From: Candidatus Methanomethylophilaceae archaeon | GTDB lineage: Archaea; Thermoplasmatota; Thermoplasmata; Methanomassiliicoccales; Methanomethylophilaceae | DNA length: 64,000 nucleotides | NCBI GenBank assembly: GCA_944320495.1 | Contig: CALUHR010000013.1 | Location: 384,001-448,000 of the forward strand | Direction: 5' to 3' | Notes under the pieces: model-generated | The model's database searches: none | What the model was told of the DNA's origin: nothing | The model's input: only the letters and a program-made list of their open reading frames with translations | Translations under genes and position numbers: made by a program | Part shown: piece by piece, positions 1 through 64,000 of the stretch | Layout of the letters: the number at the start of each line of letters is the position of its first letter | Position numbering within the stretch: position 1 is the stretch's first letter

Positions 1-126
1 GACGCTGCCTTCGCCATGGTGGCTATAGCGACCTCCATCGTCGTGGAGATCAGCTGGGTCATCTTCATGGACTCGGTGCTCTTCAACCGCCGCAGGATGG
101 AGAAGGAGCTCGCCGCGGAGGCCTGA
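1..126 (+). CDS. 3' end of a membrane protein (partial)
   Basis: Frame 1 is open from base 1: DAAFAMVAIATSIVVEISWVIFMDSVLFNRRRMEKELAAEA, then TGA at 124-126. Hydrophobic helix followed by a charged tail. Confidence 0.6.
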   Translation, partial: DAAFAMVAIATSIVVEISWVIFMDSVLFNRRRMEKELAAEA

Positions 127-279
127 GAAGCCTATACAAACCCCTGCCCCGGAGTGGAGGTCACGAGATCCTCCCCCCCCCCTCCGGGAAGGGGCCTTAT
201 GATGGCGGTTCCGCCATCATTCAGCAGTATATCTAGATTAATCCAAATACGACGAAGTAGTGGCGGCGTCAGAGAGACC

Positions 280-894
280 ATGCCGAACTTCGACGATGTT
301 TACTGGAACTCTTTCCTGCCTGCCTTCTTCGACAGGATGAGCGTCCTGATGAGGAAGAACATGACGCACATCGTCGAGGACTACGGTCTCACGAGCGCTC
401 ACGCGATCTACCTCATAGCGCTGAAGCTGCAGGACGGCCAGACCCTCGTCAGCCTGTCCCGCTTCCTCGACCTCGACACGGCGAACACCAACCGCGTGAT
501 CAAGGTCCTCAGGTCCAAGGGCCTCGTCTACGACGACAGGAGGTCGGAGAACAGCAAGAAGTACTCCATCTTCCTGACCGAATCAGGGAGGGATCTCGCC
601 ACCAGGCTCATGGACGGCATAACGGAGCTCAACAACCAGTACTTCGCCGACATCCCCCGCGAGGACATCCTCCACATGCGCAAGACGCTGATCCATGTCT
701 GCAACAACATGAACATGGACATCGACGGATACATGGGCTCGAAGCACGAGAACCCGTTCTTCACGCTCCTGCACATAACCCCTCTGGACGGCGACTACGC
801 CACCGAGTCCAGGCGTCTCGTGGAGCCCGCCATGGCGGCTCGCGAGAAGGCCTGTGCGGCCGACACCGGAGTCTCGGGGGTAAGGTCCGCATGA
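280..894 (+). CDS. MarR-family transcriptional regulator
   Basis: Winged-HTH pattern (LSRFLDLDTANTNRVIKVLRSKGLV...YSIFLTESGR). ATG 280 preferred over GTG 154. ATGA overlap with the next gene. Confidence 0.85.
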   Translation: MPNFDDVYWNSFLPAFFDRMSVLMRKNMTHIVEDYGLTSAHAIYLIALKLQDGQTLVSLSRFLDLDTANTNRVIKVLRSKGLVYDDRRSENSKKYSIFLTESGRDLATRLMDGITELNNQYFADIPREDILHMRKTLIHVCNNMNMDIDGYMGSKHENPFFTLLHITPLDGDYATESRRLVEPAMAAREKACAADTGVSGVRSA

Positions 895-1457
895 GCAGGA
901 TAGTCGCCGTGGTGGCCAGCCCGCGCGAGGAGGGGAACTCCAACGCGATCGTGGACGCCATCCTCGAAGGGGCCATGGGCCTCTCCACCAACATCATCGA
1001 CCTCTACGCCCTCGACGGCCTCCGGCTCGTCCACGGCTGCAGGGGATGCAGGGCCTGCAAGACGTCGGGGAGATGCGCCCAGGACGACGAGATCTCCGAC
1101 GTGCTGGAGGCCATCCGCGAGGCGGACTGCGCGGTGTTCTCCACGCCGGTGTACTTCGCGGCCGAGTCCGCCCAGTTCAAGGTCCTGGAGGATCGCATGT
1201 TCTCGTTCATCGGAGCCGACGGCAAGCCGAACCTGGAGCCCGGCAAGAGGGCGATCCTGGTGGTCACCTGCAGCGGCCCGGAGGATGCGGCGGCGGCCGC
1301 GACGGTCGAGCGCCTCTCGGCGATAATCCCTCGGCTGGGTTTCGACCTCACGGATACGATCGTGTTCTCGGATGCCGGAGGCACCCGTCGCGCGGCCGAC
1401 GACGCTGACCTCATGGCGAGAGCGAAGGCCGTCGGTCTCTCGATGAGGAACACCTGA
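891..1457 (+). CDS. Flavodoxin-like iron-sulfur flavoprotein / NADPH-dependent FMN reductase family
   Basis: SPREEGNS FMN loop, CxGCxxC(x5)C motif, STPVYF. Confidence 0.85.
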   Translation: MSRIVAVVASPREEGNSNAIVDAILEGAMGLSTNIIDLYALDGLRLVHGCRGCRACKTSGRCAQDDEISDVLEAIREADCAVFSTPVYFAAESAQFKVLEDRMFSFIGADGKPNLEPGKRAILVVTCSGPEDAAAAATVERLSAIIPRLGFDLTDTIVFSDAGGTRRAADDADLMARAKAVGLSMRNT

Positions 1458-1673
1458 TCGCTCCTCGTCGTCCTCGACGTACTCCAGGATGTCCCCCGGC
1501 TGGCAGTCGAGGGCCTTGCATATCCCGTTCAGCGTCGAGAATCTTATCGCCGCGATCTTCCCGGTCTTGATGTTGGACAGGTTGACGTTCGATATCCCGA
1601 CCTTCTCGGCCAGCTGGTTGAGCTGGATCTTGCGGTCGGCCATGACCCTGTCCAGGCGGAGTATTATCGTCAT
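1458..1673 (-). CDS. Cro/CI (YozG-like) HTH regulator, 71 aa, ending at CGA
   Basis: LDRVMADRK...IRFSTLNGICKALDCQPGDILEY is the complete small family protein. An in-frame CGA at 1458-1460 abuts the stop of the convergent gene. The standard code would extend it to TAG at 795. Confidence 0.85.
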
Positions 1674-1677
1674 GGGA

Positions 1678-2181
1678 TCACAGCGTGTGGTCCGACTCGT
1701 CCTGGAGGACGGCCCCGTAGCGGAAGACGATCGACAGGCAGTACATCACGACGCATACGAGCAGCGTTCCGAGGAAGATGAACAGCGCCTCGGTCACGGT
1801 GCTCCCTGCCCCGATCTCCAGTGACAGCAGCACGAACGATGACACCAGGTAGACGATTGAGACGGCCTTCATCGAGGATGCGATGCCCTCGGTGAAGGGG
1901 GTGTGCGAATCACGGAGGGCGATCATCATCCTGCGGATGGAGTCCACCGTGACGGAGCCCAGCAGGAGTATGAAGACGGTCTCGGCGAAGCGGAATCCCT
2001 CCAGGTCGCCGAACACGGCGTAGAACGGCTCCAGGGCCTCATGGAAGCTGTCCGAGGCCATCGACGCGATGCCGAGTATAACTGTGATCGCGATGCATGC
2101 CGCGAGGACGATCTCCCCGGCCGCCATCACGGTGGCGGCGTAGCGGCATATCTTCCTCAGGGTCCCGAGGTCACCCTTCAT
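1678..2181 (-). CDS. DUF2975-family membrane protein
   Basis: Four hydrophobic helices, C-terminal FRYGAVLQDESDHTL, and the typical position directly upstream of a YozG-like HTH gene. Confidence 0.8.
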   Translation of the reverse strand: MKGDLGTLRKICRYAATVMAAGEIVLAACIAITVILGIASMASDSFHEALEPFYAVFGDLEGFRFAETVFILLLGSVTVDSIRRMMIALRDSHTPFTEGIASSMKAVSIVYLVSSFVLLSLEIGAGSTVTEALFIFLGTLLVCVVMYCLSIVFRYGAVLQDESDHTL

Positions 2182-2257
2182 GGGCGGTACGAATGATGGT
2201 GAGGATTAATGATTATCGATAAGGATCGCGGCCGGGGAGGTCCCCGGCGCAGAGGTT

Positions 2258-2476
2258 TCAGTCCCTGCCGTTGATCTCGTCGGCGACCTTCTCCAGGTCC
2301 TCGGGGATGATCGGCTTGCCGGCTGCCTTCCTGGCCATGTGGCCTCCGGGTCCGCCGCGAGCGACGCGGGCCTTCTCGAGGCATTCTGGGCTGTCGCAGA
2401 CGAACGACGCATAGGCGATGTTCTTGCAGGGTCCCCCGCAGAACTCGCACTTGTAGTCTTCGAGATTCAATGCCAT
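2258..2476 (-). CDS. Small putative Zn-binding protein (72 aa)
   Basis: CEFCGGPC...VCDSPEC, host-like codon usage, followed by a hairpin. Confidence 0.7.
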   Translation of the reverse strand: MALNLEDYKCEFCGGPCKNIAYASFVCDSPECLEKARVARGGPGGHMARKAAGKPIIPEDLEKVADEINGRD

Positions 2477-2518
2477 TGTCCCACCGGATGCTTTCGTAGG
2501 ATATACGGGTCACCCGCA

Positions 2519-3319
2519 TCGGTTTAGGTCCATGCCGAACACGACGGACGGTGCCGCGTATGTGATCGATCCCAGGGAGACGATGTCCGCCCTGCCGATG
2601 TACGCCGGGATGTCGTCCGGGGAGATCCCTCCGGAAGCTTCGACGAGGATGCGGTCGCTGACCGCCTTGACGGCGTCGCGGATCTGTCCGGTCAGCTCGG
2701 GACCGCAGTTGTCGGCCATGACGATGTCCGCTCCCATCTGGGCGGCGGTGACGGCGTCGTCGACGTTCTCCACCTCGACCTCCACCTTCACGGCGAAGGA
2801 CCTCTTGGAGAGTCTCTCCATGCAGGCGCGGACGCCCCCGCACGCCTTGATGTGGTTGTCCTTGACCATGATCATGGAGTCGAGGCCCATCCTATGGGGG
2901 TCGCCACCAGCGATCCTCACTGCCTCCTTCTCGAAGTCGCCGAACCCGGGGGTGGTCTTCCTGGTGGCCGCGACGACGATTCTCCCGTCGGCCTTCGCGA
3001 CGGCCGCGGAGGTCGCGGTGGCGACCCCCGACATCCTCATCAGGATGTTCAGGGCCGTGCGCTCGATGGTTATCATGGACCTCATGGGTCCGGAGAGGGA
3101 GAGGACCCTCGTGCCGGCCGCGACCCTGTCCCCGTCCCTCACGAGGGGCGTCACGGACACCCCGGCGGACTCGAACAGGTCCTCCACGATCGAGATCCCG
3201 GCGACGGTGCAATCGCCCTCGCAGACGATGCGGGCGGTGCCGTCCGTGTCCGGGACCGTCAGCTCGGTGGTGATGTCGCCGCGGCCCACATCGGCCCTGA
3301 GGAACCTCTCCGCGTCCAT
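2519..3319 (-). CDS. nadC: Nicotinate-nucleotide diphosphorylase (carboxylating), QPRTase
   Basis: ATRKTTPG, HRMGLDSMIMVKDNH, EVEVEN, EASGGI motifs. CGA at 2519-2521; standard-code TGA at 2510. Confidence 0.95.
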
Positions 3320-3321
3320 GG

Positions 3322-4557
3322 TCACACGTCCAGCTCGAACTCCTCGCCAGTCTTCGGCAGGAGCACGTTGTAGTCGGTGAGGTCGGGAAGGAACTTCTCG
3401 CGCGCTTCGGAGTGCATGAAGATGACGTTGTCCGGGTCGCAGGCCTTGATGAACTCGATGATCTGGTCGTGGTCCGCGTGGGCCGAGAAGTCGTACTTCT
3501 GCAGCTCACACTCGACCTTGCAGATCTCGCCGTCGATGTTGACGCAGCGCTGCTCCATGAGCATCCTTCCGTTGGTGTCCTCGGCCTGGTATCCGACGAG
3601 GAGGATGGCGCTCTTCGGGTCGTTCTTGATCTTGTTGAGGTAGCGGATGACGGGGCCCCCGTCCAGCATGCCGCCGGTGGTGACGATGATCTGGCCCTTC
3701 ATGGCGATGTCCCTGCTGCCGGGCCTTCTGACCTCGTTGAACCTCTTCTTGGCCTGCTTGAGCTGCCTCTCGTCCCTGAGGTACTCGGGGTAGTCGAGGA
3801 ACAGGCGGGTGACGGAGCGTCCCATGCCGTCTACCCACATCTCGTAGTCCAGGTCCTTCAGGAGCATCATGATCTCCTGGGTCCTGCCCACGGCGAAGCA
3901 GGGGATGAGGACGGTTCCGCCGCGGTCGATGACCTCCTCCACCTTGGCGAGGAACTCCCTCTCCGTCTGCTTCCTCGGAGGGTGGTTGCGGTCCGCGTAG
4001 GTCCCCTCGATGAACAGGTTGTGGCAGTCCTTCGGCTTGGCGCCCTTGACCAGCCTCTGGGCCTCGGTGTGGATGTCGCCCGAGTAGATCGTGGTGGTGT
4101 CGCGGGCGAACTCGAACATGGCCGCCCCGGGGACGTGTCCCGCATCGAGCATCGCCACGTCGACGTGGCCGACGGTGATCTCGTCGCCGTAGGTCATGGG
4201 CACGACGCACTGCATGGTCCTCTCGATGTCGTCGGCGGTGTAGGGCTGGACGTAGTTCTCCGCCTTGGCGATCTTGAGGGTGTCCTTCATCATCAGCTCC
4301 GCGACCTCGGCGGTCAGGGGGGTGGTGAAAACCTCGCACCTGTCCCTTCCGACGACCTGGGGGACCATCCCGCAGTGGTCCAGGTGGCAGTGGGTGAGGA
4401 ACATGTGGTCGATCTTTGGCGCCTCCAGAGGGAACTCCGGGGGCTTGGTGGGGCTGAGGCCGTACTCCACGAGGAGCCTCATCCCGTCCCCTTCCATCGT
4501 CATTCCCATGCGGCCGACCATGTCAGCGCCGCCCAGAAACTTGAATTTCATTTTCAT
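3322..4557 (-). CDS. Beta-CASP metallo-beta-lactamase ribonuclease (aCPSF2-like)
   Basis: THCHLDH, AGHVPG, YSGD, EGTY, FAVGRTQE and FSAHAD motifs. Start taken as MKMKF. Confidence 0.92.
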   Translation of the reverse strand: MKMKFKFLGGADMVGRMGMTMEGDGMRLLVEYGLSPTKPPEFPLEAPKIDHMFLTHCHLDHCGMVPQVVGRDRCEVFTTPLTAEVAELMMKDTLKIAKAENYVQPYTADDIERTMQCVVPMTYGDEITVGHVDVAMLDAGHVPGAAMFEFARDTTTIYSGDIHTEAQRLVKGAKPKDCHNLFIEGTYADRNHPPRKQTEREFLAKVEEVIDRGGTVLIPCFAVGRTQEIMMLLKDLDYEMWVDGMGRSVTRLFLDYPEYLRDERQLKQAKKRFNEVRRPGSRDIAMKGQIIVTTGGMLDGGPVIRYLNKIKNDPKSAILLVGYQAEDTNGRMLMEQRCVNIDGEICKVECELQKYDFSAHADHDQIIEFIKACDPDNVIFMHSEAREKFLPDLTDYNVLLPKTGEEFELDV

Positions 4558-4839
4558 TGTCCGAACTCCTTTTCGTATTCCGGTCCGGGGGACCGTATGT
4601 GAAAGGGGGCGTACCCCCCATCGACTGTGATGTGACACAGGGCTGTGAACCCCGTATTATAAGGATAGAGGGACCCTATTCTGCGCTATTATTTTAATCT
4701 AAGTAAGAGAGGGAAGGTCGGCACCGAAGCGTTTCAGACAATCGAATGTCTGAAACGCATCAGAACAACAGGATGTGCTGGCTCTTTTCGGCGGGACAAT
4801 GTGCCAACACTCTTAAATCAGTCATTCCTATTCCGCGGC

Positions 4840-6708
4840 ATGGGAGCGCTCGACAAGAGAATATTCAGCGGAGTCGCGTTCGTCGCGGCTCTGTTGGCCA
4901 TCGTGTCAGCCGCCTTGCTCTACTCGAGCGGGGCGGAGCCCTCGGCAGATGGCAACTCCACCGCATTGTACATACTGCTGGTCGCAGGAATACTCGCGAT
5001 CGTATACTCCATCTCCATGTTCCTCGACGGATCCAGTTTCGTCAGGAAGGTCTCAGGCATCCTCGTCCTGGTGTCTGGCATAATGTTCATCGCCACCCCC
5101 GTCGCCGGCGAGAGCGCCGCGACCGTTCTCGCCGCCGCGGGCCTCGTCGCAGGTCTCGCGATGGTCGCGGACATGCTCGCCCTGTGGGTCTCCCGCATCT
5201 ACGGCGCGATGTACGTCTCGGCGGTCCTCGCCGCGATTGGCATCGTCACCGGGGCGATGTGCCTCATCAACGGATACAGCGACATCTACGCTCTCATCAT
5301 GCTCCTGGCGTTCGCCGTCTGGCTCGTCATCGGTGCATGGGTGTACGGATTCGTTCGCGAGGAGACCGTCACCAAGACCCGTGAGGTTGTCGAGGACACC
5401 GTCGCTCAGAGGAAGGAGAAGCCCCAGGCCAAGAACAAGAAGGCCACCCCCAAGGCGAAGAAGGCCGAGCCGACGAAGCCCGCCGAGGAACCGAAGGCCG
5501 AGGAACCGAAGGCCGAGGAGCCCAAGAAGGTCAGGACCGTCGAGCTCCCGAAGACCGCCGCCGCGCAGGCAGCCATCCACAAGAGCCAGGATTCCGCGAA
5601 GACCGAGGCCCCCAAGGAGGAGCCCAAGCAGGAGCAGAAGCCTCCCGCGAAGGCCATGGGCGACTTCATGCAGAAGCTCATGAGTTCCGAGGCCGCCAGC
5701 AAGGCGGTCAGGAAAGAGGTCCGCGAGGAGAAGCCCGCGGTGCAGCCCGAGGCCCCCAAGGAGGAGCCCAAGCAGGAGGCCGCCTCGGAGATCCCCGAGG
5801 CGCCCGTCGAGGAGCCCAAGGCCGAGGAGGCCCCCGCAGAGGAGGTCACCGAGGAGAAGCCCGTCGTGGACGTCGCTCCCGAGATGCCCGAGGAGTCCGT
5901 GATCGAGACCCCCGTCGAACCCGTCGAGAAGAACGACCTCTTCAAGACCGAGGAGCCCAACTGGGGAGTCGTCGCCAGGGATTCCGTCACCGAGGAGCCC
6001 GTCATGCGCCTCAAGTCCTCCCAGGAGAGCGAGTCCGCTCCCGAGACGCCCGTCGAGCAGCCTGTGACCGAGGAGCCCAAGGCCGAGGAGGCCCCCGCAC
6101 CCGAGAACGTTCCCGAAACCGGAGAGGCACCTGTGGAGGAGGCGCCCGTCGAGGAACCCGTCGAGGAACCTGCAGGGGAGCCCGTTCCCGAGGTCCCGTC
6201 CGAGCCCGTCCCGTCCGAGGACACCCCCGCCGTGGACGTTGCCCCCGAGGTCACCGAGTCCGTGATCTCCGCACCCGTCGAGACTCCCGCGGAACCCGCA
6301 GAGGAGCCTACCGCCGAGCCCAACTGGGACGTCGTCGCCCGCGACACGTCCGAGCCCGAGCCCGCTCCCGAGGCGCCCGCCGCAGAGGAGCCCGTGGAGG
6401 ACATCTACACCGACAACTCCCCCGAGGCGCTCGTCAGGAGGGCCGCCTGGAACAAGGGCCTGAGGTGCAGGCGCGGATACGGTGAGAGGAACATCCCCGT
6501 CGCCTTCGTCAAGGGCAAGGTCGCCGTCTACGTCGATGACGGAGAGCCCGACACCTCCGGCGACGACGAGCTCCGCGCCGAGGGATGGACCGTCCTCAGG
6601 TACAGGGCGGAGGACATCACCGACGGCAAGGCGCAGGGTGACGAGATCGCCGCCGCCGTGCGTGAGAACACCAAGTCCACGGCCAAGAAGAAGAAGGCCA
6701 AGAAGTGA
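4840..6708 (+). CDS. Membrane protein with long Glu/Pro/Ala-rich linker and C-terminal Vsr/DUF559-like domain
   Basis: About 5 N-terminal TM helices, about 400 aa of acidic repeats, then RRAAWNKGLRCRR...VAVYVD...LRAEGWTVLRY. Confidence 0.75.
   Translation: MGALDKRIFSGVAFVAALLAIVSAALLYSSGAEPSADGNSTALYILLVAGILAIVYSISMFLDGSSFVRKVSGILVLVSGIMFIATPVAGESAATVLAAAGLVAGLAMVADMLALWVSRIYGAMYVSAVLAAIGIVTGAMCLINGYSDIYALIMLLAFAVWLVIGAWVYGFVREETVTKTREVVEDTVAQRKEKPQAKNKKATPKAKKAEPTKPAEEPKAEEPKAEEPKKVRTVELPKTAAAQAAIHKSQDSAKTEAPKEEPKQEQKPPAKAMGDFMQKLMSSEAASKAVRKEVREEKPAVQPEAPKEEPKQEAASEIPEAPVEEPKAEEAPAEEVTEEKPVVDVAPEMPEESVIETPVEPVEKNDLFKTEEPNWGVVARDSVTEEPVMRLKSSQESESAPETPVEQPVTEEPKAEEAPAPENVPETGEAPVEEAPVEEPVEEPAGEPVPEVPSEPVPSEDTPAVDVAPEVTESVISAPVETPAEPAEEPTAEPNWDVVARDTSEPEPAPEAPAAEEPVEDIYTDNSPEALVRRAAWNKGLRCRRGYGERNIPVAFVKGKVAVYVDDGEPDTSGDDELRAEGWTVLRYRAEDITDGKAQGDEIAAAVRENTKSTAKKKKAKK
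5482..5526 (+). repeat. 15-bp tandem repeat x3 (AEEPK)
   Basis: gccgaggaaccgaag twice, then gccgaggagcccaag. The same CDS has longer internal duplications (EAPKEEPKQE x2, EPNWxVVARD x2, VDVAPE x2). Confidence 0.85.
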
Positions 6709-6824
6709 GAGGGCGGACCCCCTCCAAACCCCTTACTCAAACCCCTTCCTTTCTATCGCGCGCCTGCGGACGGGAGCCATAATATATCGCGACTGACTGC
6801 CCCATCCAACCAGAGGCTGAAAGA

Positions 6825-7124
6825 ATGTTTTGCCCATCATGCGGTTCGATGATGTTCCCCCGCGAGGGGAGATACGTCTGCAGCAAGTGCGGTGCCGAGA
6901 AGGATCTGGGCTCCAAGCCGGAGATCATCGTCACCGATTCCAAGAACAGGATGACCACGGTCATCGAGAGCGACACGGCCACCCTCCCGAAGACCCGCAT
7001 CGCCTGTCCCGAGTGCGGCCACACCGAGGCCTTCTTCGTGATCAGGCAGACCAGGGCCGCGGATGAGCCTGAGACCAGGATCTACCGCTGCTGCAAGTGC
7101 AACCACACCTGGAGGGAGTACTGA
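6825..7124 (+). CDS. tfs: Transcription factor S (TFS, RpoM family)
   Basis: Two Zn ribbons and the QTRAADEPET acidic hairpin. Confidence 0.95.
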   Translation: MFCPSCGSMMFPREGRYVCSKCGAEKDLGSKPEIIVTDSKNRMTTVIESDTATLPKTRIACPECGHTEAFFVIRQTRAADEPETRIYRCCKCNHTWREY

Positions 7125-7126
7125 GG

Positions 7127-7864
7127 ATGTTCAAGGCCGATCTCAAGTCGGACACCCTGAAAGGGCTCGTCAACATCATCTCCACCCTGATCGATGAGGT
7201 CAAGTTCACCATCGGTCCGGATGGCATGACCCTGAAGGCCGTGGACGCGGCCCACGTCGCCATGATTGAGATGGAGGTCGGCAAGGACGCCTTCGAATCC
7301 TATGAGGCGGACTCCTGCGAGATCGGGCTCGATCTCGACAAGGTGAAGGGGGTCCTGAAGTTGGCCTCGTCCGGCGACATCGTCAGCATGGAGCAGGACG
7401 ACACCCACGGGAGGCTCGTGTTCAAGGTCGGAAACATCACCAGGCGCATGAACCTGGTGGACACCGCCACGATGAACGACCCGAAGGTCCCCCAGCTCTC
7501 GCTCGCCACCAGCATCAGCCTCATGGTGGACGAGCTGCAGAAAGGTATCCGCGCGGCCGACACCATCTCCGACCACATCACCCTCAGGGCGGGGCCGGAC
7601 TTCTTCGAGCTGTCCTGCGAGGGCGACACCGACTCCGTGAGCCTCAGGCTCGAGGGCAGCTCCCTCCTGGGCATCGAGGCCGCCGAGGAGGTCAGGAGCA
7701 TGTTCCCCCTGGACTACTTCCAGAACATCACCAAGGCCATACCGGCGGGGACCGCGGTCACCGTCGAGCTGGACAGCGACTACCCCGTCAAGCTCGTGTT
7801 CGCGCTCGCCGACGGGGCGGCGAAGGTGAGGTACCTCCTCGCGCCTAGGATCGAGAGCGATTGA
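7127..7864 (+). CDS. pcn: DNA polymerase sliding clamp PCNA
   Basis: LKAVDAAHVAMI, EIGLDL, DYPVKL and YLLAPRIE motifs. Confidence 0.97.
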   Translation: MFKADLKSDTLKGLVNIISTLIDEVKFTIGPDGMTLKAVDAAHVAMIEMEVGKDAFESYEADSCEIGLDLDKVKGVLKLASSGDIVSMEQDDTHGRLVFKVGNITRRMNLVDTATMNDPKVPQLSLATSISLMVDELQKGIRAADTISDHITLRAGPDFFELSCEGDTDSVSLRLEGSSLLGIEAAEEVRSMFPLDYFQNITKAIPAGTAVTVELDSDYPVKLVFALADGAAKVRYLLAPRIESD

Positions 7865-7866
7865 AT

Positions 7867-8697
7867 ATGTCAGCAGACGTCGAGCATCTGAAGAAGATCG
7901 CGGACAGGCTCAGGGTGGACGTCATCGAGATGACGTCCGAGGCCGGATCCGGCCACCCCGGAGGGTCCCTGTCGTCGGCGGACCTCATGGCCGTCCTCTA
8001 CTTCGGGGGATGCATGAGGCACGACCCGGAGAACCCCCAGTGGGAGGACAGGGACCGCTTCGTCCTGTCCAAGGGCCACGTCGCCCCCGTCCTCTACGCC
8101 GCCCTCGCCGAGTCCGGATACTTCCCCACCGAGGAGCTGCTCACGCTCCGCAAGCTGGGCTCCAGGCTGCAGGGCCACCCGGTCCGCGGCAAGGTGCCCG
8201 GCGTCGAGATGTCCACCGGATCGCTGGGGCAGGGCCTCAGCATGGCCTGCGGCATCGCTCTGGCCGGGAAGATGGACGGGAAGGACTACAGGACCTTCTG
8301 CCTCCTCGGGGACGGGGAGCTTCAGGAGGGCCAGAACTGGGAGGCGGCGATGTTCGCCCGCCAGTACGGGCTGTCCAGGCTCATCGCCATCGTCGACCGC
8401 AACCACCTCCAGATCACCGGGGACACCGAGGAGGCCGTCGGCCTCAACCCGCTGCCCGAGAAGTGGAAGGCGTTCGGATGGAACGTCATCGTCATCGACG
8501 GCCACGACATCCAGATGATCATCGATGCGATCGAGAGGGCGTCCGAACCCTCCGACAGGCCCACTGCCATCATAATGGAGACCGTCAAGGGAAAGGGGGT
8601 GTCCTTCATGGAGAACAACGTCGCGTTCCACGGCAAGGCCGCCAATGAGGAGGAGCGCGAGATTGCAATCATGGAGCTCACGGGGGGATCCGAATGA
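7867..8697 (+). CDS. tktA: Transketolase, N-terminal subunit
   Basis: [25 protein letters not shown], and the GDGELQEG ThDP motif. Confidence 0.96.
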
Positions 8698-9623
8698 AGA
8701 TCGCACAGCGCAACTACTACGGCAAGGCCCTCGCGGCCCTCGCCGCCGACCCCAGGGTCGTCGTCATGGACGCAGACCTGGCCGGATCCACCAAGACCTC
8801 CGAGTTCCAGAAGGTCTGCCCCGAGAGGTTCGTCGAGGTGGGCATCGCCGAGCAGAACATGATCGGCATCGCCTCCGGGCTCGCCGCCTCGGGCAAGGTG
8901 GTCTACGCCTCCACCTTCGGGATATTCGCCACGGGCAGGTGCTGGGAGCAGATCAGGCTCGCCGTCGCCTATCCCAGGCTGAATGTCAGGATCTGCGCCA
9001 CCCACTGCGGTATCACCGTGGGCGAGGACGGCGCGTCCCACCAGGCGCTGGAGGACATGGCGATAATGCGCACCCTCCCCAACATGACCGTCATCTGCCC
9101 CGCGGATGCATACGAGGCGTACGCGGCCACCATCGCCCTCGCGGACTTCGAGGGCCCCGCATACATGCGCATGGGCCGCGCCGACTTCCCGGTCGTGACA
9201 TCCGAGGACGACGTCTTCGAGGTAGGCAAGGCCAGGGTCATGCGCGAGGGCTCCGATGTGACGCTGTTCGGATGCGGCCAGATGACTGCGATGTGCCTGG
9301 AGGCCGCCGAGACGCTGGCATCCGAGGGCATCTCCGCGGAGGTCGTCAACGTATCCACGATCAAACCCATCGACGCCGAGGCCATCGTCGCATCGGTGTC
9401 CAAGACCGGATGCTGCGTCACCGCCGAGGAGCACAGCATCATAGGCGGACTGGGCTCCGCCGTCGCCGAGGTCCTGGCGGACTCCCGCCCCGCCCCACTG
9501 GAGAGGGTCGGAACCAGGGACACCTTCGGCGAGTCCGGGAAGCCGGACGAACTCATGATCAAATACGGGCTCACCGCCGGCGCCATCGCAGACGCGGCCC
9601 GCAAAGTCATCTCAAGGAAGTGA
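8694..9623 (+). CDS. tktB: Transketolase, C-terminal subunit
   Basis: [26 protein letters not shown] motifs. Confidence 0.95.
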
Positions 9624-9628
9624 ATCCG

Positions 9629-10276
9629 ATGAAGATTTTCATAGACACCGCCAACCTGGACATGATCAGGGAGATCAACAGCTGGGGGATCCTCGACGGG
9701 GTCACCACCAACCCCAGCCTCATCGCCAAGGAGGGCGTGGACGTCCGCACCAGGGTCAGGGAGATCGCCGAGATCGTCGACGGCCCCATCTCCGCCGAGG
9801 CCATGTCCACCACCGCCGAGGAGATGGTGAAGGAGGGGAGGGAGCTCGCCGCCATCCACCCCAACATCAACGTCAAGCTGCCCATGTGCGTCGAGACCCT
9901 CAAGGCCACCAAGATCCTCGCCTCCGAGGGCATCAGGGTCAACGTCACCCTGATCTTCTCCCCGCTGCAGGCCCTCCTGGCCGCCAAGGCCGGAGCAGCC
10001 TTCGTCTCCCCGTTCATCGGACGCCTGGACGACATCGGCCAGTACGGATCCGACCTCGTCGAGCAGATCATGGCGATCTTCAACAACTACGGCATCGGGA
10101 CCGAGGTCATCGCGGCCTCCATCCGCGGACCCAACCACGTCCTCGACGCTGCGCTGTGCGGATGCGACATCGCGACCATCCCCTACGACACGCTGAAGAA
10201 GATGATCTCGCACCCCAAGACGGACGAGGGCATCGCCAAGTTCGTCGCGGACTACGAGAAGTCCAAGAAGGCATGA
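9629..10276 (+). CDS. fsa: Transaldolase / fructose-6-phosphate aldolase family
   Basis: [37 protein letters not shown]. Confidence 0.95.
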
Positions 10277-11412
10277 TCGACGTCGCGGTGGCGGGAGGCG
10301 GACCCGCGGGAAGCGCGGTCGCCGCCCTCCTGGCCCGCGACCACGGCGTGATGGTGTTCGAGGACCATCCGCGCATAGGGCTCCCGGAGCAGTGCGCAGG
10401 GCTCCTCACCGATCGCGCCATAGAGGCGTCCGGGGTCTCCCCGGACGTCCTCTCCACCTTGTACGGGGCCGAGGTCCTCCTCCCGGGTGGGGGCAGGGTC
10501 GAGGTCCGCTCCGAGCGTCCGAAGGCGAGGGCCGTGGACCGTTCGGACCTTGATTCGAAGATGGCCGACAGGGCCATGGCCGCCGGTGCCGAGTACAGGC
10601 TCTCGGAGAAGGTCAGGTCGTTCTCCGTCGGGTCGTCCGTGGGGATCTCCACGTCCGCCGGGGACCACAGTGCCAGACTGCTCATAGGGGCCGACGGTCA
10701 CGGGTCCGTGGTCGCTCCCGCCGTGGGCTGCGTCCCCGGCGAGCGCATACGCGGGGTGCAGGCCGATGTCGCCGTGAGGATGGAGGACCAAGGGATGTTC
10801 CGCATGCGCATGGGCTCGAGGTACGCCCCCGGATTCTTCACGTGGGAGATCCCCTGCGGGGACTTCACCCGCGTCGGGCTGTGCACGTCATGGTCCGCCG
10901 GTCCGCCGTATCAGTATCTGAAGAGGCTGCTCTCGGACCTGGGGTACGGGGACCGCGTCATACGGATGCACAGCGGCAGGATACCGATGCACCCGTCCGG
11001 GCCGATATCCTCGGACAGGGTGATGCTCATCGGCGACGCCGCCTCGCAGGTCAAGCCGGTCTCCGGAGGGGGGATACTGCCTTCGATGGTTGCCGCCCCC
11101 ATACTCGCGGATGTGGCGCATTCCGCCCTCGCATCCGACGACCTCTCGGCGAGGAGGCTCTCCGAGTACGACAGGCGCTGGGATGACGCCATGGGGAGGG
11201 ATCTGTCGAAGGCGTACCGCCTCCGGAGGGCGCTCCTGAGGATGGACGACCGCGACCTGGACCGTGCCGGTCGCTACGCCTCGAGGGACGATGTCCGCGC
11301 GGTGCTGGACGGCATAGACCTGGACACGCCCGCCGATGTGATGAAGGCGCTCCTGAGGCATCCGGGCATGGCGGCTTCGGGCGCCTGGACGCTCCTGAGG
11401 TGCTTGATATGA
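10273..11412 (+). CDS. Geranylgeranyl reductase family FAD oxidoreductase
   Basis: GGGPAGS, CAG, IGADG and [14 protein letters not shown] motifs. Confidence 0.9.
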
Positions 11413-12440
11413 GGCGCGTGCCGATGGCCGAGGTGCCCTCGCGGATCGCGGGGGAGACGATAAACAGGCTGATGTCCCTCGGATACGTGGACATCCACGC
11501 CAGGATAGCGAAGGGCGACGGCTGCCGTCTGGTGCCGATACTGCCGGAGCACGTGGACGACGTCTCCGCGATGGGGTTCGCCATCACGGAGGGAGACGCC
11601 CATTCGCTGGACCGCAGGACGCCCCAGGAGAGGATCTCGGAGATCCTCGGGGGCATACCTGAACTGAGGGGTCATCTGCCCGACCGCTGGGAGTTCGTCG
11701 GTGACATCGTCATCCTGAAGCTGGACCCGTCCTGCGAACCGTATCTCGACGGCATCGGTGACGCCTATGCGAAGGTGCTCGGCGCCAAGACCGTGTGCGC
11801 GGACGTCCACGGCGTGTCCGGGGAGTTCCGTCAGCCCAGCATGAGGGTGATCCACGGCACCGAGACCGAGTCGGTGCGTCTCGAGAACGGCATCCGTTAC
11901 CGCTTCGACGTCACCAAGGTCATGTTCGCCTCCGGCAACACGGACGAGCGCATGCGCATGAGGAGCCTGGACTGCACCGGCGAGACCGTCGTGGACATGT
12001 TCGCTGGCATAGGGTACTTCACCCTCCCGCTGGCCAGGTTCTCTGGGGCCCGCAGGGTCTTCGCCTGCGAGAAGAATCCCGAATCCTACCATTATCTGGT
12101 GGAGAACGTCCGTCTCAACGAGGTGGGCGATGTGGTGCTGCCCATGCTCGGTGACAACCGCTCCATCCCGGGCAGGGACTTCGCGGACCGCATCCTGATG
12201 GGGTACGTGCAGACGACATCGGAGTTCCTGCCGGCGGCCCTGAGGATGATACGCATCGGCGGGATCATCCACTACCATGACACCTTCCCGGTGGGCGACC
12301 AGGCCCGCAGGGTCGACGAGATCTTCTCGCCGCTCTGCGGATACGAGGTCCTGGGGATCCGCGAGGTGAAGTCCTTCGCCCCGTCGGTGTCCCATTACGT
12401 CGCCGACGTCAGGATAACTTCTCGTTCGCCCCGCAGGCGA
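11409..12440 (+). CDS. taw2: Met-10+/TYW2-like SAM-dependent tRNA-modifying enzyme (Taw2-like)
   Basis: FDVTKVMFASGNTDERMRM, VVDMFAGIGYF, DRILMGY, IIHYH. CGA at 12438-12440; standard-code TAG at 12456-12458. Confidence 0.8.
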
Positions 12441-13914
12441 CCAGGAGCGTCCTCATAGCGTCGAGGTACTTGTCCCCGCCCGCCTTGACGACGTTGCCGG
12501 CGAACTGTGCCAGATAGTCGGCCAGCTCCCTCTCCGCCGGGGAGAGCTTCATGGAGGGCTCCCCTCCGCAGGCGAGGATGAACGCGGCAGCGACTGAACG
12601 GGACTTGCTGTCCTTGAGGGACGTCTTCTCGACGGTCTCGGCGACCATGTTGGCGCCTCCGACCTTGGCGGCCTTGGCCAGTCTGTCTATGACCTGGGTC
12701 ATCGGTCCGGGGCGCCTGATCTCCGGCAGGGATGCCACCACGTCGGCCGAGAGGAACACGCTGTACGCGTTGTCCAGCGCCTGCATGGGCTGGGAGCGGG
12801 ACACGTCTCCGACCGCATCGGCGGTCCTGGCGTCGGTGTGGGTCCTGATGATGTCCTTCCAGTCGGACTCCCACAGCACCGACAGGGCCTCGCTGACCCT
12901 GGGGGTCTTCAGGACCACGGCGCGGCTGTTCTCGGAGAGGAACCTCCTGAGGGTGTCCCTCTCCCTCTCGCCGCCTTCCAGCGCGGAGATGAACGCGTCC
13001 AGGTCCGAGCCGTAGTTGGCGGTGCCCACGATGTAGGTGGCCGCGGCTCCGTCCTTCAGGCTGCCGAGCTTGGACCTCTTGACCGATGAGATGAGGGCCG
13101 CGTCGCCGACCTTGCCGATCATGTAGTCCTTGAGACGGTCGCCGGTGATGGGCTCGATGTCGCTCTCCCCGGATGAGTGGTACTTGTGCCTCACGCGGAC
13201 CTCCATGTCGTCCATGGGGTCGACGGCCGCCAGCCTGGACACGATGTACATCAGGGTCGAGACGTCACGGGCGCAGTTCTCGCATATCGAGATCGTCTCG
13301 TCCAGGGACTTCACGTGGATCTCCAGCACCGCGGAGGTGGTGTGTCCGCAGGAGAGCCCATCGTCCGGGAACTCGTAGGGTGTCTCCCAGAATGTGTCGT
13401 AGAGGTACCCCTCCGGCATGTTGGGCGAGTCGGAGCACACCAGGTCCTCCCCGAACGAGTACAGGTGGAGCTTGTTCTTCTTGATGATGTCGGAGTACAG
13501 GAGCAGCCTCTTCTTCGGGTCGTCGTAGTACTGGCACCCGATCAGCTTCGCGGCGTTGACCGTCCCGCGCACCGCGTAGGACACGGTCTCCCCTCCGAGC
13601 TTCCCGGATGCGAGCATGGGCACCGAGCCGGACGCCGCCAGGGATATCGTCCCGGCGTAGGCGCGGACGATGTCGTCGCCACCCAGCCTGGACGCCTCCT
13701 TTATGAGGGCCTCGGGGTCGTTCCTGATCTTCTGGAGGCCGTCTATGTGCTTGAAGGGCTTGTCGAAGACGCACTTCCTGCAGTTCCCGGCGCACTGGGG
13801 CCTCAGGATCCCGGGGTCGTCGGCGAGCGTCCTGGAGCGTTCCAGCAGCTCGTCCTCAAGTCTCTTGGAGGTGTGCTTGACGCCCCTCATCCTAAGCCTC
13901 TTCTTCCCGGGCAT
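12409..13914 (-). CDS. Conserved hypothetical protein (501 aa) with Cys clusters
   Basis: Long ORF with host codon usage. CxxxCxxC near the N-terminus and CxH...CxxC centrally. Confidence 0.8.
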   Translation of the reverse strand: MPGKKRLRMRGVKHTSKRLEDELLERSRTLADDPGILRPQCAGNCRKCVFDKPFKHIDGLQKIRNDPEALIKEASRLGGDDIVRAYAGTISLAASGSVPMLASGKLGGETVSYAVRGTVNAAKLIGCQYYDDPKKRLLLYSDIIKKNKLHLYSFGEDLVCSDSPNMPEGYLYDTFWETPYEFPDDGLSCGHTTSAVLEIHVKSLDETISICENCARDVSTLMYIVSRLAAVDPMDDMEVRVRHKYHSSGESDIEPITGDRLKDYMIGKVGDAALISSVKRSKLGSLKDGAAATYIVGTANYGSDLDAFISALEGGERERDTLRRFLSENSRAVVLKTPRVSEALSVLWESDWKDIIRTHTDARTADAVGDVSRSQPMQALDNAYSVFLSADVVASLPEIRRPGPMTQVIDRLAKAAKVGGANMVAETVEKTSLKDSKSRSVAAAFILACGGEPSMKLSPAERELADYLAQFAGNVVKAGGDKYLDAMRTLLVACGANEKLS

Positions 13915-14007
13915 GCGGACGGGGATATCTTAGCCATAGATAAGGTTCGGCTCGGGATGTTCGCGCGATGTGTTTATCGCTCCGATCGCGTTCGTACGGG
14001 CGATACC

Positions 14008-14490
14008 ATGGAGTCGCGTTTCGAGATGGAGGTCCGCGGGATGCTGGCCCGTCCGCCCCTCGGATACAGGAACGTGCCGGCCGAAGGGCTGGAGCTGTTC
14101 TGCAGGGCCCTGACCCATGACAGCTACACCAACGAGCACGGGGACGAGTCCTACGAGAGGCTGGAGTTCCTGGGGGACGCGATCCTGGAGTTCGTGGTGT
14201 GCGAGGCCGTGTACAGGGACACCGACCTGAGGGAGGGTGCCATGACCGACTTCAAGCAGGACAAGGTGGCCAACCGCATGATCTCGGAGCGCGTGCTGGC
14301 CTCCTGGCCGGAGATCGATTCGATGATGAGGGTCGGGGGAGGGCATGTAGACCGCTCCACCGGAGCGAAGCTCATCGAGGAGAACATGCGCGCGGATTTG
14401 TTCGAGGCGTTGCTCGCCGCGGTGTACCTCACGTACGGGATGGACGAGGTCAGGCGCCTGGTCGGGGAGGTTATCCTGGGCAAGGGATAA
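14008..14490 (+). CDS. rnc: Ribonuclease III catalytic domain protein (no dsRBD)
   Basis: ALTHDSY, ERLEFLGDAIL signature, ADLFEALLAAVYL. Ends at 160 aa. Confidence 0.9.
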   Translation: MESRFEMEVRGMLARPPLGYRNVPAEGLELFCRALTHDSYTNEHGDESYERLEFLGDAILEFVVCEAVYRDTDLREGAMTDFKQDKVANRMISERVLASWPEIDSMMRVGGGHVDRSTGAKLIEENMRADLFEALLAAVYLTYGMDEVRRLVGEVILGKG

Positions 14491-14553
14491 AGGTTGTGAA
14501 TCAACTATCGTTGCGTTATTCTATTAAACGCTGAAACGATACACGTTGCCACC

Positions 14554-15999
14554 ATGTCCGACCTCCTCTCTTAGGTGAAAGGTGGGGAATCCACCATTCT
14601 CGAATTCAAGGAGTCTCTGCAAGAGGACAGCATCGGCTGGTTGAAGACGGTCGTGGCGTTTGCCAATGGCAGGGGCGGAAGGCTCGTCGTGGGCGTAGAT
14701 GACAGGGGTGAGGTGTTCGGAGTCACCAAGGAGGAGCTGGAACAACTCTGTCAGAGTATCGACGATTCCATATCGGATTCCATAGTCCCGCAGATATCGA
14801 GAGATGTCTATGTCCAATCTCTTGAGGGCGAGTCGGTGGTGGTCGTAGAGGTATATCCAGGGCCTGGCAGGCCATATTACATCAAGAGGCTCGGTGTGAA
14901 GGAAGGGACTTTCGTTCGCAGGGGAGCATCCACTCGCCTGGTGGACGATGCCACCTTGGATGAGCTCAGGCTTCAGGGGAAGCGCTCGACATTCGATTCT
15001 CTAGAGAATCTCGATATTGCTGTTACCAGAGAGAGGACAGATTGTATAATCAGAAAGGTTGGGGAGTTATACGGTGCCGAGATCGATGAGACCGATCTCC
15101 GCAACTGCGGTATCATCAGGGTGAAAGATGGCCAGGATATTCCAACCAATGCATATGCCCTTCTTTGTAGCGACTCTCCGTTCCTTTTCACAGAAGTCAG
15201 GTGTGCTCTCTTCAAGGGTCGTAACGGGACCGAATTTCTAGATCAGGCGGATTTCTCATGTCCTATATTCGAACAGATTGAGAATGCCTATCGTTTTGTT
15301 CTCCGCAATATCAGGAAGAGCGGACGTGTAAGTGGTCTTGTTCGCGAGGACAGATACGAGATACCGCCCGATGCGATTCGCGAGGTAATCGTGAACGCCG
15401 TTCAGCACAGAAGCTACATCAATAGCAATCGTCCGATACATCTGGCCATATTCGACGACAGATTGGAGATAACGTCCCCCGGAATCCTTCTGATAAGTCG
15501 TGATGAGATGAAGCAAGGTCGCACGGAGCATCGCAACCCCGTGATATCCAAATTCTTCAGACTCGTCGGCATTTGCGAAGGTTGGGGGAATGGGATGTCA
15601 ACGATCATCCACAACTGCGTGGAATATGGGCTGCCGGAACCATCCATAGAGGAAGGGCCCGCGGATGTCATAGTCACAATCTGGCGTCCTGTGGATTATG
15701 ATCAGTCTCATGACACTGATGATGACACTGATGACACTGATAATCAGTCTCATGACACTGATGACACTGATAATCAGTCTCATGACACTGATCAGATAAG
15801 AACTGTCCCCAGAAATCGCAGAGAACAGATAATCCAGATGATGGAATCGGATCCATCCATCTCAATAGAGGGCCTGTCCAAGAAGTTGGGTATGTCCAGA
15901 AGCACGATCAACCGTGATATACAGAGGCTCAAGGCAGAAGGTGTTCTCTCGAGGGATGGAAGCAGCAAGAAGGGCCTTTGGACGATTCACCGGAATCGA
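14554..15999 (+). CDS. AlbA_2/Schlafen-domain protein with RecG-C-like ATP-binding domain and C-terminal HTH
   Basis: ESTILEFK, VVAFANGRGG, IREVIVNAVQHRSY, RNPVIS, C-terminal HTH. Lower GC than the flanks. Probable ATG at 14554 with an in-frame TAG at 14572 (alternative GTG start 14575). CGA at 15997; standard-code TGA at 16234-16236. Confidence 0.88.
15700..15795 (+). repeat. 30-bp tandem repeat built from 9-bp gacactgat units (SHDTDDTDNQ)
   Basis: aatcagtctcatgacactgatgacactgat appears twice with flanking partial copies, in frame, just before the HTH. Confidence 0.9.
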
Positions 16000-16009
16000 G
16001 GTCTGATGC

Positions 16010-17518
16010 ATGAGACTGACCGCCGAGAACTACGACATCGGCATCGCCGAGCCGACGGCGTTGCTGCACGAGGACGACTGCAGGATCATCGGGATCCGCG
16101 AGGGCGACCACGTCCGCATCGAGGGGCGCGGATGCGTCACCGCGATAGCCAGCATGTCGGACACCCTGGTGAGGCGGGGCACGGTCATGATAGCCTGCGG
16201 GGTGCTCGGCGCCAGTTGCATCCACCCCGGCGATGAGGTGGAGGTCACCGCCGCGCCGATCCCGGAGTCCGTGAGGGCCATCCGCGGCAAGATGGACGGG
16301 GAGGAGCTGTCCCCGGAGGAGATCTCGCAGATCGTCGACGACGCGGTCCATGACAGGCTGTCGAGGATCGAGACCTCCGCATGGCTCACCGCCCTACACA
16401 TACGCGGCATGTCCATGTGCGAGACGGCGTCCTACACCAGTGCCATGGCGTCCACCGGCTCGGTCCTGGACTTCGGGGACCGCCGCGTGTTCGACTTCCA
16501 TAGCTTCGGAGGGGTCCCGGGCAACAAGATCACACCGATCGTGGTGTCGATCGTCGCGTCCGAGGGCCTGCTGATCCCGAAGCTCTCGTCGAGGGCCATA
16601 AGCAGTGCCTGCGGGACGGCCGATTTCGTGGAGGTGTTCTGTCCGGTGACCCACGGCTCGGACGATGTCCGCAGGATCGCGGAGTCCGAGGGCGGGGTGT
16701 TCTCCTGGACAGGTGCCACCGACCTGGCCCCCGCCGGGGACCGCTTCATCAGGGTCCAGCGTCCGCTCGGTATCGATCCGAAGCCGCAGATGCTCGCGTC
16801 GATCATGGCGAAGAAGGTCGCTGCCGGTGCCACCGATGTGCTCATGGACATCCCGATGGGGTCCGAGACCAAGGTCAGGTCCCCGGAGGAGGCCAAGGCC
16901 TACGCCCGCGACCTGATGGAGCTCGGGGACCTGCTGGGCATGAGGGTGGAGTGCGCGGTCACGTACGCGGACCAGCCCCTGGGCGTCGCCGTCGGGCCCG
17001 CGCCGGAGGCGAGGGAGTGCATCCAGGTGCTCGAGAACAGGCCGGGCCACGAGGAGGTGGCCGAGAAGGCATGCATCTGCGCCGGGATGATCCTGGAGAT
17101 GGCCGGGATGTGCGACGGCACCGTCCGCGCGAGGGAGTGCCTGACGTCCGGCCGCGCCCTGGAGAGGTTCAGGGCGATCGTCCGCGCCCAGGGCGGTATG
17201 GACGGGATAACTTCCGAGGACGTACGGCTGGGGCGCTTCTCCGCCGATGTCGTCTCGCCGAGGGACGGTTTCGTCAACCGCATATCGAACAGGGCCGTGG
17301 TCTCCGTGGCGAAGGCCGCCGGTGCCCCGGCGGACAAGGGCGCCGGGCTCGTGCTCTCGAGGAAGCGCGGGAGGAAGGTCGCGAAGGGCGACGTGCTCAT
17401 GACGGTGTACTCGGACAGCGAGGACAAGCTGGAGGACGCGCTGGAGGCGGCCGCGGAGCTGGAGCCGTTCGACATCGACGGGATGCTGCTGGACAGGATC
17501 AGGCCCGGCTCCCTCCGA
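16010..17518 (+). CDS. deoA: AMP phosphorylase (thymidine phosphorylase family)
   Basis: N-terminal beta-barrel extension, HSFGGVPGNK, SSRAISSACGTAD, SIMAKK, DKGAG. Ends CGA-TGA (17516-17521). Confidence 0.92.
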
Positions 17519-17551
17519 TGAGATCGACCCCTTCGGAGGGGCATAGAACTC

Positions 17552-17559
17552 TTTAAATA
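17552..17559 (+). promoter_or_regulatory. TATA box of rps17e
   Basis: TTTAAATA about 40 nt upstream of the ATG, in otherwise GC-rich DNA. Confidence 0.55.
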
Positions 17560-17600
17560 CAGCATCCACTTAGCGCGGTTCATTCAACTCGGTGAATGAT

Positions 17601-17792
17601 ATGGGAAGAATAAGACCCACCTACATCAAGAGAGTCTCCATCGAACTCATCAACAAGTATCCTCAGGCGTTCAGCAAGGACTTCGACGCCAACAAGGAGA
17701 TGGTCAGCACCCTGACCGATGTCACCTCCGTCAAGATGAGGAACAGGATCGCCGGATACATCACCCGCTACCTGTCCCACCCTGAGGCGTGA
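17601..17792 (+). CDS. rps17e: 30S ribosomal protein S17e
   Basis: MGRIRPTYIKR...RNRIAGYITR. Confidence 0.97.
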   Translation: MGRIRPTYIKRVSIELINKYPQAFSKDFDANKEMVSTLTDVTSVKMRNRIAGYITRYLSHPEA

Positions 17793-17822
17793 AAACCCCT
17801 TAACCAAACACTTGGCAATTCT

Positions 17823-17899
17823 GCCCGCGTGGGGTAGCTTGGATATCCTGTGAGATTGCGGATCTCTTGACCCGGGTTCGAATCCCGGCGCGGGCACCA
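17823..17899 (+). tRNA. tRNA-Arg(GCG)
   Basis: Acceptor GCCCGCG/CGCGGGC, loop TTGCGGA, GGTTCGAATCC T-arm, encoded CCA. Confidence 0.95.
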
Positions 17900-17976
17900 T
17901 CATTCTTCATTACGGTGCTCCCAGCGGGAGCTTCATAGAAAAGAAAAGGTGGCGGTCCGTGGACCGCCGTTTAGGT

Positions 17977-18495
17977 TCAGTTGTCGCCGTTGGTGACGTA
18001 CTTCTTCGCGATGTCGACGATGGCGCCGATGGCCAGGAGCACACCGCCCGCAACGCACACCCACACTCCGGTTCCGGCGCTGACGGATGCTCTGGCCAGG
18101 CCCTCGAAGTCGACGGCGTCCATCTGTCCGTTGAACATGATGGCGAGTACGAGTGCGACGATGGCGAGGATCAGGGAGACGGCTCCAAGGATCCTGTTGA
18201 TCGTGGGGATCTTGTTGTAGACGATCGGGATGATCGTGGTGATGAGCGAGAGGACTCCTGCGACGAGGCAGACGATCGGCGCGTAGGCGTAGTCGAACTC
18301 CACATCGCTGAATTCATGTCCCTCTATAGTCACAGTCCCGTTGAACACGTCCATTCCGGACATGGTGACGCTGGAACCGAACCCCATGATGGTGACGTTC
18401 ATCTCGGCCCATGCAAGGAACACTCCAGCTATCATCAGCACGGAGCCGATGAGTCCGATGATTCCCATCCAATTGACATTACCTGAAGATGCCAT
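17977..18495 (-). CDS. Hypothetical 4-TM membrane protein
   Basis: Hydrophobic helices, GVWVCVAGG pattern, host codon usage. Confidence 0.75.
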   Translation of the reverse strand: MASSGNVNWMGIIGLIGSVLMIAGVFLAWAEMNVTIMGFGSSVTMSGMDVFNGTVTIEGHEFSDVEFDYAYAPIVCLVAGVLSLITTIIPIVYNKIPTINRILGAVSLILAIVALVLAIMFNGQMDAVDFEGLARASVSAGTGVWVCVAGGVLLAIGAIVDIAKKYVTNGDN

Positions 18496-18723
18496 GTTAT
18501 CACCGGTCTTTGACCGTGCTCAATAATACTCCAGCATCCGTATTTAATACTGATACGAAGAGCTCCGACGGATGACGAATGGACGGGGAATGTCATGTGA
18601 AATGCGCGTCATCCAACTCCGGGGCGCCCTCCCATGGACGGATCCCGACAGTCTCGGGAGCGACATCTATTATCTGGGAGGTCGCTACCGTGCCCAGCGC
18701 GTCCCATGAGACGGGGGCGAACG

Positions 18724-18936
18724 ATGGAAGGGGAGGGGTTCAGAACGGCCAGGATATGCTTTTCGGACGGGTCCGTGGACGCGGTCCAGGATCAGACGAT
18801 CGAGGACGCGGTCCGGTCGTCGGGCCGCATCCCCGATTCCTATGTTTATCTCATCGCCGGACGCCCGGTGCCGATGGACGCCGTCCCTCCAGAGGATTCT
18901 GAGGTCCGGGCGATGAGGGTCGCCTCGGGCGGATGA
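18724..18936 (+). CDS. Ubiquitin-like ThiS/MoaD (SAMP-type) protein
   Basis: 70 aa beta-grasp size, ending VASGG-stop. Confidence 0.8.
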   Translation: MEGEGFRTARICFSDGSVDAVQDQTIEDAVRSSGRIPDSYVYLIAGRPVPMDAVPPEDSEVRAMRVASGG

Positions 18937-20868
18937 TCACTCGTCCTCATCCGGCTTCGGCCAGACCTCGCGGACGACCTCGATGTCGCCAGGGGGGACG
19001 ATCCTGGAGATCTCCTCCTCGGGGACCTCGAACCTCTTGGCGATCTCGTTGGCCTTCCTGCCCGACTTTGGCTTCCCCGGGCGGATGACCATGTACTTGT
19101 CGCAGCCCTCGAAGCACTCGGCGGGACCGCACATGACCTTCCTGGCGCCCTCGTGGAAGATCTCCCCGATGACCAGCTCCATCGGGAGGTGGTACTCGTA
19201 GTTCCTCTTGCCGCGGACGATGAACGCACCCCTGGGCACGAACTCGCCGGGATTGGGGGTCTTGCTGACCTGGTCCGGGAACACCCAGAACGCCCCTCCC
19301 TCCGAGAGGGCGGCGATCCAGGCCTTGGACTGGGTGATGGCGAACAGGCATGCCTGGCGGAGTTCCTCGGGGGACGCCTTGGCGCCGTCCTTGATGACGA
19401 CCGACGGCGCCCCGTGGACGTCCGCGTGGGCGTAGAGGTCGCCCTCCTTCAGATGCTTCTTGACGATGTTGTCGTTGCTGTGGGCGTCCCTGCCGGCCAT
19501 GACGAGCCTTCCGCCGGTGGTGATGAACCACTTGTACCTCTCGAACCAGAACTGCTTGGTCGGCTGTGCGCGCTCCGCGGCGAGGGCCCTCTCGCGGTCG
19601 ATGCCCTTCTGGATCCTGGCCAGCTCCTCGCGGCTCTGGTCCAGGGCCTCCTTGGCGCGCTTCGCCTTCTCGCCCACCTCCTTGCCCCTCTGATACAGGT
19701 CGGACGCGTTGGCGTCCACGCCCTTCTCCCAGTCGAGGGTCATCCATCTGCCGCCCAGCTGGGCGCGGACCGTGTGCTTCGCCGGGTCGATGGACTCGAC
19801 GAAGGGGATCCTGGCGGCCCCCTCGGACAGCTTCTCCCACGTCAGCTTCGAGGACTGGTCCTTCAGGACCGCCAGGAGCTCCGTGGCCTTCTGGTAGTCG
19901 GTGTACAGCGCCTCGGCGTCCGCGCGGTGCTCCTGCTCCTGGACCGAGTACTCGTCGAGGGTCTCCTCCTGCTTGGAGATCCTCTTCATCATCTTCTCGA
20001 CGGCCGGGTCGACGTACGCCTCCTCGGCGGCCTCGCCGGTCTCCTTCAGATAGGTCTCGATGACCTCGGACATGGTGCCGAACGTTTTCGCCTCGAGGTC
20101 CGAGCGCGAGACCAGCGAGACGGGAGCGAAATCCTCTATCGCGCCGTCCCTGAGGTAGGCGGTGGGCCTGGGGTCGCTGAGGACGGTCTCCACGATGCCC
20201 CTCATTTCCGCGTACATCCTGCGGACGTCGTCCTCGGAGAGGCCCGCGGCCGGGACGGACTTGTCCACGCCCGCGCGCCTGCAGACCTCCTCGGCGTACT
20301 GTCCGCCGAGGTTCACGGCGGTGGCCAGCGTTCTGACGGCATCCGCGTCGGAGCCCCTGACGGATGCGGCGAACTCCTCCTCGGTGGATTCGGTGGGGTC
20401 GAACCTGGACTTGGGGGCGACGTAGGGCTCCCCGGGACGGGTCTTCCTGTCCCTCCAGGTCTTCTGGACCAGGCAGTTCTGGATGATGCCGTCCTTCACC
20501 AGGAGCACGTTCCCTCCGCCGAACATCTCGAACACGAGGATGTAGTCGCCGTCGGACTTGGACATGGAGATCTCCATGACCCTGTCGAACCCGACCTGCC
20601 TAACGCCGTTGACGCGGGCGTTGTCGATGTACTTCCTGAGGAACGAGGCGAACGCCGTGGGCATGGTGGGGGTGTCGGGCTTGGACGAGGGGCAGAACAG
20701 CCATTTCCTGTCCGCGAAAAGTAGCTCCCTCTTGCCCTGGCCCTGGACGTTGAATCTGAAAAGGACGTTCCCGCCCCAGTGATGGATCTTGTCCATGTGG
20801 GCGCCCTCGAGGTTCGAGAGCTCGGTGACGACCGAGCGCAGGTCGAAGGCGCTCATCTCCTTCTTCAT
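18937..20868 (-). CDS. rqcH: Ribosome rescue factor RqcH/Rqc2 (NFACT family)
   Basis: QVGFDRV, WFERYKWF, GRDAHSND, HADVHGAP, GAFIVRGKRNY. Confidence 0.93.
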   Translation of the reverse strand: MKKEMSAFDLRSVVTELSNLEGAHMDKIHHWGGNVLFRFNVQGQGKRELLFADRKWLFCPSSKPDTPTMPTAFASFLRKYIDNARVNGVRQVGFDRVMEISMSKSDGDYILVFEMFGGGNVLLVKDGIIQNCLVQKTWRDRKTRPGEPYVAPKSRFDPTESTEEEFAASVRGSDADAVRTLATAVNLGGQYAEEVCRRAGVDKSVPAAGLSEDDVRRMYAEMRGIVETVLSDPRPTAYLRDGAIEDFAPVSLVSRSDLEAKTFGTMSEVIETYLKETGEAAEEAYVDPAVEKMMKRISKQEETLDEYSVQEQEHRADAEALYTDYQKATELLAVLKDQSSKLTWEKLSEGAARIPFVESIDPAKHTVRAQLGGRWMTLDWEKGVDANASDLYQRGKEVGEKAKRAKEALDQSREELARIQKGIDRERALAAERAQPTKQFWFERYKWFITTGGRLVMAGRDAHSNDNIVKKHLKEGDLYAHADVHGAPSVVIKDGAKASPEELRQACLFAITQSKAWIAALSEGGAFWVFPDQVSKTPNPGEFVPRGAFIVRGKRNYEYHLPMELVIGEIFHEGARKVMCGPAECFEGCDKYMVIRPGKPKSGRKANEIAKRFEVPEEEISRIVPPGDIEVVREVWPKPDEDE

Positions 20869-20893
20869 GGGCGCGCGTATGCCGATTCAGTAA

Positions 20894-21562
20894 TTAGATG
20901 ATGGGGATGCCGCAGATGGAGACGCTCTGCTCGGACATGTGCCTCTCCATCCTGTCGACCACCGCGGAGATGTCGCGCCTCTCATGCTCCAGGAGGGAGT
21001 CCACGAGCCTCACGACTATCTCCATCGCCTTCCTCACGTCGACCTTGTCGGGGTCGGACACCATCCTGTGGATGAACGCGGAGGTGACGCCGGTGAGGGC
21101 GTCCAGGACCATCAGGGGATGCTCGGTGTCCCTGAACTCGCCGGTCTCGTGCCAGGTCATGACGGTGTCGCTTATCCTGTCGCGGATGGCGCGCTTCTGG
21201 CTTATCAGAGACAGAAGCTCGGCGACACGGGGGGAGCGCTCGGAGAGGTAGAGCTCCATGCAGAGGACGTAGGACAGCCTGTCCGACCATTCGTAGTCGG
21301 GGTCGGTCTCCGGGGCCTGGTGGGCGACCTCGGCGAGGGCGATCATTATGATGTCCGAGAAGATCTCCTCCTTGCTCCTGTAGATGTTGTACAGGCTGCC
21401 ATTGAGGATGCCCACCCTCTGAAGGATCTGGCGGGTGGTGGTCTTCTCGTATCCCTGCTCGAGGAACAGCTTGACGGACTCCTCGAGGATGCGTTTCCGT
21501 ATCCCCTCCGTCTTCTCGCTGCGCTTCCTGCGAATCTCCAGGTGTGATTGGGTTCCGCTCAT
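20894..21562 (-). CDS. TetR/AcrR-family regulator
   Basis: ILEESVKLFLEQGYEKTTTRQI...GSLYNIYRSKEEIF. Divergent from the MMPL gene. Confidence 0.9.
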   Translation of the reverse strand: MSGTQSHLEIRRKRSEKTEGIRKRILEESVKLFLEQGYEKTTTRQILQRVGILNGSLYNIYRSKEEIFSDIIMIALAEVAHQAPETDPDYEWSDRLSYVLCMELYLSERSPRVAELLSLISQKRAIRDRISDTVMTWHETGEFRDTEHPLMVLDALTGVTSAFIHRMVSDPDKVDVRKAMEIVVRLVDSLLEHERRDISAVVDRMERHMSEQSVSICGIPII

Positions 21563-21671
21563 GCTCGTTCCGTTCTTCCCTTCGGGATCATGACTCCACT
21601 GCTCACACATCTCTTAAACTTTGACAGTCGGCCCTTCGTCCCGGGGAGAAGCTTCGTCTCCGCTCGAAATA

Positions 21672-21717
21672 TGAGCATGCTCAAATTTATAAAGGATGGA
21701 TTTTGAGCATGTTCAAA
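21672..21717. promoter_or_regulatory. Two palindromic operators flanking a TATA box (probable TetR sites)
   Basis: TGAGCATGCTCA at 21672-21683 and TTTGAGCATGTTCAAA at 21702-21717, either side of TTTATAAA at 21686-21693. Confidence 0.7.
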
Positions 21718-21718
21718 G

Positions 21719-24403
21719 GTGAATCTCGTGTTCGAGAGATACGCTCAACAGGTCCAGAGGCATCCAAAGGCGATCATCGCCGTATGGGTTGTCGCTCTGA
21801 TCGTGGCGCTGCCCTTCGCGGCGCAGATCGGGGATGTCCTGGCCTACGACATGACGTCCATGGGCGGACTGGACTCCGAGTCCTCGGAGGGCCAGGAGAT
21901 CGTGGACAGCTGCTTCGAAGGTTCGATAGGCACCGACACGGTGCTCGTGATCCCGTACGATGACCAGGACGCGCTGGTCCGCATACAGGCGGGTCTGCTG
22001 GAATCCGGCATCCTGTCGGATTCCCTCTACGACAGGTTCGGCGACGACGTGTCGTACGGCACGATGGGGGCGTTCGGCCGCGAGGGCTCCGAGGGAGGGG
22101 TCCTCATCCTCAGCTTCGCGTTCGATGACGGTATGTCCGCCATAGACGAGATCGGGAACCTGAGGTCGGCGGTGGCCGACGCGGTGTCCGAGGCCGGACT
22201 GGACGTCAGGACATACGTGACCGGGTCGATACCGATCGCGTACGACACGCTGGAGAGCGCCGATGCGGATATCGCGAAGATCGACCCCCTGTCGATCCTG
22301 ATAATCCTGGTGCTCCTGGGCCTGTTCTTCTGGACCCTGGTCACGGCTCTCGTGCCCCCGATAGTGGTGGGCACCGCGTACGGCACGGTCCTCGCGCTAG
22401 TCTTCGCGCTCGGACAGTTCCTGGACATATTCTACATAACGAAGACCATAGTGCTCGTCTCGATGCTCGGGGCGGGCGTCGACTACTCCATCTTCATCAT
22501 AGCCAGATACAGGGAGGAGCGCAACTACCATTCCAGGAGCAAGGAGGAGGCGCTCACAGAGGCCATCAAGTGGGCCGGGGAGTCGGTGCTCACGTCGGGA
22601 CTCGCCGTGATCATAGGATTCGCGATCATGTCCCTGTGCTCCTTCAGCCTGGTCTCGACCATGGCCATATCGCTCGCGCTGGGCATCGTGGTCGCGATGC
22701 TCGCGGCGCTCACGCTCATACCCGCCATACTGGCGCTCTGCGGGGACAGGATCTTCTGGCCCAGGAGGATCGAGGATTACACCGGTCAGAGCAGGATGCG
22801 CCACGGGGTCTACGGGAGGATGGTCTCGGCATCCAGGAGGTACTTCTCCTGGGCCGGCAGGTTCTCCACCAAGCACGCCTGGTCCATCGTGGCCGTGGCC
22901 ATACTCATCACCGCCCCCCTCGGATATGTGGCGATCACATCCGAGGACTCCTTCGACATGATCAGCGTCATGCCCGACTCCGAGGCGAAGGAGGGCGTGG
23001 ACGCGCTGACCTCCGCGACCGACGGCGGGTACCTCATGCCCACGTACGTCCTGATCGAGACGGACCAGCCCGTGGCCGTCATCGGTGACCTGGGCAACGG
23101 CGTCCGTACGCTGACATGGACCGATGCCGGTCTGGAGTACGTCTCGGCCCTCCAGTCCGGGCTGATAGGATCGTCGCTGACCGGCGGCAGCCTCGGCGCC
23201 CTGCAGGCTTCGGACGACAACATCTCGCTGGCCATGGGGCCGACCCCCTGGGCCTATCTGTACTCGACGGTGGAATCGGTCGTGTCCGGCCAGGTGTACC
23301 AGCAGGCCTACGCCCAGGCGTACGAGGCCGCGTTCCAGCAGGCCGTCGGGGCCGGGATGGACGAGGATTCCGCCGCGACGGCCGCGGACGCGGCGGCGAA
23401 GGAGGTAGCCGAGGGATACGTGACCGGATACGTCACGCCCGAGGTCGTGAACCATGCGATCATCGAACAGGCGGGTCTCCCGGACATGGTGACCGCTCCT
23501 CTGGCACGGTTCTTCGACGCCTACGGCGCCTGGGGTCTCGCCCCGTCGGATGTGTTGTCCCCGGCCGTGCCGGTGACCGTCGCCAGCCTCATCGACTACC
23601 AGCTGAACGTCTCCACCGGCCTGGTGTCATACGATTCGGCGGATCCGTCCGCGGGCACCGGCGGCATGTACATGCGCATCATGGTCATCGTGAGCGACGA
23701 GCCCATGTCGCAGAGGTCGATGGACTCCATCGCCAGCGCGAGGGAGGTCATGGCCCAGTTCGCCGAGGATAACGGCTGGGTCGCGGGCACATGGGTGCTC
23801 GGTACCGGCGCGGTGCTCTACGACATCTCCGACGTCGTCGACTCGGAGTTCCACTGGATCGAGCTGGGCGTCGTGATACTGATCTACATCCTGCTGCTGT
23901 TCGTCCTCGGTGTGTACTTCACGCCGATAAGGTCGCTCATGACCATCCTGATGAGCGTCGTCTGGACTCTGGGGGCGCTGCATCTGGTTTTCGCGGAGAT
24001 GCTAGGCGTGGACGTGATATGGGTCGTGCCAATCGTGCTCTTCGTAATCTGTCTCGGGCTCGGGATGGACTACGACATCCTGCTGACCACCCGCATAAGG
24101 GAGGGCAAGCTCAAGGGCATGTCCAACGACGAGGCGATCCAGAACGCCGTCTCCTGGGCCGGATCCGTCATAACGCTCTGCGGCCTGGTCATGGGCGGCA
24201 CGTTCCTGACGCTGCTGACATCTGGATCCAGCATGCTGCAGGAGGTCGGATTCGCGCTGGGCTTCGCGATCCTGGTGGATGCGCTGTTCGTCGTCCCGTA
24301 CGTGGTGCCGGCGCTGATGCACCTGATGGGCGACTGGAGCTGGAAGGGACCGAGGTTCCTGGCCGGACGCAGGGACCCTGTCGCGAAGGACGAGGAGTCC
24401 TGA
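21719..24403 (+). CDS. MMPL/RND-family membrane transporter
   Basis: Two-repeat topology, GAGVDYSIFIIARYREE and GLGMDYDILLTTRIRE motifs. Confidence 0.92.
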   Translation: MNLVFERYAQQVQRHPKAIIAVWVVALIVALPFAAQIGDVLAYDMTSMGGLDSESSEGQEIVDSCFEGSIGTDTVLVIPYDDQDALVRIQAGLLESGILSDSLYDRFGDDVSYGTMGAFGREGSEGGVLILSFAFDDGMSAIDEIGNLRSAVADAVSEAGLDVRTYVTGSIPIAYDTLESADADIAKIDPLSILIILVLLGLFFWTLVTALVPPIVVGTAYGTVLALVFALGQFLDIFYITKTIVLVSMLGAGVDYSIFIIARYREERNYHSRSKEEALTEAIKWAGESVLTSGLAVIIGFAIMSLCSFSLVSTMAISLALGIVVAMLAALTLIPAILALCGDRIFWPRRIEDYTGQSRMRHGVYGRMVSASRRYFSWAGRFSTKHAWSIVAVAILITAPLGYVAITSEDSFDMISVMPDSEAKEGVDALTSATDGGYLMPTYVLIETDQPVAVIGDLGNGVRTLTWTDAGLEYVSALQSGLIGSSLTGGSLGALQASDDNISLAMGPTPWAYLYSTVESVVSGQVYQQAYAQAYEAAFQQAVGAGMDEDSAATAADAAAKEVAEGYVTGYVTPEVVNHAIIEQAGLPDMVTAPLARFFDAYGAWGLAPSDVLSPAVPVTVASLIDYQLNVSTGLVSYDSADPSAGTGGMYMRIMVIVSDEPMSQRSMDSIASAREVMAQFAEDNGWVAGTWVLGTGAVLYDISDVVDSEFHWIELGVVILIYILLLFVLGVYFTPIRSLMTILMSVVWTLGALHLVFAEMLGVDVIWVVPIVLFVICLGLGMDYDILLTTRIREGKLKGMSNDEAIQNAVSWAGSVITLCGLVMGGTFLTLLTSGSSMLQEVGFALGFAILVDALFVVPYVVPALMHLMGDWSWKGPRFLAGRRDPVAKDEES

Positions 24404-24528
24404 AGAAACGGGCATCGCCAGATGCCATTCAGGAGGGTGTGCTCCCAGGCCGGTCGCCGGGCGGCGCGCCCTCCATCTTTCCGATGAAAATGTTTATAAG
24501 TAAGTCCTCATTACGCCGACTTACAACT

Positions 24529-24603
24529 GCCGCCGTGGCTAAGGGGTATAGCGACGCCTTGGTAAGGCGTAGGTCGTGGGTTCGATTCCCATCGGCGGCT
24601 CCA
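24529..24603 (+). tRNA. tRNA-Thr(GGT)
   Basis: GCCGCCG/CGGCGGC acceptor, ACGCC-TTGGTAA-GGCGT anticodon arm, encoded CCA. Confidence 0.95.
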
Positions 24604-24821
24604 TCCATTCTCATACCCTGTCATTCGTGGCCGAGAGGTTTCGTTTCTGTTCACATCGCTCAGGGCATCGGACGGATGCGGCAGCGACATCGGATTCCGG
24701 GGCGGACACGGGCCCGTTCCCAGAGTTCGTGCCGAGGACAATCGGGGGCGCTGTCCGCGATAGGCCCGGGTCAGAAAGATGGAAGGTGCCGGGCGTATGC
24801 CCAGACGCCCCATACGGTGTT

Positions 24822-26024
24822 TCAGTCCATCTGGTAGATTACGAACCCGGACCAGATCTTCGGGAAGAAGAACGTGGTCTTCTTGGGCATGCGCTTGCCC
24901 TTCATCGAGAGTTCCCAGATGGTGTCGAGGCTCGGGGGGTTGAGCAGGACGGCTGCATCGAACTCGCCGGCATCCATGCGCCTCATCACGTCGTCGGCCT
25001 CCGCGTCGTAGGAGACGTCCGCCTTGCCCTCGTCGCTCTTGTAGACCCCGTACAGGATCCTCTGCTGGACGGCGTAGGTGTCGAGGCTCATCATCTCGTT
25101 CCCGCCGTCATCGTCGAGGTCGGCGAGCAGGCACTTGCCGGACCTGAAGCGGATGCCCATCATGTGGCCGGGGAGGCGGTCCAGGAGCTCCTCGACGGGC
25201 ACCTCCTCGGTCCTGAACGCGGCCGAGACGCCCTTGATGGCGTTCTTCTCGGAGATGTTCCCCGACTTGATCAGGCGGTGGGTCGGCCAGATCACCAGAC
25301 CCTTGTCGTCCGCCGGGACGAGGGTGGCCAGAACGTACTGGCGCTTCTCGTCGTCCGGGTTCTCGCGGGCGTAGTTGAGGGCGGTCTCGTAGCGGTGGTG
25401 GCCGTCCGCGATGAGCATCCTCTGATCCTTGAGCTCGGATGTGATGGCGGCGGTTATCTCTGGGTCCGAGAGCCTGTAGTACCTGTGCTCCACACCGTCG
25501 GAGTCGACGTAGCGGTAGACGAGGCGCTCGTTGTCCCTGATCCTCCTGGAGAGCTCCGGGGTCAGCCCGTTGAATATGCCGAAGATGGACTCCAGGTGGC
25601 AGCCCATGTCCCTGAGGAGGTTGAGGCGGTCGGCCTTGACCTTGGAGAAGGTCTCCTCGTGGGGGATTATGTTGCCCTCCCCGTAGTCCTCGGTCCTGAG
25701 GATCCCGACGATCCCTCTGCGGACGCGCTGCTCGCCGTGGTCGTCGAAGGTCTGCTCGTAGATGTAGAAGGACGGCTCGTCCCTCTTGAGCTCGTTGTCG
25801 GCGATCCACTGATCGAGCTCGGCCTTGGAACCGTGGTACCTCTTGTCGGCGTCGGGGTTGAGCGTCAGCCTGGTGATGTTGTGCGGTTTGGACTGAAGTT
25901 CCTTGAGGTAATCGGGTCCGATCACGTCATAGGGCGGCGAGATGCGGTCACCGATGTGCTCTCCTGCTTTCAGGTTGGGTCTGAGACCCTCGAACGGGAG
26001 GAAATCCACCATCTTGATCCTCAT
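24822..26024 (-). CDS. DUF1015-family protein
   Basis: SPPYDVI, IIPHEET, IADGHHRYETA, IWPTHRL, MPKKTTFFFPK. Confidence 0.9.
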   Translation of the reverse strand: MRIKMVDFLPFEGLRPNLKAGEHIGDRISPPYDVIGPDYLKELQSKPHNITRLTLNPDADKRYHGSKAELDQWIADNELKRDEPSFYIYEQTFDDHGEQRVRRGIVGILRTEDYGEGNIIPHEETFSKVKADRLNLLRDMGCHLESIFGIFNGLTPELSRRIRDNERLVYRYVDSDGVEHRYYRLSDPEITAAITSELKDQRMLIADGHHRYETALNYARENPDDEKRQYVLATLVPADDKGLVIWPTHRLIKSGNISEKNAIKGVSAAFRTEEVPVEELLDRLPGHMMGIRFRSGKCLLADLDDDGGNEMMSLDTYAVQQRILYGVYKSDEGKADVSYDAEADDVMRRMDAGEFDAAVLLNPPSLDTIWELSMKGKRMPKKTTFFFPKIWSGFVIYQMD

Positions 26025-26103
26025 GGTTCCGCATGTCCACGGAATATAAGAGGGGTTCGAGAAGGGGAAGGGGGACCCGCTGGGGAGAGGATCCGTTTTC
26101 CGA

Positions 26104-26454
26104 TTATTCGGATTCGAGGTTCGGATCCCCAATCATGATTAGAGGTCTGATCTCCAGACTGTAGTACAGTATGTGCCAGATTGCCACCCCGAAGAGGAAT
26201 CCCGCCACGGTGCCCGCGACGACGAAGGTCGGATTGTAGGTCTCCATGATCCACCAGTATGCCGCAGTTATGATGACCGCCGGTATCGCATAGGCGATGC
26301 AGCGGATCAGCCTCTTCTGGTCGGACCATATCTCTGATCCGTCAATCCCGATAATGCCCAGTTTCCTGTTGCATCTGCTGACCAGGATGAATGCTATCAC
26401 CAAGGTGATGAGTGGTGGAATTAGACACAGGGTGGTGGGATGCATTTTCACCAT
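26104..26454 (-). CDS. Small hypothetical membrane protein (lower GC)
   Basis: Three hydrophobic helices. The start is uncertain (26454 or 26445). Confidence 0.55.
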   Translation of the reverse strand: MVKMHPTTLCLIPPLITLVIAFILVSRCNRKLGIIGIDGSEIWSDQKRLIRCIAYAIPAVIITAAYWWIMETYNPTFVVAGTVAGFLFGVAIWHILYYSLEIRPLIMIGDPNLESE

Positions 26455-26674
26455 TCTTCTACTTCGTAACCGTTGGGTACGGTATGCCAAACAACCCACG
26501 TTTCGTAGACCGCATAGTTCTTGCAATCAGCAATCAGTTTTCCGTACATTCAACCCTCCCGACCGTTAGGTCGAAAAATGAATCGTTCGAAGCTCAATAT
26601 TTAAAGATTATATTCGAAAATTATGAAAAATTAAAATGTAGTCACACAGCCATCATATGATTCAAAGTGCTACA

Positions 26675-28144
26675 TCGCTCGGCGGAACCGAACAGATCCA
26701 TGACCCTCTTGGTATCCGGGGAAACATCGGAATGGAATCTGAATCCGTTGCTCACGATGGTCACATATCTCGAGGCCAGCGAGAACGCGTCATCAACTGT
26801 GAGTCTGGAGTCGCCGTCTTCGAGAATCTGGGCTATGGCGGTGCGTATGCCTGTTGACAGGAACATCAGGAACCTTTCCCATCCATGACTTCCTGATGAA
26901 TCGGCCGAGAAGATGCTGTCGATGAGTGCATGGGATTGCTTCAGAGTCATGCTCCTCAGATTAATGAGATCCATGGCATACTCCCATTGCTCTTCCGTGG
27001 TCAGTATCACCGATGATCCGATGCATCCGTCAATCTCTGATATCAGATGCGATGTCGCGGAGTCATTGTGCGGCAGATTGTTGTACCTCAGCATCCTAGA
27101 TACGCTGGATTCCGTGTATCCGATGCTCTTTGTCATGTTCCTGATGTGGCGGACCGGTTTTGTCAGGAACACATTAAAGGTGAACATGCAATCATCATTT
27201 CCTCTGCCACGGTCGACATATGTCCAAGCTCCGTTGTTCAGTCTTATCCCGAGACATCCTTGGTACACATCATGCTCTATTCCATGATGCTCAGCTTTGT
27301 GATATTCTGTGGCCATCATGCCCAGGGCTGAGCGCAGAGTGTCAGAGCATGTCCCGATTCTCATAGTCATCCTGTCTCCGTCCATGAGCATCCTGGCGAT
27401 CTCCGGGGGATTGTCCGAAATCTCGTCCAGGACCCTGACGAGTCTGACGTTCGTACCTGTCGCGATGGCCATGCGTCTCCACGCACCCGCGTTCATGCTC
27501 CTGCCGATGGTAGCGCCTGCGGCTATGGGGCGGCCCATGTCATCGGAGCAGAAAATCAGCGACACGTCGTCCGCATCGTGGTCCATCGGGCTCTTCATGG
27601 ATGCGTGTCTGAGTCCCCCGTTCCTGCCCGAGAGTCCGAAGACGATGACAGGGCCGTCGGATCCCTCGCGGATCGTCCATGCATACCTCTTGATCGATTC
27701 GTAGTCTATCTTCGATATTGCCCTTCTGATCAATCCAGCGGTGGATGCTGCATCGCCGAGGACCGGTTCGAGGTCCAAACCTCTGAGGAGACGGATACGG
27801 TCGGCACTAGGCAGGGGATTGATCGCATAGCAGATAGCCAATGCGAGCATCATGTCTCCGTCATCGCCGAAGACGCATCTGAGTGCATCCCTCATCCCGC
27901 ATCTCTCTGCTGCGTTGGAGGCAATCAGCACGCTTCCGCGATCGAGGGTGGAGAACCTTCCATCGGACAGCATGGAGCATGCCGCATCGATCGGCAGCGG
28001 TTTCACATCGACCATCCCGGTCTTCGGATCGAGGATGCCGATGTACTCCTTCATGCTCACAGGGTTCTTCCTACCAGGGACGCGTCTCGACTCCGTCCGG
28101 TAGACGTACGTCCTGCCGTTCCTTTCCACGTACACTATGGGCAT
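26675..28144 (-). mobile_element. IS1634-like transposase-derived ORF (degenerate)
   Basis: The N-terminus RNGRTYVYRTESRRVPGRKNPVSMKEYIGILDPKTG matches the IS1634 pattern. Lower GC, no clear DDE motifs, no terminal repeats seen. CGA at 26675; standard-code TGA at 26642. Confidence 0.65.
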
Positions 28145-28179
28145 GATGCGGGAGAGCGGTCGGGGATCGGGCCCCCGGA

Positions 28180-29226
28180 TCAGCAGATTCTGGGCACGGG
28201 GTCGCCCGCGGGCGGCTCCAGGATGCGCCTGCCACCGACCTCGGTCCTGAGGACGACCCTCTCCGGTCCGTCCACGGCATGGCCGATGATGGCCGCATCC
28301 TTGCCCTCGGGGGTGGACCTGATGGCCTTGAGCACCTCGTCCGCCATCTCCGGCACGACGCCAATCACGCATTTCCCTTCGTTGCCAATCGCCAGCGGGT
28401 CTATTCCCAGCAGTTCGCATGCGTTGACGACACCGTCCCTCAGAGGGATGGATGGGTAGTCGATCTCCATGCCGACGTGGGACTTGGAGCACCACTCGTT
28501 GAGGGTGTTCGCCAGACCTCCCCTGGTCGGGTCCTTCATGGCCACTATGCCCCCCGCGGTCAGTCCCTTGGCGATCATCTTGTTCAGCGGTGCAACGTCG
28601 CTCTGGACCTCGCTGTCGAAGCCGTAGCCCTCGCGGAAGGAGAGCAGCGCGATGCCGTGGTCGCCGACGTATCCGGACACGATGATGGCGTCGCCGGGCC
28701 TGACGTTGGAGTCGGTGCACCAGCGGTGGTCCACCTTCCTGTACTCCGCGGCCTTGGCCAGGTCGCTGTCCAGAAGGTCGGATCTCTTTCCGACGGCGGC
28801 GGTGGACATGACCATCTGCTCCACTGCGCCTGCCTCCACGACCTTGGTGTCGCCGGTCGCTATGGGCACTCCCGCGCCCTCGGCGGTCCTGCCCATGGAG
28901 TCCATGACCCTGTCGACGATGTCGACGTCCAGCCCCTCCTCCATTATGACGGAGCAGGCCAGAGCGAGGGGGGTGGCCCCCATGACGGATATGTCGTTCA
29001 CGGTGCCAGCCACGGAGATCTTGCCGATGTCCCCTCCGGGGAAGAACAGCGGCTTCACGGTGTGCCCGTCGATGGTGAAGACGATGTCGTCCACGACGGC
29101 GGAGTCGTCCATGGAGTCGAGGGGGACCTCGGCGTCCATCTTCGGGAAGTGCTTCGTGATGTGGTCGGAGAGGAACTGCTGCATGAGCTCCCCGCCGGCT
29201 CCGTGGTTGAGAATCACCTTGGGCAT
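28180..29226 (-). CDS. hypE: Hydrogenase maturation protein HypE
   Basis: HGAGG, FFPGGDIG, GDTKVV, MKDPTRGG, ANEG-like NEGK, C-terminal PRIC. Confidence 0.96.
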   Translation of the reverse strand: MPKVILNHGAGGELMQQFLSDHITKHFPKMDAEVPLDSMDDSAVVDDIVFTIDGHTVKPLFFPGGDIGKISVAGTVNDISVMGATPLALACSVIMEEGLDVDIVDRVMDSMGRTAEGAGVPIATGDTKVVEAGAVEQMVMSTAAVGKRSDLLDSDLAKAAEYRKVDHRWCTDSNVRPGDAIIVSGYVGDHGIALLSFREGYGFDSEVQSDVAPLNKMIAKGLTAGGIVAMKDPTRGGLANTLNEWCSKSHVGMEIDYPSIPLRDGVVNACELLGIDPLAIGNEGKCVIGVVPEMADEVLKAIRSTPEGKDAAIIGHAVDGPERVVLRTEVGGRRILEPPAGDPVPRIC

Positions 29227-29316
29227 GGGACGGTGGATTCGGGAGACGGCATATACTGGTTTCCCAGGGGACCTTGAGGCAATCCGTTAATTATGTGGTA
29301 GATAATCGAGACGGCG

Positions 29317-29388
29317 GGCCCTGTGGGGTAGCGGATATCCCGTCAGATTTCGGCACTGACAATCCGGGTTCGATTCCCGGCAGGGCCG
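29317..29388 (+). tRNA. tRNA-Arg(TCG), structurally atypical
   Basis: GGCCCTG/CAGGGCC acceptor, loop TTTCGGC, canonical T-arm, A20 present. It has an A31-A39 mismatch and G15-U48. CCA is not encoded. Confidence 0.85.
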
Positions 29389-29397
29389 CCTGTTTCT

Positions 29398-29895
29398 TCA
29401 TTCGCCGGTGTACTTGCCGACGGTCTTGCAGTGGGCGAGCACGTGCCCGTCCATGGCGAAGTACAGGTCGTTGAGCCTGAAGCCGCTGGGCAGTCCGAGC
29501 TCGGTGTCGAGTGCGTAGACCTTCAGGGTGTACCTATGCATCCCGTTGGGCGGGGCCATGCCGCCGTATCCGGTGGCCTGCTCCCTCGTCAGTCCTCCGA
29601 GCGCGCTGAACCAGCTGTTGGAGCCCTCGGTGAATCCGGCGCCGGTGCGGGTGGCCCCCTCGGCGACCTCCGTCTCCTTGAGATCGCAGATGAGCCAGTG
29701 GACCCAGAGGAACCCGGCTGCGGAGACGGCGTCGTAGTCGTCGAGGATGACGGCGAAGCTCTTCGTGCCCTCGGGGGCGTCCTCGATCCTGAACCCGGGG
29801 GAGATCCCGGGCATGCCGTTGTGGTCGGCGGAGCCCTTGCATCCGTACTCGTTGCCGAACCATCCGTCCCTGATGGCGCTGCAGACGACCCTCAT
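29398..29895 (-). CDS. YbhB/YbcL (PEBP) family protein
   Basis: DDYDA...WVHWLI, EGSNSW, YGGMAPP, HRYTLKVYALD. Confidence 0.92.
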   Translation of the reverse strand: MRVVCSAIRDGWFGNEYGCKGSADHNGMPGISPGFRIEDAPEGTKSFAVILDDYDAVSAAGFLWVHWLICDLKETEVAEGATRTGAGFTEGSNSWFSALGGLTREQATGYGGMAPPNGMHRYTLKVYALDTELGLPSGFRLNDLYFAMDGHVLAHCKTVGKYTGE

Positions 29896-29896
29896 C

Positions 29897-30421
29897 TCAG
29901 GCGCCCTCGTAGATGATCAGGGAGTCGACGTCGTATCCTTTGAGCTTGTCCCTTCCCTTGAGACCGGCGAGCTCCATGACGAACCCGATCTTGACGACCT
30001 TGCCGCCCTCGCGCTCGACCATCTTGATGATGGCCTCGGTGGTCCCGCCGGTGGCGATGAGGTCGTCGATGATGACGACGCGCTGACCAGGCTTGATGGC
30101 GTCCTTATGCATCTCCAGGGTGGCGGTGCCGTACTCGAGGTCGTAGTCCTCCGAGATGGTCTCCCTCGGGAGCTTCCCCTTCTTCCTCACGAGGATGAAC
30201 CCCTTGCCCATGGTGTATGCGACCGGGGTACCGAAGATGAATCCCCTGGACTCGGACCCCACCACGAGGTCGAAGTCGAGCCCCTTCATCATGTCGACGA
30301 GGCCGTCGATGGCCAGTTTGAGGCCTTCGGCGTCGCTCATTATCGTCGTGATGTCTCTGAATATGATTCCCGGTTTGGGGAAGTCCGGAATGCTGGTGAC
30401 GTAGTCCCTGAGCTCCTTCAT
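29897..30421 (-). CDS. apt: Adenine phosphoribosyltransferase
   Basis: [37 protein letters not shown]. Confidence 0.96.
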
Positions 30422-30866
30422 GAATATGTGAAGAATGATGCGGAATTAAGCTTTCGTAGAATCCAAGAAGACCCCTGAGAGGGTAAGGTGTTTGTCGCGG
30501 TCATCAGTCGAGTCTTGCGAATCGTCGTCGCGACAGGCACTGGAGATAAGTGTCGAACGACCGGGCTTTCTCAGTGCAGTCACTGTGACAATCCTCGCCG
30601 CAGATCCGGGTTACTTGACGTTTACCGATGCTTGCTTACCTCCTGAAAGTGATATGGTCGTTCGTGATATTTAAATCTATTCTTTAATGGATGCTGGATT
30701 CGAAGGATTATGCGGATAATGCGCTGAAATCGTATGATTATCAATGTAATCCGTAGTTGTTCTACGATTTTCGAAAAAGATGGATGCATGCTGGATGTTT
30801 ACGGGCCGCCGGCGCATCCGCTGGTCGGGAGAGGATGGGAAGCCCGGCCGGGGCCGGGTAAGGGGT

Positions 30867-31964
30867 TCAATAGAGCTGCTCGGAACAGTACGGGCAGAAC
30901 TTAGGCGTCTTGGGGAGGCCGGAGATGTTCTGTCCGCAGTAGGGGCAGCTGTTGAACTTCGGGGGCTCGCCGAGTGCGGCGGGCTGAGCGGGCTGCTGCG
31001 TCTGGACGGGAGCGCCCTGGGGCTGCATCTGTGGGGAAGGCTTGCCGCAGTTGCTGCAGAACTTGTACGGGAAGTCGTTGGGGGATCCGCAGTAGGGGCA
31101 GAGCACCTTGGGCGCCTGCTGGGCCGCCTGGGGCTGGCCCTGGACCCCGTAGAGCGGCTGCTGCTGGAGCTGCTGGTACATCTGCGGGAACAGGAGCATG
31201 CCGGTGCCCATCGCGGCCCCTCCGTCGGAGGCGCCTATGGCGTCGGCCATTCTGTCCATGACCTCGTATCTCTTGAACGCCTCTCCGTTGGCGCTGCTGA
31301 ACTGGAGGTACTCGAAGATCTTCTTCTGGTCCTCGTCGGTGGTGCGCACCTCGTTGATCTTCAGAGAGAGGAGCTCGATCCCCCTCTGCTGGAAGTACTG
31401 CTCCACCATGACCTTCGTGGTGGTGGAGGCCTTCTCGAGGTTGTTGTAGACGTCCATGTAGTACTGCTTCGTCAGCTGCTGGGTGATCTGCTCGTTGATG
31501 AAGCCCTTCATGAACGCGTTGACGTCGCCGGTGGAGTAGGACGCCAGTCCTCCGAGGACCTGGGTGTAGAACACCGGCACGTCGCTGATGCGGAACTGGA
31601 AGTCCCCGTTGGACATCAGGGTGATCGGGACCTCGTATCCCGGTGCGGCCTTTATCATCCCGCGGATGCCCCACTTCCCGTTGAACATCTTCAGCGAGAC
31701 GAAGATGATCTGCACCTTGAACGGGGTCTCCTTGTAGCCCAGGGCGAGGTTGTACAGCTTCGTCAGCCAGGGGATGTTGGCGGACGTCACCATGTGCCTT
31801 CCGGGCTCGAGTACGCCCGAGAGCTGTCCGTCCCTGGCGAAGATCGCCACGGCGTGCTCCGGCACGGTGACGGACGTGAGCGTCCTGAGGTCGTCGTGCT
31901 CGTACGCGTAGATGATGTCGTCCGGGCCCTGGTTCTCCCAGAACACTACGTTGCTCTTGCCCAT
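30867..31964 (-). CDS. SPFH (band 7) domain protein with C-terminal double zinc ribbon
   Basis: VTVPEHAVAIFARDG...LEPGRH, a Q/P/A linker, CPYCG...CSNCG and CPYCG...CPYC. Confidence 0.88.
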   Translation of the reverse strand: MGKSNVVFWENQGPDDIIYAYEHDDLRTLTSVTVPEHAVAIFARDGQLSGVLEPGRHMVTSANIPWLTKLYNLALGYKETPFKVQIIFVSLKMFNGKWGIRGMIKAAPGYEVPITLMSNGDFQFRISDVPVFYTQVLGGLASYSTGDVNAFMKGFINEQITQQLTKQYYMDVYNNLEKASTTTKVMVEQYFQQRGIELLSLKINEVRTTDEDQKKIFEYLQFSSANGEAFKRYEVMDRMADAIGASDGGAAMGTGMLLFPQMYQQLQQQPLYGVQGQPQAAQQAPKVLCPYCGSPNDFPYKFCSNCGKPSPQMQPQGAPVQTQQPAQPAALGEPPKFNSCPYCGQNISGLPKTPKFCPYCSEQLY

Positions 31965-32506
31965 CAGGCATCAGCCTCCTGCGAATCGAATCCCTTCATT
32001 ATGGTGTCCCTCTGGTTGTAGTCCTCGATCATGGAGTCCACGCCCCTCTCGAGGTTGCGGATCTCCGCCTTCGCGTCCGCCCCGAGGTCGACGGTCTTGA
32101 GCAGGTCGGCGGCACCCTGCCTGAGGAGCTCGATGTCCTCCACGAGCTTCGCATCCCATCTCACGAGGGCCTCGAGGTCGTCCTCGGTGATCTTCACGGT
32201 GGAATGGAATCCGGAGTACCCGTTCACCGCCTTCCTGACGGCGACGTCGTACCTGTCGACCTTGGTCCTGATGCGCTCCATGTCGAGCATCAGGTCCGGC
32301 TGGGAGACGAGCTCCCTCTGGATGGTCGCCAGGTCCGCCTTGGTGCCCTTGATCGTCTTGGCGACCTCCGCCCTCACGGCGCGGTCCTCGTCCCTGCGGA
32401 GGTTCTTCTCCCTGTATCCCCTGTACCCGGGGATGTACAACGCTATCCTCTCGATGAGCGACAGCTCGCTCTTCATCTCCGATCTGACGGTCTCTTCGAC
32501 TCCCAT
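31964..32506 (-). CDS. Conserved all-helical protein (180 aa)
   Basis: IERIALYIPGYRGYREKNLRRDED motif and heptad-like helices. Its stop overlaps the SPFH gene start (TGATG). Confidence 0.8.
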   Translation of the reverse strand: MGVEETVRSEMKSELSLIERIALYIPGYRGYREKNLRRDEDRAVRAEVAKTIKGTKADLATIQRELVSQPDLMLDMERIRTKVDRYDVAVRKAVNGYSGFHSTVKITEDDLEALVRWDAKLVEDIELLRQGAADLLKTVDLGADAKAEIRNLERGVDSMIEDYNQRDTIMKGFDSQEADA

Positions 32507-32508
32507 GA

Positions 32509-32871
32509 TCACACGCTCCTGTTCTTGACCGCCAGGGCGATGCCCACGACGGCGACGATGACGATCAGGACGGCCACGGTGATCGTGACCTCCCCGGTGA
32601 AGCTCCAAACGAAGCCGGTTATTCCGACGCCGGCCACGATGAGCCCTCCGGCCATGGCGGCGTCCGCGTCGGAGGGGCCGAAGCTGTCCGCCCTGCCCTT
32701 CCTGGCGAAGCTGGTGGCGGCCATGTAGGCCCCGAACACCAGCAGAATCATCGAGAACGCGTTGATGGCATCCCCGGTGTACCACCAGAGGATGATGCCC
32801 AGCGCAACCGCTATAAGCAGCGCCCCGGCGGCTATCGCGTTCCACGTCCTGTTGCTTCCGTTGTCTGACAT
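32509..32871 (-). CDS. Small 4-TM membrane protein
   Basis: Two helical hairpins, GAGGT ribosome-binding site, tight operon spacing. Confidence 0.8.
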   Translation of the reverse strand: MSDNGSNRTWNAIAAGALLIAVALGIILWWYTGDAINAFSMILLVFGAYMAATSFARKGRADSFGPSDADAAMAGGLIVAGVGITGFVWSFTGEVTITVAVLIVIVAVVGIALAVKNRSV

Positions 32872-32879
32872 GTGTTACC

Positions 32880-34427
32880 TCGCAGTTTGAGCAGTTTATC
32901 CGGGTTCGCGGCCCGGAGTATGAGGGGTTCCAGCCCTCCGAATGCGTCCGGGAGTGCGAAGCTCCCTCCGGCGGTGTCGCACGGCACGTACACCAGCCCC
33001 TTGACGCTGGGCTTGCTCAGCTTCAGCTTGGAGTGCGTCTGCGAGCACTGGGTCAGGTACATCTCCACCAGCCTGGACGCCTCGGTCCTGGTGCAGAGCG
33101 GGATGAACACGGTGCGGGATCCAGGGGACCCCTCGGATGCGGAGTCGGCGAGGCGGCCGATCCCCGCGCTCCCGCTGATGCTGTGCTCCTCGCCTTTGAG
33201 GCGGTTCAATATGGAGCTTTCGGGAGCCGCTGCGAAGATGTCGGTCAATCCCGAGCGGGGGTCGGACAGCGCCCTCTCGAACACCGTGAACACGGCGGGG
33301 ACCATCAGGTCCTCCTTCACGACCACGGACTTCTTGGAGAGGAACGAGCCGGTGGTGAAGCTGTACTGCAGGTCCACGTCCCAGAAGGGCATCAGCGAGT
33401 CGCCTCCGCCCTGGCATATCGGTATCGTGCCGCCGTTCTTGGCCGCCACGACGTCGTTGACGTAGCCGTAGAGCTCGAAGTCGCGGGCCTCCGACGTCAG
33501 CAGCCTGTTCCATTGCGGGTTGTCCGGGTATTCCGCGGAGGCGACCCCGTTGATCAGCGTGAGCGTCTTGAGCGGGTCCTTGGACGTGCCGTTGTTGACC
33601 ATGTCGACCACGTTCTTCAGCGTCCTGGTCTGGGAGATCTCCATGTCCACAGCCCTGAGGGTCACGGCGAGCCTGGGGTTGGAGAGCAGCTCCCTCTTCG
33701 CCGCCTCCAGCTCGGAGAGCCCCTCCTCCGCCTTGGCGGAGCATCCGAGGGCGTCCCCGTTGAGCACCATGTCGGATGCAGCGCAGACGTCGGACAGCGC
33801 CCTGAGCCTGGATGCGAGCGGCTCGTACCCTTCGCACTTCGCCATTGCGTCCGCCGATTCGAGGAAGTTCTTCGACATGATGGCGAAGCGCCCGGGGGAC
33901 CCGGTCTCGGTCAGCAGCTTGGAGTTGTTCAGTATCATCGCATAGGCGTTGGCGATGCCCTCGCCGGTGACGATGGATTTCCTGCTCTCGTCGTCCACGG
34001 CCATGGGCTCGACGCTCTTCAGCCTGGCCTGGAACTCGAAGGCCTGCGTGGAGGTGTGGTCGGACCTGACCGGCTCCCCCTTGCTGAACGGGAGCACGAT
34101 GAGCGGCGAGGCGATCACGGAGTTCAGCGCGAAGCGGTACTCGTTGATCTCCACGTCCACCCTGGGCTTGACGCTGTTGACGTATATGCTGTGCCTGGCG
34201 ACGGGGTCCACGTTGTCGACCGACCCCATGGCGAAGCCGCCGGGGATGGTCTTGGCGATCCAGCTCTGGATCTGCCCCATCATCTGCTCCATGTACTTCC
34301 TGGCGTCCAGCCTCTGCTGGGTGGTGCCGCAGCTGGGGCAGGTTATGTAGGGGGAGTCGGACTCTATGTCCTTCCTGTCGAGGGGCGCGCCGCAGTACTT
34401 GCAGCGCAGCTCAACCATGTCGTCCAT
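32880..34427 (-). CDS. N-terminal zinc-ribbon protein (YdjG-like)
   Basis: CKYCG...CPSCG, helical middle, PFW and YVP motifs in the C-terminal part. CGA at 32880; standard-code TAG at 32832. Confidence 0.75.
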
Positions 34428-34428
34428 C

Positions 34429-35358
34429 TTATCTTCCCATCCTCGCGAAGGCGATCTGGCTCTGCAGCGCGGCGATCTCCGCCTGCAACCTGGCCTCCAT
34501 CGCCATCATCTCCCTCATGGACTGCTGGTAGTACTCGTTGGCGATCTCGTCGGAGCGGTTGGAGATCGCGGTGTAGCATGCCTTGCAGACGTAGATGTGG
34601 TCGTACCCCTCCCTGGACGCCGCGGCCGCAGAGGCCTTGTCCTCCAGGGACTTGGGCGCCTCCGCGGGGGCCGCGTAGAAGTTGATGCCCTCCCCGGTGG
34701 CGATCCTGCCGCATATCCAGCAGGTGCAGGTGGCGGAGTACTCCCTCACCCTGCGCAGGTTCTCCTCGGCGGACTGCCCGTTCTGCTGCCTGTACCCCGC
34801 CGCGATCTGCTGGTACTCCGCGGCCTGGGACGGATTCTCCCCGACGGTCGCGTCCGCCATGATCTCGTATGCCAGGGCCATGAGGTTGTAGAACTCGGTG
34901 GTCCCGGTGACGGAGGTGTCCTTCCTGAAGAGCGAGAGTGCGATCAGGCTGCGGTCGCCGATCCTGGACTGGAAGTCCTGGGCGAGAGCTATGAGCTGCT
35001 GTCCGCGCTCCATGCCGGACGTCCTGTCGCCGGATGAGAGCAGGGTCATCTTCCTGATGGTGAGCTCGCACTCCGTCTTCATCTCCGCCACGTCGATGGT
35101 CTCCAGCCCGAACTGGACGGTCGTGGCGGAGGTCAGCCTCTCCAGGGTCGTCAGGAGGTTCTGGTATGCCTGCATGCTGCTGAGCCTGTCCGACAGGTCG
35201 ATCAGGGCGACCTGTACGGCCGCGACGTCGTCCGTGCCGCCCTCCTTGTCTATGGATTTGATGAGGTAGTCGCGGGCCTTGTCGAACTCCCCTCTCTTGA
35301 TCAGCTCCTGGCTGTCATCGTAGAGCTCGTCGCCGTTCTTGAATAGCTTGAAAGCCAT
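34429..35358 (-). CDS. TPR-like helical protein with Zn finger and C-terminal coiled coil
   Basis: Helical repeats, CWIC...CKAC, then MREMMAMEARLQAEIAALQSQI. Confidence 0.75.
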   Translation of the reverse strand: MAFKLFKNGDELYDDSQELIKRGEFDKARDYLIKSIDKEGGTDDVAAVQVALIDLSDRLSSMQAYQNLLTTLERLTSATTVQFGLETIDVAEMKTECELTIRKMTLLSSGDRTSGMERGQQLIALAQDFQSRIGDRSLIALSLFRKDTSVTGTTEFYNLMALAYEIMADATVGENPSQAAEYQQIAAGYRQQNGQSAEENLRRVREYSATCTCWICGRIATGEGINFYAAPAEAPKSLEDKASAAAASREGYDHIYVCKACYTAISNRSDEIANEYYQQSMREMMAMEARLQAEIAALQSQIAFARMGR

Positions 35359-35581
35359 GTCCCATCTCCCTGGTTGAGTATGCGCGTCGCATGATTAAAT
35401 GGGTGGTCCTGGCGTTCCCCGAGCCGCGGGCCCCGTCCGCGAAGCATGGATTCCGACAACATCTCTGTATGGCCGAATATGATTAGACGTTTAGTCTATT
35501 GAATCGAATGACCTTGGATGAATGTCTAATCTTTTCAGATAATCACAACGTATAAATCAAAGATATCCCCAATCCGGGTTC

Positions 35582-37765
35582 ATGACTTACACCAGGTTCG
35601 ACGCCGTGGAGGAGGCCTTCACCCACCCTCCCATCAAGGCCGTCCCGCCCGCACCTGCCACATCGGACTACTACGGTTGCAACGTCTTCAACAGGAAGAA
35701 CATGAGGAAGTACCTCTCGGCAGACACCAGGCAGAAGGTCTACGAGTCGATCGAGCAGGGCATCACCCTCCAGAGGGACGTGGCCGAGCAGGTCGCCGCC
35801 GGCATGAAGCGCTGGGCGATGGACATGGGGGCCACCCATTACACCCACTGGTTCCAGCCCCTCACCGGCGGAACCGCCGAGAAGCACGACTCCTTCGCGG
35901 AGCCCTACGGCAAGGGCGAGAGCCTGGAGGAGTTCACCGGCAAGCTGCTGTGCCAGCAGGAGCCGGACGCGTCCTCGTTCCCCTCCGGAGGGCTGAGGAA
36001 CACCTTCGAGGCCCGCGGGTACACCGCCTGGGACCCTTCGTCGCCAGCGTTCGTCCTCGGGGACACGCTCTGCATTCCCACCGTCTTCATCTCCTACACC
36101 GGCGAGGCCCTGGATTACAAGACCCCGCTTCTGAGGTCCGAGACCGCCGTCGCCAAGGCCACCGAGGACGTCCTGAGGTACTTCGGGATCGAGAACGATG
36201 CCGTGTTCTCCTACCTCGGGTGGGAGCAGGAGTACTTCCTGGTGGACGCGTCGCTCTATGCGCTGCGCCCCGACATCATCATGGCCGAGAGGACCCTCGT
36301 CGGCCACAACTCCGCCAGGAACCAGCAGCTGGAGGACCACTACTTCGGATGCATCCCCTCCAGGGTCCTGGAGTTCATGAGGGACCTCGAGTTCTCCGCC
36401 TACAAGCTCGGCATCCCGATCAAGACCAGGCACAACGAGGTCGCCCCGAACCAGTTCGAGATCGCCCCCGTGTACGAGCAGGCGAACCTCGCGATAGACC
36501 ACAACCTGGAGCTCATGGCCCTGATGAAGACCACCGCCGAGAAGCACGGCTTCAAGGTCATCCTCCACGAGAAGCCCTTCGCAGGCATCAACGGGTCCGG
36601 GAAGCACTGCAACTGGTCCCTTGGCACCGCCTCCGGCATCGGCCTGATGTCCCCCGGGAAGACGGACGTGGAGAACCTCAGGTTCCTCGTGTTCATGGCG
36701 AACGTTCTCAAGGCCGTCTACGACAACAACGCCCTGCTCAAGGCGTCCGTCATGTCGGCGAGCAACGCCCACAGGCTCGGAGCCAACGAGGCCCCGCCGG
36801 CGATCATCTCCTGCTTCCTCGGCACCCAGGTGACCAAGGCCTTCGAGGAGCTGCTCAGCAAGGACTCCGTCAGGATCGAGGGCAAGAGCAAGTACAATCT
36901 GGGGATCCCCCAGGTCCCCGAGCTCCTGATCGACAACACCGACAGGAACAGGACCTCCCCGTTCGCGTTCACCGGCAACAGGTTCGAGTTCAGGGCGGTC
37001 GGCTCGTCGGCCAACTGCTCCAGCGCCGTCACCGTGCTGAACACCATCGTGGCCCATCAGCTCAAGCAGTTCAAGGCCGCCGTGGACAAGAGGATCGAGT
37101 CCGGCGCGTCCGTCACCCAGGCGCTGCTCGAGGAGACCAAGGAGACCTACCGCAGGTGTCAGAAGATATGCTTCGATGGCAACGGATACTCCGAGGAGTG
37201 GAAGGCCGAGGCCGCCAAGCGCGGACTGGACTGCGAGACCTCCGCCCCCGTCTGCTACGACGCCTACCTGACCAAGGAGTCCGTCGGCGTCTACAGGGAC
37301 GTGGGCGTGATGTCCGAGACCGAGCTGCGCGCCAGGGCGGAGATCTGCTGGGAGATCTACTCCAAGAAGGTGGAGATCGAGGCCCGTGTGCTCGCCGACC
37401 TCACGGCCAACCACATCCTGCCCGTCGCCACCAGGTACGAGTCGGTCCTGCTGGACAACGTCTCGAAGATGAAGGACATCTTCACCGAGAAGGACGAGTT
37501 CGAGCAGGTGGCCGCCGCCGAGATCCAGATCATCAAGGACATCGCCACCCACTGCAGCGCGGCCAGGTCCCTGGCCGTGGAGATGGAGGACGAGTGCGAT
37601 GCCATCCTCGGCAAGGATTCCGAGAGGGAGAAGGCGGTCGCATTCCACGACAAGATCACCGGGTACCTTGACAGGATAAGGGAGCACGTCGACGCCCTCG
37701 AGATGATCGTCGACGACGAGATGTGGCCCCTGCCCAAGTACCGCGAGCTGCTGTTCATCCGCTGA
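35582..37765 (+). CDS. glnA: Glutamine synthetase type III
   Basis: HWFQPLTG, EPDASSFP, GWEQEYF, HNEVAPNQFE, HEKPFAGINGSGKH, DRNRTSPFAFTGNRFEFRA. 727 aa. Confidence 0.96.
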   Translation: MTYTRFDAVEEAFTHPPIKAVPPAPATSDYYGCNVFNRKNMRKYLSADTRQKVYESIEQGITLQRDVAEQVAAGMKRWAMDMGATHYTHWFQPLTGGTAEKHDSFAEPYGKGESLEEFTGKLLCQQEPDASSFPSGGLRNTFEARGYTAWDPSSPAFVLGDTLCIPTVFISYTGEALDYKTPLLRSETAVAKATEDVLRYFGIENDAVFSYLGWEQEYFLVDASLYALRPDIIMAERTLVGHNSARNQQLEDHYFGCIPSRVLEFMRDLEFSAYKLGIPIKTRHNEVAPNQFEIAPVYEQANLAIDHNLELMALMKTTAEKHGFKVILHEKPFAGINGSGKHCNWSLGTASGIGLMSPGKTDVENLRFLVFMANVLKAVYDNNALLKASVMSASNAHRLGANEAPPAIISCFLGTQVTKAFEELLSKDSVRIEGKSKYNLGIPQVPELLIDNTDRNRTSPFAFTGNRFEFRAVGSSANCSSAVTVLNTIVAHQLKQFKAAVDKRIESGASVTQALLEETKETYRRCQKICFDGNGYSEEWKAEAAKRGLDCETSAPVCYDAYLTKESVGVYRDVGVMSETELRARAEICWEIYSKKVEIEARVLADLTANHILPVATRYESVLLDNVSKMKDIFTEKDEFEQVAAAEIQIIKDIATHCSAARSLAVEMEDECDAILGKDSEREKAVAFHDKITGYLDRIREHVDALEMIVDDEMWPLPKYRELLFIR

Positions 37766-37778
37766 GAGATTGGTTCAG

Positions 37779-40700
37779 ATGTCGGGACGGGACTACGGAG
37801 GGCTGTACGACACGGAGGACGCCCGCGACAGCTGCGGCGTCGGCCTGGTCGTCGACATCGGCGGGAGGAGGTCCCACTCCGTCGTGGAGAAGGGCCTCCG
37901 CCTCATCGAGGGCATGGCCCACAGAGGCGCGGAGAACGGGGACGGCAGGAGCGGGGACGGCGCGGGGATACTCGTGCAGATCCCCCACGGGTTCGTCTCG
38001 TCCCTGGGGATCCCAGTCCCCGAGGCGGGCAGGTACGGCACGGGGCTGGTCTTCCTCCCGAAGGACAGGGATCAGGGCGACGCCCTGCTCGCGGTCCTGG
38101 AGGGGATCTGCGCGGAGCACGCGGTCAGCGTGATCGCCGTCCGCGAGGTGCCGGTCGACCACACGGTCCCGGGACCCATGGCCCTGGAGGGGGAGCCGCG
38201 CATCGTGCAGGTGTTCGCATCCTCCTACGATTCGCAGGAGACCCTCGAGAGGAAGCTGTTCGTCATCAGGAAGACCGCCGGCAACAGGATCGCTGCGTCG
38301 GACATGCCCGGGAGGGACGGGTTCTACATCTGCTCGCTCTCCACCCGCACCATGGTGTACAAGGGGATGCTCACGCCGGAGCAGCTCCGCGCGTACTACC
38401 CCGACCTGTCGGACCCGATGTTCGAGTCGGCCATCGCGATGGTCCATTCCAGGTTCAGCACCAACACCCTGCCCGCATGGAAGCTGGCGCAGCCCTTCAG
38501 GATGCTGTGCCACAACGGCGAGATCAACACCATCCGCGCCAACCGCGCGTGGATGGGCGCCAGGGAGGGCGTGCTGTCGGCGCCGGCGCTCCCGCGCTCC
38601 GACGGGATCTTCCCTGTGGTCCAGGCGGGCATGAGCGACTCCGCGTCGCTGGACAACGTCTTCGAGTTCCTGACCATGGCCGGGAAGTCGATGCCCAACG
38701 CGCTGTCCATCATGATCCCGGAGTCATGGAACGACAGGAACCCCATCCCGGACAGCCTCAAGGCCTACTACGAATACCATTCCATAATGATGGAGCCCTG
38801 GGACGGCCCAGCCGCGGTGATGTTCACCGACGGCGTGCTCGCCGGGGGGATGCTGGACCGCAACGGCCTGCGCCCCGCCAGGTACGCCGTGACCGCCGAC
38901 GGCGAGTTCATCCTCGCCTCCGAGGCGGGGATAATCCGCAGGATGCCCGGGGAGACCATCGAGACCGGCCGCATCAGACCCGGGAAGATGATCCTCGTGG
39001 ACACGTCCGAGGGCCGCATCCTCCGCGACTCGGAGATCAAGGAGGTCCTCGCCTCCGCCTACCCGTACAGGGACTGGCTCGAGAGGAACCGCCTCGACCT
39101 GGACAGGCTCTCCTCCGGTAGGCAGGTCGGACGCGCCGTGGAGGACCTGACGGTCATGGAGTCCCGCTTCGGGTACACCGCGGAGGACATCGACAGGATC
39201 ATCGCGCCCATGGTGTCCGGAGGAAAGGAGCCCGTGGGCTCGGCGGCGTACGACGCGCCCCTGGCCGTGCTCTCGGACAGGCCGCAGTCCCTGTTCTCGT
39301 ACTTCAGGCAGCTCTTCGCGCAGGTCACCAACCCTCCGATCGACCCGATCAGGGAGGAGCTGGTGATGTCCATCACGGGCTACGTCGGTTCGGTGAGCCA
39401 GAGCATCCTGGACCCGACGCCCAGGAACTGCAAGGTAGTGAAGGTCCGCCACCCGGTCATAACCAACAGGGAGCTGGACCTGCTCCGCAACCTCCGCTAC
39501 AGGGGGTTCGATGCCGTGACGATCGATACCACGTTCCCCGCGGCCGGCGGCCCCGGGGCGCTCGGCCCCGAGATCGACCGCGTCTGCCGCGAGGCGGAGA
39601 GGGCGGTGGACGACGGTAACGCGTTCGTGATCCTCTCGGACCGCGCGGTCTCGGCGGAGAGGGCGCCGATGCCCTCGCTCCTCGCGCTGTCCGCCGTTCA
39701 CCAGCACCTGCTGTCCAGGAAGAAGAGGATGCAGACCGCGCTGGTCGTGGAGTCCGGGGAGCCGCGCGAGGTCATGCACTTCGCTCTCCTGATCGGATAC
39801 GGGGCCAACGCGGTCAACCCGTACCTGGCGCTCGCCGCCGCGGAGGAGCTGTCCGATTCGGGCCGCATCAGGATGGACGCCGATGCGGCCGAGGCCTCGT
39901 ACATCAGGGCGGTGGAGAAGGGCCTGCTGAAGGTGATGTCCAAGATGGGCGTCGCCACCATCCGCTCCTACAGGGGATCGGGCCTGTTCGAGGCCGTGGG
40001 GATATCCCACGAGGTCGCCGACAGGTACTTCGGGGGAGCGTCCTCGGAGGTGTCCGGGGTGGGCCCCGATGGCATCGCCGCGGACTATCTGAGGATGCAC
40101 GCATCCGCCGGCGGGGAGCTGGAGGACGCGGGCGTGTACTCGTACAGGAAGGACGGGGAGCGCCACAGCTGGTCCCCGGAGGTCGTCAGGGCCCTGCGCC
40201 AGGCCGCCAGGAGCGGCGATCCGGACGACTACGCCAGGTTCGCCGACGCCGCCGACAGGGGGCTGTTCCACATCCGCGACCTCCTGGAGATAAGGGAGGG
40301 CGACCCGGTGCCCATCGGGTCGGTCGAATCCGCCGAGTCGATCATGCACAGGTTCGAGGCGGCTGCCATATCCTTCGGGGCCATCAGCAGGCAGGCCCAC
40401 GAGACGCTCGCCGAGGCCATGAACTCGCTGGGCTGCAGGAGCAACACCGGCGAAGGAGGGGAGGACGAGGCCAGGTTCGGGCCGCTCCCCGGTGGCAGGA
40501 GCCGCCGCTCCGCCGTGAAGCAGGTGGCTTCCGGGAGGTTCGGCGTCACCGCCGCCTACCTCGTGGACGCCGACGACATACAGATCAAGGTCGCCCAGGG
40601 CGCGAAGCCCGGGGAGGGCGGCCAGCTGATGGGGTTCAAGGTGGACGCGGCGATCGCCGCCGTCAGGCACACGATCCCGGGGGTCACGCTGATCTCCCCG

Positions 40701-42185
40701 CCCCCACATCACGACATCTACTCCATCGAGGACCTGAAGCAGCTGATCCACGACCTGAAGTGCGTCAACCCGCGCGCCAGGATAAGCGTCAAGCTCGTCT
40801 CCGAGACGGGCATAGGGACCGTCGCCGCCGGCGTGGCGAAGGCAGGTGCGGACGCGATCGTGGTCTGCGGGGCCGACGGCGGGACGGGCGCCAGTCCGCT
40901 CTCGTCGATGCGCTACGCGGGGGCCCCCTGGGAGACGGGGCTGTCCGAGGTCCAGCAGGCGCTCGTCGCCAACGGGCTGAGGGACAGGGTCGCCGTGCAG
41001 GTGGACGGCCAGCTCAGGACCGGCCGCGACGTGATCGTGGCGGCGCTCATGGGGGCGGAGGAGTTCGGCTTCGCCACCGCACCGATGATCGCGATGGGCT
41101 GCGTCATGTGCAGGAAGTGCCAGACCAACACCTGCCCCGTCGGCATAGCCACCCAGGACCCCTCCAGGACGGCGAAGTTCGCCGGCACCGCCGACGACGT
41201 GAGGAACTACTGGAGGCTCCTGGCCGAGGACGTCCGCGGGAGGCTCGCCGCCATGGGCTTCACATCCCTCGGCGACATCATCGGGAGGACGGACCTGCTG
41301 TGCAGGAGATCCGTCGGCGGAAGGTCGGACTCGCTGGACCTGGGCCCGATGCTCGTCCGTCCCGAAGGGCCGGCCAGCCTCGGGGCCGGCCAGCCAGAGG
41401 AGGACCTAGGACAGATCGACAGGATGGTGATCGGATACGCCGAGGACGCGCTTTCCGGCGGCGGGCCCGTGGAGCTCTCCTGCCCGATAGCGAACACGGA
41501 TCGCTCGGTGGGCGCCATGCTCGCCGGCGAGGCGGTCAGGAGAGGGGCGAAGCTGTCCGACGGCGCGATCCGCGTGACGTTCACCGGGGCGGCGGGCCAG
41601 AGTTTCGGCGCGTTCCTCGTGCCCGGCATCGAGTTCCGCCTCAGGGGAGTGGCCAACGACTACGTCGGCAAGGGGCTGTCCGGAGGCCGCATCATCGTCA
41701 CGCCGGACGGGGACGCCTCCGAGGGCAACGTCATCGCGGGGAACACCCTGATGTACGGGGCGACGTCGGGCGAGCTGTACGTCGCCGGTTCCGTCGGCGA
41801 GAGGTTCTGCGTCAGGAACAGCGGCGCCGTGGCCGTCTGCGAGGGCGCCGGCGACCACTGCTGCGAGTACATGACAGGAGGCAGGGTCGTGGTCCTCGGG
41901 CGCTGCGGCAGGAACTTCGCCGCGGGGATGTCCGCGGGCATAGCGTACGTCTACGACGAGGACGGCGACTTCGACAGGCACTGCAACATGGACCTGGTGG
42001 AGCTCAGTCTCGTGGAGTCCGGGCAGGACGTCGCCGAACTGAGGTCCATCATAGAGAACCACCGCCGCCTGACCGGATCACCGACGGCGGGACGCATCCT
42101 GGAGCATTGGGACGAGGAGCTGCCGAGGTTCCTCAAGGTCATACCCGTCGGCTACAAGCTCCTGCTGGAGCAGTCCTCGGAGTGA
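37779..42185 (+). CDS. gltB: Glutamate synthase large subunit (full-length bacterial type)
   Basis: CGVG N-terminal Cys, HSRFSTNT, EPWDGPA, QVTNPPID, GAKPGEGG, CVMCRKCQTNTCPVG and GXGXG domain. Confidence 0.97.
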   Translation: MSGRDYGGLYDTEDARDSCGVGLVVDIGGRRSHSVVEKGLRLIEGMAHRGAENGDGRSGDGAGILVQIPHGFVSSLGIPVPEAGRYGTGLVFLPKDRDQGDALLAVLEGICAEHAVSVIAVREVPVDHTVPGPMALEGEPRIVQVFASSYDSQETLERKLFVIRKTAGNRIAASDMPGRDGFYICSLSTRTMVYKGMLTPEQLRAYYPDLSDPMFESAIAMVHSRFSTNTLPAWKLAQPFRMLCHNGEINTIRANRAWMGAREGVLSAPALPRSDGIFPVVQAGMSDSASLDNVFEFLTMAGKSMPNALSIMIPESWNDRNPIPDSLKAYYEYHSIMMEPWDGPAAVMFTDGVLAGGMLDRNGLRPARYAVTADGEFILASEAGIIRRMPGETIETGRIRPGKMILVDTSEGRILRDSEIKEVLASAYPYRDWLERNRLDLDRLSSGRQVGRAVEDLTVMESRFGYTAEDIDRIIAPMVSGGKEPVGSAAYDAPLAVLSDRPQSLFSYFRQLFAQVTNPPIDPIREELVMSITGYVGSVSQSILDPTPRNCKVVKVRHPVITNRELDLLRNLRYRGFDAVTIDTTFPAAGGPGALGPEIDRVCREAERAVDDGNAFVILSDRAVSAERAPMPSLLALSAVHQHLLSRKKRMQTALVVESGEPREVMHFALLIGYGANAVNPYLALAAAEELSDSGRIRMDADAAEASYIRAVEKGLLKVMSKMGVATIRSYRGSGLFEAVGISHEVADRYFGGASSEVSGVGPDGIAADYLRMHASAGGELEDAGVYSYRKDGERHSWSPEVVRALRQAARSGDPDDYARFADAADRGLFHIRDLLEIREGDPVPIGSVESAESIMHRFEAAAISFGAISRQAHETLAEAMNSLGCRSNTGEGGEDEARFGPLPGGRSRRSAVKQVASGRFGVTAAYLVDADDIQIKVAQGAKPGEGGQLMGFKVDAAIAAVRHTIPGVTLISPPPHHDIYSIEDLKQLIHDLKCVNPRARISVKLVSETGIGTVAAGVAKAGADAIVVCGADGGTGASPLSSMRYAGAPWETGLSEVQQALVANGLRDRVAVQVDGQLRTGRDVIVAALMGAEEFGFATAPMIAMGCVMCRKCQTNTCPVGIATQDPSRTAKFAGTADDVRNYWRLLAEDVRGRLAAMGFTSLGDIIGRTDLLCRRSVGGRSDSLDLGPMLVRPEGPASLGAGQPEEDLGQIDRMVIGYAEDALSGGGPVELSCPIANTDRSVGAMLAGEAVRRGAKLSDGAIRVTFTGAAGQSFGAFLVPGIEFRLRGVANDYVGKGLSGGRIIVTPDGDASEGNVIAGNTLMYGATSGELYVAGSVGERFCVRNSGAVAVCEGAGDHCCEYMTGGRVVVLGRCGRNFAAGMSAGIAYVYDEDGDFDRHCNMDLVELSLVESGQDVAELRSIIENHRRLTGSPTAGRILEHWDEELPRFLKVIPVGYKLLLEQSSE

Positions 42186-42188
42186 CGC

Positions 42189-42210
42189 GGACGGGGTCCA
42201 GACCCCGTCC
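42189..42210 (+). terminator. GC-rich hairpin after gltB
   Basis: ggacggggtc-ca-gaccccgtcc, 3 nt after the stop. Confidence 0.55.
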
Positions 42211-42293
42211 GGCCTCCGTCGGGGGCCAGCCGACCGAGTGCTCCTCAAACCCTTTCCCTTTCCGCGCCCCTTTAGAAGGGGGACCAATCAAGC

Positions 42294-42300
42294 TTATATA
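42294..42300 (+). promoter_or_regulatory. TATA box of the thermosome gene
   Basis: TTATATA about 60 nt upstream of the ATG. Confidence 0.5.
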
Positions 42301-42360
42301 GAAGTTCTAACATAAGCGGGTTTAGAAGTCCGTACTATCGGATCATTCGGAGGAACTAAT

Positions 42361-43989
42361 ATGGGAATGGGCAACGCACCCGTCATCATCCTCAGGGAAG
42401 GAACCAAGAGAGAGAAGGGCAAAGACGCTCAGTTCAACAACATCGCCGCCGCCATGGCGATCTCCGACGCCGTCAGGTCCAGCCTGGGACCCCGCGGCAT
42501 GGACAAGATGCTCGTCGACTCCGTCGGCGACGTCGTCATCACCAACGACGGTGTGACCATCCTGAAGGAGATGGACGTCCAGCACCCCGCGGCCAAGATG
42601 CTCGTCGAGGTCGCCAAGACCCAGGACGCCGAGGTCGGGGACGGAACCACCACCAGCGTCATCCTCGCCGGTGAGTTCCTGAAGAAGGCCAGGGACCTGA
42701 TCGACGCCAACGTCCACCCCACGATCATCGCCAAGGGATACAGGATGGCCAACGAGAAGGCCCAGGAGGTCCTCAAGGCCAAGTCCATGAAGGTCGCCCT
42801 CGAGGACACCGAGACCCTGAAGCTGATCGCCCAGACCGCCATGATCTCCAAACAGGTCAACTCCTGCAAAGAGGAGTTCTCCGACCTGGTCGTGGACGCG
42901 GTCAGGACCGTCGTCGACAAGGACAAGGACGGCAACTACACCATCGACCTGAAGAACATCCAGACGGTGAAGAAGGAGGGCGCCAGCATGGAGAACTCCT
43001 ACATCGTCAAGGGCCTCATCATCGACAAGGAGCCCGTCCAGACCAGCATGCCCAAGTTCGTCAAGGACGCCAAGATCGCCCTGATCGACGCCGCCTTCGA
43101 GGTCAAGAAGACAGAGATCGACGCCAAGATCCAGATCAGCGACCCCAACATGCTCAGCCAGTTCGTCGCCGAGGAGGAGAACATGCTCAGGGAGATGGTG
43201 GCCAAGGTCAAGGCCTCCGGAGCCAACGTCGTGTTCTGCCAGAAGGGAATCGACGACCTCGCCCAGCACTTCCTCGCCAAGGAGGGCATCTACGCCTGCA
43301 GGCGCGTCAAGAAGTCCGACATGGAGAGGCTCGGAAGGTCCACCGGCGCCAACATCGTCAACAAGATCAGCGAGATCACCGCCGACGACCTCGGATACGC
43401 CGAGACCGTCGAGCTCAAGAAGGTCGAGGACGAGGACATGACCTTCATCACCGGCGTCAAGGAGCCCAAGACCGTGTCCGTGCTCGTCCGCGGAGGAACC
43501 AAGCACGTCGCCGACGAGGTCGAGAGGTCCCTCGTGGACGCCTGGTCCGTCGTCAGGGTCGCCATCGAGGACGGCATGATGGTCACCGGCGGAGGATCCA
43601 CCGCCATGGAGATCGCCATGCAGCTCCGCGACTACGCCGCCTCCGTCGGAGGACGCGAGCAGATCGCCATCGAGGCCTACGCCTCCGCCATGGAGAGCAT
43701 CCCCAGGACCCTGGCCGAGAACGCCGGACTGGACCCGATCGACATCCTCATCGAGATGAGGAAGCAGCACAAGGGCGGCAACATCTACGCCGGTCTCAAT
43801 CCCTACACCGGCAAGGTGGAGGACATGAAGGCCCTGAACGTCATCGAGCCCTACAGGATCGGCAAACAGGCCATCAACTCGGCCACCGACGCCGCCGTCA
43901 TGATCCTCAGGATCGACGACGTCATCGCGTCCAAGGCCAGCCCCATGCCCCAGGTCGGCGAGGGCGGAATGCCCCCCGGAATGGAGTGA
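42361..43989 (+). CDS. ths: Thermosome subunit (group II chaperonin)
   Basis: LGPRGMDKML, TNDGVTIL, GDGTTT, LAENAGLDP. Confidence 0.97.
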   Translation: MGMGNAPVIILREGTKREKGKDAQFNNIAAAMAISDAVRSSLGPRGMDKMLVDSVGDVVITNDGVTILKEMDVQHPAAKMLVEVAKTQDAEVGDGTTTSVILAGEFLKKARDLIDANVHPTIIAKGYRMANEKAQEVLKAKSMKVALEDTETLKLIAQTAMISKQVNSCKEEFSDLVVDAVRTVVDKDKDGNYTIDLKNIQTVKKEGASMENSYIVKGLIIDKEPVQTSMPKFVKDAKIALIDAAFEVKKTEIDAKIQISDPNMLSQFVAEEENMLREMVAKVKASGANVVFCQKGIDDLAQHFLAKEGIYACRRVKKSDMERLGRSTGANIVNKISEITADDLGYAETVELKKVEDEDMTFITGVKEPKTVSVLVRGGTKHVADEVERSLVDAWSVVRVAIEDGMMVTGGGSTAMEIAMQLRDYAASVGGREQIAIEAYASAMESIPRTLAENAGLDPIDILIEMRKQHKGGNIYAGLNPYTGKVEDMKALNVIEPYRIGKQAINSATDAAVMILRIDDVIASKASPMPQVGEGGMPPGME

Positions 43990-44069
43990 AAACCGAACAA
44001 ACGATCGAACAAACCGGGGGGCCCAGCCCCCCCATTAACCCGTTGTGAACACACTCAAAGGCGATACCC

Positions 44070-44627
44070 ATGACCGGAAGGAAGGACAAGTCCGAGGAGA
44101 TCCAGGCCGAGGCCGAGGCCCCCAGGGACCTGGAGGCGGAGCTGAGGCAGGCGCAGGAGAAGGCCGACCAGTACCTGGACATGGCCCGTCGCCTGCAGGC
44201 CGACTTCGACAACTACCGCAAGAGGACCCAGCGCGAGAACGAGGAGTACAGGAAGTACGCCTGTTCGTCCATCGTGCAGGACCTGCTCACGGTGGTCGAC
44301 GACCTAGACAGGGCGCTGGCGAACGCCGGCGAGGACACGGTCTTCGTGCAGGGCGTCCGCGGCGTCAGGTCCAACCTGATGAAGGTCCTGGAGGCCAACG
44401 GCCTGAAGGAGGTCCCCGCCGAGGGGAGGTTCGACCCCGACTACCACGAGGCGCTCTGCGCCGTGGACGGGGACGAGGACGGCATGATCGCCGAGGTGTT
44501 CCAGAAGGGCTACACCCTGAACGGGAAGGTAGTGCGTTACGCCAAGGTGAAGGTAACGAGGAAGGCGGAGCCGCAGGCGCCCGAGCAGGCGCCGGAGGCC
44601 CCGGAAGTAGAGGATCGCAAGGAGTGA
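44070..44627 (+). CDS. grpE: Nucleotide exchange factor GrpE
   Basis: [38 protein letters not shown]. Confidence 0.96.
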
Positions 44628-44632
44628 TTGAA

Positions 44633-46507
44633 ATGTCAAGGATAATCGGAATAGATCTCGGAACAAGCAACTCCGCCGCCTCCGTCATGGAGGGCGGCAG
44701 GCCGACAATGATCCCCAGCGCCGAGGGTACCAGCGTGGGAGGGAAATCGTTCCCCTCGTACGTCGCGTTCACCAAGGACGGACAGCTCCTGGTCGGAGAG
44801 CCCGCCAGGAGGCAGGCCGTCACCAACCCGGACGGGACCATCAAGAACGTCAAGAGGAAGATGGGGTCCAGCGAGAAGGTGACCGCTCTCGGGAAAGAGT
44901 ACACCCCTCAGCAGATCTCCGCCTTCATCCTGCAGAAGATCAAGAAGGACGCCGAGTCCTACCTCGGCGAGACGATCGACAAGGCCGTCATCACCGTTCC
45001 CGCCTACTTCAACGACAACCAGAGGCAGGCCACCAAGGACGCCGGTGCCATCGCCGGCCTCGACGTCGTCCGTATCATCAACGAGCCGACCGCGGCCGCC
45101 CTGGCCTACGGTCTCGACAAATCCGATGTGGAGCAGAAGATCATGGTCTTCGACCTCGGAGGCGGGACCCTCGATGTCACCATCATGGACTTCAGCGACG
45201 GCGTGTTCGAGGTGCTGTCCACCTCAGGGGACACCCAGCTGGGAGGGTCCGACATGGACGAGGCCCTCACCAGGTACGTCATCGGAGAGTTCCAGAAGGA
45301 GACCGGGATCGATCTCGCGAAGGACAACATGGCGTTCTGGAGGGTGCGCGAGGCCTGCGAGAAGGCCAAGATCGAGCTGTCCACCACGATGCAGACCGAG
45401 ATCAACCTCCCGTTCATCGCATCCGACGCGTCCGGCCCGAAGCACCTGATCCAGACCATCACCCGCGCCAAGCTGGAGGAGCTCGTGGAGCCCATCGTCA
45501 GCCGCTGCAAGGGGCCGATGGAGCAGGCCATGAGCGATGCCAAGCTCTCCTCCGACAGGATCGACAAGATCATCATGGTCGGCGGACCCACAAGGATGCC
45601 CATCGTCCAGAACTTCGTCGAGTCCGTGGTCGGACCCAAGATCCAGCGCGGCATCGACCCCATGGAGTGCGTGTCCATGGGAGCCGCCATCCAGGGAGCC
45701 GTCCTGTCCGGAGAGGTCAAGGACGTCCTGCTCCTGGACGTCACCCCCCTGAGCCTCGGCATCGAGACCCTCGGAGGCGTCGCCACCAAGCTGATCGACA
45801 GGAACACCACCATCCCGACCAAGAAGTCGCAGGTGTTCTCCACCGCCGTGGACAACCAGCCCTCCGTCGAGATCAACGTCGTGCAGGGAGAGAGGCCCAT
45901 GGCCGCCGACAACACATCCCTCGGCAGGTTCGTGCTCGACGGCATACCGCCCGCACCCCGCGGCATCCCTCAGATCGAGGTCACATTCGACATCGATGCG
46001 AACGGCATCATCAACGTCTCCGCCAAGGACAAGGGCACCGGGAAGGAGCAGAAGATCACCATCGCGTCCTCCAACAAGCTCAGCAAGGAGGAGATCGACG
46101 AGCTGGTCAAGCAGGCCGAGAAGTTCGCCGACGCGGACAAGAGGAAGATGGAGCTCGTCGACATGCACAACCAGGCCGAGACCTCCATCTACAGCGTCCG
46201 CAAGTCCCTGGACGAGCTGGGCGACAAGGTCACCCAGCAGGAGCGCATGACCATCGACCAGGCCATCTCCGACCTGGAGGCGGCCAACAAGGGCGACAAC
46301 GTGGACGAGATCAAGTCCAAGATGGACGCCCTGATGAAGGCCATGGCGCCGATCAGCCAGAGGATCTACCAGGACGCGCAGCAGCAGGCCGGGGCCCAGC
46401 AGGGAGCCCAGCAGGGTGCGCAGTCCGGAGCCGGGCAGCAGTCGCAGGAGAAGAAGTCCGACGACGGCTACGTCGATGCGGACTACAAGATCGTCGACGA
46501 CGAGTGA
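44633..46507 (+). CDS. dnaK: Chaperone DnaK (Hsp70)
   Basis: [37 protein letters not shown]. Confidence 0.98.
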
Positions 46508-46521
46508 GGGGGCCGAGCGGT

Positions 46522-47685
46522 ATGCCGAGGGACTACTACGAGGTGCTTGGGGTCGCCAAGGACTCCTCGCCGGACGAGATCAAGAAGGCGTACCGCACAC
46601 TCGCCAAGAAGTACCACCCGGACGTGTCCACCGAGCCTAAGGAGGTCGCCGAGGCCAAGTTCAAGGAGATCTCCGAGGCGTACGAGGTGCTGTCCGATCC
46701 CGAGAAGAGGAAGCTCTACGACCAGTACGGGCACGAGGGGGTCAAGAACTCCTTCGGCCAGGACGGGTTCACGTGGGACGACTTCACCAGAGCGGACGAC
46801 ATCTCGGACATATTCGGGGACATCTTCGGCAGCATGTTCGGTGGCGGGTTCGGGGGCCGCGGATCGCGGCGCTCCCGCAACGCGCCCCAGCAGGGCGACT
46901 CCCTCAGGTACGACCTGGAGGTCACCCTGGAGGACGTGCTCAACGGCAAGAAGGTCAACATCGACGTTCCCCACTCGATCGTCTGCGACGAGTGCAAAGG
47001 CACCGGTGGCAAGGGCGGCAAGGTCACCACCTGCAAGACCTGCGGAGGGCAGGGCCAGGTCCAGAAGGTCATGAGGGGCCCGTTCGGCAACATGGTCTCC
47101 ATCTCCGACTGCCCCGACTGCAGGGGTCGCGGCACCACCTTCGAGGAGCGCTGCCCCAACTGCCGCGGGACCGGCCGCATCACGAAGGAGGCCAAGATCT
47201 CCCTCAACATCCCCAAGGGCGTCGACGACGGCGTCAGGCTGAGGGTCACCGGGGAGGGCAACGCCGGATACAACGGCGGGCCCGCAGGCGACCTCTTCGT
47301 GATAATCCACGTGAAGGAGGACAGGGTCTTCGACCGCGACGGCCCGAACCTCTGGACCGGCGTGACCGTCTCTTACCCCAAGCTCGTGCTCGGCGGCGAG
47401 GAGAAGGTGAAGACCCTGGAGGGCGAGACCGTCGCCCTGAAGATCCCCGCCGGGACCGACGTGGGCACCGTGCTCCGCATACCCGGCAAGGGCCTGCCGA
47501 GGATGAACTCCTCGTCCAGGGGCGACCTGCTGGTCCGCGTGGCCGTGGACATACCCAAGAGGGTCACCGCCGAGCAGAGGGAGCTCCTCACCAAGCTGGA
47601 CTCCTCCGCCGGCTCCAAGGCCAGGAAGGGCAAGTCCAAGCTCAGGGATAAGATCCAGGACACGATCGAAGACCTTACGAACTGA
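46522..47685 (+). CDS. dnaJ: Chaperone DnaJ
   Basis: J-domain HPD, G/F-rich region, four CxxCxGxG repeats. Confidence 0.97.
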
Positions 47686-47689
47686 AACC

Positions 47690-47710
47690 GACGGGGGCTA
47701 CGCCCCCGTC
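47690..47710 (+). terminator. Hairpin after dnaJ
   Basis: gacgggggc-tac-gcccccgtc directly after the stop. Confidence 0.6.
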
Positions 47711-48036
47711 ATCTCCTCCGTACGCGGTCGCGGACGGACATTCTATCGGATACGGATCAGCGCCCGACCGCATGCGCACGTCTCCCATCCCAGTCGGACA
47801 ATCCAGATCGCAGCTGCAAGTCCGGAGCGGGCTCCCCGATCAGATGAGAGGGCCCCGGACCACTGGGCCTTCACATCGGAGCAGGAGGTGTACCACCTCC
47901 GCCTCGAGGACAGTGTCAGGTCGGGGACGGCAGGCTCTCAGAGGATCACGGGGGACCCGTCGAAGAGTGTTCGACGGGTCGTGAGAAGCATCGCCGGGCG
48001 GGGGAACCCTCCCGGCGCGGCCGGCATCGCCGGCCT

Positions 48037-48534
48037 TCACTGGTAGACCTTGTGTCCCGGCTCGGCGGAGTGGTACTTGCCGGTCCTGGACTCGGGCACA
48101 ATCTCGAAGATCCCGGTGGGCGGGACCCTCTTCGCGTCGATCTCGTCCATCCTCCTCTCGGGGGTCAGCTTGTCGACGGTGGCCCTGAGGATCCTCATCT
48201 TCTCCGCATCATCCTCGATCGTCCTCACCTTTCCGCGGATGATGACGCACTCGTAGAGCGACGTGGTGTTGCAGGCGCCGTCGTCACACCTCTCGAATCC
48301 CTGTTCCTCCACGACGGTGAAGCAGCATCTGGGGTCCCTTCTGAGGTTGGAGACCTTCTCGCCGATCTTCCTCCCGTGGAAGAAGATCCTCCCGTCCAGG
48401 ACCACGAAGTTCACAGGGGTACCGTAGGGGTACCCGTCCTCCCCGATGGTGGAGATCACGCCGTAGCGTGACCTCTCCATGAGGGCGTCCATCTGCTCGT
48501 CCGTGAGCTGGTACTTCTGCATGTTGGGCTGCAT
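48037..48534 (-). CDS. Pyridoxamine 5'-phosphate oxidase / NimA-like flavin-binding protein
   Basis: YGVISTIGEDGYPYGTPVNF, FHGRKIGEKV, YECVIIRG. Confidence 0.88.
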   Translation of the reverse strand: MQPNMQKYQLTDEQMDALMERSRYGVISTIGEDGYPYGTPVNFVVLDGRIFFHGRKIGEKVSNLRRDPRCCFTVVEEQGFERCDDGACNTTSLYECVIIRGKVRTIEDDAEKMRILRATVDKLTPERRMDEIDAKRVPPTGIFEIVPESRTGKYHSAEPGHKVYQ

Positions 48535-48661
48535 GGGATTAACATGCGCATGCCGCCTATAAGGCATGCGTGTTGTAAGGACAACACATCCTTCATACGG
48601 TTGCCGTGAAGTCCAGGAACGCGTATATCCGTCCCCGTGGATGACATCCATAGGATTTACC

Positions 48662-49273
48662 ATGGACATCATCTCGTTCGTATCTGTGGCGCTCTCGATA
48701 TTCCTGGTGATGAACCCGTTCTCCAGCATTCCTACGTTCCTGTCGATCACGGACGGGGTGGACCACGATACGCTGAGGAGCTATGCCAACCGCGCGGTAG
48801 TCGTGGCCGGGGTCCTCCTGTTCGCGTTCATATTCATCGGGGAGCCGCTGATGTCCCTGTTCGGTGTCACCATGGAGAGCTTCAGGGTGGCCGGAGGTGT
48901 GATCCTCGTGCTGATGGGGGCGGAGCTGGTGTTCGGCCTCCATCTCGGGAAGATGGACGACAAGAAGGATGCGCCGTGGATCATAGTGGCCACGCCGATC
49001 ATGACGGGCCCCGGAGTCATAACAGCCGCGATCCTGTTCACCCAGGAGTACGGCTACATGGAGGTCGTGCTGGCGGGTCTGCTCGCCCTGCTGGCCACAT
49101 GGGCCCTGCTGAGGCTGTCCCCTTCGATCGTTCGTCTCGTGGGTGAGAACGCCCTGAGCATCACGTCGAAGATCGTCGGACTCCTGCTGGCCGCGCTGGG
49201 GGTGGAGTACATGTTCCAGGGAGCCAACGAATGGGCCTCCATGTACTGGGGCGTCACATCCATGCTGGTGTGA
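48662..49273 (+). CDS. MarC-family membrane protein
   Basis: IFLVMNPFSSIP, SFRVAGG, PIMTGPG, KIVGLLLAALGVE. Confidence 0.93.
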   Translation: MDIISFVSVALSIFLVMNPFSSIPTFLSITDGVDHDTLRSYANRAVVVAGVLLFAFIFIGEPLMSLFGVTMESFRVAGGVILVLMGAELVFGLHLGKMDDKKDAPWIIVATPIMTGPGVITAAILFTQEYGYMEVVLAGLLALLATWALLRLSPSIVRLVGENALSITSKIVGLLLAALGVEYMFQGANEWASMYWGVTSMLV

Positions 49274-50228
49274 CGGACGGGATGCATCCGGAGATCTCCA
49301 GATAGAGGGACTCCGTGGACCTCTCGTCCGCGAGGTTGAACACGGTGACGCCTCCGGAATGGTGCACCACTATGCACGTGCCCACATCCCTGTGAACCGC
49401 GAGATGGTACCTTCCGAACTCGTCGTTCTCGAAGTTCCCCGAGAGATACTTCGAGTTGCCCAGTCCGCCCACGCGGGAGCCGTAGTCCATGTCCTCCCTC
49501 AGTTCGACGGATGTGATGGAATCGTAGGGGATGTCCTCGTGGAGCATGGTGGCGTCGATCGAGACGGAGTCGTCGTCCGCAGAGACGTCCACATGGCCGG
49601 CGGTCATGGAGACCGCCAATATGATGACGGTCGCGATGACGGCTATCCCGACGACGATGGCGGTCATCCTCTTGTGCGAGCGGTGGGATCTCTCGGCCGC
49701 CTCCCTGCGGGACGGGTCGACCTCCAGTGACCCCGCCTCCGAGGCCACCTTGACGCTCTGGTACGCGGACAGCGTGGTGGCCTCGTCCACGAGGTTGAAC
49801 GCCGCGTAGCGTTCCCTGCCCTTGAAGGAGTAACGGACGACGACCATGTTCCTGATGCGTGTGTCGCCGGCCAGGGTGTATCCGCCCAGGGTCTTGTTGG
49901 AGAAGTCCCCCGATCCGCGCTTCAGACCCCCGTAGCCCATGACGCGCAGGCCGACATCGAAGTCCTGGACGCAGTCCACCGCCGTGATCGACCGATACGG
50001 GATGTCCAGGTTGGCCATTGGGGCGCGTATCTCGATGCGGTCCTCGGTCAGTCTGACCCAATCGCCCTTGAGTGTCAGGAACGGCACGAACGTGATGACG
50101 AGTCCTACTACCAGCACGATCCAGAACCAGAGCATGGGGAGCCCGACGGCCACGGCCAGGATGACGTCGATGAACACCAACGCCATTCCTGCCGCTATCC
50201 CGGCCCAGATCTTCACGCCGTCCTTCAT
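49254..50228 (-). CDS. Membrane protein with two tandem bacterial-PH-like domains
   Basis: A TM + domain unit occurs twice (RVMGYGG..SGDFSN..GGYTL and RVGGLGN..SGNFEN..GRYHL). Confidence 0.7.
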   Translation of the reverse strand: MKDGVKIWAGIAAGMALVFIDVILAVAVGLPMLWFWIVLVVGLVITFVPFLTLKGDWVRLTEDRIEIRAPMANLDIPYRSITAVDCVQDFDVGLRVMGYGGLKRGSGDFSNKTLGGYTLAGDTRIRNMVVVRYSFKGRERYAAFNLVDEATTLSAYQSVKVASEAGSLEVDPSRREAAERSHRSHKRMTAIVVGIAVIATVIILAVSMTAGHVDVSADDDSVSIDATMLHEDIPYDSITSVELREDMDYGSRVGGLGNSKYLSGNFENDEFGRYHLAVHRDVGTCIVVHHSGGVTVFNLADERSTESLYLEISGCIPSVTPAWM

Positions 50229-50337
50229 GTCCCGGAATCGGCACCTGGTATTAAGAGGGGGGGGGGGGTGCTACAATCCGGATGGTAATCCCGATGCTGT
50301 CTGGAGGGGAGCTCAACAGAGGTGTGATGTGGAGAAA

Positions 50338-50422
50338 TGGCGCCGAGGGAGAGATTCGAACTCCCGAGGGTTACCCCAGCGGTTTTCGAGACCGCCGCCA
50401 TACCGGGCTTGGCTACCTCGGC
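50338..50422 (-). tRNA. tRNA-Ser(CGA)
   Basis: GCCGAGG/CCTCGGC acceptor, loop CTCGAAA, long variable arm, G73, encoded CCA. Confidence 0.95.
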
Positions 50423-50536
50423 CTAGGCGTCCCGACACGATTTCGATATAAATCGTTTTTCGATGCCGGGGGCTGTCGTCCAGCATCGACCCCCGTATAT
50501 ACCCGACAGGCGGATGTCATCGTCGAGGTTTCTATC

Positions 50537-51250
50537 ATGGAATCCGCTTCCATCAGCAAATACGTCGCCGAGCTCATCGGGACCATGGTCCTGACGCTGG
50601 TCGGCTGCGGCGTGGCGGTCGTCGTCGGTTGTGATACGTCCGGCGGTGTCGTCGCGACCGCCCTGGCGTTCGGTCTCTCGGTCGTCGCCATGGCATACTG
50701 CATCGGACGCGTGTCCGGATGTCACATCAACCCCGCGATCACCGTCGGCATGTACCTCGACAAGAGGATGGACGCCAAGGACGCGGTCGGATACATCGTG
50801 TTCCAGTTCATCGGGGCCATCATCGGAGCCGCCATCCTGTGGTTCGTGCTCAGCCAGACCGGGGACGGAGTCACCGGGCTAGGCACAAACGGATACGGCG
50901 TGGCCGTCGACAGCGGCATCTCGCTCGCCGGAGCGCTGGTCGTCGAGGTCGTCATGACATTCATCTTCGTCCTGGCCGCCCTCGGGGTCACCTCCACCAA
51001 GGCGACCTCCGCCCAGGCCGGACTCGTCATCGGTCTGACCCTCGTGCTCGTCCACCTGATGGCCATCGGTCTGACCGGAACATCCGTCAACCCCGCCAGG
51101 TCCTTCGGACCCGCCCTCATGATGCTCGCCGAAGGTTCCACCCTCGCCATCGAGCAGGTCTGGGTCTTCATCGTCGCACCGGTCATCGGAGCGATCATCG
51201 CCGCCCTCGTCTGGAAGGTGCTCAAGCCCGCCGACGAGGAGGAGGCCTGA
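50537..51250 (+). CDS. aqpZ: MIP-family aquaporin
   Basis: SGCHINPAIT and TSVNPARSFG (two NPA boxes). Confidence 0.93.
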   Translation: MESASISKYVAELIGTMVLTLVGCGVAVVVGCDTSGGVVATALAFGLSVVAMAYCIGRVSGCHINPAITVGMYLDKRMDAKDAVGYIVFQFIGAIIGAAILWFVLSQTGDGVTGLGTNGYGVAVDSGISLAGALVVEVVMTFIFVLAALGVTSTKATSAQAGLVIGLTLVLVHLMAIGLTGTSVNPARSFGPALMMLAEGSTLAIEQVWVFIVAPVIGAIIAALVWKVLKPADEEEA

Positions 51251-51477
51251 AACCTCTCTCCCCGGGGACCCCTGCTCCGGCCGGGCCCCGAATTCAATGT
51301 TCCAGACTCTGCGGATGTGTCCAGGATTGTTGTGCGATCACACGACCTGCATGGGTTCCCAGGGTCGATTATTCACTAGATGCATGATGGGGTGGTGCCG
51401 ATCGGAACACCATCCAGACGCATCGGCGTTCTGGCCCCATCGCCAACAGTTTAACCGTGCGCGCGCATGCGCCCCCC

Positions 51478-52800
51478 ATGAACGACGTGATTGCGGAGGT
51501 CAAGGCCGCCAAGACGGCCTCCGTGGCGCTCTCGGCGATCGGCACCGATGTCAAGGACTCCGCCCTGGAGGCGATGGCTAACGCTCTGGACTCCCACAGG
51601 GAGGAGATCCTGGAGGCCAACGCCGTCGACATGCGCAACGGGCAGGAACTGGTCGACTCCGGCGCCATCTCTAGGTCGATGTACAAGAGGCTCGCGATAG
51701 ACGGCCCCAAGATCGACGGGATGATCGCAGGCATCCGCGACGTCATGAGGCTCAGGGACCCGGTGGGGGAGGTCATGTCCGCCCTCGACCTGGACGACGG
51801 TCTCACCCTGTACCAGATTCGCTGTCCCATAGGGATGCTCGGCGTGATATTCGAGTCCCGTCCGGACGTCGTCCCGCAGATAATGTCGCTCTGCTTGAAG
51901 TCGGGCAACGCGGTGGCCTTCAAGGGCGGCCGCGAGGCGACCGAGTCCATCCGCACGCTCTTCAACATCCTGCGCGACGCGGCGGCCTCCGCAGGCATAC
52001 CCGGGGAGGCGTTCGTGCTCATGGAGTCCAGGGAGGACATCAACAGCATCCTCGGCCTCCACGACTACATCGACCTCCTGATCCCCCGCGGGTCCAACGA
52101 GTTCGTCAGGTACATTCAGTCCAACACCAGGATACCGGTGCTCGGCCACGCCGCGGGGATCTGCCACCTATATGTAGACCCGTCCGCCGATTTGGACATG
52201 GCGTGCGACGTGGTCCTCGATTCGAAGACCCAGTACCCCGCCGTTTGCAACGCGCTGGAGACGCTGCTCGTCGACGCTTCCGTCGCGGAGGCCTTCCTGC
52301 CGAGGATGGCGGAGCTGTTCAGGTCCAAGGGCGTGGAGGTCCGCGGGGACAACCGCACCCGTGCGATCATCGACGCGATCCCGGCGACGAGTGAGGACTG
52401 GGACACCGAGTACGGCGACCTCATTATCTCCATTCACATCGTCGATTCGATGGAGGATGCGATGTCCTTCATCAACTCCCACGGCTCCCATCACACCGAC
52501 GCCATCGTAACATCAGACATGTCCCGCGCCGCTAGGTTCGTCGCCGGCGTAGACTCCGCCGACGTGTTCGTCAACGCCTCCACCCGCTTCGCCGACGGAT
52601 ACCGCTACGGCAAGGGCGCGGAGGTCGGCATCAGCACCAACAAGATCCACGCCCGCGGGCCGGTCGGCATGGAGGGCCTGATGATCTACAAGTACGTCCT
52701 CGTCGGCCACGGCCAGGTCGTCAGGGACTACGTCGGTCCCGACGCGAAGCCCTTCACCCACGTCCCCTCATCCGATCCCTATCCATTCGGGGGCGAGTGA
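51478..52800 (+). CDS. proA: Gamma-glutamyl phosphate reductase
   Basis: IFESRPDV, LIPRGS, CNALETLL, VNASTRFADG, HARGPVG. Confidence 0.97.
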   Translation: MNDVIAEVKAAKTASVALSAIGTDVKDSALEAMANALDSHREEILEANAVDMRNGQELVDSGAISRSMYKRLAIDGPKIDGMIAGIRDVMRLRDPVGEVMSALDLDDGLTLYQIRCPIGMLGVIFESRPDVVPQIMSLCLKSGNAVAFKGGREATESIRTLFNILRDAAASAGIPGEAFVLMESREDINSILGLHDYIDLLIPRGSNEFVRYIQSNTRIPVLGHAAGICHLYVDPSADLDMACDVVLDSKTQYPAVCNALETLLVDASVAEAFLPRMAELFRSKGVEVRGDNRTRAIIDAIPATSEDWDTEYGDLIISIHIVDSMEDAMSFINSHGSHHTDAIVTSDMSRAARFVAGVDSADVFVNASTRFADGYRYGKGAEVGISTNKIHARGPVGMEGLMIYKYVLVGHGQVVRDYVGPDAKPFTHVPSSDPYPFGGE

Positions 52801-53913
52801 TTGGAGTCCAGGAAGGACCTGCTCGGCGAGGTCGGCCGCGTGGTCATCAAGATAGGGTCCTCGTCGATCATGAGGAACCAGACTTCCATCTCGAGGGACT
52901 TCATGGACTCCGTGGCGGAGCAGGTCGCCCGTCTCAGGGAGATGGGCATGGAGGTGCTCATCGTCTCGTCCGGTGCGATAGCGATCGGCCTCAAGGCGAT
53001 GAAGGTCAAGCCCAAGCCCAACGAGATACCCATAAGGCAGGCCGCATCGGCGGTCGGCCAGAGCATCCTGATGAAGGAGTGGGGCGAGTGCTTCCAGCGC
53101 CACGGGATGCTCGTCGGCCAGGTCCTCATGACCCTGGACAACTACTCCGACCGCACCGAGGCGGTCAACATGAACAACACCATCGAGTCGCTCCTGAAGA
53201 ACGGCGTGGTGCCGATCTTCAACGAGAACGACGCGGTGTGCATCAGCGAGATCAAATTCGGGGACAACGACACCCTCTCCGCGATAGTTGCGAGCAGGAC
53301 CGACGCGGACCTGCTGGTGATCCTATCGGATGTCGCGGGCCTCTACACCGGCGATCCCACATCCGACCCTTACGCCAGGCTGGTGCCGGTGGTCTGGAAC
53401 ATCGAGGACGTCCGTCATATGGCCGGGGACTCCGTCTCCGGCGTGGGCACCGGCGGCATGAAGACCAAGCTCAGCGCCGCCCAGGTCTGTCACGATGCGG
53501 AGTGCGGGATGATCATCGCCCTCAGCAGGGAGGACCAGGTCATCTACAGGGCATGCACCGGCGAGGACATCGGCACGATCTTCGTGGCCGACAAGGGCAT
53601 CTCGAAGAAGCGCCGCTGGATAAAGTCCGCCCACCCGTCCGGTCGCATAATCATCGACGAGGGGGCCGGGAGGGCCGTGGCCGCCCACAAGTCGCTGCTC
53701 CCTGTGGGCATCCGCGATGTGGAGGGCCGTTTCAACAAGGGCGACGTCGTGGACATCGTCTGCAACGGTGTCGTCGTCGCCAAGGGCATCATCGGATACG
53801 ATTCGACGGACCTGAAGATGATCAAGGGCAAGCACAGCGACGAGATCGAGTTCATCCTCGGCTACAAGGCCCACGACGATGCCGTGATCTCGGAGAACAT
53901 CGCGCTGATATGA
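52801..53913 (+). CDS. proB: Glutamate 5-kinase with PUA domain
   Basis: VIKIGSS, NENDAV, GDNDTLSA, GTGGMKTKL, C-terminal PUA domain. TTG start. Confidence 0.96.
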   Translation: MESRKDLLGEVGRVVIKIGSSSIMRNQTSISRDFMDSVAEQVARLREMGMEVLIVSSGAIAIGLKAMKVKPKPNEIPIRQAASAVGQSILMKEWGECFQRHGMLVGQVLMTLDNYSDRTEAVNMNNTIESLLKNGVVPIFNENDAVCISEIKFGDNDTLSAIVASRTDADLLVILSDVAGLYTGDPTSDPYARLVPVVWNIEDVRHMAGDSVSGVGTGGMKTKLSAAQVCHDAECGMIIALSREDQVIYRACTGEDIGTIFVADKGISKKRRWIKSAHPSGRIIIDEGAGRAVAAHKSLLPVGIRDVEGRFNKGDVVDIVCNGVVVAKGIIGYDSTDLKMIKGKHSDEIEFILGYKAHDDAVISENIALI

Positions 53914-53945
53914 ACCGGTCGCGGCCCACCGGGGTCGCGACCGGT
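53914..53945. terminator. Bidirectional hairpin between convergent proB and TIGR04076 genes
   Basis: Perfect 10-bp stem accggtcgcg / cgcgaccggt. Confidence 0.6.
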
Positions 53946-53964
53946 GCTCTCTCTCTCTCGGATC

Positions 53965-54291
53965 TCGCTCGGGAAGGCGCTCGATCCTGAAGATGACGGG
54001 TCTCGTCCCGTCGTTGCAGCAGGCGATCATGACGCCGTCGTCCCTGTTCCACCCGTCCATGATGGCTCCGCCGTTCATGGCGGCGTAGACGTACCTGCTG
54101 ATGCAGCTCCATGCCTCCGAGCAGAACCTCCCGTGCATCAGATGACGCCATTCGTCGGGGGTGACGATGAACTCGTCGCCCGGGTGGAATAGCGAGCACG
54201 GCCCCGTCTCGGGGTTCGACAGATACTCCTTCTGGAGGTCATCGTAGCATCTGCATTCGAGGACGGTGATCCTCACGTTGTGCATCGTCAT
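53965..54291 (-). CDS. TIGR04076-family protein, copy 2 (ends at CGA)
   Basis: AWSCISRYVY...IACCNDGTRPVIFRIER. ATGA overlap with copy 1. CGA at 53965; the standard code would extend it to TAG at 53323. Confidence 0.88.
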
Positions 54292-54641
54292 TCCGACTCC
54301 TCCTCGTCGAGCCTCTCTATCCTGAATATCACCGGTCTCGTCCCGTCGTTGCAGCAGGCGATGAACTGCCTGTCGTCCCTGGACCAGCCCGTCATCGGCG
54401 ACCCGCCGTGTAGCGCCGTGTAGACGTACCTGCTGATGCAGTCCCACGCCTCGGCGCACGGGAAGTTCCCTCCGAGCATGTGCCAGAAGTCCTCCCTGCT
54501 GCCGTCGTTCCATGAGAAGACGAACTCCTGCCCCACATCGAAGAACGGGCACGGCCCCGCCTTCGGATCCATGAGGTATTGCTCCTGCAGCCTCTCGTCG
54601 CACTCCTTGCGGAGTACGGTGACCTTGCATCTGTGCTCCAT
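54288..54641 (-). CDS. TIGR04076-family protein, copy 1
   Basis: GPCPFF, FPCAEAWDCISRYVY, IACCNDGTRPVIFRIER. Confidence 0.9.
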   Translation of the reverse strand: MEHRCKVTVLRKECDERLQEQYLMDPKAGPCPFFDVGQEFVFSWNDGSREDFWHMLGGNFPCAEAWDCISRYVYTALHGGSPMTGWSRDDRQFIACCNDGTRPVIFRIERLDEEESE

Positions 54642-54702
54642 CGGTCGTTTCCCTCCGTACGGAGCCATCTCCGTCCGGGGTTATAATCCTGATAAAAAGG
54701 TC

Positions 54703-54723
54703 CCTCCCCTCGGCGAGGGGAGG
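54703..54723 (-). terminator. Hairpin after the amino acid symporter gene
   Basis: cctcccctc-ggc-gaggggagg. Confidence 0.5.
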
Positions 54724-54742
54724 TAAGGGGTTTACGGGGGGA

Positions 54743-56194
54743 TCACTCCCACTCGGTGATCTTGGCGTTCTTCTCGTCTATGAGGTCCTGCACGACGGAG
54801 CGGTGGAACACCGGGTCCTCGATGCCCGCGTCCTCCTGCTCGCGCCAGTCCTTGTAGGCGCGGAAGACGAACTTGCTCAGGTAGAACACGACGATCATGT
54901 TCACGGCGCCCATCGCGGCCATGAACGTGTCGCAGATGGTCTCCATCTGCCCGGTGCTGATGACGCACGAGAGGAAGGCGACCGCGATGACCAGGATGCG
55001 GACCGCGAAGATGAAGCCCTTCTTGTCGGAGATGAACCTGACGTTGGACTCGCTCATCGTGTAGTACCCGATCAGGCTGGTGAACGCGAAGATCAGCATG
55101 AAGAACGAGATGATGATCCCGCCGATCTCCCCTCCGAGGGTGGAGTTGACGATGGCCTGCACGAGCTGGGCGTTACCGATGTTGTCGGCCTGGGTCGGGT
55201 TGATGGCGGTGATGTCGCCGTAGGACCCGAAGGACAGGATGACGAAGGCGGTGAACGAGCAGACGACGAGGGTGTCGACGATGGTGCCGAAGGACTGGAT
55301 CATGCCCTGCTTGATGGGGTGCTTGACGTCCGCGGTTCCGGCGATGTTGGCGATGGAACCGAGACCCGCCTCGTTGGAGAAGACGCCGCGCTTGAGGCCC
55401 ATCATCATGACGGCTCCGAGCGCTCCCCCTCCGACGGACTGGATACCGAAGGCGTTCTTGAAGATCATCTCCACGGCGTGGACGACGCCGTCGATGTTCA
55501 TGACGATGACCACGATGCAGAAGACGAACCAGAGGAGGGCCATGACGGGCACGACCTTGGTGGAGAACTGGGCGATCCTCTTGACGCCGCCGAAGATGAT
55601 GACGGCGGCGGCGATGGCGATGATCGCCCCGAAGATCAGCATGTTGTTCTCGAACTCGAACGCTCCGGCGAGGGCGGCCGCGGAGTTGGTGGCCTGGACG
55701 CCGACGAATCCGATCCCGAAGGTGACGATGATCAGAACGGCCAGCAGAACCGCGAGAGGGCGGCTGCCGACGCCCTTGAGGGCGTAGTAGGCGGGGCCGC
55801 TGTGGTACTGGCCGTCGGACTTCTTCTCCTTGAACAGCTGGGAGAGGGTGGACTCCATGAAGCTGCTCGCGGAGCCGATGATGGCGAATATCCACATCCA
55901 GAAGACCGCTCCCGGTCCTCCGACGATGATGGCGCTGGCGACTCCGGCGATGTTACCGACGCCGACGCGGGCGCCCAATCCGATGCAGAAGGCCTCGAAG
56001 GACGAGACCGTGTGGCTGTGCTTGCCCTCTTTCGTCCCGGAGAGCGCAAGACGGGATGTCTTGTGGATCCTCAGGATCGGAAGGCCCTTCAGCCTGATCA
56101 TGAAGTATATGCCGAGACCGACGAGGAACACGAACGCGACGTACCACACGTAGGTGTTGGCTGTCCCGATGGCTGCGGCGAAATCAATAGCCAT
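54743..56194 (-). CDS. Alanine/glycine:cation symporter (AGCS family)
   Basis: ARVGVGNIAGVA, GGPGAVFWMW, RGVFSNEAGLGS, DTLVVCSFTA. Confidence 0.94.
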   Translation of the reverse strand: MAIDFAAAIGTANTYVWYVAFVFLVGLGIYFMIRLKGLPILRIHKTSRLALSGTKEGKHSHTVSSFEAFCIGLGARVGVGNIAGVASAIIVGGPGAVFWMWIFAIIGSASSFMESTLSQLFKEKKSDGQYHSGPAYYALKGVGSRPLAVLLAVLIIVTFGIGFVGVQATNSAAALAGAFEFENNMLIFGAIIAIAAAVIIFGGVKRIAQFSTKVVPVMALLWFVFCIVVIVMNIDGVVHAVEMIFKNAFGIQSVGGGALGAVMMMGLKRGVFSNEAGLGSIANIAGTADVKHPIKQGMIQSFGTIVDTLVVCSFTAFVILSFGSYGDITAINPTQADNIGNAQLVQAIVNSTLGGEIGGIIISFFMLIFAFTSLIGYYTMSESNVRFISDKKGFIFAVRILVIAVAFLSCVISTGQMETICDTFMAAMGAVNMIVVFYLSKFVFRAYKDWREQEDAGIEDPVFHRSVVQDLIDEKNAKITEWE

Positions 56195-56435
56195 GGTATC
56201 AAATCCCCGGGGACCGTCCGAAGGCGGTCGTACCCGATTCAGAAGCCGGTATGACGTGCTCTGTCATGGCATACCACTCGGGGCGCGATGATCCATTACC
56301 CGTCGAATCCAGCATGCGCGCGCATGCCTTTGATGTTTATAAAAAAGTTATGGGGACGCCACAATTGTCTTGAAGATTGATGGATAATTAGACATTTGTC
56401 GAGGAGAACCTCATACAAACATTTGGTCCAGAAGA

Positions 56436-56511
56436 TGGTGGGCCCGGCCGGAATCGAACCGGCGATCTCCGCCATGTCAAGGCGACGTCATAACCCCTAG
56501 ACCACGAGCCC
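56436..56511 (-). tRNA. tRNA-Val(GAC)
   Basis: GGGCTCG/CGGGCCC acceptor, loop TTGACAT, encoded CCA. Confidence 0.95.
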
Positions 56512-56646
56512 AGTGAACCGAGGATATACTTATGATAGATAAACATTACTGTCGGGTATATAAACTCCAGAATTGGACGACATCTCCGAAGGCCTCCTCG
56601 GACAGAACAACCCTATATCTGGACCCCGTTCCGGTGGCGAAGACCG

Positions 56647-57627
56647 ATGCTGACTCTAGGGATCGAAGGGACCGCACATACGTTGGGCGTTGGGATAGTT
56701 GACTCCGAGTGCAACGTCCTCGCCAACGAGATCGACATGTTCCGCCCTCCTCAGGGCGGGCTGCACCCCCGTGAGGCCGCCAACCATCACGCCGAGGTGG
56801 CAGCGAAGACGATCTCCGCCGCGCTGGACCACGCCGGCGTGGATCCTTCGGACATAGGTCTCGTGTCGTTCTCCATGGGACCAGGCCTCGGACCCTGCCT
56901 CAGGGTGGCGGCCACCGCCGCCAGGGCGTTCGCCTGCACCCTCGGCGTTCCGATCGTCGGCGTCAACCACTGCATCGCCCACATCGAGATCGGACGCGCG
57001 CTCACCGGCTGTACCGACCCCGCTCTGCTCTACGCCTCTGGCGGGAACACGCAGGTCATCGCCTACGCGGAGGGCAGGTACAGGATATTCGGGGAGACGC
57101 AGGACATAGGCATCGGGAACATGCTGGACAAGCTCGGCAGGGACCTCGGCATGGGGTTCTACGCCGGGCCGATGTTCGAGAAGCTCGCCCGTGAGGGCAC
57201 GAGGTACCACGAGCTCCCCTACTCGGTGAAGGGCATGGACGTCGCGTTCTCCGGTATGATAACCGCCGCGGTCTCGCTATACAAGAAGGGGGTCCCGCTG
57301 GAGGACATAGCTCTCTCGGTGCAGGAAACCGCGTTCGCCATGCTGACCGAGGTCACGGAGCGTGCCATGGCCCACATTGGGAAGAGGGAGGTCCTCCTCG
57401 GGGGCGGCGTGGCGCAGAACGGGCGTCTCAGGGACATGGTCGAGGACATGGCCCACGCCCGCGGGGCGGAGATGTTCGTCCCGGACAGGCAGTTCTGCAG
57501 GGACAACGGCGCGATGATTGCCTGGCTCGGCAGCGAGATGCACTCGTCCGGGGTCAGGATGTCCGTCATGGACACCGTCGTGCGCCAGAGGTTCAGGACC
57601 GACGAGGTCGATGTGACCTGGCGCTGA
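56647..57627 (+). CDS. kae1: tRNA N6-threonylcarbamoyladenosine synthase Kae1
   Basis: LGIEGTAHT, GPGLGPCL, HCIAH, SGGNTQV, RDNGAMIAW, RFRTDEV. Confidence 0.96.
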   Translation: MLTLGIEGTAHTLGVGIVDSECNVLANEIDMFRPPQGGLHPREAANHHAEVAAKTISAALDHAGVDPSDIGLVSFSMGPGLGPCLRVAATAARAFACTLGVPIVGVNHCIAHIEIGRALTGCTDPALLYASGGNTQVIAYAEGRYRIFGETQDIGIGNMLDKLGRDLGMGFYAGPMFEKLAREGTRYHELPYSVKGMDVAFSGMITAAVSLYKKGVPLEDIALSVQETAFAMLTEVTERAMAHIGKREVLLGGGVAQNGRLRDMVEDMAHARGAEMFVPDRQFCRDNGAMIAWLGSEMHSSGVRMSVMDTVVRQRFRTDEVDVTWR

Positions 57628-57636
57628 GAACGGTCC

Positions 57637-58986
57637 TCACTCCTTCTTCCCCTCGGCGAGCTGCCTCCCCAGGATGTCGTCGAGGTTCCTCAGGAACTGG
57701 TCCACCATGTCCTCGGGAACGGATCCTCCGGCCGCGATCCTGTGGCCGCCGCCCTCCCCTCCGACGGACGCGCACGCCTCGCGCATTGCCGCGGCGAGGT
57801 CTATGCCCCTCTCCAGCTGGGAGAACATCCCCCTGGAGGAGAGGTTCACCGGGTCGTTGGAGCGGTTCATGCCGATGGTCGGTTTCGTCGGATCGGCGAT
57901 GGACTGCATCGCGATGCCGCAGAGCATCCCCGTGTATCCGGAGTCGGTGGAGTCGAACCACTGGAAGTTGGTCATCTGTGTCAGACCGCGCCTATCGAGT
58001 TCGACCATTGCGGCCACGAGTCCCCTCGCGGCCTCCTCGTCGGTGTCGGAGGCGATCTTCAGGCACCTCTCGTCACCCATCCCGGCGGCGATGCCGGCGC
58101 CTCCGAGCCCGGAGCGTCCGCAGCTGTTGAGGAGGTTCGACAGATGCTCGGCATCCATCCTCCAATCCCTCAGCTCGTACCTGTCGCGGGCGACCTCCAT
58201 CATGGAGGACAGCTGGACGCCCTGCTCGGTGAGCCTGACGGCTATCAGCGACGCGAGCCTGCTGCGCTCGTCCTCGCTCAGATCCGAATAGGACTTGTCG
58301 TTGGGGATGCCAGCCTCCTTCATGAGTGCCGCGACCCCCTCCACGCTGCCGCTGACGCCGCGTATGTACGGGTCGGTGTCGAGGAACAGGCGGGTCATGA
58401 GATTGCCCGACGGGACCAGGGACCCCTGGGTCCTGGTGACGAACCCGCGCCTGGACCCTTCCTCGAAGAGGTAGGTGTTCAGGCCGGACAGTCCGTTGAT
58501 GTGCTGCCTGTCGCCGGCGATGCCGGCGAACGCGACCTGCACGAGGTCCCAGTTGCTCTCGTCCATGGCGACCGCGAACAGGAGGCTCATGGTGGCTCCG
58601 CACCCGGACGTCATGCCGTCGATGCCGTAGAGGTGGGGGTTCGCGTAGACGATCCTCTTCGCCTCGGAGATGACGGTGTGGTGGTCCAGGACGATGACCG
58701 GCGTGTCCATCTCGTCCAGCTGGTCGATGTAGGACGCACCCAGGTCGGATATGATGATGCAGTCCGCCTTGGTGGCGCGGATGGTCTTCATGTTGTTGTC
58801 GTTCAGCGTCGTGAACAGGGTGACCCTGAACTCCTTCCCCGCGCGGATGAGCGTCTTGGCGATGATCGCCGCGGAAGAAACGCCGTCCGCATCGTAGTGC
58901 GAGTAGACCTGGAAGAACCGGTGGCCGCGGACGACGTCCGCGGCTTTGGAAAGTGTGTTAAGAAGTTTTGGCGGAAGTTCGTCCAT
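57637..58986 (-). CDS. DHH-family phosphoesterase (RecJ-like)
   Basis: HYDADG, DLG, LDHH, GGGHRIAAG. Sits directly downstream of rps15 as in other archaea. Confidence 0.92.
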   Translation of the reverse strand: MDELPPKLLNTLSKAADVVRGHRFFQVYSHYDADGVSSAAIIAKTLIRAGKEFRVTLFTTLNDNNMKTIRATKADCIIISDLGASYIDQLDEMDTPVIVLDHHTVISEAKRIVYANPHLYGIDGMTSGCGATMSLLFAVAMDESNWDLVQVAFAGIAGDRQHINGLSGLNTYLFEEGSRRGFVTRTQGSLVPSGNLMTRLFLDTDPYIRGVSGSVEGVAALMKEAGIPNDKSYSDLSEDERSRLASLIAVRLTEQGVQLSSMMEVARDRYELRDWRMDAEHLSNLLNSCGRSGLGGAGIAAGMGDERCLKIASDTDEEAARGLVAAMVELDRRGLTQMTNFQWFDSTDSGYTGMLCGIAMQSIADPTKPTIGMNRSNDPVNLSSRGMFSQLERGIDLAAAMREACASVGGEGGGHRIAAGGSVPEDMVDQFLRNLDDILGRQLAEGKKE

Positions 58987-58994
58987 AGGTGGAC

Positions 58995-59450
58995 TCACTT
59001 GAGCATGAGCTCCGCGTTGCTGAGAGAGTACTTCCAGTCTGCGGGAAGGGTTCCGATCCTCTTGTAGTAGCGCTCCAGCCTCCTGATCTTGGCCTCAATC
59101 ATGTTGAGACCCCTCTTGTTGGAGACGTCTCCCTTGTTGTCCCTGAGGTGGACGTTCAGGTCGATGGCGCGCCTCATGAGGTTGGCGAGGTCCTCGGGCA
59201 GGGAGCCCGCGACACCCTTCTCCTCCATGATCTGGGTGATGCTCTTGCCAGTGGCGAGCTTGACGTTGGGAACTCCGTACTGGTCCCTCAGGACGAGTCC
59301 GATCCTAGCGGAGATCATTCCGTCCTTGGCGAGTTTCACGACCAGGTCCTCGATCTCGGTGGCGTTGAGAGGAACCCAGGAGGGATTCTCGGAGATCATC
59401 GGGCGGGTGGAGCCCGACTTTCCCTTTCTTCTAGTGTGCATTCTTGCCAT
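58995..59450 (-). CDS. rps15: 30S ribosomal protein S15
   Basis: MARMHTRRKGKSGS, LRDQYG, LPEDL, IRRLERYYK. Confidence 0.97.
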   Translation of the reverse strand: MARMHTRRKGKSGSTRPMISENPSWVPLNATEIEDLVVKLAKDGMISARIGLVLRDQYGVPNVKLATGKSITQIMEEKGVAGSLPEDLANLMRRAIDLNVHLRDNKGDVSNKRGLNMIEAKIRRLERYYKRIGTLPADWKYSLSNAELMLK

Positions 59451-59627
59451 TTTTGATCCTCCGAATCATATGGCGGCGAGGCTGATTCTCGCGATGCGCG
59501 TGCTCTATATAAATGGTAGCATTGTCGTCGAGCATTTGATTATCAATATAGCAGCGTACCGAATCCGCAGGAGAATCCGAGACGATCGAACCGGGTCCAC
59601 ATCCGGACGCCAGGCGCCTCACCGGTA

Positions 59628-60005
59628 TCGAAGGGCCGATGGGGGAACCCGAGGGATGACGCGGTCCACCTCGTTCTTCGCCCATGGCACGGTGTCCAGA
59701 TACTCATCGCGGTCGAAGGACAGCTCGTCCGGCAGCTCCGAGAACAGGCGGGACTCCATCTCGCAGTCCTCCCTGACCTTCCTACCGAGGATCGCCGCGC
59801 ACACGTCGCAGTACCCGATGTCGCGGGTGGCCACAATCTCGATCTCGTACCCCGCCTCCTCCAGGAACTCCCTCGCGGCGGCCTGGGCGGAGGTCTCTCC
59901 CTCCTCGACGTGTCCGCCGGGCATCTCCCAGCCCTTCCTGCGCCTGTGCCAGACCATCAGGAACCTGTCGCCGTCGAAGGCCACGGCGTAGGCGGTCCTG
60001 CCCAT
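59628..60005 (-). CDS. NUDIX hydrolase
   Basis: Nudix box GGHVEEGETSAQAAAREFLEEAG. CGA at 59628; standard-code TGA at 59619. Confidence 0.9.
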
Positions 60006-60006
60006 G

Positions 60007-60660
60007 TCACGCCCTCCTGGCGACGATCATCCTGTGGTCCTTCTCGTAGGGTTCCAGGGACCTGGAGTCGACGATGCGGTAGCCCCTCTCGCGTATGCGG
60101 GCCTCCGCCTGCTCGAAGATCCTCTCGGGCGGGGCCGTCACGTCCTCGGACCTGGCCTTCACGGCGACCATCCCCCACTGCGCGTTGAACGCGTCCATGT
60201 TGTCGCAAAGGATGTCAGCCTGGTGCTTCTGGGCCACGTCCTGGTACACCGCGTCCACCCTCTCGGCGAACATGGCGTACTCCTCCGGCTTCGTGGCATC
60301 CCCCAGCACCGGCATCATCATGGGCCTGCCCTCGGAGTTCCGGACCAGCTCCCTGAACATCCTCGGCGCGAACTCCACGCAGACGACCCTCCCGTCGCGG
60401 ACGATGTCGGCCACGTGCGACGGCGTCGTTCCGCTGGACGCTCCGAGGTAGAGCACGGTGGACCCCCTGCCGAACGGGACGTCCCTCCCGCCCGCGGTCA
60501 GGTACGCGGACAGCTTGCTCCTGCGCGGGTCCCACTCGCGGTATTCCCTGCCGCCGGAGGAGACCAGCCTCTCGCCGTATACCCTGAATCCGGGCCGTGC
60601 CGATTCGGTGTACAGCCTGCCGCGGTCCTCGAAGACGCCATCCGGTCCCAAAGGTTGCAT
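60007..60660 (-). CDS. flpA: Fibrillarin-like rRNA/tRNA 2'-O-methyltransferase
   Basis: VYGE, WDPRRSKL, VLYLGASSGTT, VEFAPR, YQDVAQ. Confidence 0.95.
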   Translation of the reverse strand: MQPLGPDGVFEDRGRLYTESARPGFRVYGERLVSSGGREYREWDPRRSKLSAYLTAGGRDVPFGRGSTVLYLGASSGTTPSHVADIVRDGRVVCVEFAPRMFRELVRNSEGRPMMMPVLGDATKPEEYAMFAERVDAVYQDVAQKHQADILCDNMDAFNAQWGMVAVKARSEDVTAPPERIFEQAEARIRERGYRIVDSRSLEPYEKDHRMIVARRA

Positions 60661-60711
60661 GCCGCTTTCCAGGGCAACCACCTATTAAGGGATGGTGCCT
60701 ACGGCCCCCTC

Positions 60712-62322
60712 ATGATAACGATGCGGGACCTCGTGGCCATCGCCGACGCGGTCCAGGAGGCTGTCGACAGCATACCCAGTTCGGAGGAGCGGGGCAAGAA
60801 GGTGTGCATGGGCGCGGACGGGTCGTGCTCGTCCGAGGTGGACAAGGTCGCCGAGAACGCCGCCCTGATGTACATCGAGCGCGAGCATCTGCCGCTGAAC
60901 GTCCTGAGCGAGGAGATCGGCTACGTGGACAACGGCGGCGAGGAGGTCCTGGTCATGGACCCGGTCGACGGGACGTCCAACGCCATAGCCGGGCTGCCGC
61001 TGTACACCGTGTCCCTGGCCGTGGGCGCCTCGTGCCTGTCCGATGTGCGCCTGGCGTACATGAGGAACCTCGCCACCGGCGACGCCATGTGGGCGGAGAG
61101 GGGCAAGGGGGCGTTCAAGAACGGCGAGCCCATCCACGTCAGGCGCGCCGAGCTGGACGACATCTTCCTGATGATCTACGAGGGCAACGGGGCCCACCCG
61201 GATGCATTCTCCGTCGCCAAGGTCGTCCGCTCCTCCAGGTCGCTGGGCTGCACCTCCCTCGAGATGGGCATCGTCGCCGAGGGCCAGGCGGACGGCTACT
61301 TCATGAAGGCCGAGAAGTACACCCGCTCGGTCCGCGTGGTGGACATCGCCGCCAGCTCCCTCATCCTGAGGGAGGCGGGAGGGGAGGTCTACGACCTTGA
61401 CAACAACGTCCTCGACATGCCCTTCGACCTCGAGCACCGCTCCAACTTCCTCGCCGTGGGCGACCGGAGGATCTACGACATCATCGTCAGGCACAGGGTC
61501 AGCCACGTCCACAGGTACGGGGTGTACGCGAACGCGCATATAGGCAACATCCTGGACCCCGCCCGCAGGGTCATCGACGTGCTCAGGGAGGAGGGCGCCG
61601 ACTTCTGCGTAGACACCGAGATCGCCGATGCGCTGGGAGTCCCGGGCATACCCCTGTCCAGGATGGGCGCTGACATCGTGATCGTCGTCGGAGGGGACGG
61701 CACCATCCTCCGCGCGCTCCAGGCCACCGACGCCATAATCGTCGGCGTCAACGGCGGCAGCGTGGGGTTCCTCGCGGAGATCGAGACCGACGGCATCGAG
61801 GAGGGCATCAGGAGGCTACTGGCCGAGGACTACATCGTGGAGTCCAGGTTCAAGATCGCCACCTTCTACAACGGCGAGTACCTGAAGGACTCGGTGAACG
61901 AGGCCGTGGTGCACACCGACACGATCGCCAAGATCCGCCACTTCAGGGTGTACGTCGACGACGTGCTCGCCTCGGAGCTCAGATCCGACGGCGTCATAGT
62001 CTCCACCCCGACCGGGTCCACCTGCTACGCGATGTCCCTCGGTGCCCCGTACATGGATCCGAAGGTCGAGGCGATGATGGTGGTCCCGATGGCCGCCTAC
62101 AGGTTCAACTCCCGCCCGTTCGTGGTCCCCGCCACATCCAAGGTCACCGTAGAGAACGTCCTGGACAAGGGATGCATCATCGTGCTGGACGGACAGGAGG
62201 AGATCTACATGGAGGGAGGGTCCAAGGTCGAGTTCATGATGTCCGAGAGGAGGGCGAGGTTCGTCCGCTTCGACACCGACTTCTACTCCAGGGTCAAGGA
62301 CAAGCTGGTGAACTCCCTATGA
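60712..62322 (+). CDS. ppnK: Bifunctional inositol-monophosphatase-like NADP phosphatase / NAD kinase
   Basis: SEE and DPVDGT in the IMPase domain, then GGDGT, NE and STPTGSTCYAMS in the NAD kinase domain. Confidence 0.92.
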   Translation: MITMRDLVAIADAVQEAVDSIPSSEERGKKVCMGADGSCSSEVDKVAENAALMYIEREHLPLNVLSEEIGYVDNGGEEVLVMDPVDGTSNAIAGLPLYTVSLAVGASCLSDVRLAYMRNLATGDAMWAERGKGAFKNGEPIHVRRAELDDIFLMIYEGNGAHPDAFSVAKVVRSSRSLGCTSLEMGIVAEGQADGYFMKAEKYTRSVRVVDIAASSLILREAGGEVYDLDNNVLDMPFDLEHRSNFLAVGDRRIYDIIVRHRVSHVHRYGVYANAHIGNILDPARRVIDVLREEGADFCVDTEIADALGVPGIPLSRMGADIVIVVGGDGTILRALQATDAIIVGVNGGSVGFLAEIETDGIEEGIRRLLAEDYIVESRFKIATFYNGEYLKDSVNEAVVHTDTIAKIRHFRVYVDDVLASELRSDGVIVSTPTGSTCYAMSLGAPYMDPKVEAMMVVPMAAYRFNSRPFVVPATSKVTVENVLDKGCIIVLDGQEEIYMEGGSKVEFMMSERRARFVRFDTDFYSRVKDKLVNSL

Positions 62323-62693
62323 CGAGGATACGCGGGGTGGACGTGGACTTCATAGACGCCTTCAACGAGGCGGCCCGTTCCACCTACCCCGACGAGTTCC
62401 TCTGCATGCACCGCGAGATCGACGGCATCATCAGCGAGATGGTCATGCTGCCAGGGACGGTGTACGGGGACTCGCACAGCTTCCTGAACCAGTGGATGGC
62501 CCCGATAGACTACAGTCTGGCGGGCTCCGCCCACTCGCACCCGGGGTACTCGAACGAGCCCTCTGATGCCGACAAGGACTTCTTCAGGAACACAGGGGGC
62601 ATCCACTTCATAACGTGTCAGCCATACGACAGGACCAGCTGGCGCGCCTATGACTCCTACGGGGAGCCGGTAGACATCGAGGTCATCTACCGA
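62319..62693 (+). CDS. JAB/MPN (Mov34) metalloprotease, 124 aa, ending at CGA
   Basis: E...HSHP...PSDAD JAMM motif. ATGA overlap with ppnK. CGA at 62691 abuts the stop of the convergent gene. The standard code would extend it to TAG at 63842. Confidence 0.88.
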
Positions 62694-63998
62694 TCACTCG
62701 GCCCTGAGGACGCGCTGGACCAGTTCGTCGGCCATCTCCATCAGGCCGATGATGTAGGCCATGTCCTGGGACTCGGCTATTGTCTCGACGACCTGGTCCT
62801 CCCCGTCCTGCCTGAGGCGCACGAGGAACCATCCGCCGTCCATGGACACGCGGAACTCAGATCCGTACTGGGAGGTCCTCCCAGCCACCTGCCCGAGGTT
62901 CTCCTCCACGGCCCTCCTGAACACATCGGGCCTCATCTGACACTCGTAGGTGCGGCTGTCGCGGATGTAGGACGGCAGCCTCTCCGTGACCGAGTGGAGG
63001 CTGTTGCCCCCGGCCATCTTGGCGATGGCCGCCGCGGTGCGCACGCCGTCTCCTATGGCGGCTCCGCCCCCGAAGACGATGCTGCCGTGGTAGTATCCGA
63101 GGTCCGCACCGGACGCGACCGCCTCGCATATGGCGGCGGCACTGTCCTGGGTCATCACGGCGCTCCTCTCCGGCGGTTCCTCGAACGGGGTGCTCACCTC
63201 GACGTCTATGCGACCCATGAGGGCGTCCTCGATCACCGACGGGGCGTCTGCGGTGATGGCGATGGTGGCCGGTCTCATGTACAGGACCAGGAGGGCGAAC
63301 ACGCGGTCCATGGGTATCACGTCGCCCTGCTCGTCCACGACGTCGACGGCCGTGCCCACGGGGTTGATCCCGATGCCGATGCTTCCCGGGGTCGCCCCGA
63401 CGAGTCTCTTCAGCCCGTCGAGCGAATCCTCGTCCGCCGTCGGGAGCGGGTGGAAGTCCTCGTCCCACTGCGCGTTGACAGCAAGAACGTCGGCGCCGAG
63501 GGCGTTGAGGATCTGGGGGACGGAATGGGCCCCGCATCCGCACCGGCAGTCCACGACGACGGTGCATCCGGCGCCCCCCACGAACATGGACTCGACCTTC
63601 GCGTTGTACTCCTCGGTGATCCCGTCGCGGATGGAGTAGCCTCCGAGACCTTCGTGATCCGGGGCCGGCGGGGGGTTCTGGAGGACGACCTCCAGGTGCC
63701 TGATCTGGTCGTCCCTGAACAGGCTCCCGTCGGGATTGACGAGGAAGTACCCGCTGATCATGCCCGGGCGGGCGGCGACGTACACCAGGCAGTCGCCCAG
63801 GTCCGAGCGGCTGGCCGCCACGGGTATCCCTACGACACCTAGGTCGATGACGTCCGCCCCCTGGGACAGCAGCCCCGAGATCACGGCGTCTGCCATCATC
63901 GAGCTGCTGCGCATCGGGTCGCGAGCGACGACCACCCTGCCGTGGTCCGCGGCAAGGGCCCTTCCGAGCACGATGCCGTCCTCCGGGGACATCTCCCC
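62694..63998 (-). CDS. Phosphoglucomutase/phosphomannomutase-fold protein, degenerate active site (5' partial)
   Basis: LGRAL, VVVARDPMRSS, VVVDCRCG, ILNALG, DGVRTAA patterns. The frame stays open to the window edge. Confidence 0.8.
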   Translation of the reverse strand, partial: GEMSPEDGIVLGRALAADHGRVVVARDPMRSSSMMADAVISGLLSQGADVIDLGVVGIPVAASRSDLGDCLVYVAARPGMISGYFLVNPDGSLFRDDQIRHLEVVLQNPPPAPDHEGLGGYSIRDGITEEYNAKVESMFVGGAGCTVVVDCRCGCGAHSVPQILNALGADVLAVNAQWDEDFHPLPTADEDSLDGLKRLVGATPGSIGIGINPVGTAVDVVDEQGDVIPMDRVFALLVLYMRPATIAITADAPSVIEDALMGRIDVEVSTPFEEPPERSAVMTQDSAAAICEAVASGADLGYYHGSIVFGGGAAIGDGVRTAAAIAKMAGGNSLHSVTERLPSYIRDSRTYECQMRPDVFRRAVEENLGQVAGRTSQYGSEFRVSMDGGWFLVRLRQDGEDQVVETIAESQDMAYIIGLMEMADELVQRVLRAE

Positions 63999-64000
63999 CG

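Follow-up and report, generated by a model that had tools for sequence, protein, structure and literature searches.

Sense codons that have turned into stops are known from organelles, as in NCBI tables 2 (AGA/AGG), 22 (TCA) and 23 (TTA), and to our knowledge every accepted sense-to-stop code change is organellar. In bacteria, the gene of release factor 2, prfB, is autoregulated through an in-frame UGA whose passage needs a +1 frameshift, and trypanosomatids offer the short-stem tRNA case in codon reassignment. UCA and UCG serve as stops in the mitochondria of green algae (PMC6821328), codon reassignment has been linked to tRNAs whose anticodon stems measure 4 bp (PMC13092985), the rare codon CGA is misdecoded by yeast eRF1/eRF3 (PMC7379694), and UAG is ambiguous in methanogens that use pyrrolysine (Pyl), where it means stop or pyrrolysine (PMC12626013). 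CGA itself is the subject of a preprint (Melnykov 2026, 10.64898/2026.04.02.715157), which deals with two archaeal assemblies from hydrothermal vents, of ~50% G+C, that lack CGA completely in recognisable domains, read CGG as Trp and have no tRNA(UCG); a CGA stop is raised there as a possibility, the author stating that the method cannot infer stops and leaving the question open. Our literature search returned no report of CGA stops for the clade studied here, and only this speculation on two unrelated vent archaea.

The window analysed here is a stretch of 64,000 nucleotides from a Candidatus Methanomethylophilaceae archaeon (assembly GCA_944320495.1, contig CALUHR010000013.1, positions 384,001 to 448,000). 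Its genome (hereafter G000) measures 1.77 Mb, has a G+C content of 61.6% and contains mcrA, the mark of a methanogen. Parts of this genome were found in the chicken-gut metatranscriptome runs X1, X3 and X4 (and in X2, probably DNA); the RNA contigs are short (~200-600 nt), and among the pieces listed none spans the CGA discussed below and two span another CGA.

We report that CGA appears to serve as a fourth stop signal in this gut methanogen and its relatives, and that a gene for a YozG-like HTH regulator in the window would end at CGA for that reason. Codon 72 of this minus-strand ORF is CGA, and the C-terminus reads ...CQPGDILEYVEDDEE in that frame. On the plus strand the codon reads TCG; it keeps the frame of the HTH ORF and directly adjoins the TGA that ends the convergent flavoprotein gene, exactly as the initial annotation had it. 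Under the standard code the ORF occupies 795-1673 and encodes 292 aa, crossing the flavoprotein gene in antisense and reaching the 3' end of the MarR-like gene. For this Arg reading the initial annotation had counted 222 added codons; the antisense run to a TAG is there, but the addition amounts to 221 residues (codons 72-292). Its central proposal, a gene complete at ...DDEE with CGA as its end, is supported by orthologs, by codon scores and by the absence of public proteins covering the extension, the complete product having 71 aa where about 70 had been estimated.

The Pfam HTH_26 profile (PF13443) is matched at 78.4 bits (curated cut-off 22; E 4.8e-22) and, since residues 6-68 correspond to profile positions 1-63 of 63, the domain is complete ahead of the CGA. 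A size of 71 aa with CGA as the end fits the single-domain range of ~65-95 aa, and the expected C-terminal peptide, if the chain stops before CGA, would be ...ALDCQPGDILEYVEDDEE. The mean codon log-odds, used as a coding score, is +0.54 in the HTH part and -0.13 in the 221-codon extension, within which six further CGAs lie in frame. Public proteins matching the 292-aa ORF (160-511 aa) all cover just 12-34%, equal to the HTH part (73/73); none of these 73 covers the extension. The tail is not conserved, and differs between G000 and the near-identical locus of G018. The HTH protein itself is ordinary, its stop signal being the sole unusual feature.

On the opposite strand, the flavoprotein gene has zero in-frame CGA and log-odds of +0.35, and the MarR-like gene zero CGA and log-odds of +0.41. 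The membrane-protein gene upstream is a probable operon partner of the HTH gene: it is kept beside it in the congeners G008 and G015, at 37-39% identity, and its membrane-like product matched no Pfam family. HTH_26/YozG-like regulators can be paired with a co-oriented upstream gene for a DUF2975 small membrane protein. The gene described here resembles them in its full-length Pfam match and its ~71 aa with a CGA stop, and the upstream membrane-protein gene may be the counterpart of that partner. This pair aside, the window shares almost no gene order with the 100-kb HTH neighbourhoods of G008, G015, G004 and G030, and the ortholog comparison used all G000 ORFs as queries in place of local synteny.

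Table 1. Features of the window. Bounds of the CGA-ended ORFs listed from 11337 to 62693 are stop-to-stop; those of nadC are not so marked.
Feature	Position	Strand	Remarks
MarR-like regulator gene	280..894	+	MarR_2 25.1 bits against a cut-off of 27; Pfam matches below curated cut-offs
Spurious standard-code extension of HTH gene	795..1457	-	221 codons + TAG 795-797; judged non-coding
FMN-reductase/flavodoxin-like flavoprotein gene, 188 aa	891..1457	+	TGA 1455-1457; FMN_red E 1.5e-17
CGA codon 72, proposed functional end of HTH gene	1458..1460	-	Makes TGATCG with the TGA of the convergent gene
HTH_26 (YozG-like, Cro/C1-type) regulator gene, coding part	1461..1673	-	71 codons, ATG 1673-1671 to ...DDEE
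Membrane-protein gene, 167 aa	1678..2181	-	Directly upstream of HTH gene, 4-nt spacer, same strand
nadC (quinolinate phosphoribosyltransferase)	2519..3325	-	Ends CGA 2519-2521; QRPTase_C complete (169 of 169) at residue 269 of 271
Trm5/TYW2-type methyltransferase ORF	11337..12440	+	Ends CGA 12438-12440
Nucleoside/AMP-phosphorylase-like ORF	16007..17518	+	Ends CGA 17516-17518, TGA right after
ORF without assigned family	26675..28159	-	Ends CGA 26675-26677
tRNA-Arg(UCG) gene, cognate CGA decoder	29317..29390	+	Retained; A31.A39 mismatch, 4-bp anticodon stem
ORF without assigned family	32880..34442	-	Ends CGA 32880-32882
Small ORF	53965..54303	-	Ends CGA 53965-53967
NUDIX hydrolase ORF	59628..60026	-	Ends CGA 59628-59630
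Prok-JAB ORF	62280..62693	+	Ends CGA 62691-62693, abutting TCA 62694-62696 (TGA of the convergent gene 62694-64082)

The HTH gene was compared at 20 ortholog loci. At 14 of them a TGA or TAA ends the gene at codons 72-77, giving proteins of 71-76 aa, and at the other six (G000, G018, G003, G019, G004 and G016) CGA comes first. Four of these six have the CGA at codons 71-73 followed by a long standard-code tail; in G004 the CGA also falls within codons 71-73, with a TAA two codons later, and in G016 it is codon 88, the standard stop being codon 93. None of the 20 loci combines the extension with another Arg codon. The identical HTH gene of G018, an independent assembly, carries the same CGA.

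Throughout G000, CGA has been purged from gene bodies, sits where orthologs have their stops, and is followed by a loss of coding signal. Only 2 of 161,145 homology-supported, stringently aligned codons are in-frame CGA (3 of 155,103 in G008), a count filtered by identity and by coding score on both flanks; the unfiltered list was set aside, being swamped by the 5' leaders of stop-to-stop ORFs overlapping upstream genes. A filter for long ORFs based on G-rich first positions was likewise abandoned for homology-anchored counts, as it admitted shadow ORFs in high-G+C DNA and made CGA rates meaningless. Across successive fifths of G000 genes, in-frame CGA occurs 283, 48, 17, 56 and 383 times, a profile that other rare codons do not show; its mid-gene rate is 0.46 per 1000 codons, whereas the trinucleotide regardless of frame reaches 27.6 per 1000 and ranks among the most frequent ones out of frame. 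The codon log-odds is +0.22 ahead of the first body CGA and -0.25 beyond it, a drop that none of eight control codons showed.

With CGA added to the stops, ORF calling in G000 rose from 1195 to about 1590 ORFs, of which 1138 end with TGA, ~385 with CGA, 50 with TAA and 17 with TAG; as the caller relies on codon scores and leaves start codons unset, the ~385/1590 is approximate. A well-scoring continuation past CGA was found in just 12 of the 385 and, by eye, is mostly the next gene. Among 238 convergent neighbour pairs, 29 have zero spacer and 28 of these involve CGA, which places the HTH/flavoprotein tail-to-tail geometry beyond chance; convergent CGA pairs share TGATCG, CGATCA or CGATCG. The initial annotation had rightly seen the same arrangement at the JAB gene, where ...EVIY-CGA abuts the TGA of the convergent gene.

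The complete congeneric genome G008 served as the main ortholog reference. For 137 CGA-ended G000 ORFs aligned to the C-terminus, G008 has TGA in 123, TAA in 8 and CGA in 6, so that 131/137 show a standard stop at the aligned position; 113/137 lie within 3 codons. The offset between the CGA and the G008 stop is 0 codons in 71 cases, 1-3 in 42, 4-10 in 18 and >10 in 6, in agreement with the spread of 583 TGA-ended controls (368, 167, 41 and 7, respectively).

Genes have lost CGA across the whole genus and in much of the family. Aligned CGA was counted at 0/20,396 in G008, 5/22,319 in G015 and 7/29,340 in G004, all congeners, and at 23/13,102 in G030, of another family, where 14 of the 23 aligned to Arg; CGG in a G004 sample aligned mostly with Arg (43/79). 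Other genera of the family are equally CGA-poor, have a canonical tRNA and rarely use CGA as terminator (small samples), from which it follows that losing CGA and ending genes with it can be separated. CGA usage among the relatives is graded: it is normal in some families and avoided in some genera, and it makes up 2% of the stops in one congener and 24% in G000.

The decoding machinery differs in sequence from that of outgroups, in both tRNA-Arg(UCG) and aRF1. A non-Watson-Crick 31.39 pair was found in 12/12 same-genus tRNA-Arg(UCG) copies of the G000 type, the G008 copy has C33 and a 27.43 mismatch, and the anticodon arm is atypical in 13/13 congeners examined; outgroup copies from five families have C31-G39 and a canonical 5-bp stem. 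Pattern searches in G008, G015 and G019 matched just tRNA-Pro(CGG); the G008 tRNA-Arg(UCG), found in the whole contig, had escaped the first pattern because of its C33, and none was matched in G042 (genus g11) by a later pattern, a kind of search that can miss variant copies. Compensatory stem changes in its evolution indicate that tRNA-Arg(UCG) is functional, and our guess is that the changes in its anticodon arm weaken CGA decoding. A tRNA-Pyl is present in a congener.

In aRF1, a Met beside NIKS replaces the Arg of outgroups and of human eRF1 (R68), and Gln occupies the position of human eRF1 F56; the NIKS, YxCxxxF and GT-loop motifs are largely conserved. The aRF1 gene has an in-frame CGA at codon 78 in 22/23 congeners, always in the context (G/T)CT CGA CTN. 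Other CGA-poor genera also have a single CGA in this gene, at other codons; across genera it is codon 11, 25, 50, 78, 123 or 326. Pooled, CGA makes up 11/5109 codons of aRF1 and 3/38,546 of neighbouring genes, a post hoc grouping of related genomes. Codon 30 of ribosomal protein L18e, which is essential, is also CGA and is conserved order-wide. CGA must be read as Arg at these two sites, aRF1 codon 78 and L18e codon 30, and hence is not a pure stop. The lone CGA kept in the aRF1 gene suggests feedback on the release factor.

Our preferred explanation, to which we assign a probability of roughly 60%, is that the HTH gene is intact, with 71 codons and translation ending at CGA, and that throughout the genus CGA is no longer an ordinary Arg codon, aRF1 terminating there. 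The single archaeal aRF1 would terminate at CGA as a one-base neighbour of UGA and would outcompete a weakened tRNA-Arg(UCG), making termination the default, with very few conserved in-frame CGAs (aRF1 codon 78, L18e codon 30) still read as Arg. As soon as CGA acted as a stop, a T-to-C change in a TGA would have been neutral, and in a genome of such G+C content CGA endings could have reached about a quarter of genes. Several points weigh against this explanation: a cognate and functional tRNA-Arg(UCG) is present, the escape of the two Arg sites from termination leaves the mechanism incomplete, the effect of the Arg-to-Met change on codon recognition is presumed, in a factor whose motifs are largely conserved, and CGA-poor genera with a canonical tRNA rarely end genes with CGA.

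A more far-reaching version, which we hold only tentatively and would sooner doubt than accept, gives CGA a dual meaning in the whole gut-methanogen clade, default stop but Arg at a few protected sites, with aRF1 sensing its own activity via its CGA. Its history could have begun with the Arg-to-Met change in aRF1, giving partial recognition of CGA, followed by the purge of CGA across much of the family, sparing one aRF1 codon and the L18e codon. In this genus tRNA-Arg(UCG) would then have been weakened by the 31.39 mismatch or by C33, after which CGA would have become a full stop and G+C pressure would have spread it to a quarter of genes.

The gene would equally end at CGA if the codon were effectively unassigned and poorly decoded, with ribosomes stalling over a scarce or crippled tRNA-Arg(UCG) and a rescue system freeing the chain, through aPelota/ABCE1-type splitting or a slow near-cognate action of unchanged aRF1. 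Unassigned codons are a known bacterial state, CGG in Mycoplasma capricolum being one, and a tRNA gene kept with an altered anticodon arm, conserved recognition motifs in aRF1, and genera with canonical tRNA that lack CGA but seldom end genes with it, as in a stage of mere avoidance, would all suit such a state. We nevertheless judge it unlikely. Stalling would be a costly way to end ~24% of all genes, and backup stops are not in surplus, the next standard stop lying at a median of 24 codons past CGA and 28 past TGA (p 0.14). CGA is also conserved as a terminator between species (6 CGA/CGA pairs with G008 and 5 with G004) and has a preference of its own for the following base (T in 70/108), as is typical of release-factor recognition. 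We infer that aRF1, rather than stall-and-rescue, releases the peptide at CGA.

C-to-U editing, which is well known to create stops from CGA in plant mitochondria, would turn CGA into UGA in the mRNA and leave the code standard, and the RNA contigs are too fragmentary to reveal the base at CGA stops. The idea is highly improbable, as the reading frame is known to the ribosome alone and a frame-blind process would make Val, Leu or Met of any NCG codon that precedes an A. In orthologs the unedited residue is retained alike with or without a following A: of 849 GCG codons with A next, 79.2% remain Ala, as do 78.2% of 2563 with another base, and the 'edited' residue appears in 0-3% of orthologs either way. 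Editing would, moreover, cut short both aRF1 and L18e, each of which has a conserved CGA. On this ortholog evidence, frame-blind RNA editing can be regarded as excluded. Cleavage of mRNA at CGAUCG with run-off ends was also rejected, because some CGA-ended genes precede a co-oriented, in-frame next gene.

Least credible of all is a plain loss of the stop, with TGA changed by T-to-C into an ordinary Arg codon of a 292-aa protein or a decaying pseudogene, or with an assembly error at the C: the frame is open for 292 codons under table 11, a tRNA-Arg(UCG) exists and high-G+C antisense frames stay open by chance, but the CGA recurs in an independent assembly (with differently placed CGAs in G003, G019, G004 and G016), some 385 genes end alike where orthologs have standard stops at the same spot, and the tail scores as non-coding, is not the same in G000 as in G018 and finds no match among public proteins. 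A terminal C produced as a modified-base sequencing artefact was dismissed as well, since such endings turn up, with varying frequency, across many assemblies made independently; no chemistry is known to us by which T would be read as C.

Members of the clade are frequent in the guts of animals and have supplied synthetic biology with pyrrolysine tools, which gives their true code practical weight. Under the present reading, standard annotation pipelines would append long spurious tails to C-termini and absorb adjacent genes; public sets already hold many 'HTH_26' proteins of 160-460 aa that match just the 71-aa domain. A cellular archaeon with a quarter of its genes ended by CGA would widen the known kinds of cellular code change and, if the dual-meaning reading is true, would give the first cellular example of a sense codon reassigned to stop, with intermediates still alive. 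Living relatives would offer graded intermediate stages of the change, and the case would provide a natural system in which to study first-base recognition of stop codons by factors of the eRF1 family.

As in organellar sense-to-stop changes, the codon is gone from gene bodies and now stands where relatives have standard stops. Those cases concern tiny genomes with a handful of genes, whereas this is a free-living archaeal genome of ~1,600 genes with a single omnipotent aRF1, in which the cognate tRNA persists and a few CGAs are still translated as Arg. Compared with the vent archaea of the preprint (10.64898/2026.04.02.715157), the present case lies in a family of gut methanogens, has positional evidence, aligns CGG mostly with Arg (G004 sample) and has tRNA(UCG). 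The proposed mechanism resembles that in yeast (PMC7379694), where an eRF1-family factor can terminate at a poorly decoded CGA, the first-base neighbour of UGA; in yeast this happens at a low level, as an error on reporter repeats, and here it would normally end about a quarter of genes.

As in prfB, the aRF1 gene carries an in-frame codon at which its own factor would terminate, so that abundant factor would cut its own synthesis. Unlike in prfB, aRF1 would be made in full only where tRNA-Arg(UCG) simply read through the CGA; what points to such a control is the conservation of the codon. The ambiguous UAG of Pyl-using methanogens (PMC12626013) is similar in the kind of organism and in being a codon with two meanings, for which aRF1 and a tRNA compete; there a stop gains an amino acid, whereas here an Arg codon would gain a stop meaning. 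Lastly, as in the 4-bp-stem systems (PMC13092985), the tRNA competing with the release factor has a shortened stem in a changed-code lineage, but known short stems let tRNA-Trp read UGA, a gain, while here it is the cognate tRNA that is altered and presumed weaker.

The gene for the minus-strand HTH_26 (YozG-like) regulator looks ordinary, its stop does not: the sequence data argue strongly that it ends at CGA, as one local sign of a clade-wide termination signal. The protein runs to ...GDILEYVEDDEE at codon 71, codon 72 is CGA, and the Pfam HTH_26 profile is complete in it (residues 6-68 matching profile positions 1-63 of 63; 78.4 bits). Under translation table 11, the frame gains 221 codons up to a TAG at 795-797, for a total of 292 aa, passing antisense through the flavoprotein gene and then into the MarR-like gene. 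This extension has a codon log-odds of -0.13 and six more CGAs, versus +0.54 for the 71 HTH codons; for the flavoprotein gene the score is +0.35 and for the MarR-like gene +0.41, with no in-frame CGA in either. When the 292-aa ORF was searched against about 5.8 billion public proteins, with lengths limited to 160-511 aa, all 73 matching proteins covered only 12-34% of it, corresponding to the HTH part. The contact between this CGA and the plus-strand TGA of the flavoprotein gene, put forward in the initial annotation, is exact, as is the parallel drawn with the Prok-JAB ORF, where ...EVIY-CGA adjoins TCA, the reverse complement of a convergent gene's TGA; the antisense run to a TAG also stands, while the proposed sizes were off by one (71 aa and 221 added codons, not 222).

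Coordinates of the features discussed (unprefixed positions refer to the window; G000, genome containing the window; G008, complete congener; C, contig)
Feature	Position	Strand	Detail
Flavoprotein ORF	891-1457	plus	188 aa; FMN_red E 1.5e-17; stop TGA 1455-1457
HTH_26 regulator ORF	start ATG 1673	minus	in frame with CGA 1458-1460 (TCG on plus strand)
tRNA-Arg(UCG) gene	29317-29390		in the window
Prok-JAB ORF	terminal CGA 62691-62693		
Gene convergent to Prok-JAB	62694-64082		
CGATCG junction, example	G000:C13:369038-369043		
aRF1 gene	G000:C2:85936-87165	minus	one in-frame CGA, codon 78
Ribosomal protein L18e	G000:C13:191557-191913	minus	codon 30 CGA
GmhA-like ORF	G000:C13:194143-194718	minus	
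NifH-like ORF	G000:C5:81059-81964	minus	
NifH-like/NifD-like counterpart	G008:64185-66386		
Candidate sense-CGA ORF	G000:C8:55307-55687	plus	
Candidate sense-CGA ORF	G000:C5:178067-178735	plus	
ORF with CGA at a Gly position	G008:C1:186605-187852	minus	
tRNA-Pyl(CUA)	G008:1290439-1290509		

HTH orthologs were compared at 20 loci, of which 18 (G000 among them) belong to the genus and two to another family. TGA or TAA at codons 72-77 ends 14 of them, and these ortholog lengths favour an end at CGA; in the other six (G000, G018, G003, G019, G004 and G016) CGA is the first terminator. The HTH protein of G018 is identical to ours, yet the sequences past the CGA differ; the G004 locus ends in CGA GCA GCG TAA, and in G016 CGA is codon 88 and the standard stop codon 93. 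A tail behind an Arg codon other than CGA, which the initial annotation had suggested looking for, occurs at none of the 20 loci. Many public proteins of 160-460 aa annotated as HTH_26 match the 71-aa HTH part only, at 55-87% identity, and some also have stray domains (a ClpX-type ATPase, for example); these long proteins are probably annotation errors in related genomes, produced by reading through CGA.

The assembly (1,768,794 bases, 14 contigs, 61.6% G+C) encodes mcrA, and the complete congener G008 encodes tRNA-Pyl, which makes the organism a methanogenic archaeon from a lineage that uses pyrrolysine. ORFs were called stop to stop with a home-made program using an iterated codon log-odds score and greedy overlap resolution; start codons were not set, so that ORF counts are approximate. 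In standard-code ORFs, in-frame CGA is crowded at both ends of genes (283, 48, 17, 56 and 383 by gene fifths); CGG gave 434, 178, 146, 164 and 344, and other rare codons were similar. Mid-gene CGA amounts to 0.46 per 1000 codons vs 27.6 per 1000 as an all-frame trinucleotide, among the most frequent in the genome. When ORFs were split at their first body CGA, mean log-odds fell from +0.22 before it to -0.25 after it (142 tails of at least 15 codons each, 69% below 0.05), with a median tail of 18 codons, whereas eight control codons showed no drop (0.17-0.30 downstream) and median tails of 143-196 codons. Adding CGA to the set of stops gave 1590 ORFs, ending in TGA (1138), CGA (385, 24%), TAA (50) or TAG (17); with three stops, only 1195 were resolved. 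Since TAG ends so few ORFs and the congener has a tRNA-Pyl(CUA), TAG is probably ambiguous too, in which case termination would fall mainly to TGA and CGA. Nine of the 56 ORFs in the window end at CGA, among them nadC (QRPTase_C profile complete at residue 269 of 271) and the Trm5/TYW2 methyltransferase, nucleoside-phosphorylase-like, NUDIX and JAB ORFs. The next in-frame standard stop lies a median of 24 codons after CGA vs 28 after TGA (Mann-Whitney p 0.14), thus with no sign of backup stops needed to catch read-through.

The tail-to-tail arrangement recurs throughout the genome: 29 of 238 convergent neighbour pairs have no spacer at all, and spacers of 1-20 nt together account for 28 pairs. 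CGA is involved in 28 of the 29 zero-spacer pairs, as CGATCG (13), CGATCA (8) or TGATCG (7), the latter being the form of the HTH/flavoprotein junction; in this compact genome, the palindromes serve as stops in both directions. Such shared stops partly explain the preference for T after terminal CGA (T 70, G 17, C 15 and A 6 among 108 high-confidence cases; T 42, G 17, C 15 and A 6 among the 80 without abutting reverse stops).

All ORFs on the whole 1,664,211-base contig of G008 were compared with those of G000, giving 752 pairs aligned to the C-terminus. In 137 of them the G000 ORF ends at CGA; G008 there has TGA (123), TAA (8) or CGA (6) as its first stop, at an offset of 0 codons in 71 pairs, 1-3 in 42, 4-10 in 18 and more than 10 in 6; the corresponding numbers for 583 TGA-ended control pairs are 368, 167, 41 and 7. 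Smaller samples from the congeners G015 and G004 and from G030, of another family, were consistent with this. Strictly filtered aligned codons (identity at least 50% and positive coding score on both flanks) include CGA 2 times in 161,145 in G000 and 3 in 155,103 in G008. By genome, aligned CGA numbered 0/20,396 in G008, 5/22,319 in G015, 7/29,340 in G004 and 23/13,102 in G030, 14 of the last aligned to Arg. Across the whole of G008 (53.5% G+C), CGA counts by gene fifths are 79, 8, 3, 0 and 40; these low counts and this profile indicate that CGA is kept out of genes genus-wide. Only 33 of 1477 G008 ORFs (2.2%) end in CGA, and the range of its use as terminator, from ~2% in G008 to 24% in G000, would be consistent with TGA stops drifting to CGA by T-to-C change under G+C pressure, from the time that CGA began to terminate. 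One G008 CGA aligns with a G000 GGA (Gly) in a conserved ...YYVP-G-CPP... motif; it could reflect an error in the sequence or an odd site. A second very rare codon in G008 (9/20,396 aligned codons) and G015 (11/22,319) is CGG, aligned to Arg in less than half of these cases; it is more frequent in G000 and in G004, there mostly aligned to Arg. The meaning of CGG may likewise be shifting.

Beyond the genus, ~19 kb around aRF1 were examined for 18 other genera of the family, at 19 loci (these and one congener make up L221-L240). In many of these genera, ~2,300-3,400 aligned codons outside aRF1 are free of CGA, six (g12, g19, g20, g21, g26 and g27) have 0.4-5 per 1000, and CGA is seldom a terminator in these small samples.

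The tRNA-Arg(UCG) gene is retained. Its UCG anticodon is present in all 12 congeneric copies of the G000 type, and compensatory changes in four stem pairs among congeners indicate that it is functional. Pair 31.39 is non-Watson-Crick in all 12 (A.A, C.A or U.C; stems drawn by eye). The syntenic G008 copy has C33, A37 and a C.C mismatch at 27.43, U33 being near-universal in tRNAs. Copies from five other families, and from most other genera within this one, carry C31-G39 and a 5-bp anticodon stem (g16 with one internal mismatch); the altered arm therefore characterises the genus with CGA stops.

Well-scoring in-frame continuation follows only 12 of the 385 terminal CGAs, and in eight of these it is the next gene in the same frame (by eye). 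The CGA of L18e, in the context ATC TGG CGA GAY AT, is found in 20 of 21 congeners and at 9/9 loci of other families (L191-L220); this unusual nucleotide conservation suggests an RNA-level constraint. In aRF1, codon 78 is Arg in every outgroup (...SIAA-R-LKTYK...) and is the single CGA in 22 of 23 congeners (L043-L072), the exception coming from a bin with 8% contamination; its context is invariably (G/T)CT CGA CTN, so that T precedes and C follows the codon. Neither the aRF1 nor the L18e site has a T after CGA. Both need Arg, therefore the tRNA is kept and CGA has two meanings. Two further candidate sense CGAs, each followed by C, lie within a flavodoxin-like domain (GKTI-R-PFCTNEGSG) and before a C-terminal hydrophobic helix. 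Directly after a GmhA-like ORF (...ELFGS-CGA), in the same frame and without an intervening start codon, comes a GmhB-like HAD phosphatase (AVFIDRDDTV...); the pair may be a read-through fusion. NifH-like and NifD-like ORFs, probably F430 synthesis genes, share a frame with a CGA between them, kept in G000 and G008 though only ~2% of G008 ORFs end in CGA.

Stalling at an unassigned CGA followed by rescue, which would leave the gene end unchanged, is a real alternative as the way in which the chain is freed. Frame-blind C-to-U editing of CGA into UGA is excluded: orthologs retain the unedited residue equally often at NCG codons with and without a following A, the 'edited' residue appears in 0-3% of cases in both groups, and editing would cut short aRF1 and L18e. 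A stop-loss mutation, a real 292-aa protein and an assembly error are each contradicted by the HTH orthologs, G008 stops, codon scores and protein search.

CGA as a stop in this clade was not reported in the literature searched, and the main text of the Codetta screen (PMC8629427) contains neither 'Methanom' nor 'Thermoplasmat'. According to a 2026 preprint (10.64898/2026.04.02.715157), code-inference methods of this type cannot infer stops; the preprint also speculates on CGA in two unrelated vent assemblies without tRNA(UCG). In the literature searched, sense-to-stop changes appear for organelles only, and PMC7379694 describes CGA as liable to misreading by yeast eRF1/eRF3.

The genome encodes one aRF1, with NIKS and YxCxxxF present, and one Pelota-like gene. 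Beside NIKS, the genus reads ...NEQSQASNIKSKTTMKNV vs ...NE(Y/F)SQSSNIKSQxTRKNV in other families. The family's CGA-poor genera share Met or Leu in place of this Arg (TRKNV to TMKNV or TLKNV); g19 and g20 lack the change, and Lys occupies the site in g21 and g27. Relative to human eRF1 (offset +3), Met65 lies at R68 and Gln53 at F56, sites which, from the eRF1 literature, we take to have a putative bearing on codon choice. At residue 28, in the counterpart of the eukaryotic GTS-motif loop, G000 and G018 read RGRSTEL, and 28 of the other 30 aligned aRF1 read RGRGTEL. In other CGA-poor genera the aRF1 gene likewise holds a single CGA, at codon 11, 25, 50, 123 or 326; pooled over 13 CGA-poor loci, a grouping of related genomes chosen after the counts were seen, CGA makes up 11 of 5,109 aRF1 codons vs 3 of 38,546 in neighbouring genes (Fisher p 1.4e-8). 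By analogy, the in-frame CGA of aRF1 may be a feedback site like that of bacterial prfB.

Follow-up and report, generated by a model that had tools for sequence, protein, structure and literature searches.

In a chicken-gut methanogen of the Methanoprimaticola type (Methanomethylophilaceae), the codon CGA very probably acts as a fourth termination codon, a leaky one at which the release factor aRF1 would compete with a weakened tRNA-Arg(UCG) and which would place aRF1 under a feedback resembling that of bacterial RF2. Sequence statistics argue for peptide release at this codon. No description of CGA as a stop in this archaeon was found in the published literature. To our knowledge, all code changes in free-living cells have been stop-to-sense changes or swaps of amino acids, and the capture of a sense codon as a stop has so far been accepted only in organelles; the present case would therefore be the first sense-to-stop change in a free-living organism. 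The genome (1.77 Mb, about 1,650 genes) encodes a full set of tRNAs, aRF1 and PylS.

CGA was followed in a stretch of 64,000 nucleotides (the window), in which our own codon-usage gene caller defined 54 genes with 18,479 codons. These genes contained six in-frame CGA codons, all within 16 codons of the gene end, and 21 to 24 CGG codons distributed along the gene length (54 genes, about 18,500 codons). A sequence-only reading of the window had claimed ten genes that end at CGA, no internal CGA, and about two dozen internal uses of CGG. In scripted checks all ten sites were genuine and in frame (Table 1), no internal CGA was counted among the called genes, and the number of CGG agreed. The same reading had stated that decoding CGA as arginine would add 80-384 codons to four of the genes, and the measured tails bore this out: 220 codons in the HTH_26 gene, across the convergent gene 891-1457; 78 in the low-GC gene, containing 10 further CGA; 213 in the gene for the Cys-rich protein, antisense to gene 52801-53913 and with a negative coding score past CGA; and 382 in the Prok-JAB gene, antisense to gene 62694-64040. 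Its view that the flanking bases share no motif held apart from a weak preference for U at position +4. Pfam did not confirm two of its labels, "transposase" for the 489-aa gene, which had no Pfam match, and "TIGR04076" for the Cys-rich protein. Among the ten, the 489-aa gene makes the weakest case.

Table 1. Genes ending at CGA and the cognate tRNA gene in the window (positions on the window; aa, amino acids).
Feature	Position	Strand	Remarks
HTH_26 (Cro/C1-type) regulator, 71 aa	1458..1673	-	CGA 1460-1458; HTH_26 at 6-68
nadC (quinolinate phosphoribosyltransferase), 268 aa	2519..3325	-	..GMDLN-CGA, CGA 2521-2519; QRPTase_C to residue 266
TRM5/TYW2-type methyltransferase (taw2-like), 343 aa	11409..12440	+	CGA 12438-12440; TAG 5 codons downstream
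Low-GC gene ("AlbA"), start uncertain	14575..15999	+	HTH-like C-terminal end ..GLWTIHRN-CGA, CGA 15997-15999
AMP phosphorylase-type gene, 502 aa	16010..17518	+	CGA 17516-17518, TGA next (tandem CGA-TGA)
489-aa gene, moderately low GC3	26675..28144	-	..LFGSAE-CGA, CGA 26677-26675; TGA 10 codons downstream
tRNA-Arg(UCG), cognate CGA decoder	29317..29390	+	A31.A39 mismatch, 4-bp anticodon stem, 9-nt loop
515-aa gene without Pfam match	32880..34427	-	CGA 32882-32880; second CGA and TAG 15 codons downstream
Cys-rich small protein, 108 aa	53965..54291	-	..FRIERLPE-CGA, CGA 53967-53965
NUDIX hydrolase gene, 125 aa	59628..60005	-	CGA 59630-59628; TGA 2 codons downstream
Prok-JAB domain gene, 124 aa	62319..62693	+	..DIEVIY-CGA, CGA 62691-62693

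Wherever the family was matched, the Pfam domain stopped shortly upstream of CGA. The Prok-JAB domain, for instance, ran to residue 159 and CGA stood at codon 173, both numbered on the long ORF; the ATG of this gene overlaps the TGA of the preceding gene.

The same distribution was found throughout the genome. Among 1530 ORFs called with the standard code there were 481 in-frame CGA, of which 340 lay in the last tenth and 76 in the ninth tenth of the ORF, while CGG, CGT and AGA were flat. CGA is thus missing from gene bodies, and its clustering at ORF ends is well beyond chance. The coding signal was lost at the same point. The GC content at codon positions 1/2/3 was 0.59/0.44/0.88 before the first CGA and 0.59/0.67/0.57 after it, matching the 0.57/0.67/0.57 found downstream of TGA stops; no such change occurred past CGG, CGT, AGA or CTA in this composition test. 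Codons preceded by 40 strongly coding codons were also compared (n = 249 for CGA); of those with no stop nearby, coding continued after 2 of 106 CGA, 213 of 355 CGG and 22 of 278 TGA.

With CGA as a stop, gene calling gave 1660 genes and 85.2% coverage, compared to 1530 genes and 82.1% under the standard code. The terminators of the 1660 genes were TGA in 1183 (about 71%), CGA in 405 (24%), TAA in 53 (about 3%) and TAG in 19; the CGA-ended set may include some shadow ORFs. At 46 CGA terminators the codon overlapped the start of the next gene as CGATG. U occupied position +4 after 47% of the uncoupled CGA versus 28% of the TGA, and back-up stops were modestly enriched after CGA (6.4% versus 2.6% in the next codon).

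In 43 ortholog comparisons of CGA-ended genes, the aligned end was TGA in 27, CGA in 9 and TAA in 3, together 39. The nadC gene ends with CGA in three genomes, and its congeners carry TGA in the same column in 9 of 12 cases and TGA or TAA one codon upstream in the remaining three. The end-of-gene pattern recurs in several independently assembled species, and the states of CGA within the genus are graded: rare but sense, unused, or terminator of 5-25% of the genes. One subclade (G008, G015) has no CGA, as sense codon or terminator, in 22-24 thousand codons, apart from the CGA of aRF1, which it kept. The genus includes at least one named-strain genome, Ca. Methanoprimaticola sp. MG2.

The exceptions to the internal absence of CGA were Arg78 of aRF1, the gmhA-gmhB junction and two sites found only in G000. 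The aRF1 gene, present in a single copy, has exactly one in-frame CGA, at the conserved Arg78, and the reading frame is uninterrupted across it. This codon is CGA in 22 of 23 congeners, it is the single CGA of the gene in all 36 species whose aRF1 is at least 82% identical, and its context NCT-CGA-CTN is invariant. Nearly all aRF1 genes of the Methanomethylophilaceae carry one or a few CGA at Arg codons of the N domain (positions 11, 25, 27, 50, 78, 99, 123), even in relatives where CGA is otherwise almost unused. The genus-specific substitutions of aRF1 (E7, D17, C142, V250, I270) all lie outside the known motifs for reading codons (NIKS, YxCxxxF and GTS), and this inspection found no recognition determinant. 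The second conserved CGA links gmhA to gmhB. Across 30 congeners the junction codon was CGA in 23, TAG in 3, AGA in 2 and AAG in 1, and one further congener has CGA one codon upstream; no start codon was present between the junction and the catalytic DRDD motif.

The cognate tRNA-Arg(UCG) is retained in an altered form and not lost. It has the Arg identity features, and the terminal A of its CCA is not encoded. Compensatory changes maintain its structure, yet positions 31 and 39 are unpaired in all 11 aligned sequences. The 31-39 mismatch was present in 16 of 18 genomes of the genus and the other 2 have C33 instead of U33, compared to canonical nucleotides at 31-39 and 33 in 30 of 30 tRNAs from 11 other genera. 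Because this tRNA persists with its Arg identity features, CGA is not a clean stop. CGA at gene ends also occurs in G097 (g17) and G046 (g15), which belong to two other genera and have canonical stems, and the broken pair is therefore not strictly required. In bacteria, 5.6% of tRNAs have a 4-bp anticodon stem, which is thus no rarity there (PMC13092985).

The claim of the sequence-only reading that CGA terminates translation is thus supported by the positional count, the loss of coding signal and the stop columns of the orthologs, as far as sequence can speak to it. A purely terminating CGA fits most sites and fails at aRF1 Arg78 and the gmhA-gmhB junction, where the codon is read through, probably as arginine; these two special, conserved sites were also the only conserved internal Arg columns with CGA. 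Of the three mechanisms that the reading had proposed, recognition by aRF1 is favoured and frame-independent C-to-U editing is excluded. We propose that both UGA and CGA, which differ only in the first base, are recognised by the one aRF1, and that this factor competes with tRNA-Arg(UCG), weakened by genus-wide changes in its anticodon arm. If aRF1 usually wins, CGA would be purged from gene bodies, and TGA stops could drift to CGA under GC pressure until CGA ended roughly 20-25% of the genes, beside TGA and TAA. The tRNA would need to prevail at a small number of conserved sites. Since aRF1 synthesis would depend on readthrough of its own CGA, the balance of stop and arginine may be held steady by a logic like that of RF2 autoregulation, and the gmhA-gmhB CGA may yield two products, one terminated and one fused. 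Put in its strongest form, with a deliberately weakened tRNA, a dual-meaning CGA and readthrough gating aRF1 as a homeostat that may predate the code change, the proposal is tentative. Were the gate older, autoregulation of aRF1 through a weakly recognised sense codon would have been a pre-adaptation for the reassignment.

The best-surviving alternative holds that CGA is unassigned or nearly undecodable, and that the ribosome stalls and the peptide is released by rescue factors of, for example, the Pelota/ABCE1 type or by slow, non-specific action of aRF1, instead of through genuine recognition of the codon. The genus-wide damage to the anticodon arm, the unchanged codon-reading motifs of aRF1 and the subclade without any CGA, as expected of an unassigned codon, are in its favour. 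However, stalling would be costly if a quarter of the genes relied on it, the CGA terminators have their own +4 preference and CGATG coupling as genuine stops do, and the sole invariant internal CGA lies in aRF1 and not in a rescue factor. Because of this conserved CGA, recognition by aRF1 is favoured over stalling, which we regard as unlikely. Direct recognition is also plausible, as misreading of CGA as a stop by yeast eRF1/eRF3 is reported (PMC7379694).

Deamination of C to U in the mRNA, which would turn CGA into UGA, a standard stop for the ribosome, is very improbable. In its favour, the two codons are one transition apart, and the RNA contigs were too sparse to give clear coverage of the sites. 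Against it, the listed differences of these contigs included no C>T at any of five CGA sites. Out-of-frame CGA within genes is unedited, as NCG codons followed by A were as conserved (67.5%) as those followed by another base (65.8%), and frame-independent editing was rejected on this ground. An editing enzyme would need to sense the frame at about 400 sites with only the weak +4 U in common, and it would have to spare the CGAs of aRF1 and gmhA-gmhB.

Contigs from the DNA of an independent study had identical letters across two CGA sites, those of the HTH_26 gene (0 differences) and the low-GC gene. Mis-calling of TGA as CGA, or a mere bias of a very rare Arg codon toward C-termini, is the least credible explanation: CGA is indeed rare in many relatives using it as sense (5 in 22,221 codons in G054), but an artefact is rejected by these contigs and the conservation across species, and the coding signal is lost past CGA, in tails that hold 17.5 further CGA per 1000 codons and run up to 382 codons antisense through other genes.

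If CGA is a stop, standard-code annotation places false C-terminal extensions on about a quarter of the proteins of these gut methanogens, conceals genes under the readthrough tails, and would misdirect heterologous expression. The graded states of CGA across a whole genus would make the codon-capture pathway directly testable, and the retained tRNA together with the CGA within aRF1 suggests a new type of release-factor feedback.

Sense-to-stop codes are known from organelles (NCBI tables 2, 22 and 23): AGA/AGG in vertebrate, UCA in Scenedesmus and UUA in thraustochytrid mitochondria. Organellar changes from sense to stop are also treated in PMC6551751 and PMC12574857. As in these codes, gene bodies lack the sense codon, which stands at gene ends where relatives have standard stops. 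Organellar genomes are tiny and hold a handful of genes, whereas the present gut archaeon is free-living and has about 400 CGA terminators, a retained cognate tRNA and conserved readthrough sites. In two archaeal assemblies from hydrothermal vents, CGG was read as Trp and CGA was raised as a possible stop; their GC content is about 50%, tRNA(UCG) was not found, and the stop meaning was only a possibility (Melnykov, bioRxiv 10.64898/2026.04.02.715157). CGA is missing from recognisable protein domains there as here. The present archaeon differs in lineage and habitat, its CGG is in use and Arg-like, it has a tRNA(UCG), and orthologs were used to check CGA as a terminator.

Bacterial RF2 (prfB) terminates at an early in-frame codon of its own gene, so that scarcity of the factor raises full-length synthesis, by way of a +1 frameshift at UGA that a Shine-Dalgarno-like element stimulates. 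The aRF1 gene likewise carries an early, conserved in-frame CGA, which aRF1 would itself read. Unlike in RF2, there is no +1 frameshift; the frame is continuous and CGA is read through, presumably as arginine by tRNA-Arg(UCG). In Blastocrithidia-like tRNAs with a 4-bp anticodon stem, the top pair 27-43 is open, the loop has 7 nt, and UGA readthrough is enhanced (PMC13092985). In both systems one pair of the anticodon stem is changed together with the partition of a stop-like codon between tRNA and release factor, but in the cognate tRNA-Arg(UCG) it is the bottom pair, 31-39, that is open, or else C33 is present, and decoding would be weakened.

The archaeal code in which all TAG mean pyrrolysine is a stop-to-sense change, and CGA is not mentioned in its description (Kivenson et al., bioRxiv 10.1101/2024.09.30.615893). 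The present genome has PylS (260.8 bits, above the cut-off), and many of its TAG precede coding-like sequence, with a GC3 of 0.78 after TAG and a further stop within 40 codons in 22 of 112 cases. Both would be non-standard codes of methanogenic archaea, those with the TAG code having the Pyl system, and they run in opposite directions, the change of CGA being from sense to stop.

G000, the genome under study (14 contigs, 1.77 Mb, 62% GC), contains the window at C13:384001-448000 and has as nearest public relatives by aRF1 the Methanomassiliicoccales or Methanomethylophilaceae MAGs and 'Candidatus Methanoprimaticola sp. MG2' (91% identity). The public runs containing its sequence were mostly chicken-gut metagenomes from several studies. 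A sequence-only reading of the window had proposed that CGA acts as a stop codon, on the basis of ten genes with an in-frame CGA at their end, and all ten were confirmed as CGA in the proposed frames. A codon-usage caller trained on the genome gave 54 genes (18,479 codons) in the window. The claim that genes of the window contain no internal in-frame CGA was confirmed: the calls held six, all of them within 16 codons of a standard stop. The internal use of CGG, put at about two dozen, came to 24 codons distributed along the genes. Four more CGA-ended genes were left out by the caller because their tails (the 78-382 codons from CGA to the next standard stop) overlap other genes. Wherever a Pfam family was recognised, its domain ended shortly before CGA, in agreement with the proposed natural C-termini: HTH_26 spans 6-68 of 71 aa, QRPTase_C reaches 266 of 268 aa, and Prok-JAB ends 14 codons upstream. 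For a low-GC gene (CGA at 15997) and a small protein (CGA at 53965), the coding score past CGA was negative and the tails were rich in further CGA. Two extra CGA-ended ORFs were set aside as shadow ORFs, since both overlap stronger gene calls.

Coordinates of the features discussed (window coordinates unless a contig is given)
Feature	Position	Strand	Remark
tRNA-Arg(UCG) gene	29317-29390
End of tRNA-Arg(UCG) gene	29388-29392		..GCC then T
tRNA Arg-GCG gene	17823-17899		full CCA encoded
tRNA Thr gene	24529-24603		full CCA encoded
Low-GC gene	14575-15999	+	CGA-ended
Low-GC gene	26675-28144	-	CGA-ended
Repeat difference	15700-15773		72 bases missing from another study's DNA contig
Shadow ORF	3336	+	rejected
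Shadow ORF	10413	-	rejected
gmhA-gmhB	G000:C13:193672-194700	-	junction CGA 194145-194143
Internal CGA specific to G000	G000:C8:55685	+
Internal CGA specific to G000	G000:C5:178733	+
PylS	C9:67854-68522	-	260.8 bits

The genome-wide positional count showed that CGA marks gene ends. The trinucleotide occurs 97,784 times on both strands together, and its absence from genes is therefore specific to the reading frame. Among 1530 standard-code ORF calls there were 481 in-frame CGA, of which 340 fell in the last tenth of the ORF and 76 in the ninth tenth, while the positions of CGG, CGT, and AGA were flat. GC at codon positions 1/2/3 changed from 0.59/0.44/0.88 before the first CGA to 0.59/0.67/0.57 after it, the same as past TGA stops (0.57/0.67/0.57), and no change was seen past the first CGG, CGT, AGA, or CTA. 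Moreover, 249 CGA had 40 strongly coding codons upstream; 143 of these were followed by another stop within 40 codons, and coding continued in only 2 of the other 106, compared with 22/278 for TGA and 213/355 for CGG. Calling with CGA as a stop raised the number of genes from 1530 to 1660 and the coverage from 82.1 to 85.2%, with TGA, CGA, TAA, and TAG as terminators of 1183, 405, 53, and 19 genes, respectively. CGA overlapped the next start codon as CGATG at 46 terminators (ATGA for TGA, 239). The +4 base at uncoupled sites was U for 47% of CGA and 28% of TGA terminators, and A for 9% and 24%, respectively.

In the four-stop calls, an in-frame back-up stop stood at the next codon in 6.4% of cases after CGA compared with 2.6%, a modest enrichment, and the median distance to it was 31 codons compared with 40, which hints that CGA is leaky. 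An earlier estimate from the standard-code calls was rejected as biased, since long-tailed genes had been discarded; the recalculated enrichment was smaller, about 1.5-2.5 fold. Three candidate internal CGA with non-coding sequence downstream and one in an ankyrin gene (contig C8) all proved to be ordinary terminators; in the ankyrin gene, the CGA is followed in frame by the next gene, with its ATG 4 codons later. Two internal CGA occur in G000 alone. The first lies in a flavodoxin-like gene (GKTI-CGA-PFCTNEGSG) and is AGG in the two closest orthologs, and the other stands just ahead of predicted membrane helices at a position that is Ser, Phe, or Ala in homologues. Either recent nonsense mutations or tolerated leakiness at these sites may explain them.

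Alignment with orthologs showed that the CGA columns match standard stops in relatives. The nadC gene ends in ..DLN-CGA in G000 and two other genomes (G018 and G009), and in 12 congeners it has ..N-TGA in the same column (9/12) or TGA or TAA one codon earlier (three). When CGA-ended G000 genes were compared with orthologs in samples of 20-80 kb from eight further genomes, 39 of 43 comparisons had a stop or CGA no more than a few codons away from the aligned end (TGA 27, TAA 3, CGA 9), and TGA-ended control genes gave 289/290. Because the ortholog ends align in this way, we take the proteins of CGA-ended genes, as predicted from DNA, to end at CGA. In G035, from another family of the order, nadC (L029) carries CGA at the exact position of TGA in two genomes of its own genus, and a TAG stands four codons downstream; this single case could be chance.

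The CGA letters themselves are genuine. Contigs of an independent study (X3) had 0 differences across sites 1458 and 15997, and separately assembled species also had CGA-ended genes (G013, 9/72; G004, 4/89; G108, 6/78; G071, 3/44). In a DNA contig of another study, 72 bases were missing from the Asp/Thr-rich repeat (..DTDDDTDDTDNQSHDT..) of one low-GC gene, which looks like a strain-level difference in repeat length. The two low-GC genes of the window have a GC3 of 0.33-0.7, far below the genome norm of 0.88, and thus were probably acquired recently. Of the C-to-U editing raised by the sequence-only reading, a form specific to terminator CGA sites is an improbable alternative. In contigs of two metatranscriptome runs compared with window 1-20000, RNA coverage was absent or uncertain at the five CGA sites there. 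A general conversion of CGA by C-to-U editing is excluded, since residues encoded by NCG codons were equally conserved in orthologs with A next (67.5%) and without (65.8%).

The aRF1 gene is single-copy, and a search of the genome found no second release factor or aRF1 paralogue. The genome scan for coding that continues past CGA picked out aRF1 itself; the CGA in question is codon 78, which falls in the column of a conserved Arg, Arg81 in human eRF1 (..QQRLKLY..). Exactly one aRF1 CGA, at this column, was found in 22 of 23 congeners and in all 36 species-representative genomes with an aRF1 at least 82% identical. The context NCT-CGA-CTN is invariant despite a GC3 of 0.88, and AGG, CGC, and AGA interchange at the other Arg columns. 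Across the family, nearly all aRF1 genes have one or few CGA at N-domain Arg codons (11, 25, 27, 50, 78, 99, and 123), including the aRF1 genes of genomes that otherwise hardly use CGA; outgroup families have 2-4 dispersed along the gene. Inspection of aRF1, which had been suggested for NIKS, YxCxxxF, and GTS, revealed five genus-specific substitutions, none of them in these motifs. Genera in which CGA remains a sense codon also have the substitutions of the F56Q and R68M types (human numbering), which were therefore rejected as sole cause of the switch, and no determinant of CGA recognition was found among the genus-specific substitutions or known motifs.

Outside the window, a conserved CGA links gmhA (SIS isomerase) in frame to gmhB (HAD phosphatase). 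The junction codon in 30 congeners was CGA in 23, TAG in 3, AGA in 2, and AAG in 1, and one more had CGA a codon earlier. There is no ATG, GTG, or TTG between this CGA and the catalytic DRDD motif of the phosphatase, so the simplest reading is programmed read-through, which would yield GmhA and a candidate GmhA-GmhB fusion carrying Arg where the two parts meet. In G011 and G020, another CGA codes the Arg of the DRDD motif.

CGA was clearly used as a terminator by the genus members of higher GC. The congeners G008 and G015 had zero CGA in 22-24 thousand sampled codons, except aRF1 codon 78. Among other genera, G097 (g17) and G046 (g15) had three end-of-gene CGA each, CGA was rare but sense in G054 (g23), and g12 and g11 had it at Arg columns. 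These graded states suggest that CGA went out of sense use earlier and more widely than it came into heavy use as a terminator; the latter tracks GC content. TAG behaved unlike a stop in G000: GC3 was 0.78 over the 20 codons past TAG, and only 22 of 112 TAG with coding sequence upstream had another stop within 40 codons. This persistent coding signal, together with PylS, is consistent with TAG being read as pyrrolysine.

The tRNA-Arg(UCG) gene is kept, but its anticodon stem-loop is altered throughout the genus. Pair 31-39 was unpaired in all 11 aligned genus sequences (A.A, C.A, or U.C); all other helix pairs were retained, with compensatory changes in six. U33 is near-universal in tRNA. Of 18 genus genomes, 16 had the 31-39 mismatch; the other two, G008 and G015, both of them complete, had 31-39 intact and C33 in place of U33. 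In other genera of the family, 30/30 tRNA-Arg(UCG) from 11 genera had a paired 31-39 and U33; these were missed by a BLAST-type DNA search and found with a covariance model. As judged from the gene end, the G000 gene encodes CCA without its last A, unlike the neighbouring Arg-GCG and Thr tRNA genes; other genus members vary in this respect.

In the leaky-stop reading that we prefer, aRF1 would read CGA, the altered tRNA-Arg(UCG) would decode it weakly as Arg, and the CGA within the aRF1 gene would give RF2-like feedback on aRF1. Direct recognition is plausible, since misreading of CGA as stop by eRF1/eRF3 has been proposed in a yeast study (PMC7379694). Known stop-reading tRNAs with 4-bp stems have their opening at the top pair, whereas the genus tRNA-Arg(UCG) is open at the bottom pair, and 4-bp anticodon stems are no rarity among bacterial tRNAs (PMC13092985). 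The mismatch is therefore a putative cause of weak decoding. In literature searches on Methanomethylophilaceae and Methanoprimaticola, no description of CGA as a stop turned up. To our knowledge, accepted sense-to-stop changes are organellar. A 2026 preprint (bioRxiv 10.64898/2026.04.02.715157) raises a CGA stop, as no more than a possibility, for two vent archaea with CGG as Trp, which are without a tRNA(UCG), whereas tRNA-Arg(UCG) is present in G000.

Follow-up and report, generated by a model that had tools for sequence, protein, structure and literature searches.

How can an arginine codon serve as a stop signal in cells that still carry the tRNA made to read it? Judged from coding sequences, the arginine codon CGA appears to close roughly one gene in five in a genus of archaea, and a gene for the cognate tRNA-Arg(UCG) lies in the 64,000-nucleotide stretch of DNA that was analysed here (the window). 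The genome that contains the window (G000) is archaeal, has 1.77 Mb with 62% GC in 14 contigs, and by comparison with named records belongs to a Methanoprimaticola-like genus of the Methanomethylophilaceae (order Methanomassiliicoccales), whose members include 'Ca. Methanoprimaticola sp. MG2' and many gut MAGs. By sequence comparison we show the structure of this tRNA, its distribution, the purifying selection that acts on it and a set of conserved CGA sites. New are the comparison of the tRNA across the genus and its relatives, the codon survey over the genus, the contexts of the CGA codons, and the observations on gmhA-gmhB and on the genome G186. The reading that we favour, and to which we give somewhat better than even chances, is that tRNA-Arg(UCG) is functional but kept attenuated, so that it would lose to the release factor aRF1 at gene ends and would read CGA at programmed sites.

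The tRNA gene in the window

ARAGORN finds five tRNAs over the window, including a tRNA-Arg(tcg) at 29317-29390, and both ARAGORN and the Rfam model RF00005 call a tRNA-Arg gene of 72 nt at 29317-29388 on the plus strand, for which 30 orthologs exist in the genus. The Rfam tRNA model gives it 55.7 bits, well above the gathering score of 29 that we took as the mark of a cloverleaf and inside the range of the other four tRNAs of the window (53.8-68.8). An earlier sequence-only reading had recognised the tRNA fold, the anticodon TCG and the residues A20, C35 and G36, and all of these are borne out by ARAGORN, by the 55.7-bit Rfam match and by our own reading of the sequence. The acceptor stem is GGCCCUG/CAGGGCC and the T arm CCGGG-UUCGAUU-CCCGG; G15, A20, C35 and G36 are all present, with A20 supplied by the D loop AGCGGAUA. 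ArgRS identity elements are A20, C35 and G36 or U36. The sequence of tRNA-Arg(UCG) carries this set, and the tRNA is predicted to be charged with arginine.

The anticodon TCG (positions 34-36, 29350-29352, plus strand) is cognate to CGA according to ARAGORN and sequence reading. It sits in the anticodon arm TCAGA-TTTCGGC-ACTGA (29343-29359, plus strand), in which four pairs (27-30:40-43) are followed by A31 (29347) facing A39 (29355), as read from the stem strands TCAGA and ACTGA. Where a canonical arm has a 5-bp stem closed by 31:39 and a 7-nt loop with U33, the arm of G000 is left open by A31·A39. This mismatch, reported before, is real, and it is the only one at 31:39 among the 45 intron-less tRNAs of G000, a set that includes the arginine tRNAs UCU, CCU, CCG, GCG and UCG. 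The loop, UUUCGGC, has U32 (29348) and C38 (29354), a combination that the earlier reading had overlooked.

Two further deviations had been described correctly, namely U48 (29363) opposite G15 and the variable region CAAT, which differs from the TGAC of tRNA-Arg(GCG). The latter tRNA (17823-17899, plus strand), our comparison tRNA, reads CGU and CGC and has a U27·U43 mismatch together with a normal 31:39 pair. The 4-nt variable loop CAAT (29360-29363, plus strand) is a trait of the sub-lineage, and U48 is also found in a sister genus in which CGA is sense. The discriminator is G73 (29388), and the letters that follow it are CCT, not CCA. It had been claimed that this tRNA alone lacks an encoded CCA; among the five tRNAs of the window this is correct, but genome-wide it does not hold, as about 19 of the 45 tRNAs of G000 have none, including tRNA-Arg(UCU) and tRNA-Arg(CCG).

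Upstream of the gene lies a TATA-like box, TTAATTAT (29287-29294, plus strand), about 23-30 nt 5' of the mature end and judged by eye rather than by a promoter-model score. The 3' trailer CCTGTTTCTTC (29389-29399, plus strand), with no encoded CCA, contains a T-rich stretch that is a candidate archaeal terminator. The divergent neighbour is an AIR-synthase-related gene (28180-29226, minus strand; Pfam AIRS/AIRS_C), whose orthologs adjoin the tRNA in G008, G015, G007 and G166 and which we used as a synteny anchor for variant tRNAs that sequence searches had missed. On the other side, a convergent PEBP-family gene (29398-29895, minus strand) ends with TGA.

CGA as an apparent terminator

Among the central coding codons of G000, CGA is found in 0 of 242,375. 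In stop-to-stop ORFs with a coding signature, interior CGA occurs only 6-9 times per decile, versus about 75 for CGG. When ORFs are aligned on the first CGA of their 3' half, GC3 drops at once from 0.86-0.89 to 0.59 (198 of 1042 G000 ORFs), and no such fall is seen after the same alignment on CGG, AGA, CAA or CGT. Additionally, several G000 genes have CGA at the exact codon where their sister-genus orthologs have a standard stop. The terminal CGAs of G000 share a context: position -1 is C or G in 89%, +4 is U in 62% (29% after TGA) and +5 is G or C in 86%. CGG itself is used at a low level in G000.

For the relatives, the GC3-periodicity test on 20-kb samples is noisy at lower GC, and their CGA use is given here as homology-based counts in the best frame only. 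Counted in this way, CGA is rare family-wide: in ten sister samples it makes up 11 of 4,086 codons in aRF1, versus 16 of 25,835 in other genes, and in six of the ten samples the CGA in aRF1 is the only one. If the terminator reading is right, standard gene callers mis-annotate roughly one gene in five in these methanogens, which are common in the guts of humans and animals, and tRNA-based code predictors would wrongly call CGA sense because tRNA-Arg(UCG) is present.

The tRNA across the genus and its relatives

With BLAST, pattern and synteny searches we recovered tRNA-Arg(UCG) from 30 genus genomes, three complete ones among them, and the anticodon arm is non-canonical in every one. The genomes fall into two groups. 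In the first, with 23 genomes, 31:39 is unpaired throughout (A·A in 10, C·A in 12, U·C in 1). In the second, with seven (G008, G015, G007, G166, G019, G168 and one contig of the mixed bin G005), the loop is CCUCGAC with C33 replacing U33; here 31:39 forms a pair and 27:43 a mismatch. The 36 tRNA-Arg(UCG) from outside the genus, without exception, have a paired 31:39 (U-A, C-G or U·G) and U33, and their loop is CUUCGGA or CUUCGAA. This outside set (g10, g11, g14, g15, g16, g19, the family f4 and four further Methanomethylophilaceae) spans no fewer than seven further genera of the family, plus a second family. Indeed, the arm anomaly that the earlier reading had linked with the CGA anomaly is confined to the clade that shows the latter (30 of 30 genus genomes against 0 of 36 tRNAs outside). 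U33 is described as essential for the common elongator-tRNA architecture, with eukaryotic initiators and the Candida CUG tRNA-Ser as the exceptions (PMC5041475).

The remaining deviations are distributed differently. U32/C38 occurs only in G000 and the near-identical G018, every other ortholog having C32/A38. U48 is carried within the genus by G000, G018, G009, G013, G010 and G012, and the sister G091 (genus g16) has the variable loop TAAT with U48 while using CGA for conserved Arg. About half of the orthologs encode the CCA, in the genus as in sister genera, and 27:43 mismatches are also seen in sister-genus tRNA-Arg(UCG). The sequence-only reading had counted U48 and the missing CCA among the signs that the tRNA may be decaying, weakened or modified, and had named their occurrence in relatives that use CGA internally as refuting this; since relatives that read CGA as Arg do have these two features, they carry no signal.

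Across 16 distinct genus sequences, pairing is complete (100%) in the acceptor stem, in the T stem and at 27-30:40-43, and absent at 31:39 (0 of 16); compensatory double changes are found at six pairs. Stem covariation is seen within the C33 group as well (G019 versus G008). All orthologs have an A/T-rich TATA-like box 23-32 nt upstream, as judged by eye, in an upstream region that has otherwise diverged. The Rfam scores of the genus (46.7-56.5 bits) overlap fully with those of the sisters (47.5-55.9 bits); in MFE folding of the naked tRNAs, the GC-rich genus and sister tRNAs both misfold away from the cloverleaf. The gene is present in one copy per complete genome, and none of the 30 genus genomes examined lacks it. 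Thus neither scattered helix loss nor a patchy presence, by which we would have recognised a pseudogene, is found, and the box upstream is kept. From these comparisons tRNA-Arg(UCG) is best described as a gene under purifying selection with a maintained, clade-specific anomaly of the anticodon arm. It is not decaying, and this part of the sequence-only reading has to be given up in view of the fully paired helices, the six compensatory pairs, the retained box and the presence of the gene in every genus genome.

The sequence-only reading had also proposed to search the genome for a tRNA-Arg(CCG). We found it at G000:C5:127659-127734, and a canonical tRNA-Arg(CCG) with the stem-loop GGGGC-CUCCGGA-GCCUC exists in 43 of 46 genus genomes and in 24 of 24 of high quality. 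Because this tRNA is present and canonical, CGG can be decoded without any need for tRNA-Arg(UCG).

The release factor and CGA codons inside genes

Each genome has one aRF1 gene, seen as a single eRF1_2 match above the cut-off; the weak matches below the cut-off we take to be Pelota. An extra aRF1 paralog dedicated to CGA was considered and rejected on the basis of this single match per genome. In comparison with ten sister genera only D17, V250 and I270 are diagnostic of the genus, and no change is found in the decoding motifs, NIKS and YxCxxxF being the same. The residue which we take to correspond to L123 of the yeast factor (from the YxCxxxF motifs lined up by eye and the yeast numbering) is Arg family-wide (Y-R-C-D-S). 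In yeast, eRF1/eRF3 competes with tRNA at CGA and brings about a little termination there (Wada and Ito 2019, PMC7379694); this termination is suppressed by a perfect-match tRNA(UCG) and enhanced by eRF1 L123R or L123F (PMC7379694). It is plausible that in our genus mainly the tRNA decides the contest at CGA, with no new factor involved.

For CGA codons inside genes, we screened the G000 codons for those with a coding signal on both sides and then checked them with Pfam. Nearly all CGAs turned out to be gene ends followed by a neighbour in the same frame, with two exceptions, aRF1 and gmhA-gmhB. In the aRF1 gene (G000:C2:85936-87165, minus strand) the codon is number 78, at a family-wide conserved Arg that lies 16 residues past NIKS, and the reading frame runs straight through this CGA. 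Codon 78 is CGA in 36 of 36 aligned genus genes and again in 36 of 36 named records at an identity of at least 82.2%, with no second CGA in the gene. The site always reads NCT-CGA-CTN. Synonymous sites around it are free to vary, and of the 93 fourfold-degenerate sites in aRF1 just 5 are invariant across the genus. In the ten sister genera codon 78 is AGG, CGT, CGC or AGA. The aRF1 site U-CGA-CU has the minority base of terminal CGAs at each of the positions -1, +4 and +5. A search for conserved RNA structure 3' of this CGA gave 15 predicted pairs, none of them with covariation. In the mixed bin G005, one aRF1 copy has AAG at codon 78.

Outside the genus, 44 of 44 aRF1 records hold at least one CGA at varying positions, so that the aRF1 CGA could be an older feature which predates the code change and was not tailored to it. 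Four non-genus aRF1 records (L213, L217, L226 and L232) have CGA at codon 78 and no other CGA; they were considered as a second lineage, which is not evident because their tRNA-Arg(UCG) are canonical.

The second site is the gmhA-CGA-gmhB junction (G000:C13:194143), where CGA comes after a SIS domain. HAD motif I lies five codons further on, and the stretch between them holds no start codon. This CGA is kept in G120; in the sister G062 the two genes are fused and AAG takes its place, and G054 has two separate genes. Its context, C-CGA-GC, is nearer to the terminator consensus than that of the aRF1 site. A wHTH/TPR-like gene adjoining aRF1 in G015 and G007 likewise has a conserved in-frame CGA. 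Three other candidates in G000 were set aside: an interior CGA near dcd lies upstream of the start, a flavodoxin-like case is species-specific with AGG in G004, and a membrane-protein case has no homolog in five genomes.

Conserved in-frame terminator codons that need decoding, as one would expect to accompany a suppressor or read-through tRNA, are thereby found in aRF1 throughout the genus and at gmhA-gmhB in G000 and G120. The presence of tRNA-Arg(UCG) had been regarded as the main argument against a reassignment of CGA; the in-frame CGAs at aRF1 codon 78 and in gmhA-gmhB would explain it, and the argument loses its force.

One genome separates the two anomalies. G186 is a near relative whose aRF1, at 82% identity, carries each of the three residues diagnostic of the genus, and its tRNA has A31·A39. 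Nevertheless, 0 of about 65 genes end with CGA, and within genuine genes CGA is met just once, at codon 11 of aRF1. Since G186 has the mismatch without CGA terminators, the mismatch is not strictly tied to their use. G186 may be an intermediate, in which the tRNA changed first, or a reversal.

Proposed mechanism and competing explanations

In the reading that we favour, a single aRF1 would win at gene-end CGAs, with a preference for the context C/G-CGA-U. Were the cognate tRNA fully competent, the CGA stops would be read through, and for this reason the genus would keep a crippled anticodon arm. The crippling would consist either in the broken loop-closing pair 31:39 (in G000, A·A together with U32/C38) or in the change of U33 to C33, and would make tRNA-Arg(UCG) a weaker competitor for the A site. 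As the C33 group pairs 31:39, these are two different defects, and we assume that they are equivalent. The context U-CGA-CU would then stay leaky while aRF1 takes CGA-U. The tRNA could not be lost because a few genes need CGA to be read as Arg, and it is to the conserved CGA in the release-factor gene that its survival would be due. At this CGA, which encodes Arg78 in the anti-terminator context U-CGA-CU, a negative feedback resembling that of prfB would arise: much aRF1 would yield a truncated product, and little aRF1 would allow read-through and full-length aRF1. The gmhA-CGA-gmhB junction would be a second client of tRNA-Arg(UCG). That the arm changes weaken decoding, that the tRNA reads the conserved CGAs and that the feedback exists, we infer from the patterns above. 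The earlier suggestion that the tRNA is weakened and that a release factor wins at CGA stays the best reading.

More tentatively, and with distinctly less confidence than an even chance, we suggest how the code may have changed. A sense codon would have become a stop by weakening, not losing, its cognate tRNA, building on a latent CGA reading by an unchanged aRF1. The crippled tRNA would have been kept as a built-in suppressor that closes the aRF1 feedback and makes read-through isoforms such as the GmhA-GmhB fusion, and G186 would be a living intermediate of codon capture.

The best of the competing explanations, which we still judge improbable, holds that the arm changes are irrelevant and that CGA termination is set by aRF1 (through D17, V250 and I270), by the ribosome or by another factor, with CGA leaky everywhere. 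It can point to the mismatch of G186 without CGA terminators, to the three genus-diagnostic substitutions in aRF1 and to the 27:43 mismatches that sister genera tolerate. However, two different anomalies of one arm arose in one genus and in 0 of 36 relatives, and about one protein in five would be extended if the cognate tRNA were fully competent. Furthermore, U33 is near-universal in elongators, and the Candida exception is itself tied to a code change (PMC5041475).

Somewhat less probable again, at about one chance in ten, is that the tRNA is a relic which became jobless once CGA was a stop. The mismatch, U32/C38, C33 and U48 would then be early decay, and the CGA of aRF1 would be read otherwise, for example by the near-cognate tRNA-Arg(CCG). 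The varying type of mismatch (A·A, C·A or U·C) is what one expects of a freely drifting position, G000 does have the extra oddities U32/C38 and U48, and tRNA-Arg(CCG) exists in 43 of 46 genus genomes. Yet no reversion to a pair is seen in the 23 genomes of the first group, although one transition suffices. The tRNA has been kept in 30 of 30 genomes over an aRF1 divergence down to 82%, with all other helices 100% paired through compensatory changes, with its promoter box and with Rfam scores equal to those of the sisters. Moreover, the stem of tRNA-Arg(CCG) is a canonical one of 5 bp, and reading of NNA has been proposed for tRNAs of another form (PMC13092985).

We regard it as very unlikely that the terminal CGA is converted to UGA in the mRNA by a context-specific C-to-U editor acting on C/G-CGA-U, the odd arm being unrelated and the tRNA decoding the few unedited CGAs. 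The strong terminal context (+4 U in 62% versus 29% after TGA; C or G at -1 in 89%) and the other bases at +4 in the read-through candidates would suit an editor. On the other hand, +4 U is missing from 38% of the terminal CGAs, and CGA in a non-consensus context is also essentially absent from genes (0 of 242,375 codons), which editing does not require. Neither the conserved CGA of aRF1 nor the clade-specific tRNA changes are explained by it. Finally, that a wobble modification or an enlarged 9-nt loop makes the tRNA read CGG only, as the sequence-only reading had suggested, or some other signal but never CGA, is hardly credible: CGG is used at a low level, but every good genome (24 of 24) has its own canonical tRNA-Arg(CCG), which makes the suggestion unnecessary, the conserved in-frame CGAs at Arg positions need a CGA reader, and no sequence feature was found for another anticodon register.

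Comparison with known systems

Our literature search found no paper in which a CGA stop or an unusual tRNA-Arg is connected with Methanomassiliicoccales or Methanoprimaticola. To our knowledge, no sense-to-stop change has been established outside organelles, and the CGA of aRF1 would be the first case of read-through-based autoregulation proposed for an archaeal release factor. The competition between a release factor and a weakened cognate tRNA would provide a concrete mechanism for such a sense-to-stop change.

In bacteria, prfB, the gene of RF2, is autoregulated at an in-frame UGA through a +1 frameshift with a Shine-Dalgarno stimulator. As in prfB, the gene of the factor carries its own codon in frame (36 of 36 aligned genes and 36 of 36 named records), and its completion would need the factor to lose. 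Unlike in prfB, what we propose is a plain cognate read-through governed by the local context U-CGA-CU; no frameshift and no conserved structure were found. In organelles, sense codons that became stops are AGA/AGG in vertebrate mitochondria, UCA in Scenedesmus and UUA in thraustochytrids (NCBI tables 2, 22 and 23), and there the cognate tRNA is not known to be present. For two CGA-free vent archaea a CGA stop has been suspected, and the cognate tRNA was reported as not found (Melnykov 2026, bioRxiv 10.64898/2026.04.02.715157). Our genus resembles the organelles and the vent archaea in that a sense codon was removed from genes and is a suspected or known terminator. It differs from both in that an altered tRNA is retained in every genus genome, together with conserved in-frame sites.

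The likeness to yeast is that a factor of the eRF1/aRF1 family would end translation at CGA against a poorly decoding Arg tRNA (PMC7379694). In yeast, however, the reaction is weak and incidental, and the codon is a rare one that is read by inosine (PMC7379694), whereas here CGA is an apparent regular terminator of about a fifth of genes and the cognate U34 tRNA itself is altered. The tRNA-Ser(CAG) of Candida, with G33, is likewise an elongator without U33 at a codon reassignment, that of CUG from Leu to Ser (cited in Grosjean and Westhof 2016, PMC5041475), and one of very few such elongators. There G33 goes with a change of identity from sense to sense; in our genus the residue is C33, the Arg identity set A20/C35/G36 is kept and the codon appears to have become a terminator.

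The closest parallel are tRNAs with a short anticodon stem. In Blastocrithidia and Condylostoma, tRNA-Trp(CCA) has a 4-bp stem in which 27:43 is lost and a near-cognate reading of UGA is gained, which turns a stop into sense (work cited in PMC13092985); bacterial 4-bp-stem tRNAs have been described as well (Fakih et al. 2026, PMC13092985). Common to that tRNA-Trp and to tRNA-Arg(UCG) is a one-pair stem change outside the anticodon, which is clade-specific and accompanies a code change; in the former it shifts the contest of tRNA and release factor at one codon, and in the latter it would do so. Measured against the features of an extended superwobble, tRNA-Arg(UCG) has the four-pair stem (27-30:40-43), but neither the missing 27:43 nor a C34 that comes to read a near-cognate codon ending in A (PMC13092985); 27:43 is missing only in the C33 subgroup and also in some sister genera. 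In our genus it is 31:39 that is lost (or U33 that is replaced by C33), the U34 anticodon is cognate to its codon, the proposed effect is a loss of strength, and the change runs from sense to stop. The mechanism that we propose would thus mirror, in reverse, that of tRNA-Trp, whose shortened stem makes UGA a sense codon.

Results and Discussion

The genus to which the source genome of the window (G000) belongs, Methanoprimaticola-like Methanomethylophilaceae, appears to end genes with the arginine codon CGA, and the gene of its archaeal class-I release factor aRF1 carries this very codon in frame. The conserved Arg78 is encoded by CGA, in the context NCT-CGA-CTN, in all 36 of the 36 aligned genus genes. 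The gene of G000 lies outside the window on the minus strand (G000:C2:85936-87165, locus L052:1-1233). Named records with an aRF1 identity of at least 82.2% likewise have CGA at codon 78 in this context (36/36), and sister genera of the family use AGG, CGT, CGC or AGA there. We also examined the sister-genus aRF1 genes (loci L112-L120, L123 and L194-L236) for their CGA content. CGA is scarce family-wide, yet each of the 44 non-genus genes (44/44) contains at least one, at codons 11, 25, 53, 78 and others. The frequency in sister-genus aRF1 is 2.7 per 1000 codons versus 0.6 per 1000 in neighbouring genes, and in 6 of the 10 sister samples aRF1 is the only place where CGA occurs.

The terminal CGAs of G000, counted genome-wide (n=145), form a four-to-five-base signal, with C or G at position -1 in 89% and U at +4 in 62%. 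CGATC makes up 28% of them versus 13% for TGATC, and CGATG 27% versus 7% for TGATG.

Further in-frame CGAs were found in other genes. The minus-strand wHTH/TPR-like gene adjoining aRF1 (L105, about 6719-7787, in G015; L106, about 6764-7901, in G007) shows a conserved CGA in both genomes (..EDIK-CGA-LTDG..), with the protein conserved before and after it; in the G000 homolog, TCG takes the place of this CGA. In G000 itself, outside the window and on the minus strand, the reading frame at C13:193618-194718 (L062) links the GmhA (SIS) and GmhB (HAD) domains through an in-frame CGA at C13:194143, and no start codon lies between this CGA and HAD motif I. The junction CGA is also present in G120; in the sister genome G062 both genes are fused with AAG at the junction codon, and in G054 they are two separate genes. 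GmhA-CGA-GmhB of G000 is a candidate read-through fusion. Two more sites lie outside the window in G000. The CGA at C8:55685 (L149), within the motif GKTI-x-PFCT of a flavodoxin-like gene, may be a truncation; it is species-specific, because the G004 ortholog has AGG at this codon. At C5:178733 (L150), GAA-CGA-CTG directly precedes two predicted membrane helices of a membrane-protein gene, for which no homolog was found in the five genomes searched.

G186 (loci L189 and L237-L240), a near relative, is possibly an intermediate stage in the code change. It combines an aRF1 bearing the genus-diagnostic residues (D17, V250, I270) with a tRNA-Arg(UCG) containing the A31·A39 mismatch that closes the anticodon stem. 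Codon 78 of this aRF1 is AGA, codon 11 is CGA, and none of about 65 genes ends with CGA. The bin G005 (loci L111 and L192; contigs C189, C255 and C262; contamination 8%) appears to combine two Methanomethylophilaceae. Of its two aRF1 copies, one has AAG78 and CGA25 and the other is partial; the bin also contains a tRNA-Arg(UCG) of the C33 type, in which C replaces U33, and two tRNA-Arg(CCG). In the tRNA-Arg(GCG) of the window (17823-17899, plus strand), the topmost position of the anticodon stem is mismatched (U27·U43); 27:43 mismatches are likewise common in sister-genus tRNA-Arg(UCG).

Finally, the aRF1 alignment shows Arg after the Tyr of the YxCxxxF motif (Y-R-C-D-S) in every sister genus as well as in the genus itself. 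From a visual comparison of the motifs, we take this Arg to occupy the place of L123 in yeast eRF1. In yeast eRF1, the L123R exchange raises termination at CGA (PMC7379694).

Follow-up and report, generated by a model that had tools for sequence, protein, structure and literature searches.

To our knowledge, changes of the genetic code in which a sense codon has acquired the meaning of a stop are known only from organelles. The described cases are AGA and AGG in vertebrate mitochondria, UCA in Scenedesmus and UUA in the mitochondria of Thraustochytrium (NCBI tables 2, 22 and 23), and in these codes, as in the archaeal genus considered here, a codon with a sense meaning in the standard code replaces the canonical stops at gene ends and is missing from gene interiors. 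The organelle codes belong to tiny genomes with a handful of genes, whereas here about 300 genes are affected in a free-living (gut) archaeon with a chromosome of 1.8 Mb; the present case also differs from them in that the codon is CGA, that the cognate tRNA is retained, and that the codon remains partly ambiguous.

Release at CGA by a factor of the eRF1/aRF1 family has been described in yeast (Wada & Ito 2018, PMC7379694), where eRF1/eRF3 measurably misdecodes CGA in competition with tRNA-Arg, and where the substitutions L123F/R/Y in the YxCxxxF motif, which are UGA-biased variants, raise this release. The yeast activity is a low-level error or rescue reaction on an artificial reporter, while in the genome analyzed here about 22% of genes apparently use CGA as their regular terminator. 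Codons which a release factor or a tRNA reads according to position or context are known from methanogens in which UAG is either a stop or Pyl (PMC12626013) and from Condylostoma and Parduczia, which have no dedicated stop (PMC4967479); these systems share backup stops and context biases with the CGA described here, but in them a stop gained a sense meaning, whereas here a sense codon would have gained the meaning of a stop. [quoted passage not shown] No publication was found that describes CGA as a stop, whether in archaea or in any free-living organism, and the literature matches for “CGA stop codon” concern editing in plant mitochondria.

The JAB gene and its convergent neighbour

The locus lies in a window of 64,000 nt, the whole stretch of DNA that was analyzed (assembly GCA_944320495.1, contig CALUHR010000013.1, positions 384,001-448,000 of the forward strand, Candidatus Methanomethylophilaceae archaeon), and all coordinates given below are those of the window. 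The source genus is Candidatus Methanoprimaticola, a gut methanogen. A plus-strand CDS of 124 codons at 62319..62690 encodes a predicted JAB/JAMM metalloprotease of the AfJAMM (MPN+) type, and its ATG (62319-62321) overlaps the TGA (62320-62322) of the upstream gene in the arrangement ATGA. This upstream gene, an inositol-monophosphatase/NAD-kinase type fusion recognized from the ORF list and the sequence, occupies 60712..62322 of the plus strand, with an approximate start. The last sense codon of the JAB gene is TAC (Tyr124, 62688-62690), and the codon that follows it is CGA (62691..62693, plus strand), in the context CGA-TC which is the commonest for terminator CGAs. The minus-strand TGA of a convergent PGM/PMM-like gene (read as TCA at 62694-62696) adjoins this CGA with a spacer of 0, so that the junction reads CGATCA, which is the abutment that the first-pass annotation had described. 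The PGM/PMM-like gene itself (62694..63992, minus strand, 432 aa, from the ORF list, with matches to Pfam PGM_PMM_I and II) has a GC3 of 0.90 and a coding score of +0.71, and the JAB CDS has very similar values (0.89 and +0.73).

The 124-residue product matches Prok-JAB (PF14464) at 33.8 bits, the cut-off being 25 (E=3.3e-8), and its residues 13-123 align with residues 12-121 of AfJAMM (chain 1OI0_A, 124 aa; E=4e-21), with the metal-site residues E26, H72, H74, S82 and D85, in the arrangement E26 plus H72-x-H74-x7-S82-x2-D85, falling on the same residues of that structure. AfJAMM (AF2198; PDB 1OI0, 1R5X) is a stand-alone archaeal JAMM/MPN+ domain of the same length, 124 aa, and has the Glu and HxH...S..D motif in common with the present protein, although the two sequences differ substantially and the gene described here ends at CGA; a defined substrate is available for neither. 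Orthologue lengths range from 122 to 126 aa, with two at 132 aa; none of 80 orthologues has an in-frame CGA inside the CDS, and apart from its terminator the CDS is intact and conserved. On the basis of these alignments the product of the JAB gene is a complete single-domain protein of 124 residues, a predicted metalloprotease of the AfJAMM type that ends in ...EPVDIEVIY, and the first-pass annotation, which had placed the end of the protein there, is borne out by the full-length match to AfJAMM as well as by the ends of the orthologues.

Under translation table 11 the JAB frame stays open until TAG 63840-63842 (ORF 62172..63842), which adds 383 sense codons, all of them antisense to the PGM/PMM-like gene; the 384 codons antisense to that gene and ending at a TAG that had been proposed for an arginine reading are thus recovered with a count of 383. 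The stretch 62694..63842 is, judged by its composition, non-coding in the JAB frame. It matches no Pfam family over its 383 aa, its coding score of -0.22 is below the 1st percentile of gene cores, and its GC1 of 0.90 and GC3 of 0.67 are the mirror image of the minus-strand gene, which is the composition of an antisense reading. It also contains 4 more CGA and 13 CGG codons. The first of these CGAs in frame is at 62991-62993, so that the JAB terminator has no backup stop for 100 codons if the next CGA is counted, or for 383 codons if only the TAG is. The distance from the CGA to the next standard stop is not conserved, ranging from 6 to 283 codons among congeners, and the extension measures 236 codons in one and 383 in the other of two strains that are 99% identical. 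In a collection of 15 billion proteins no exact match was on record for the product of 124, 507 or 556 aa, and a search of a public protein collection for longer JAB homologues (218-2000 aa) at E<=1e-10 also returned none, which is weak evidence.

CGA at gene ends in the genus and the genome

Alignment of the JAB orthologues at the terminator column, the check suggested along with the first-pass annotation, shows that the codon following residue 124 in 52 congeneric genomes is TGA in 38, CGA in 13 and TAG in 1. It had been claimed that CGA ends the gene rather than being read as arginine, and the TGA that most congeners carry at the same column agrees with this. The CGATCA arrangement is not a chance pattern, because 13 of 52 orthologues of the same genus carry CGA at this position, and in the genus genomes no other sense codon stands at the column without a stop inside two codons. 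Among roughly 130 orthologues from the order Methanomassiliicoccales the proteins end within 0-2 residues of the column, with the exception of two that have 8 extra residues, and the same range of 0-2 residues holds for 23 congeners and 15 genomes of other families; the conserved long C-terminal extension that would have spoken against termination at CGA was not found in the orthologues of the order. The PGM/PMM-like gene is convergent with the JAB gene in all 22 congeners that have a match, the distance between the two stops being -7 to +11 nt. Two congeners (G022 and G024) have TGATCA in place of the CGATCA of the window, with the same neighbour and a gap of 0, while CGATCA recurs in an independent assembly with 99% identity (G018, CASFYI01).

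When the terminators are placed on a tree built from the CDS and its flank, for which the upstream gene was used, at least 7 switches between CGA and a standard stop are required, 6 of which are forced by well-supported branches, and in none of 500 shuffles were there as few switches as observed. CGA probably interchanges freely with TGA through a single T/C transition, and the present junction probably arose from an ancestral TGATCA with the convergent stops back to back. The repeated alternation of TGA and CGA among sister species adds to the usefulness of the JAB site as a clean test case, which combines a small conserved gene and a solved structural homologue with predicted products of 14 versus 55 kDa.

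Genome-wide, 313 of 1409 well-supported, strongly coding ORF ends (about 22%) are at CGA, as determined with crude ORF and codon-score gene models rather than a trained gene caller. The in-frame sequence following these ends resembles that following TGA: the coding score is -0.64 after CGA, with 4% still coding, and -0.72 after TGA, with 5.5% still coding, compared to 52-68% still coding after six control sense codons. CGA has a U-shaped distribution along standard-code ORFs, and its avoidance is frame-specific, with 0.62 per 1000 codons in frame 0 of ORF cores versus 17 and 70 in the two remaining frames of the sense strand; the whole genome has only 3-5 CGAs that are plausibly internal. In aligned codons of the NADK (upstream), JAB and PGM genes the count is 2 in 52,783 for the genus (0.04 per 1000); the corresponding rates are 0.38 per 1000 for sister genera within the family and 2.33 per 1000 beyond the family.

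The use of CGA at gene ends is not uniform. Its share of terminators falls from 34% in the lowest codon-bias quartile to 6% in the highest, a backup stop is found within 5 codons of 40% of CGA ends as opposed to 23% of TGA ends, and 57% of CGA terminators are followed by T at +4, compared to 23% of all CGA trinucleotides. No relation was found between the +4 context and the distance of the backup stop.

Taken with the conservation of the terminator column, these patterns, all of them from comparative sequence analysis, make it probable that translation of the JAB gene ends at CGA 62691-62693 and that CGA serves as a weak, context-dependent fourth terminator in Candidatus Methanoprimaticola. 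If CGA does terminate in this genus, then every standard gene caller gets about one fifth of the genes wrong, fusing them to antisense junk, truncating them or dropping them, as would happen to the JAB gene, and a sense-to-stop change has occurred in a free-living organism. The genus is one of human-gut methanogens for which at least one RefSeq genome is available (Ca. Methanoprimaticola sp. MG2).

Proposed decoding of CGA by aRF1 and tRNA-Arg(UCG)

The cognate tRNA for CGA, tRNA-Arg(UCG), is encoded in the window itself (29317..29390, plus strand, detected with ARAGORN) and has an A.A mismatch at the anticodon-stem pair 31:39. It is retained in 13 genus genomes with compensatory changes in the anticodon stem, and in all of them the 31:39 pair is mismatched, while 11 genomes from five further genera of the family have a Watson-Crick pair there; in the sequences compared, the broken pair is genus-specific. 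The loss of the cognate tRNA that serves as a criterion for sense-to-stop changes is therefore not what is found here, and the retention of the tRNA means that CGA is ambiguous rather than cleanly reassigned. The description of CGA as an unassigned codon, for which the cognate tRNA would be expected to be missing, was rejected because tRNA-Arg(UCG) is present. A BLAST search with the tRNA recovered it in only 12 of 41 genomes on account of its fast evolution, and a covariance model is needed for the search; in other families of the order the best covariance-model matches are to tRNA-Arg(GCG).

The aRF1 gene of the genus contains one conserved in-frame CGA (Arg88), present in 26 of 27 genus genomes and located between NIKS and the YxCxxxF and GGQ motifs, which are essential to the factor. 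A loss of the NIKS, YxCxxxF or GGQ motif of aRF1 was looked for and not found, all three being intact. Adjoining NIKS there are genus- and family-specific substitutions (Q at position 56, A at position 59, and K-T-T-M after NIKS), which in these sequence comparisons only correlate with the CGA trait, and the x position of YxCxxxF that matches yeast L123 is R, one of the residues found in the UGA-biased yeast variants that boost CGA release. Across the whole family, the pattern of one or more CGAs in aRF1 does not extend to all of the more distant genera (g10, g19-g22, g27), some of which have none. A further in-frame CGA joins gmhA to gmhB; no start codon follows it, and in two congeners the codon at this column is AGA. 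Judging from these alignments, the in-frame CGAs of the aRF1 gene and of the gmhA-gmhB junction must be decoded as arginine, and termination at CGA is therefore not absolute. With the cognate tRNA still present, and with two or more conserved in-frame CGAs at other loci that must be read as arginine, some readthrough may also occur at the JAB CGA.

The mechanism that we infer is one in which the single archaeal release factor, aRF1, would accept either U or C at the first position of the codon and so read CGA, competing with the retained but weakened tRNA-Arg(UCG). Termination would dominate where U follows CGA, as it does at the JAB gene, and a few sites in other contexts (aRF1 codon 88 and the gmhA-gmhB junction) would be read through as arginine. 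It is possible, at somewhat less than even chances in our estimation, that CGA has a dual meaning in the full sense, being by default a terminator read by aRF1 and at a few programmed sites an arginine codon read by the weakened tRNA, with the CGA in the gene for aRF1 itself forming a feedback loop like that of prfB and with gmhA-CGA-gmhB producing both GmhA and a GmhA-GmhB fusion. The likeness to the in-frame UGA autoregulation of prfB (RF2) is that the release-factor gene carries the codon which its factor is proposed to read, so that negative feedback is possible; prfB escapes by a +1 frameshift, whereas aRF1 would escape by tRNA-Arg(UCG) readthrough, and its regulation is putative. If this dual meaning is real, it would be the first sense-to-stop change in a cellular chromosomal code, and one with regulatory circuitry. 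The evolutionary route and the mechanism can be tested directly through the retained weakened tRNA, the context-dependent use of the terminator and the in-frame CGA in the release-factor gene.

Competing explanations for CGA at gene ends

The conventional explanation, that CGA is arginine as in the standard code and that the JAB product is a protein of 507 residues, the last 383 of them encoded antisense to the PGM/PMM-like gene, can point to the frame that is open to TAG 63840-63842 and to the presence of a cognate tRNA. It would require, however, that a stretch with no family, an antisense composition, a coding score of -0.22 and 4 further CGAs be translated, that its length vary by as much as the congeners and the near-identical strains show, and that it be lacking in orthologues which end at the terminator column; the failure to find a longer homologue in the public protein collection points, weakly, the same way, and we consider this explanation extremely improbable. 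Equally improbable is that the CGA is a strain-specific stop-loss mutation, the mark of a pseudogene or an assembly error in which TGA was miscalled or mutated. Only one transition separates CGA from TGA, but the same CGATCA stands in the independent assembly G018, CGA is present at the column in 13 of 52 congeners with at least 7 switches, 313 ORFs in the genome end at CGA, and the JAB CDS is otherwise intact. Conversion of the terminal CGA into UGA by C-to-U editing of the mRNA would leave the code itself standard and has a precedent in plant organelles, “CGA stop codons” being annotated in plant mitochondria. We know of no mRNA C-to-U editing in archaea. In the same mRNAs, moreover, the +1 and +2 frames are rich in CGA and CGAT, with 17 and 70 per 1000 compared to 0.62 in frame, so that with an avoidance that is strictly frame-specific an editing enzyme would need more than 300 site-specific targets, and it would have to spare the in-frame CGAs of aRF1 and gmhA-gmhB; editing is thus very improbable.

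The remaining alternative, which is unlikely although it is to be taken more seriously than those above, is that CGA is a starved codon which aRF1 does not recognize, and which the weakened tRNA-Arg(UCG) decodes so slowly that ribosomes stall and are released or recycled by a rescue or no-go system of the Pelota/aABCE1 type, with no codon-specific termination. The 31:39 pair that is broken in 13 of 13 genus genomes and not in five sister genera is consistent with such stalling, as are the avoidance of CGA terminators by the genes with the strongest codon bias and the canonical NIKS that aRF1 has kept. Rescue of the Pelota type is not known to hydrolyse peptidyl-tRNA, and without this hydrolysis there would be no finished proteins for 22% of all genes. 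Reading of CGA by aRF1 as a terminator is favoured over stalling by the fact that it is the release-factor gene in which a conserved in-frame CGA is found, a location that suggests aRF1 as the reader, and by the ability of yeast eRF1 to release at CGA (PMC7379694). It is also favoured by the strong +4 context preference at CGA terminators, a preference of the kind that is typical of release-factor decoding.

The end of the JAB gene

The JAB/JAMM metalloprotease gene (62319-62690, +) ends at a CGA codon. The junction at which this codon abuts the stop of a convergent gene had been described in the first-pass annotation, and that description is right in all details: the sequence reads ...GTC ATC TAC-CGA-TCA CTC..., in which TAC (Tyr124; 62688-62690, +) is the last sense codon, CGA (62691-62693, +) is the terminator, and TCA (62694-62696) is the TGA stop of a minus-strand PGM-like open reading frame of 432 amino acids (62694-63992, -) with Pfam domains PGM_PMM_I and II. 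At the other end of the JAB gene, the ATG start (62319) and the TGA of the upstream gene overlap as ATGA. The window covers C13:384001-448000 of the source genome (1.77 Mb, 62% GC, 14 contigs). Among the named relatives at the JAB locus are Candidatus Methanoprimaticola hominis Mx06 and Ca. Methanoprimaticola sp. MG2, and many of the relatives are human and animal gut MAGs labelled Methanomethylophilaceae or Methanomassiliicoccales.

Under the standard code (table 11) the JAB frame is open from 62172 to a TAG at 63840-63842 (+), and the part beyond the CGA (62694-63842, +) is an extension of 383 amino acids. The resulting 507-amino acid product is rejected because the 124-amino acid protein is complete, the extension is antisense-like, orthologues end at the same column, and CGA marks the ends of reading frames throughout the genome. 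Pfam places Prok-JAB (PF14464) on the 124-residue part and no family on the extension. Residues 13-123 align to residues 12-121 of the 124-residue AfJAMM (AF2198, PDB 1OI0; E=4e-21), and the metal site of that crystal-structure protein, Glu plus HxH...S..D, is common to both. The JAB coding sequence has a GC3 of 0.89 and a codon score of +0.73, while the extension, with a GC1 of 0.90 and a GC3 of 0.67, is the mirror image of the PGM-like gene (GC3 0.90), scores -0.22, which is below the first percentile of gene cores, and holds a further 4 CGA and 13 CGG codons. The extension is also under no constraint, since the distance from the CGA to the next standard stop varies between genomes: it is 383 codons here and 236 in a 99%-identical strain, and ranges from 6 to 283 among congeners with CGA.

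Alternation of CGA and standard stops in the genus

In 23 congeners, and in 15 genomes drawn from six further families of the order, the C-terminus of the JAB protein lies 0-2 residues from Tyr124. The orthologue survey covered 80 named genomes, of which the 52 with at least 76% identity were taken as genus level; the terminator in these 52 is TGA in 38, CGA in 13 and TAG in one, and none of the 80 orthologous coding sequences contains an in-frame CGA. Wherever a congener has another sense codon at the terminator column, a TGA follows within the next two codons. A maximum-likelihood tree, built from 900 nt of upstream flank and the JAB coding sequence with the terminator excluded, implies that CGA and a standard stop have been exchanged at least seven times, six of these exchanges being imposed by branches with support of 95% or more; no label shuffle out of 500 gave as few changes. 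The PGM-like gene is convergent with JAB in every congener with a match, with -7 to +11 nt between the two stops, and two same-genus genomes (G022 and G024) have TGATCA at the exact position of the CGATCA of the source genome and its independent 99%-identical assembly (G018). From this pattern of terminators, CGA behaves at the JAB site as a synonymous alternative to TGA. The orthologue ends, this alternation and the non-coding extension support the earlier view that the gene ends at the CGA. Strain-specific loss of a stop codon, or an assembly error, is contradicted by the orthologues and by the distribution of CGA across the genome.

CGA across the genome

Gene interiors avoid in-frame CGA, and CGA recurrently replaces TGA. 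Along standard-code reading frames CGA has a strongly U-shaped distribution: the first decile holds 32% of the codons, the final one 25% and the middle about 1%. CGC and AGG are flat. When CGA was counted as a fourth stop, with a strong coding signal demanded in the 60 codons before the end, 1409 reading frame ends were obtained (TGA 1004, CGA 313, TAG 51, TAA 41). The 60 in-frame codons downstream of CGA have a codon score of -0.64 and are still coding in 4% of cases, compared with -0.72 and 5.5% after TGA, and 52-68% still coding after the mock stops CGG, CGT, AGA, CTA, TCA and CCA. Where coding sequence of NADK, JAB and PGM was aligned across species, the genus has 2 CGA in 52,783 codons, other genera of the family 0.38 per 1000, and other families 2.33 per 1000. 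Within the window, CGA is found at 8 of 53 well-supported ends; the seven besides JAB include 1458-1460 (-), 12438-12440 (+), 17516-17518 (+), 32880-32882 (-), 53965-53967 (-) and 59628-59630 (-). As a separate observation, 43% of the 51 well-supported TAG ends are followed by in-frame coding signal, compared with about 5% after TGA, which fits frequent TAG readthrough (pyrrolysine) in a methylotrophic methanogen.

The terminal CGA could in principle be converted to a standard stop by C-to-U editing, or the ribosome could stall at a starved CGA codon and be rescued. Editing is unlikely, because the avoidance of CGA is frame-specific: its frequency per 1000 is 0.62 in frame compared with 17 and 70 in the other two sense-strand frames, and TGA has the same kind of pattern. 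This frame specificity points to the ribosome as the reader of the signal, and speaks against sequence-specific editing or cleavage of RNA. Stall-and-rescue is the main alternative to a mechanism in which the archaeal release factor aRF1 would itself accept either U or C as the first base of the codon, in competition with a weakened tRNA. We infer release by aRF1 because the release-factor gene itself has a conserved CGA, because yeast eRF1 competes with tRNA-Arg for CGA and releases there, the more so with L123F, R or Y at the x position of YxCxxxF (PMC7379694), and because aRF1 has family- or genus-specific substitutions beside NIKS. These are Q for F/Y at 56, A for S at 59, and K-T-T-M for Q/K-G/S-T-R after NIKS; the YxCxxxF region reads Y-R-C-D-S in every aRF1 of the order examined. 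The GTS loop affects stop-codon discrimination, according to work on eRF1, and among the members of the order examined, G-R-S-T-E occurs in this region (about residue 37) only in the species of the source genome and in the sister assembly with 99% identity; almost all others have G-R-G-T-E (one has G-R-N-T and one G-K-G-T). The relations between these aRF1 substitutions and CGA termination are, as seen in sequence, correlations only.

A probable leaky stop and its cognate tRNA

As a stop, CGA seems weak and dependent on context. It supplies 34% of terminators in the quartile with the least codon bias and 6% in the one with the most (Mann-Whitney p=4e-25), and a further in-frame stop lies within five codons of 40% of CGA ends versus 23% of TGA ends. 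A T stands at +4 in 57% of CGA terminators; the figure is 29% for TGA terminators and 23% for CGA trinucleotides overall. The JAB site has the most frequent context of terminator CGAs, CGA-TC (28%). Convergent back-to-back stops are frequent genome-wide (CGA|TCG 48, CGA|TCA 20), common gene junctions being CGATCA/TGATCG and the palindrome CGATCG, where CGA terminates each of the two convergent genes. The JAB site appears to be a textbook-quality instance of a genus-wide leaky CGA terminator that is apparently undescribed: full-text literature searches did not turn up CGA as a terminator in any archaeon or free-living organism, CGA goes unmentioned in a 2025 PNAS study of the stop codons used by Methanomethylophilaceae, and sense-to-stop changes are undetectable by Codetta.

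CGA is not a pure stop, and its cognate tRNA persists in altered form. The tRNA-Arg(UCG) gene (29317-29390, +; ARAGORN) is conserved in 13 genomes of the genus, and its compensatory changes, at pairs 27:43, 28:42 and 29:41 of the anticodon stem, are those of a working tRNA. All 13 Methanoprimaticola genomes have a mismatch (A.A, U.C or C.A) at pair 31:39, leaving effectively a 4-bp anticodon stem; in five other genera of the family, represented by 11 genomes, this pair is Watson-Crick. The sequence of the tRNA changes at an unusually high rate, with 79-91% identity between members of the genus.

Very few in-frame CGAs in the source genome are flanked by coding sequence on both sides. The single-copy aRF1 gene (C2:85936-87195, -; 1492-2754 of locus L031), which lies outside the window, has CGA at codon 88 (context GCT CGA CTN AAR) in all but one of the 27 genomes of the genus, with variation at adjoining synonymous sites; the exception has its CGA at Arg35 instead. 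Since this CGA lies between NIKS and YxCxxxF/GGQ, a functional factor needs readthrough. The aRF1 gene of the closer sister genera likewise has one CGA, at Arg21, 35, 37, 60, 88 or 133. The conserved in-frame CGA can be compared to the prfB feedback loop and suggests a candidate autoregulation of aRF1.

The gmhA-gmhB junction (C13:193621-194700, -; 819-1901 of locus L213), also outside the window, is a second such site: in 16 genus genomes an in-frame CGA comes after gmhA (SIS domain), and the HAD DxD motif of gmhB comes directly after the CGA. In several of the 16, including the source genome, no start codon follows the CGA, and other congeners have AGA (2), TAG (2) or TAA (4, with gmhB shifted one base and behind a GTG) at this column; these features indicate that the CGA is read as Arg often enough to give a GmhA-GmhB fusion. 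The site is a candidate for programmed CGA readthrough yielding GmhA plus the fusion. The +4 contexts of these two readthrough sites are rare among terminators (CGA-CT 0.6%, CGA-GC 2.9%). A flavodoxin-like gene (C8:55331-55837, +; 432-941 of locus L214) also has an in-frame CGA inside its domain, at codon 119, which is AGG in the nearest orthologues; the codon is either a nonsense-like variant confined to the species or a leaky site that is tolerated.
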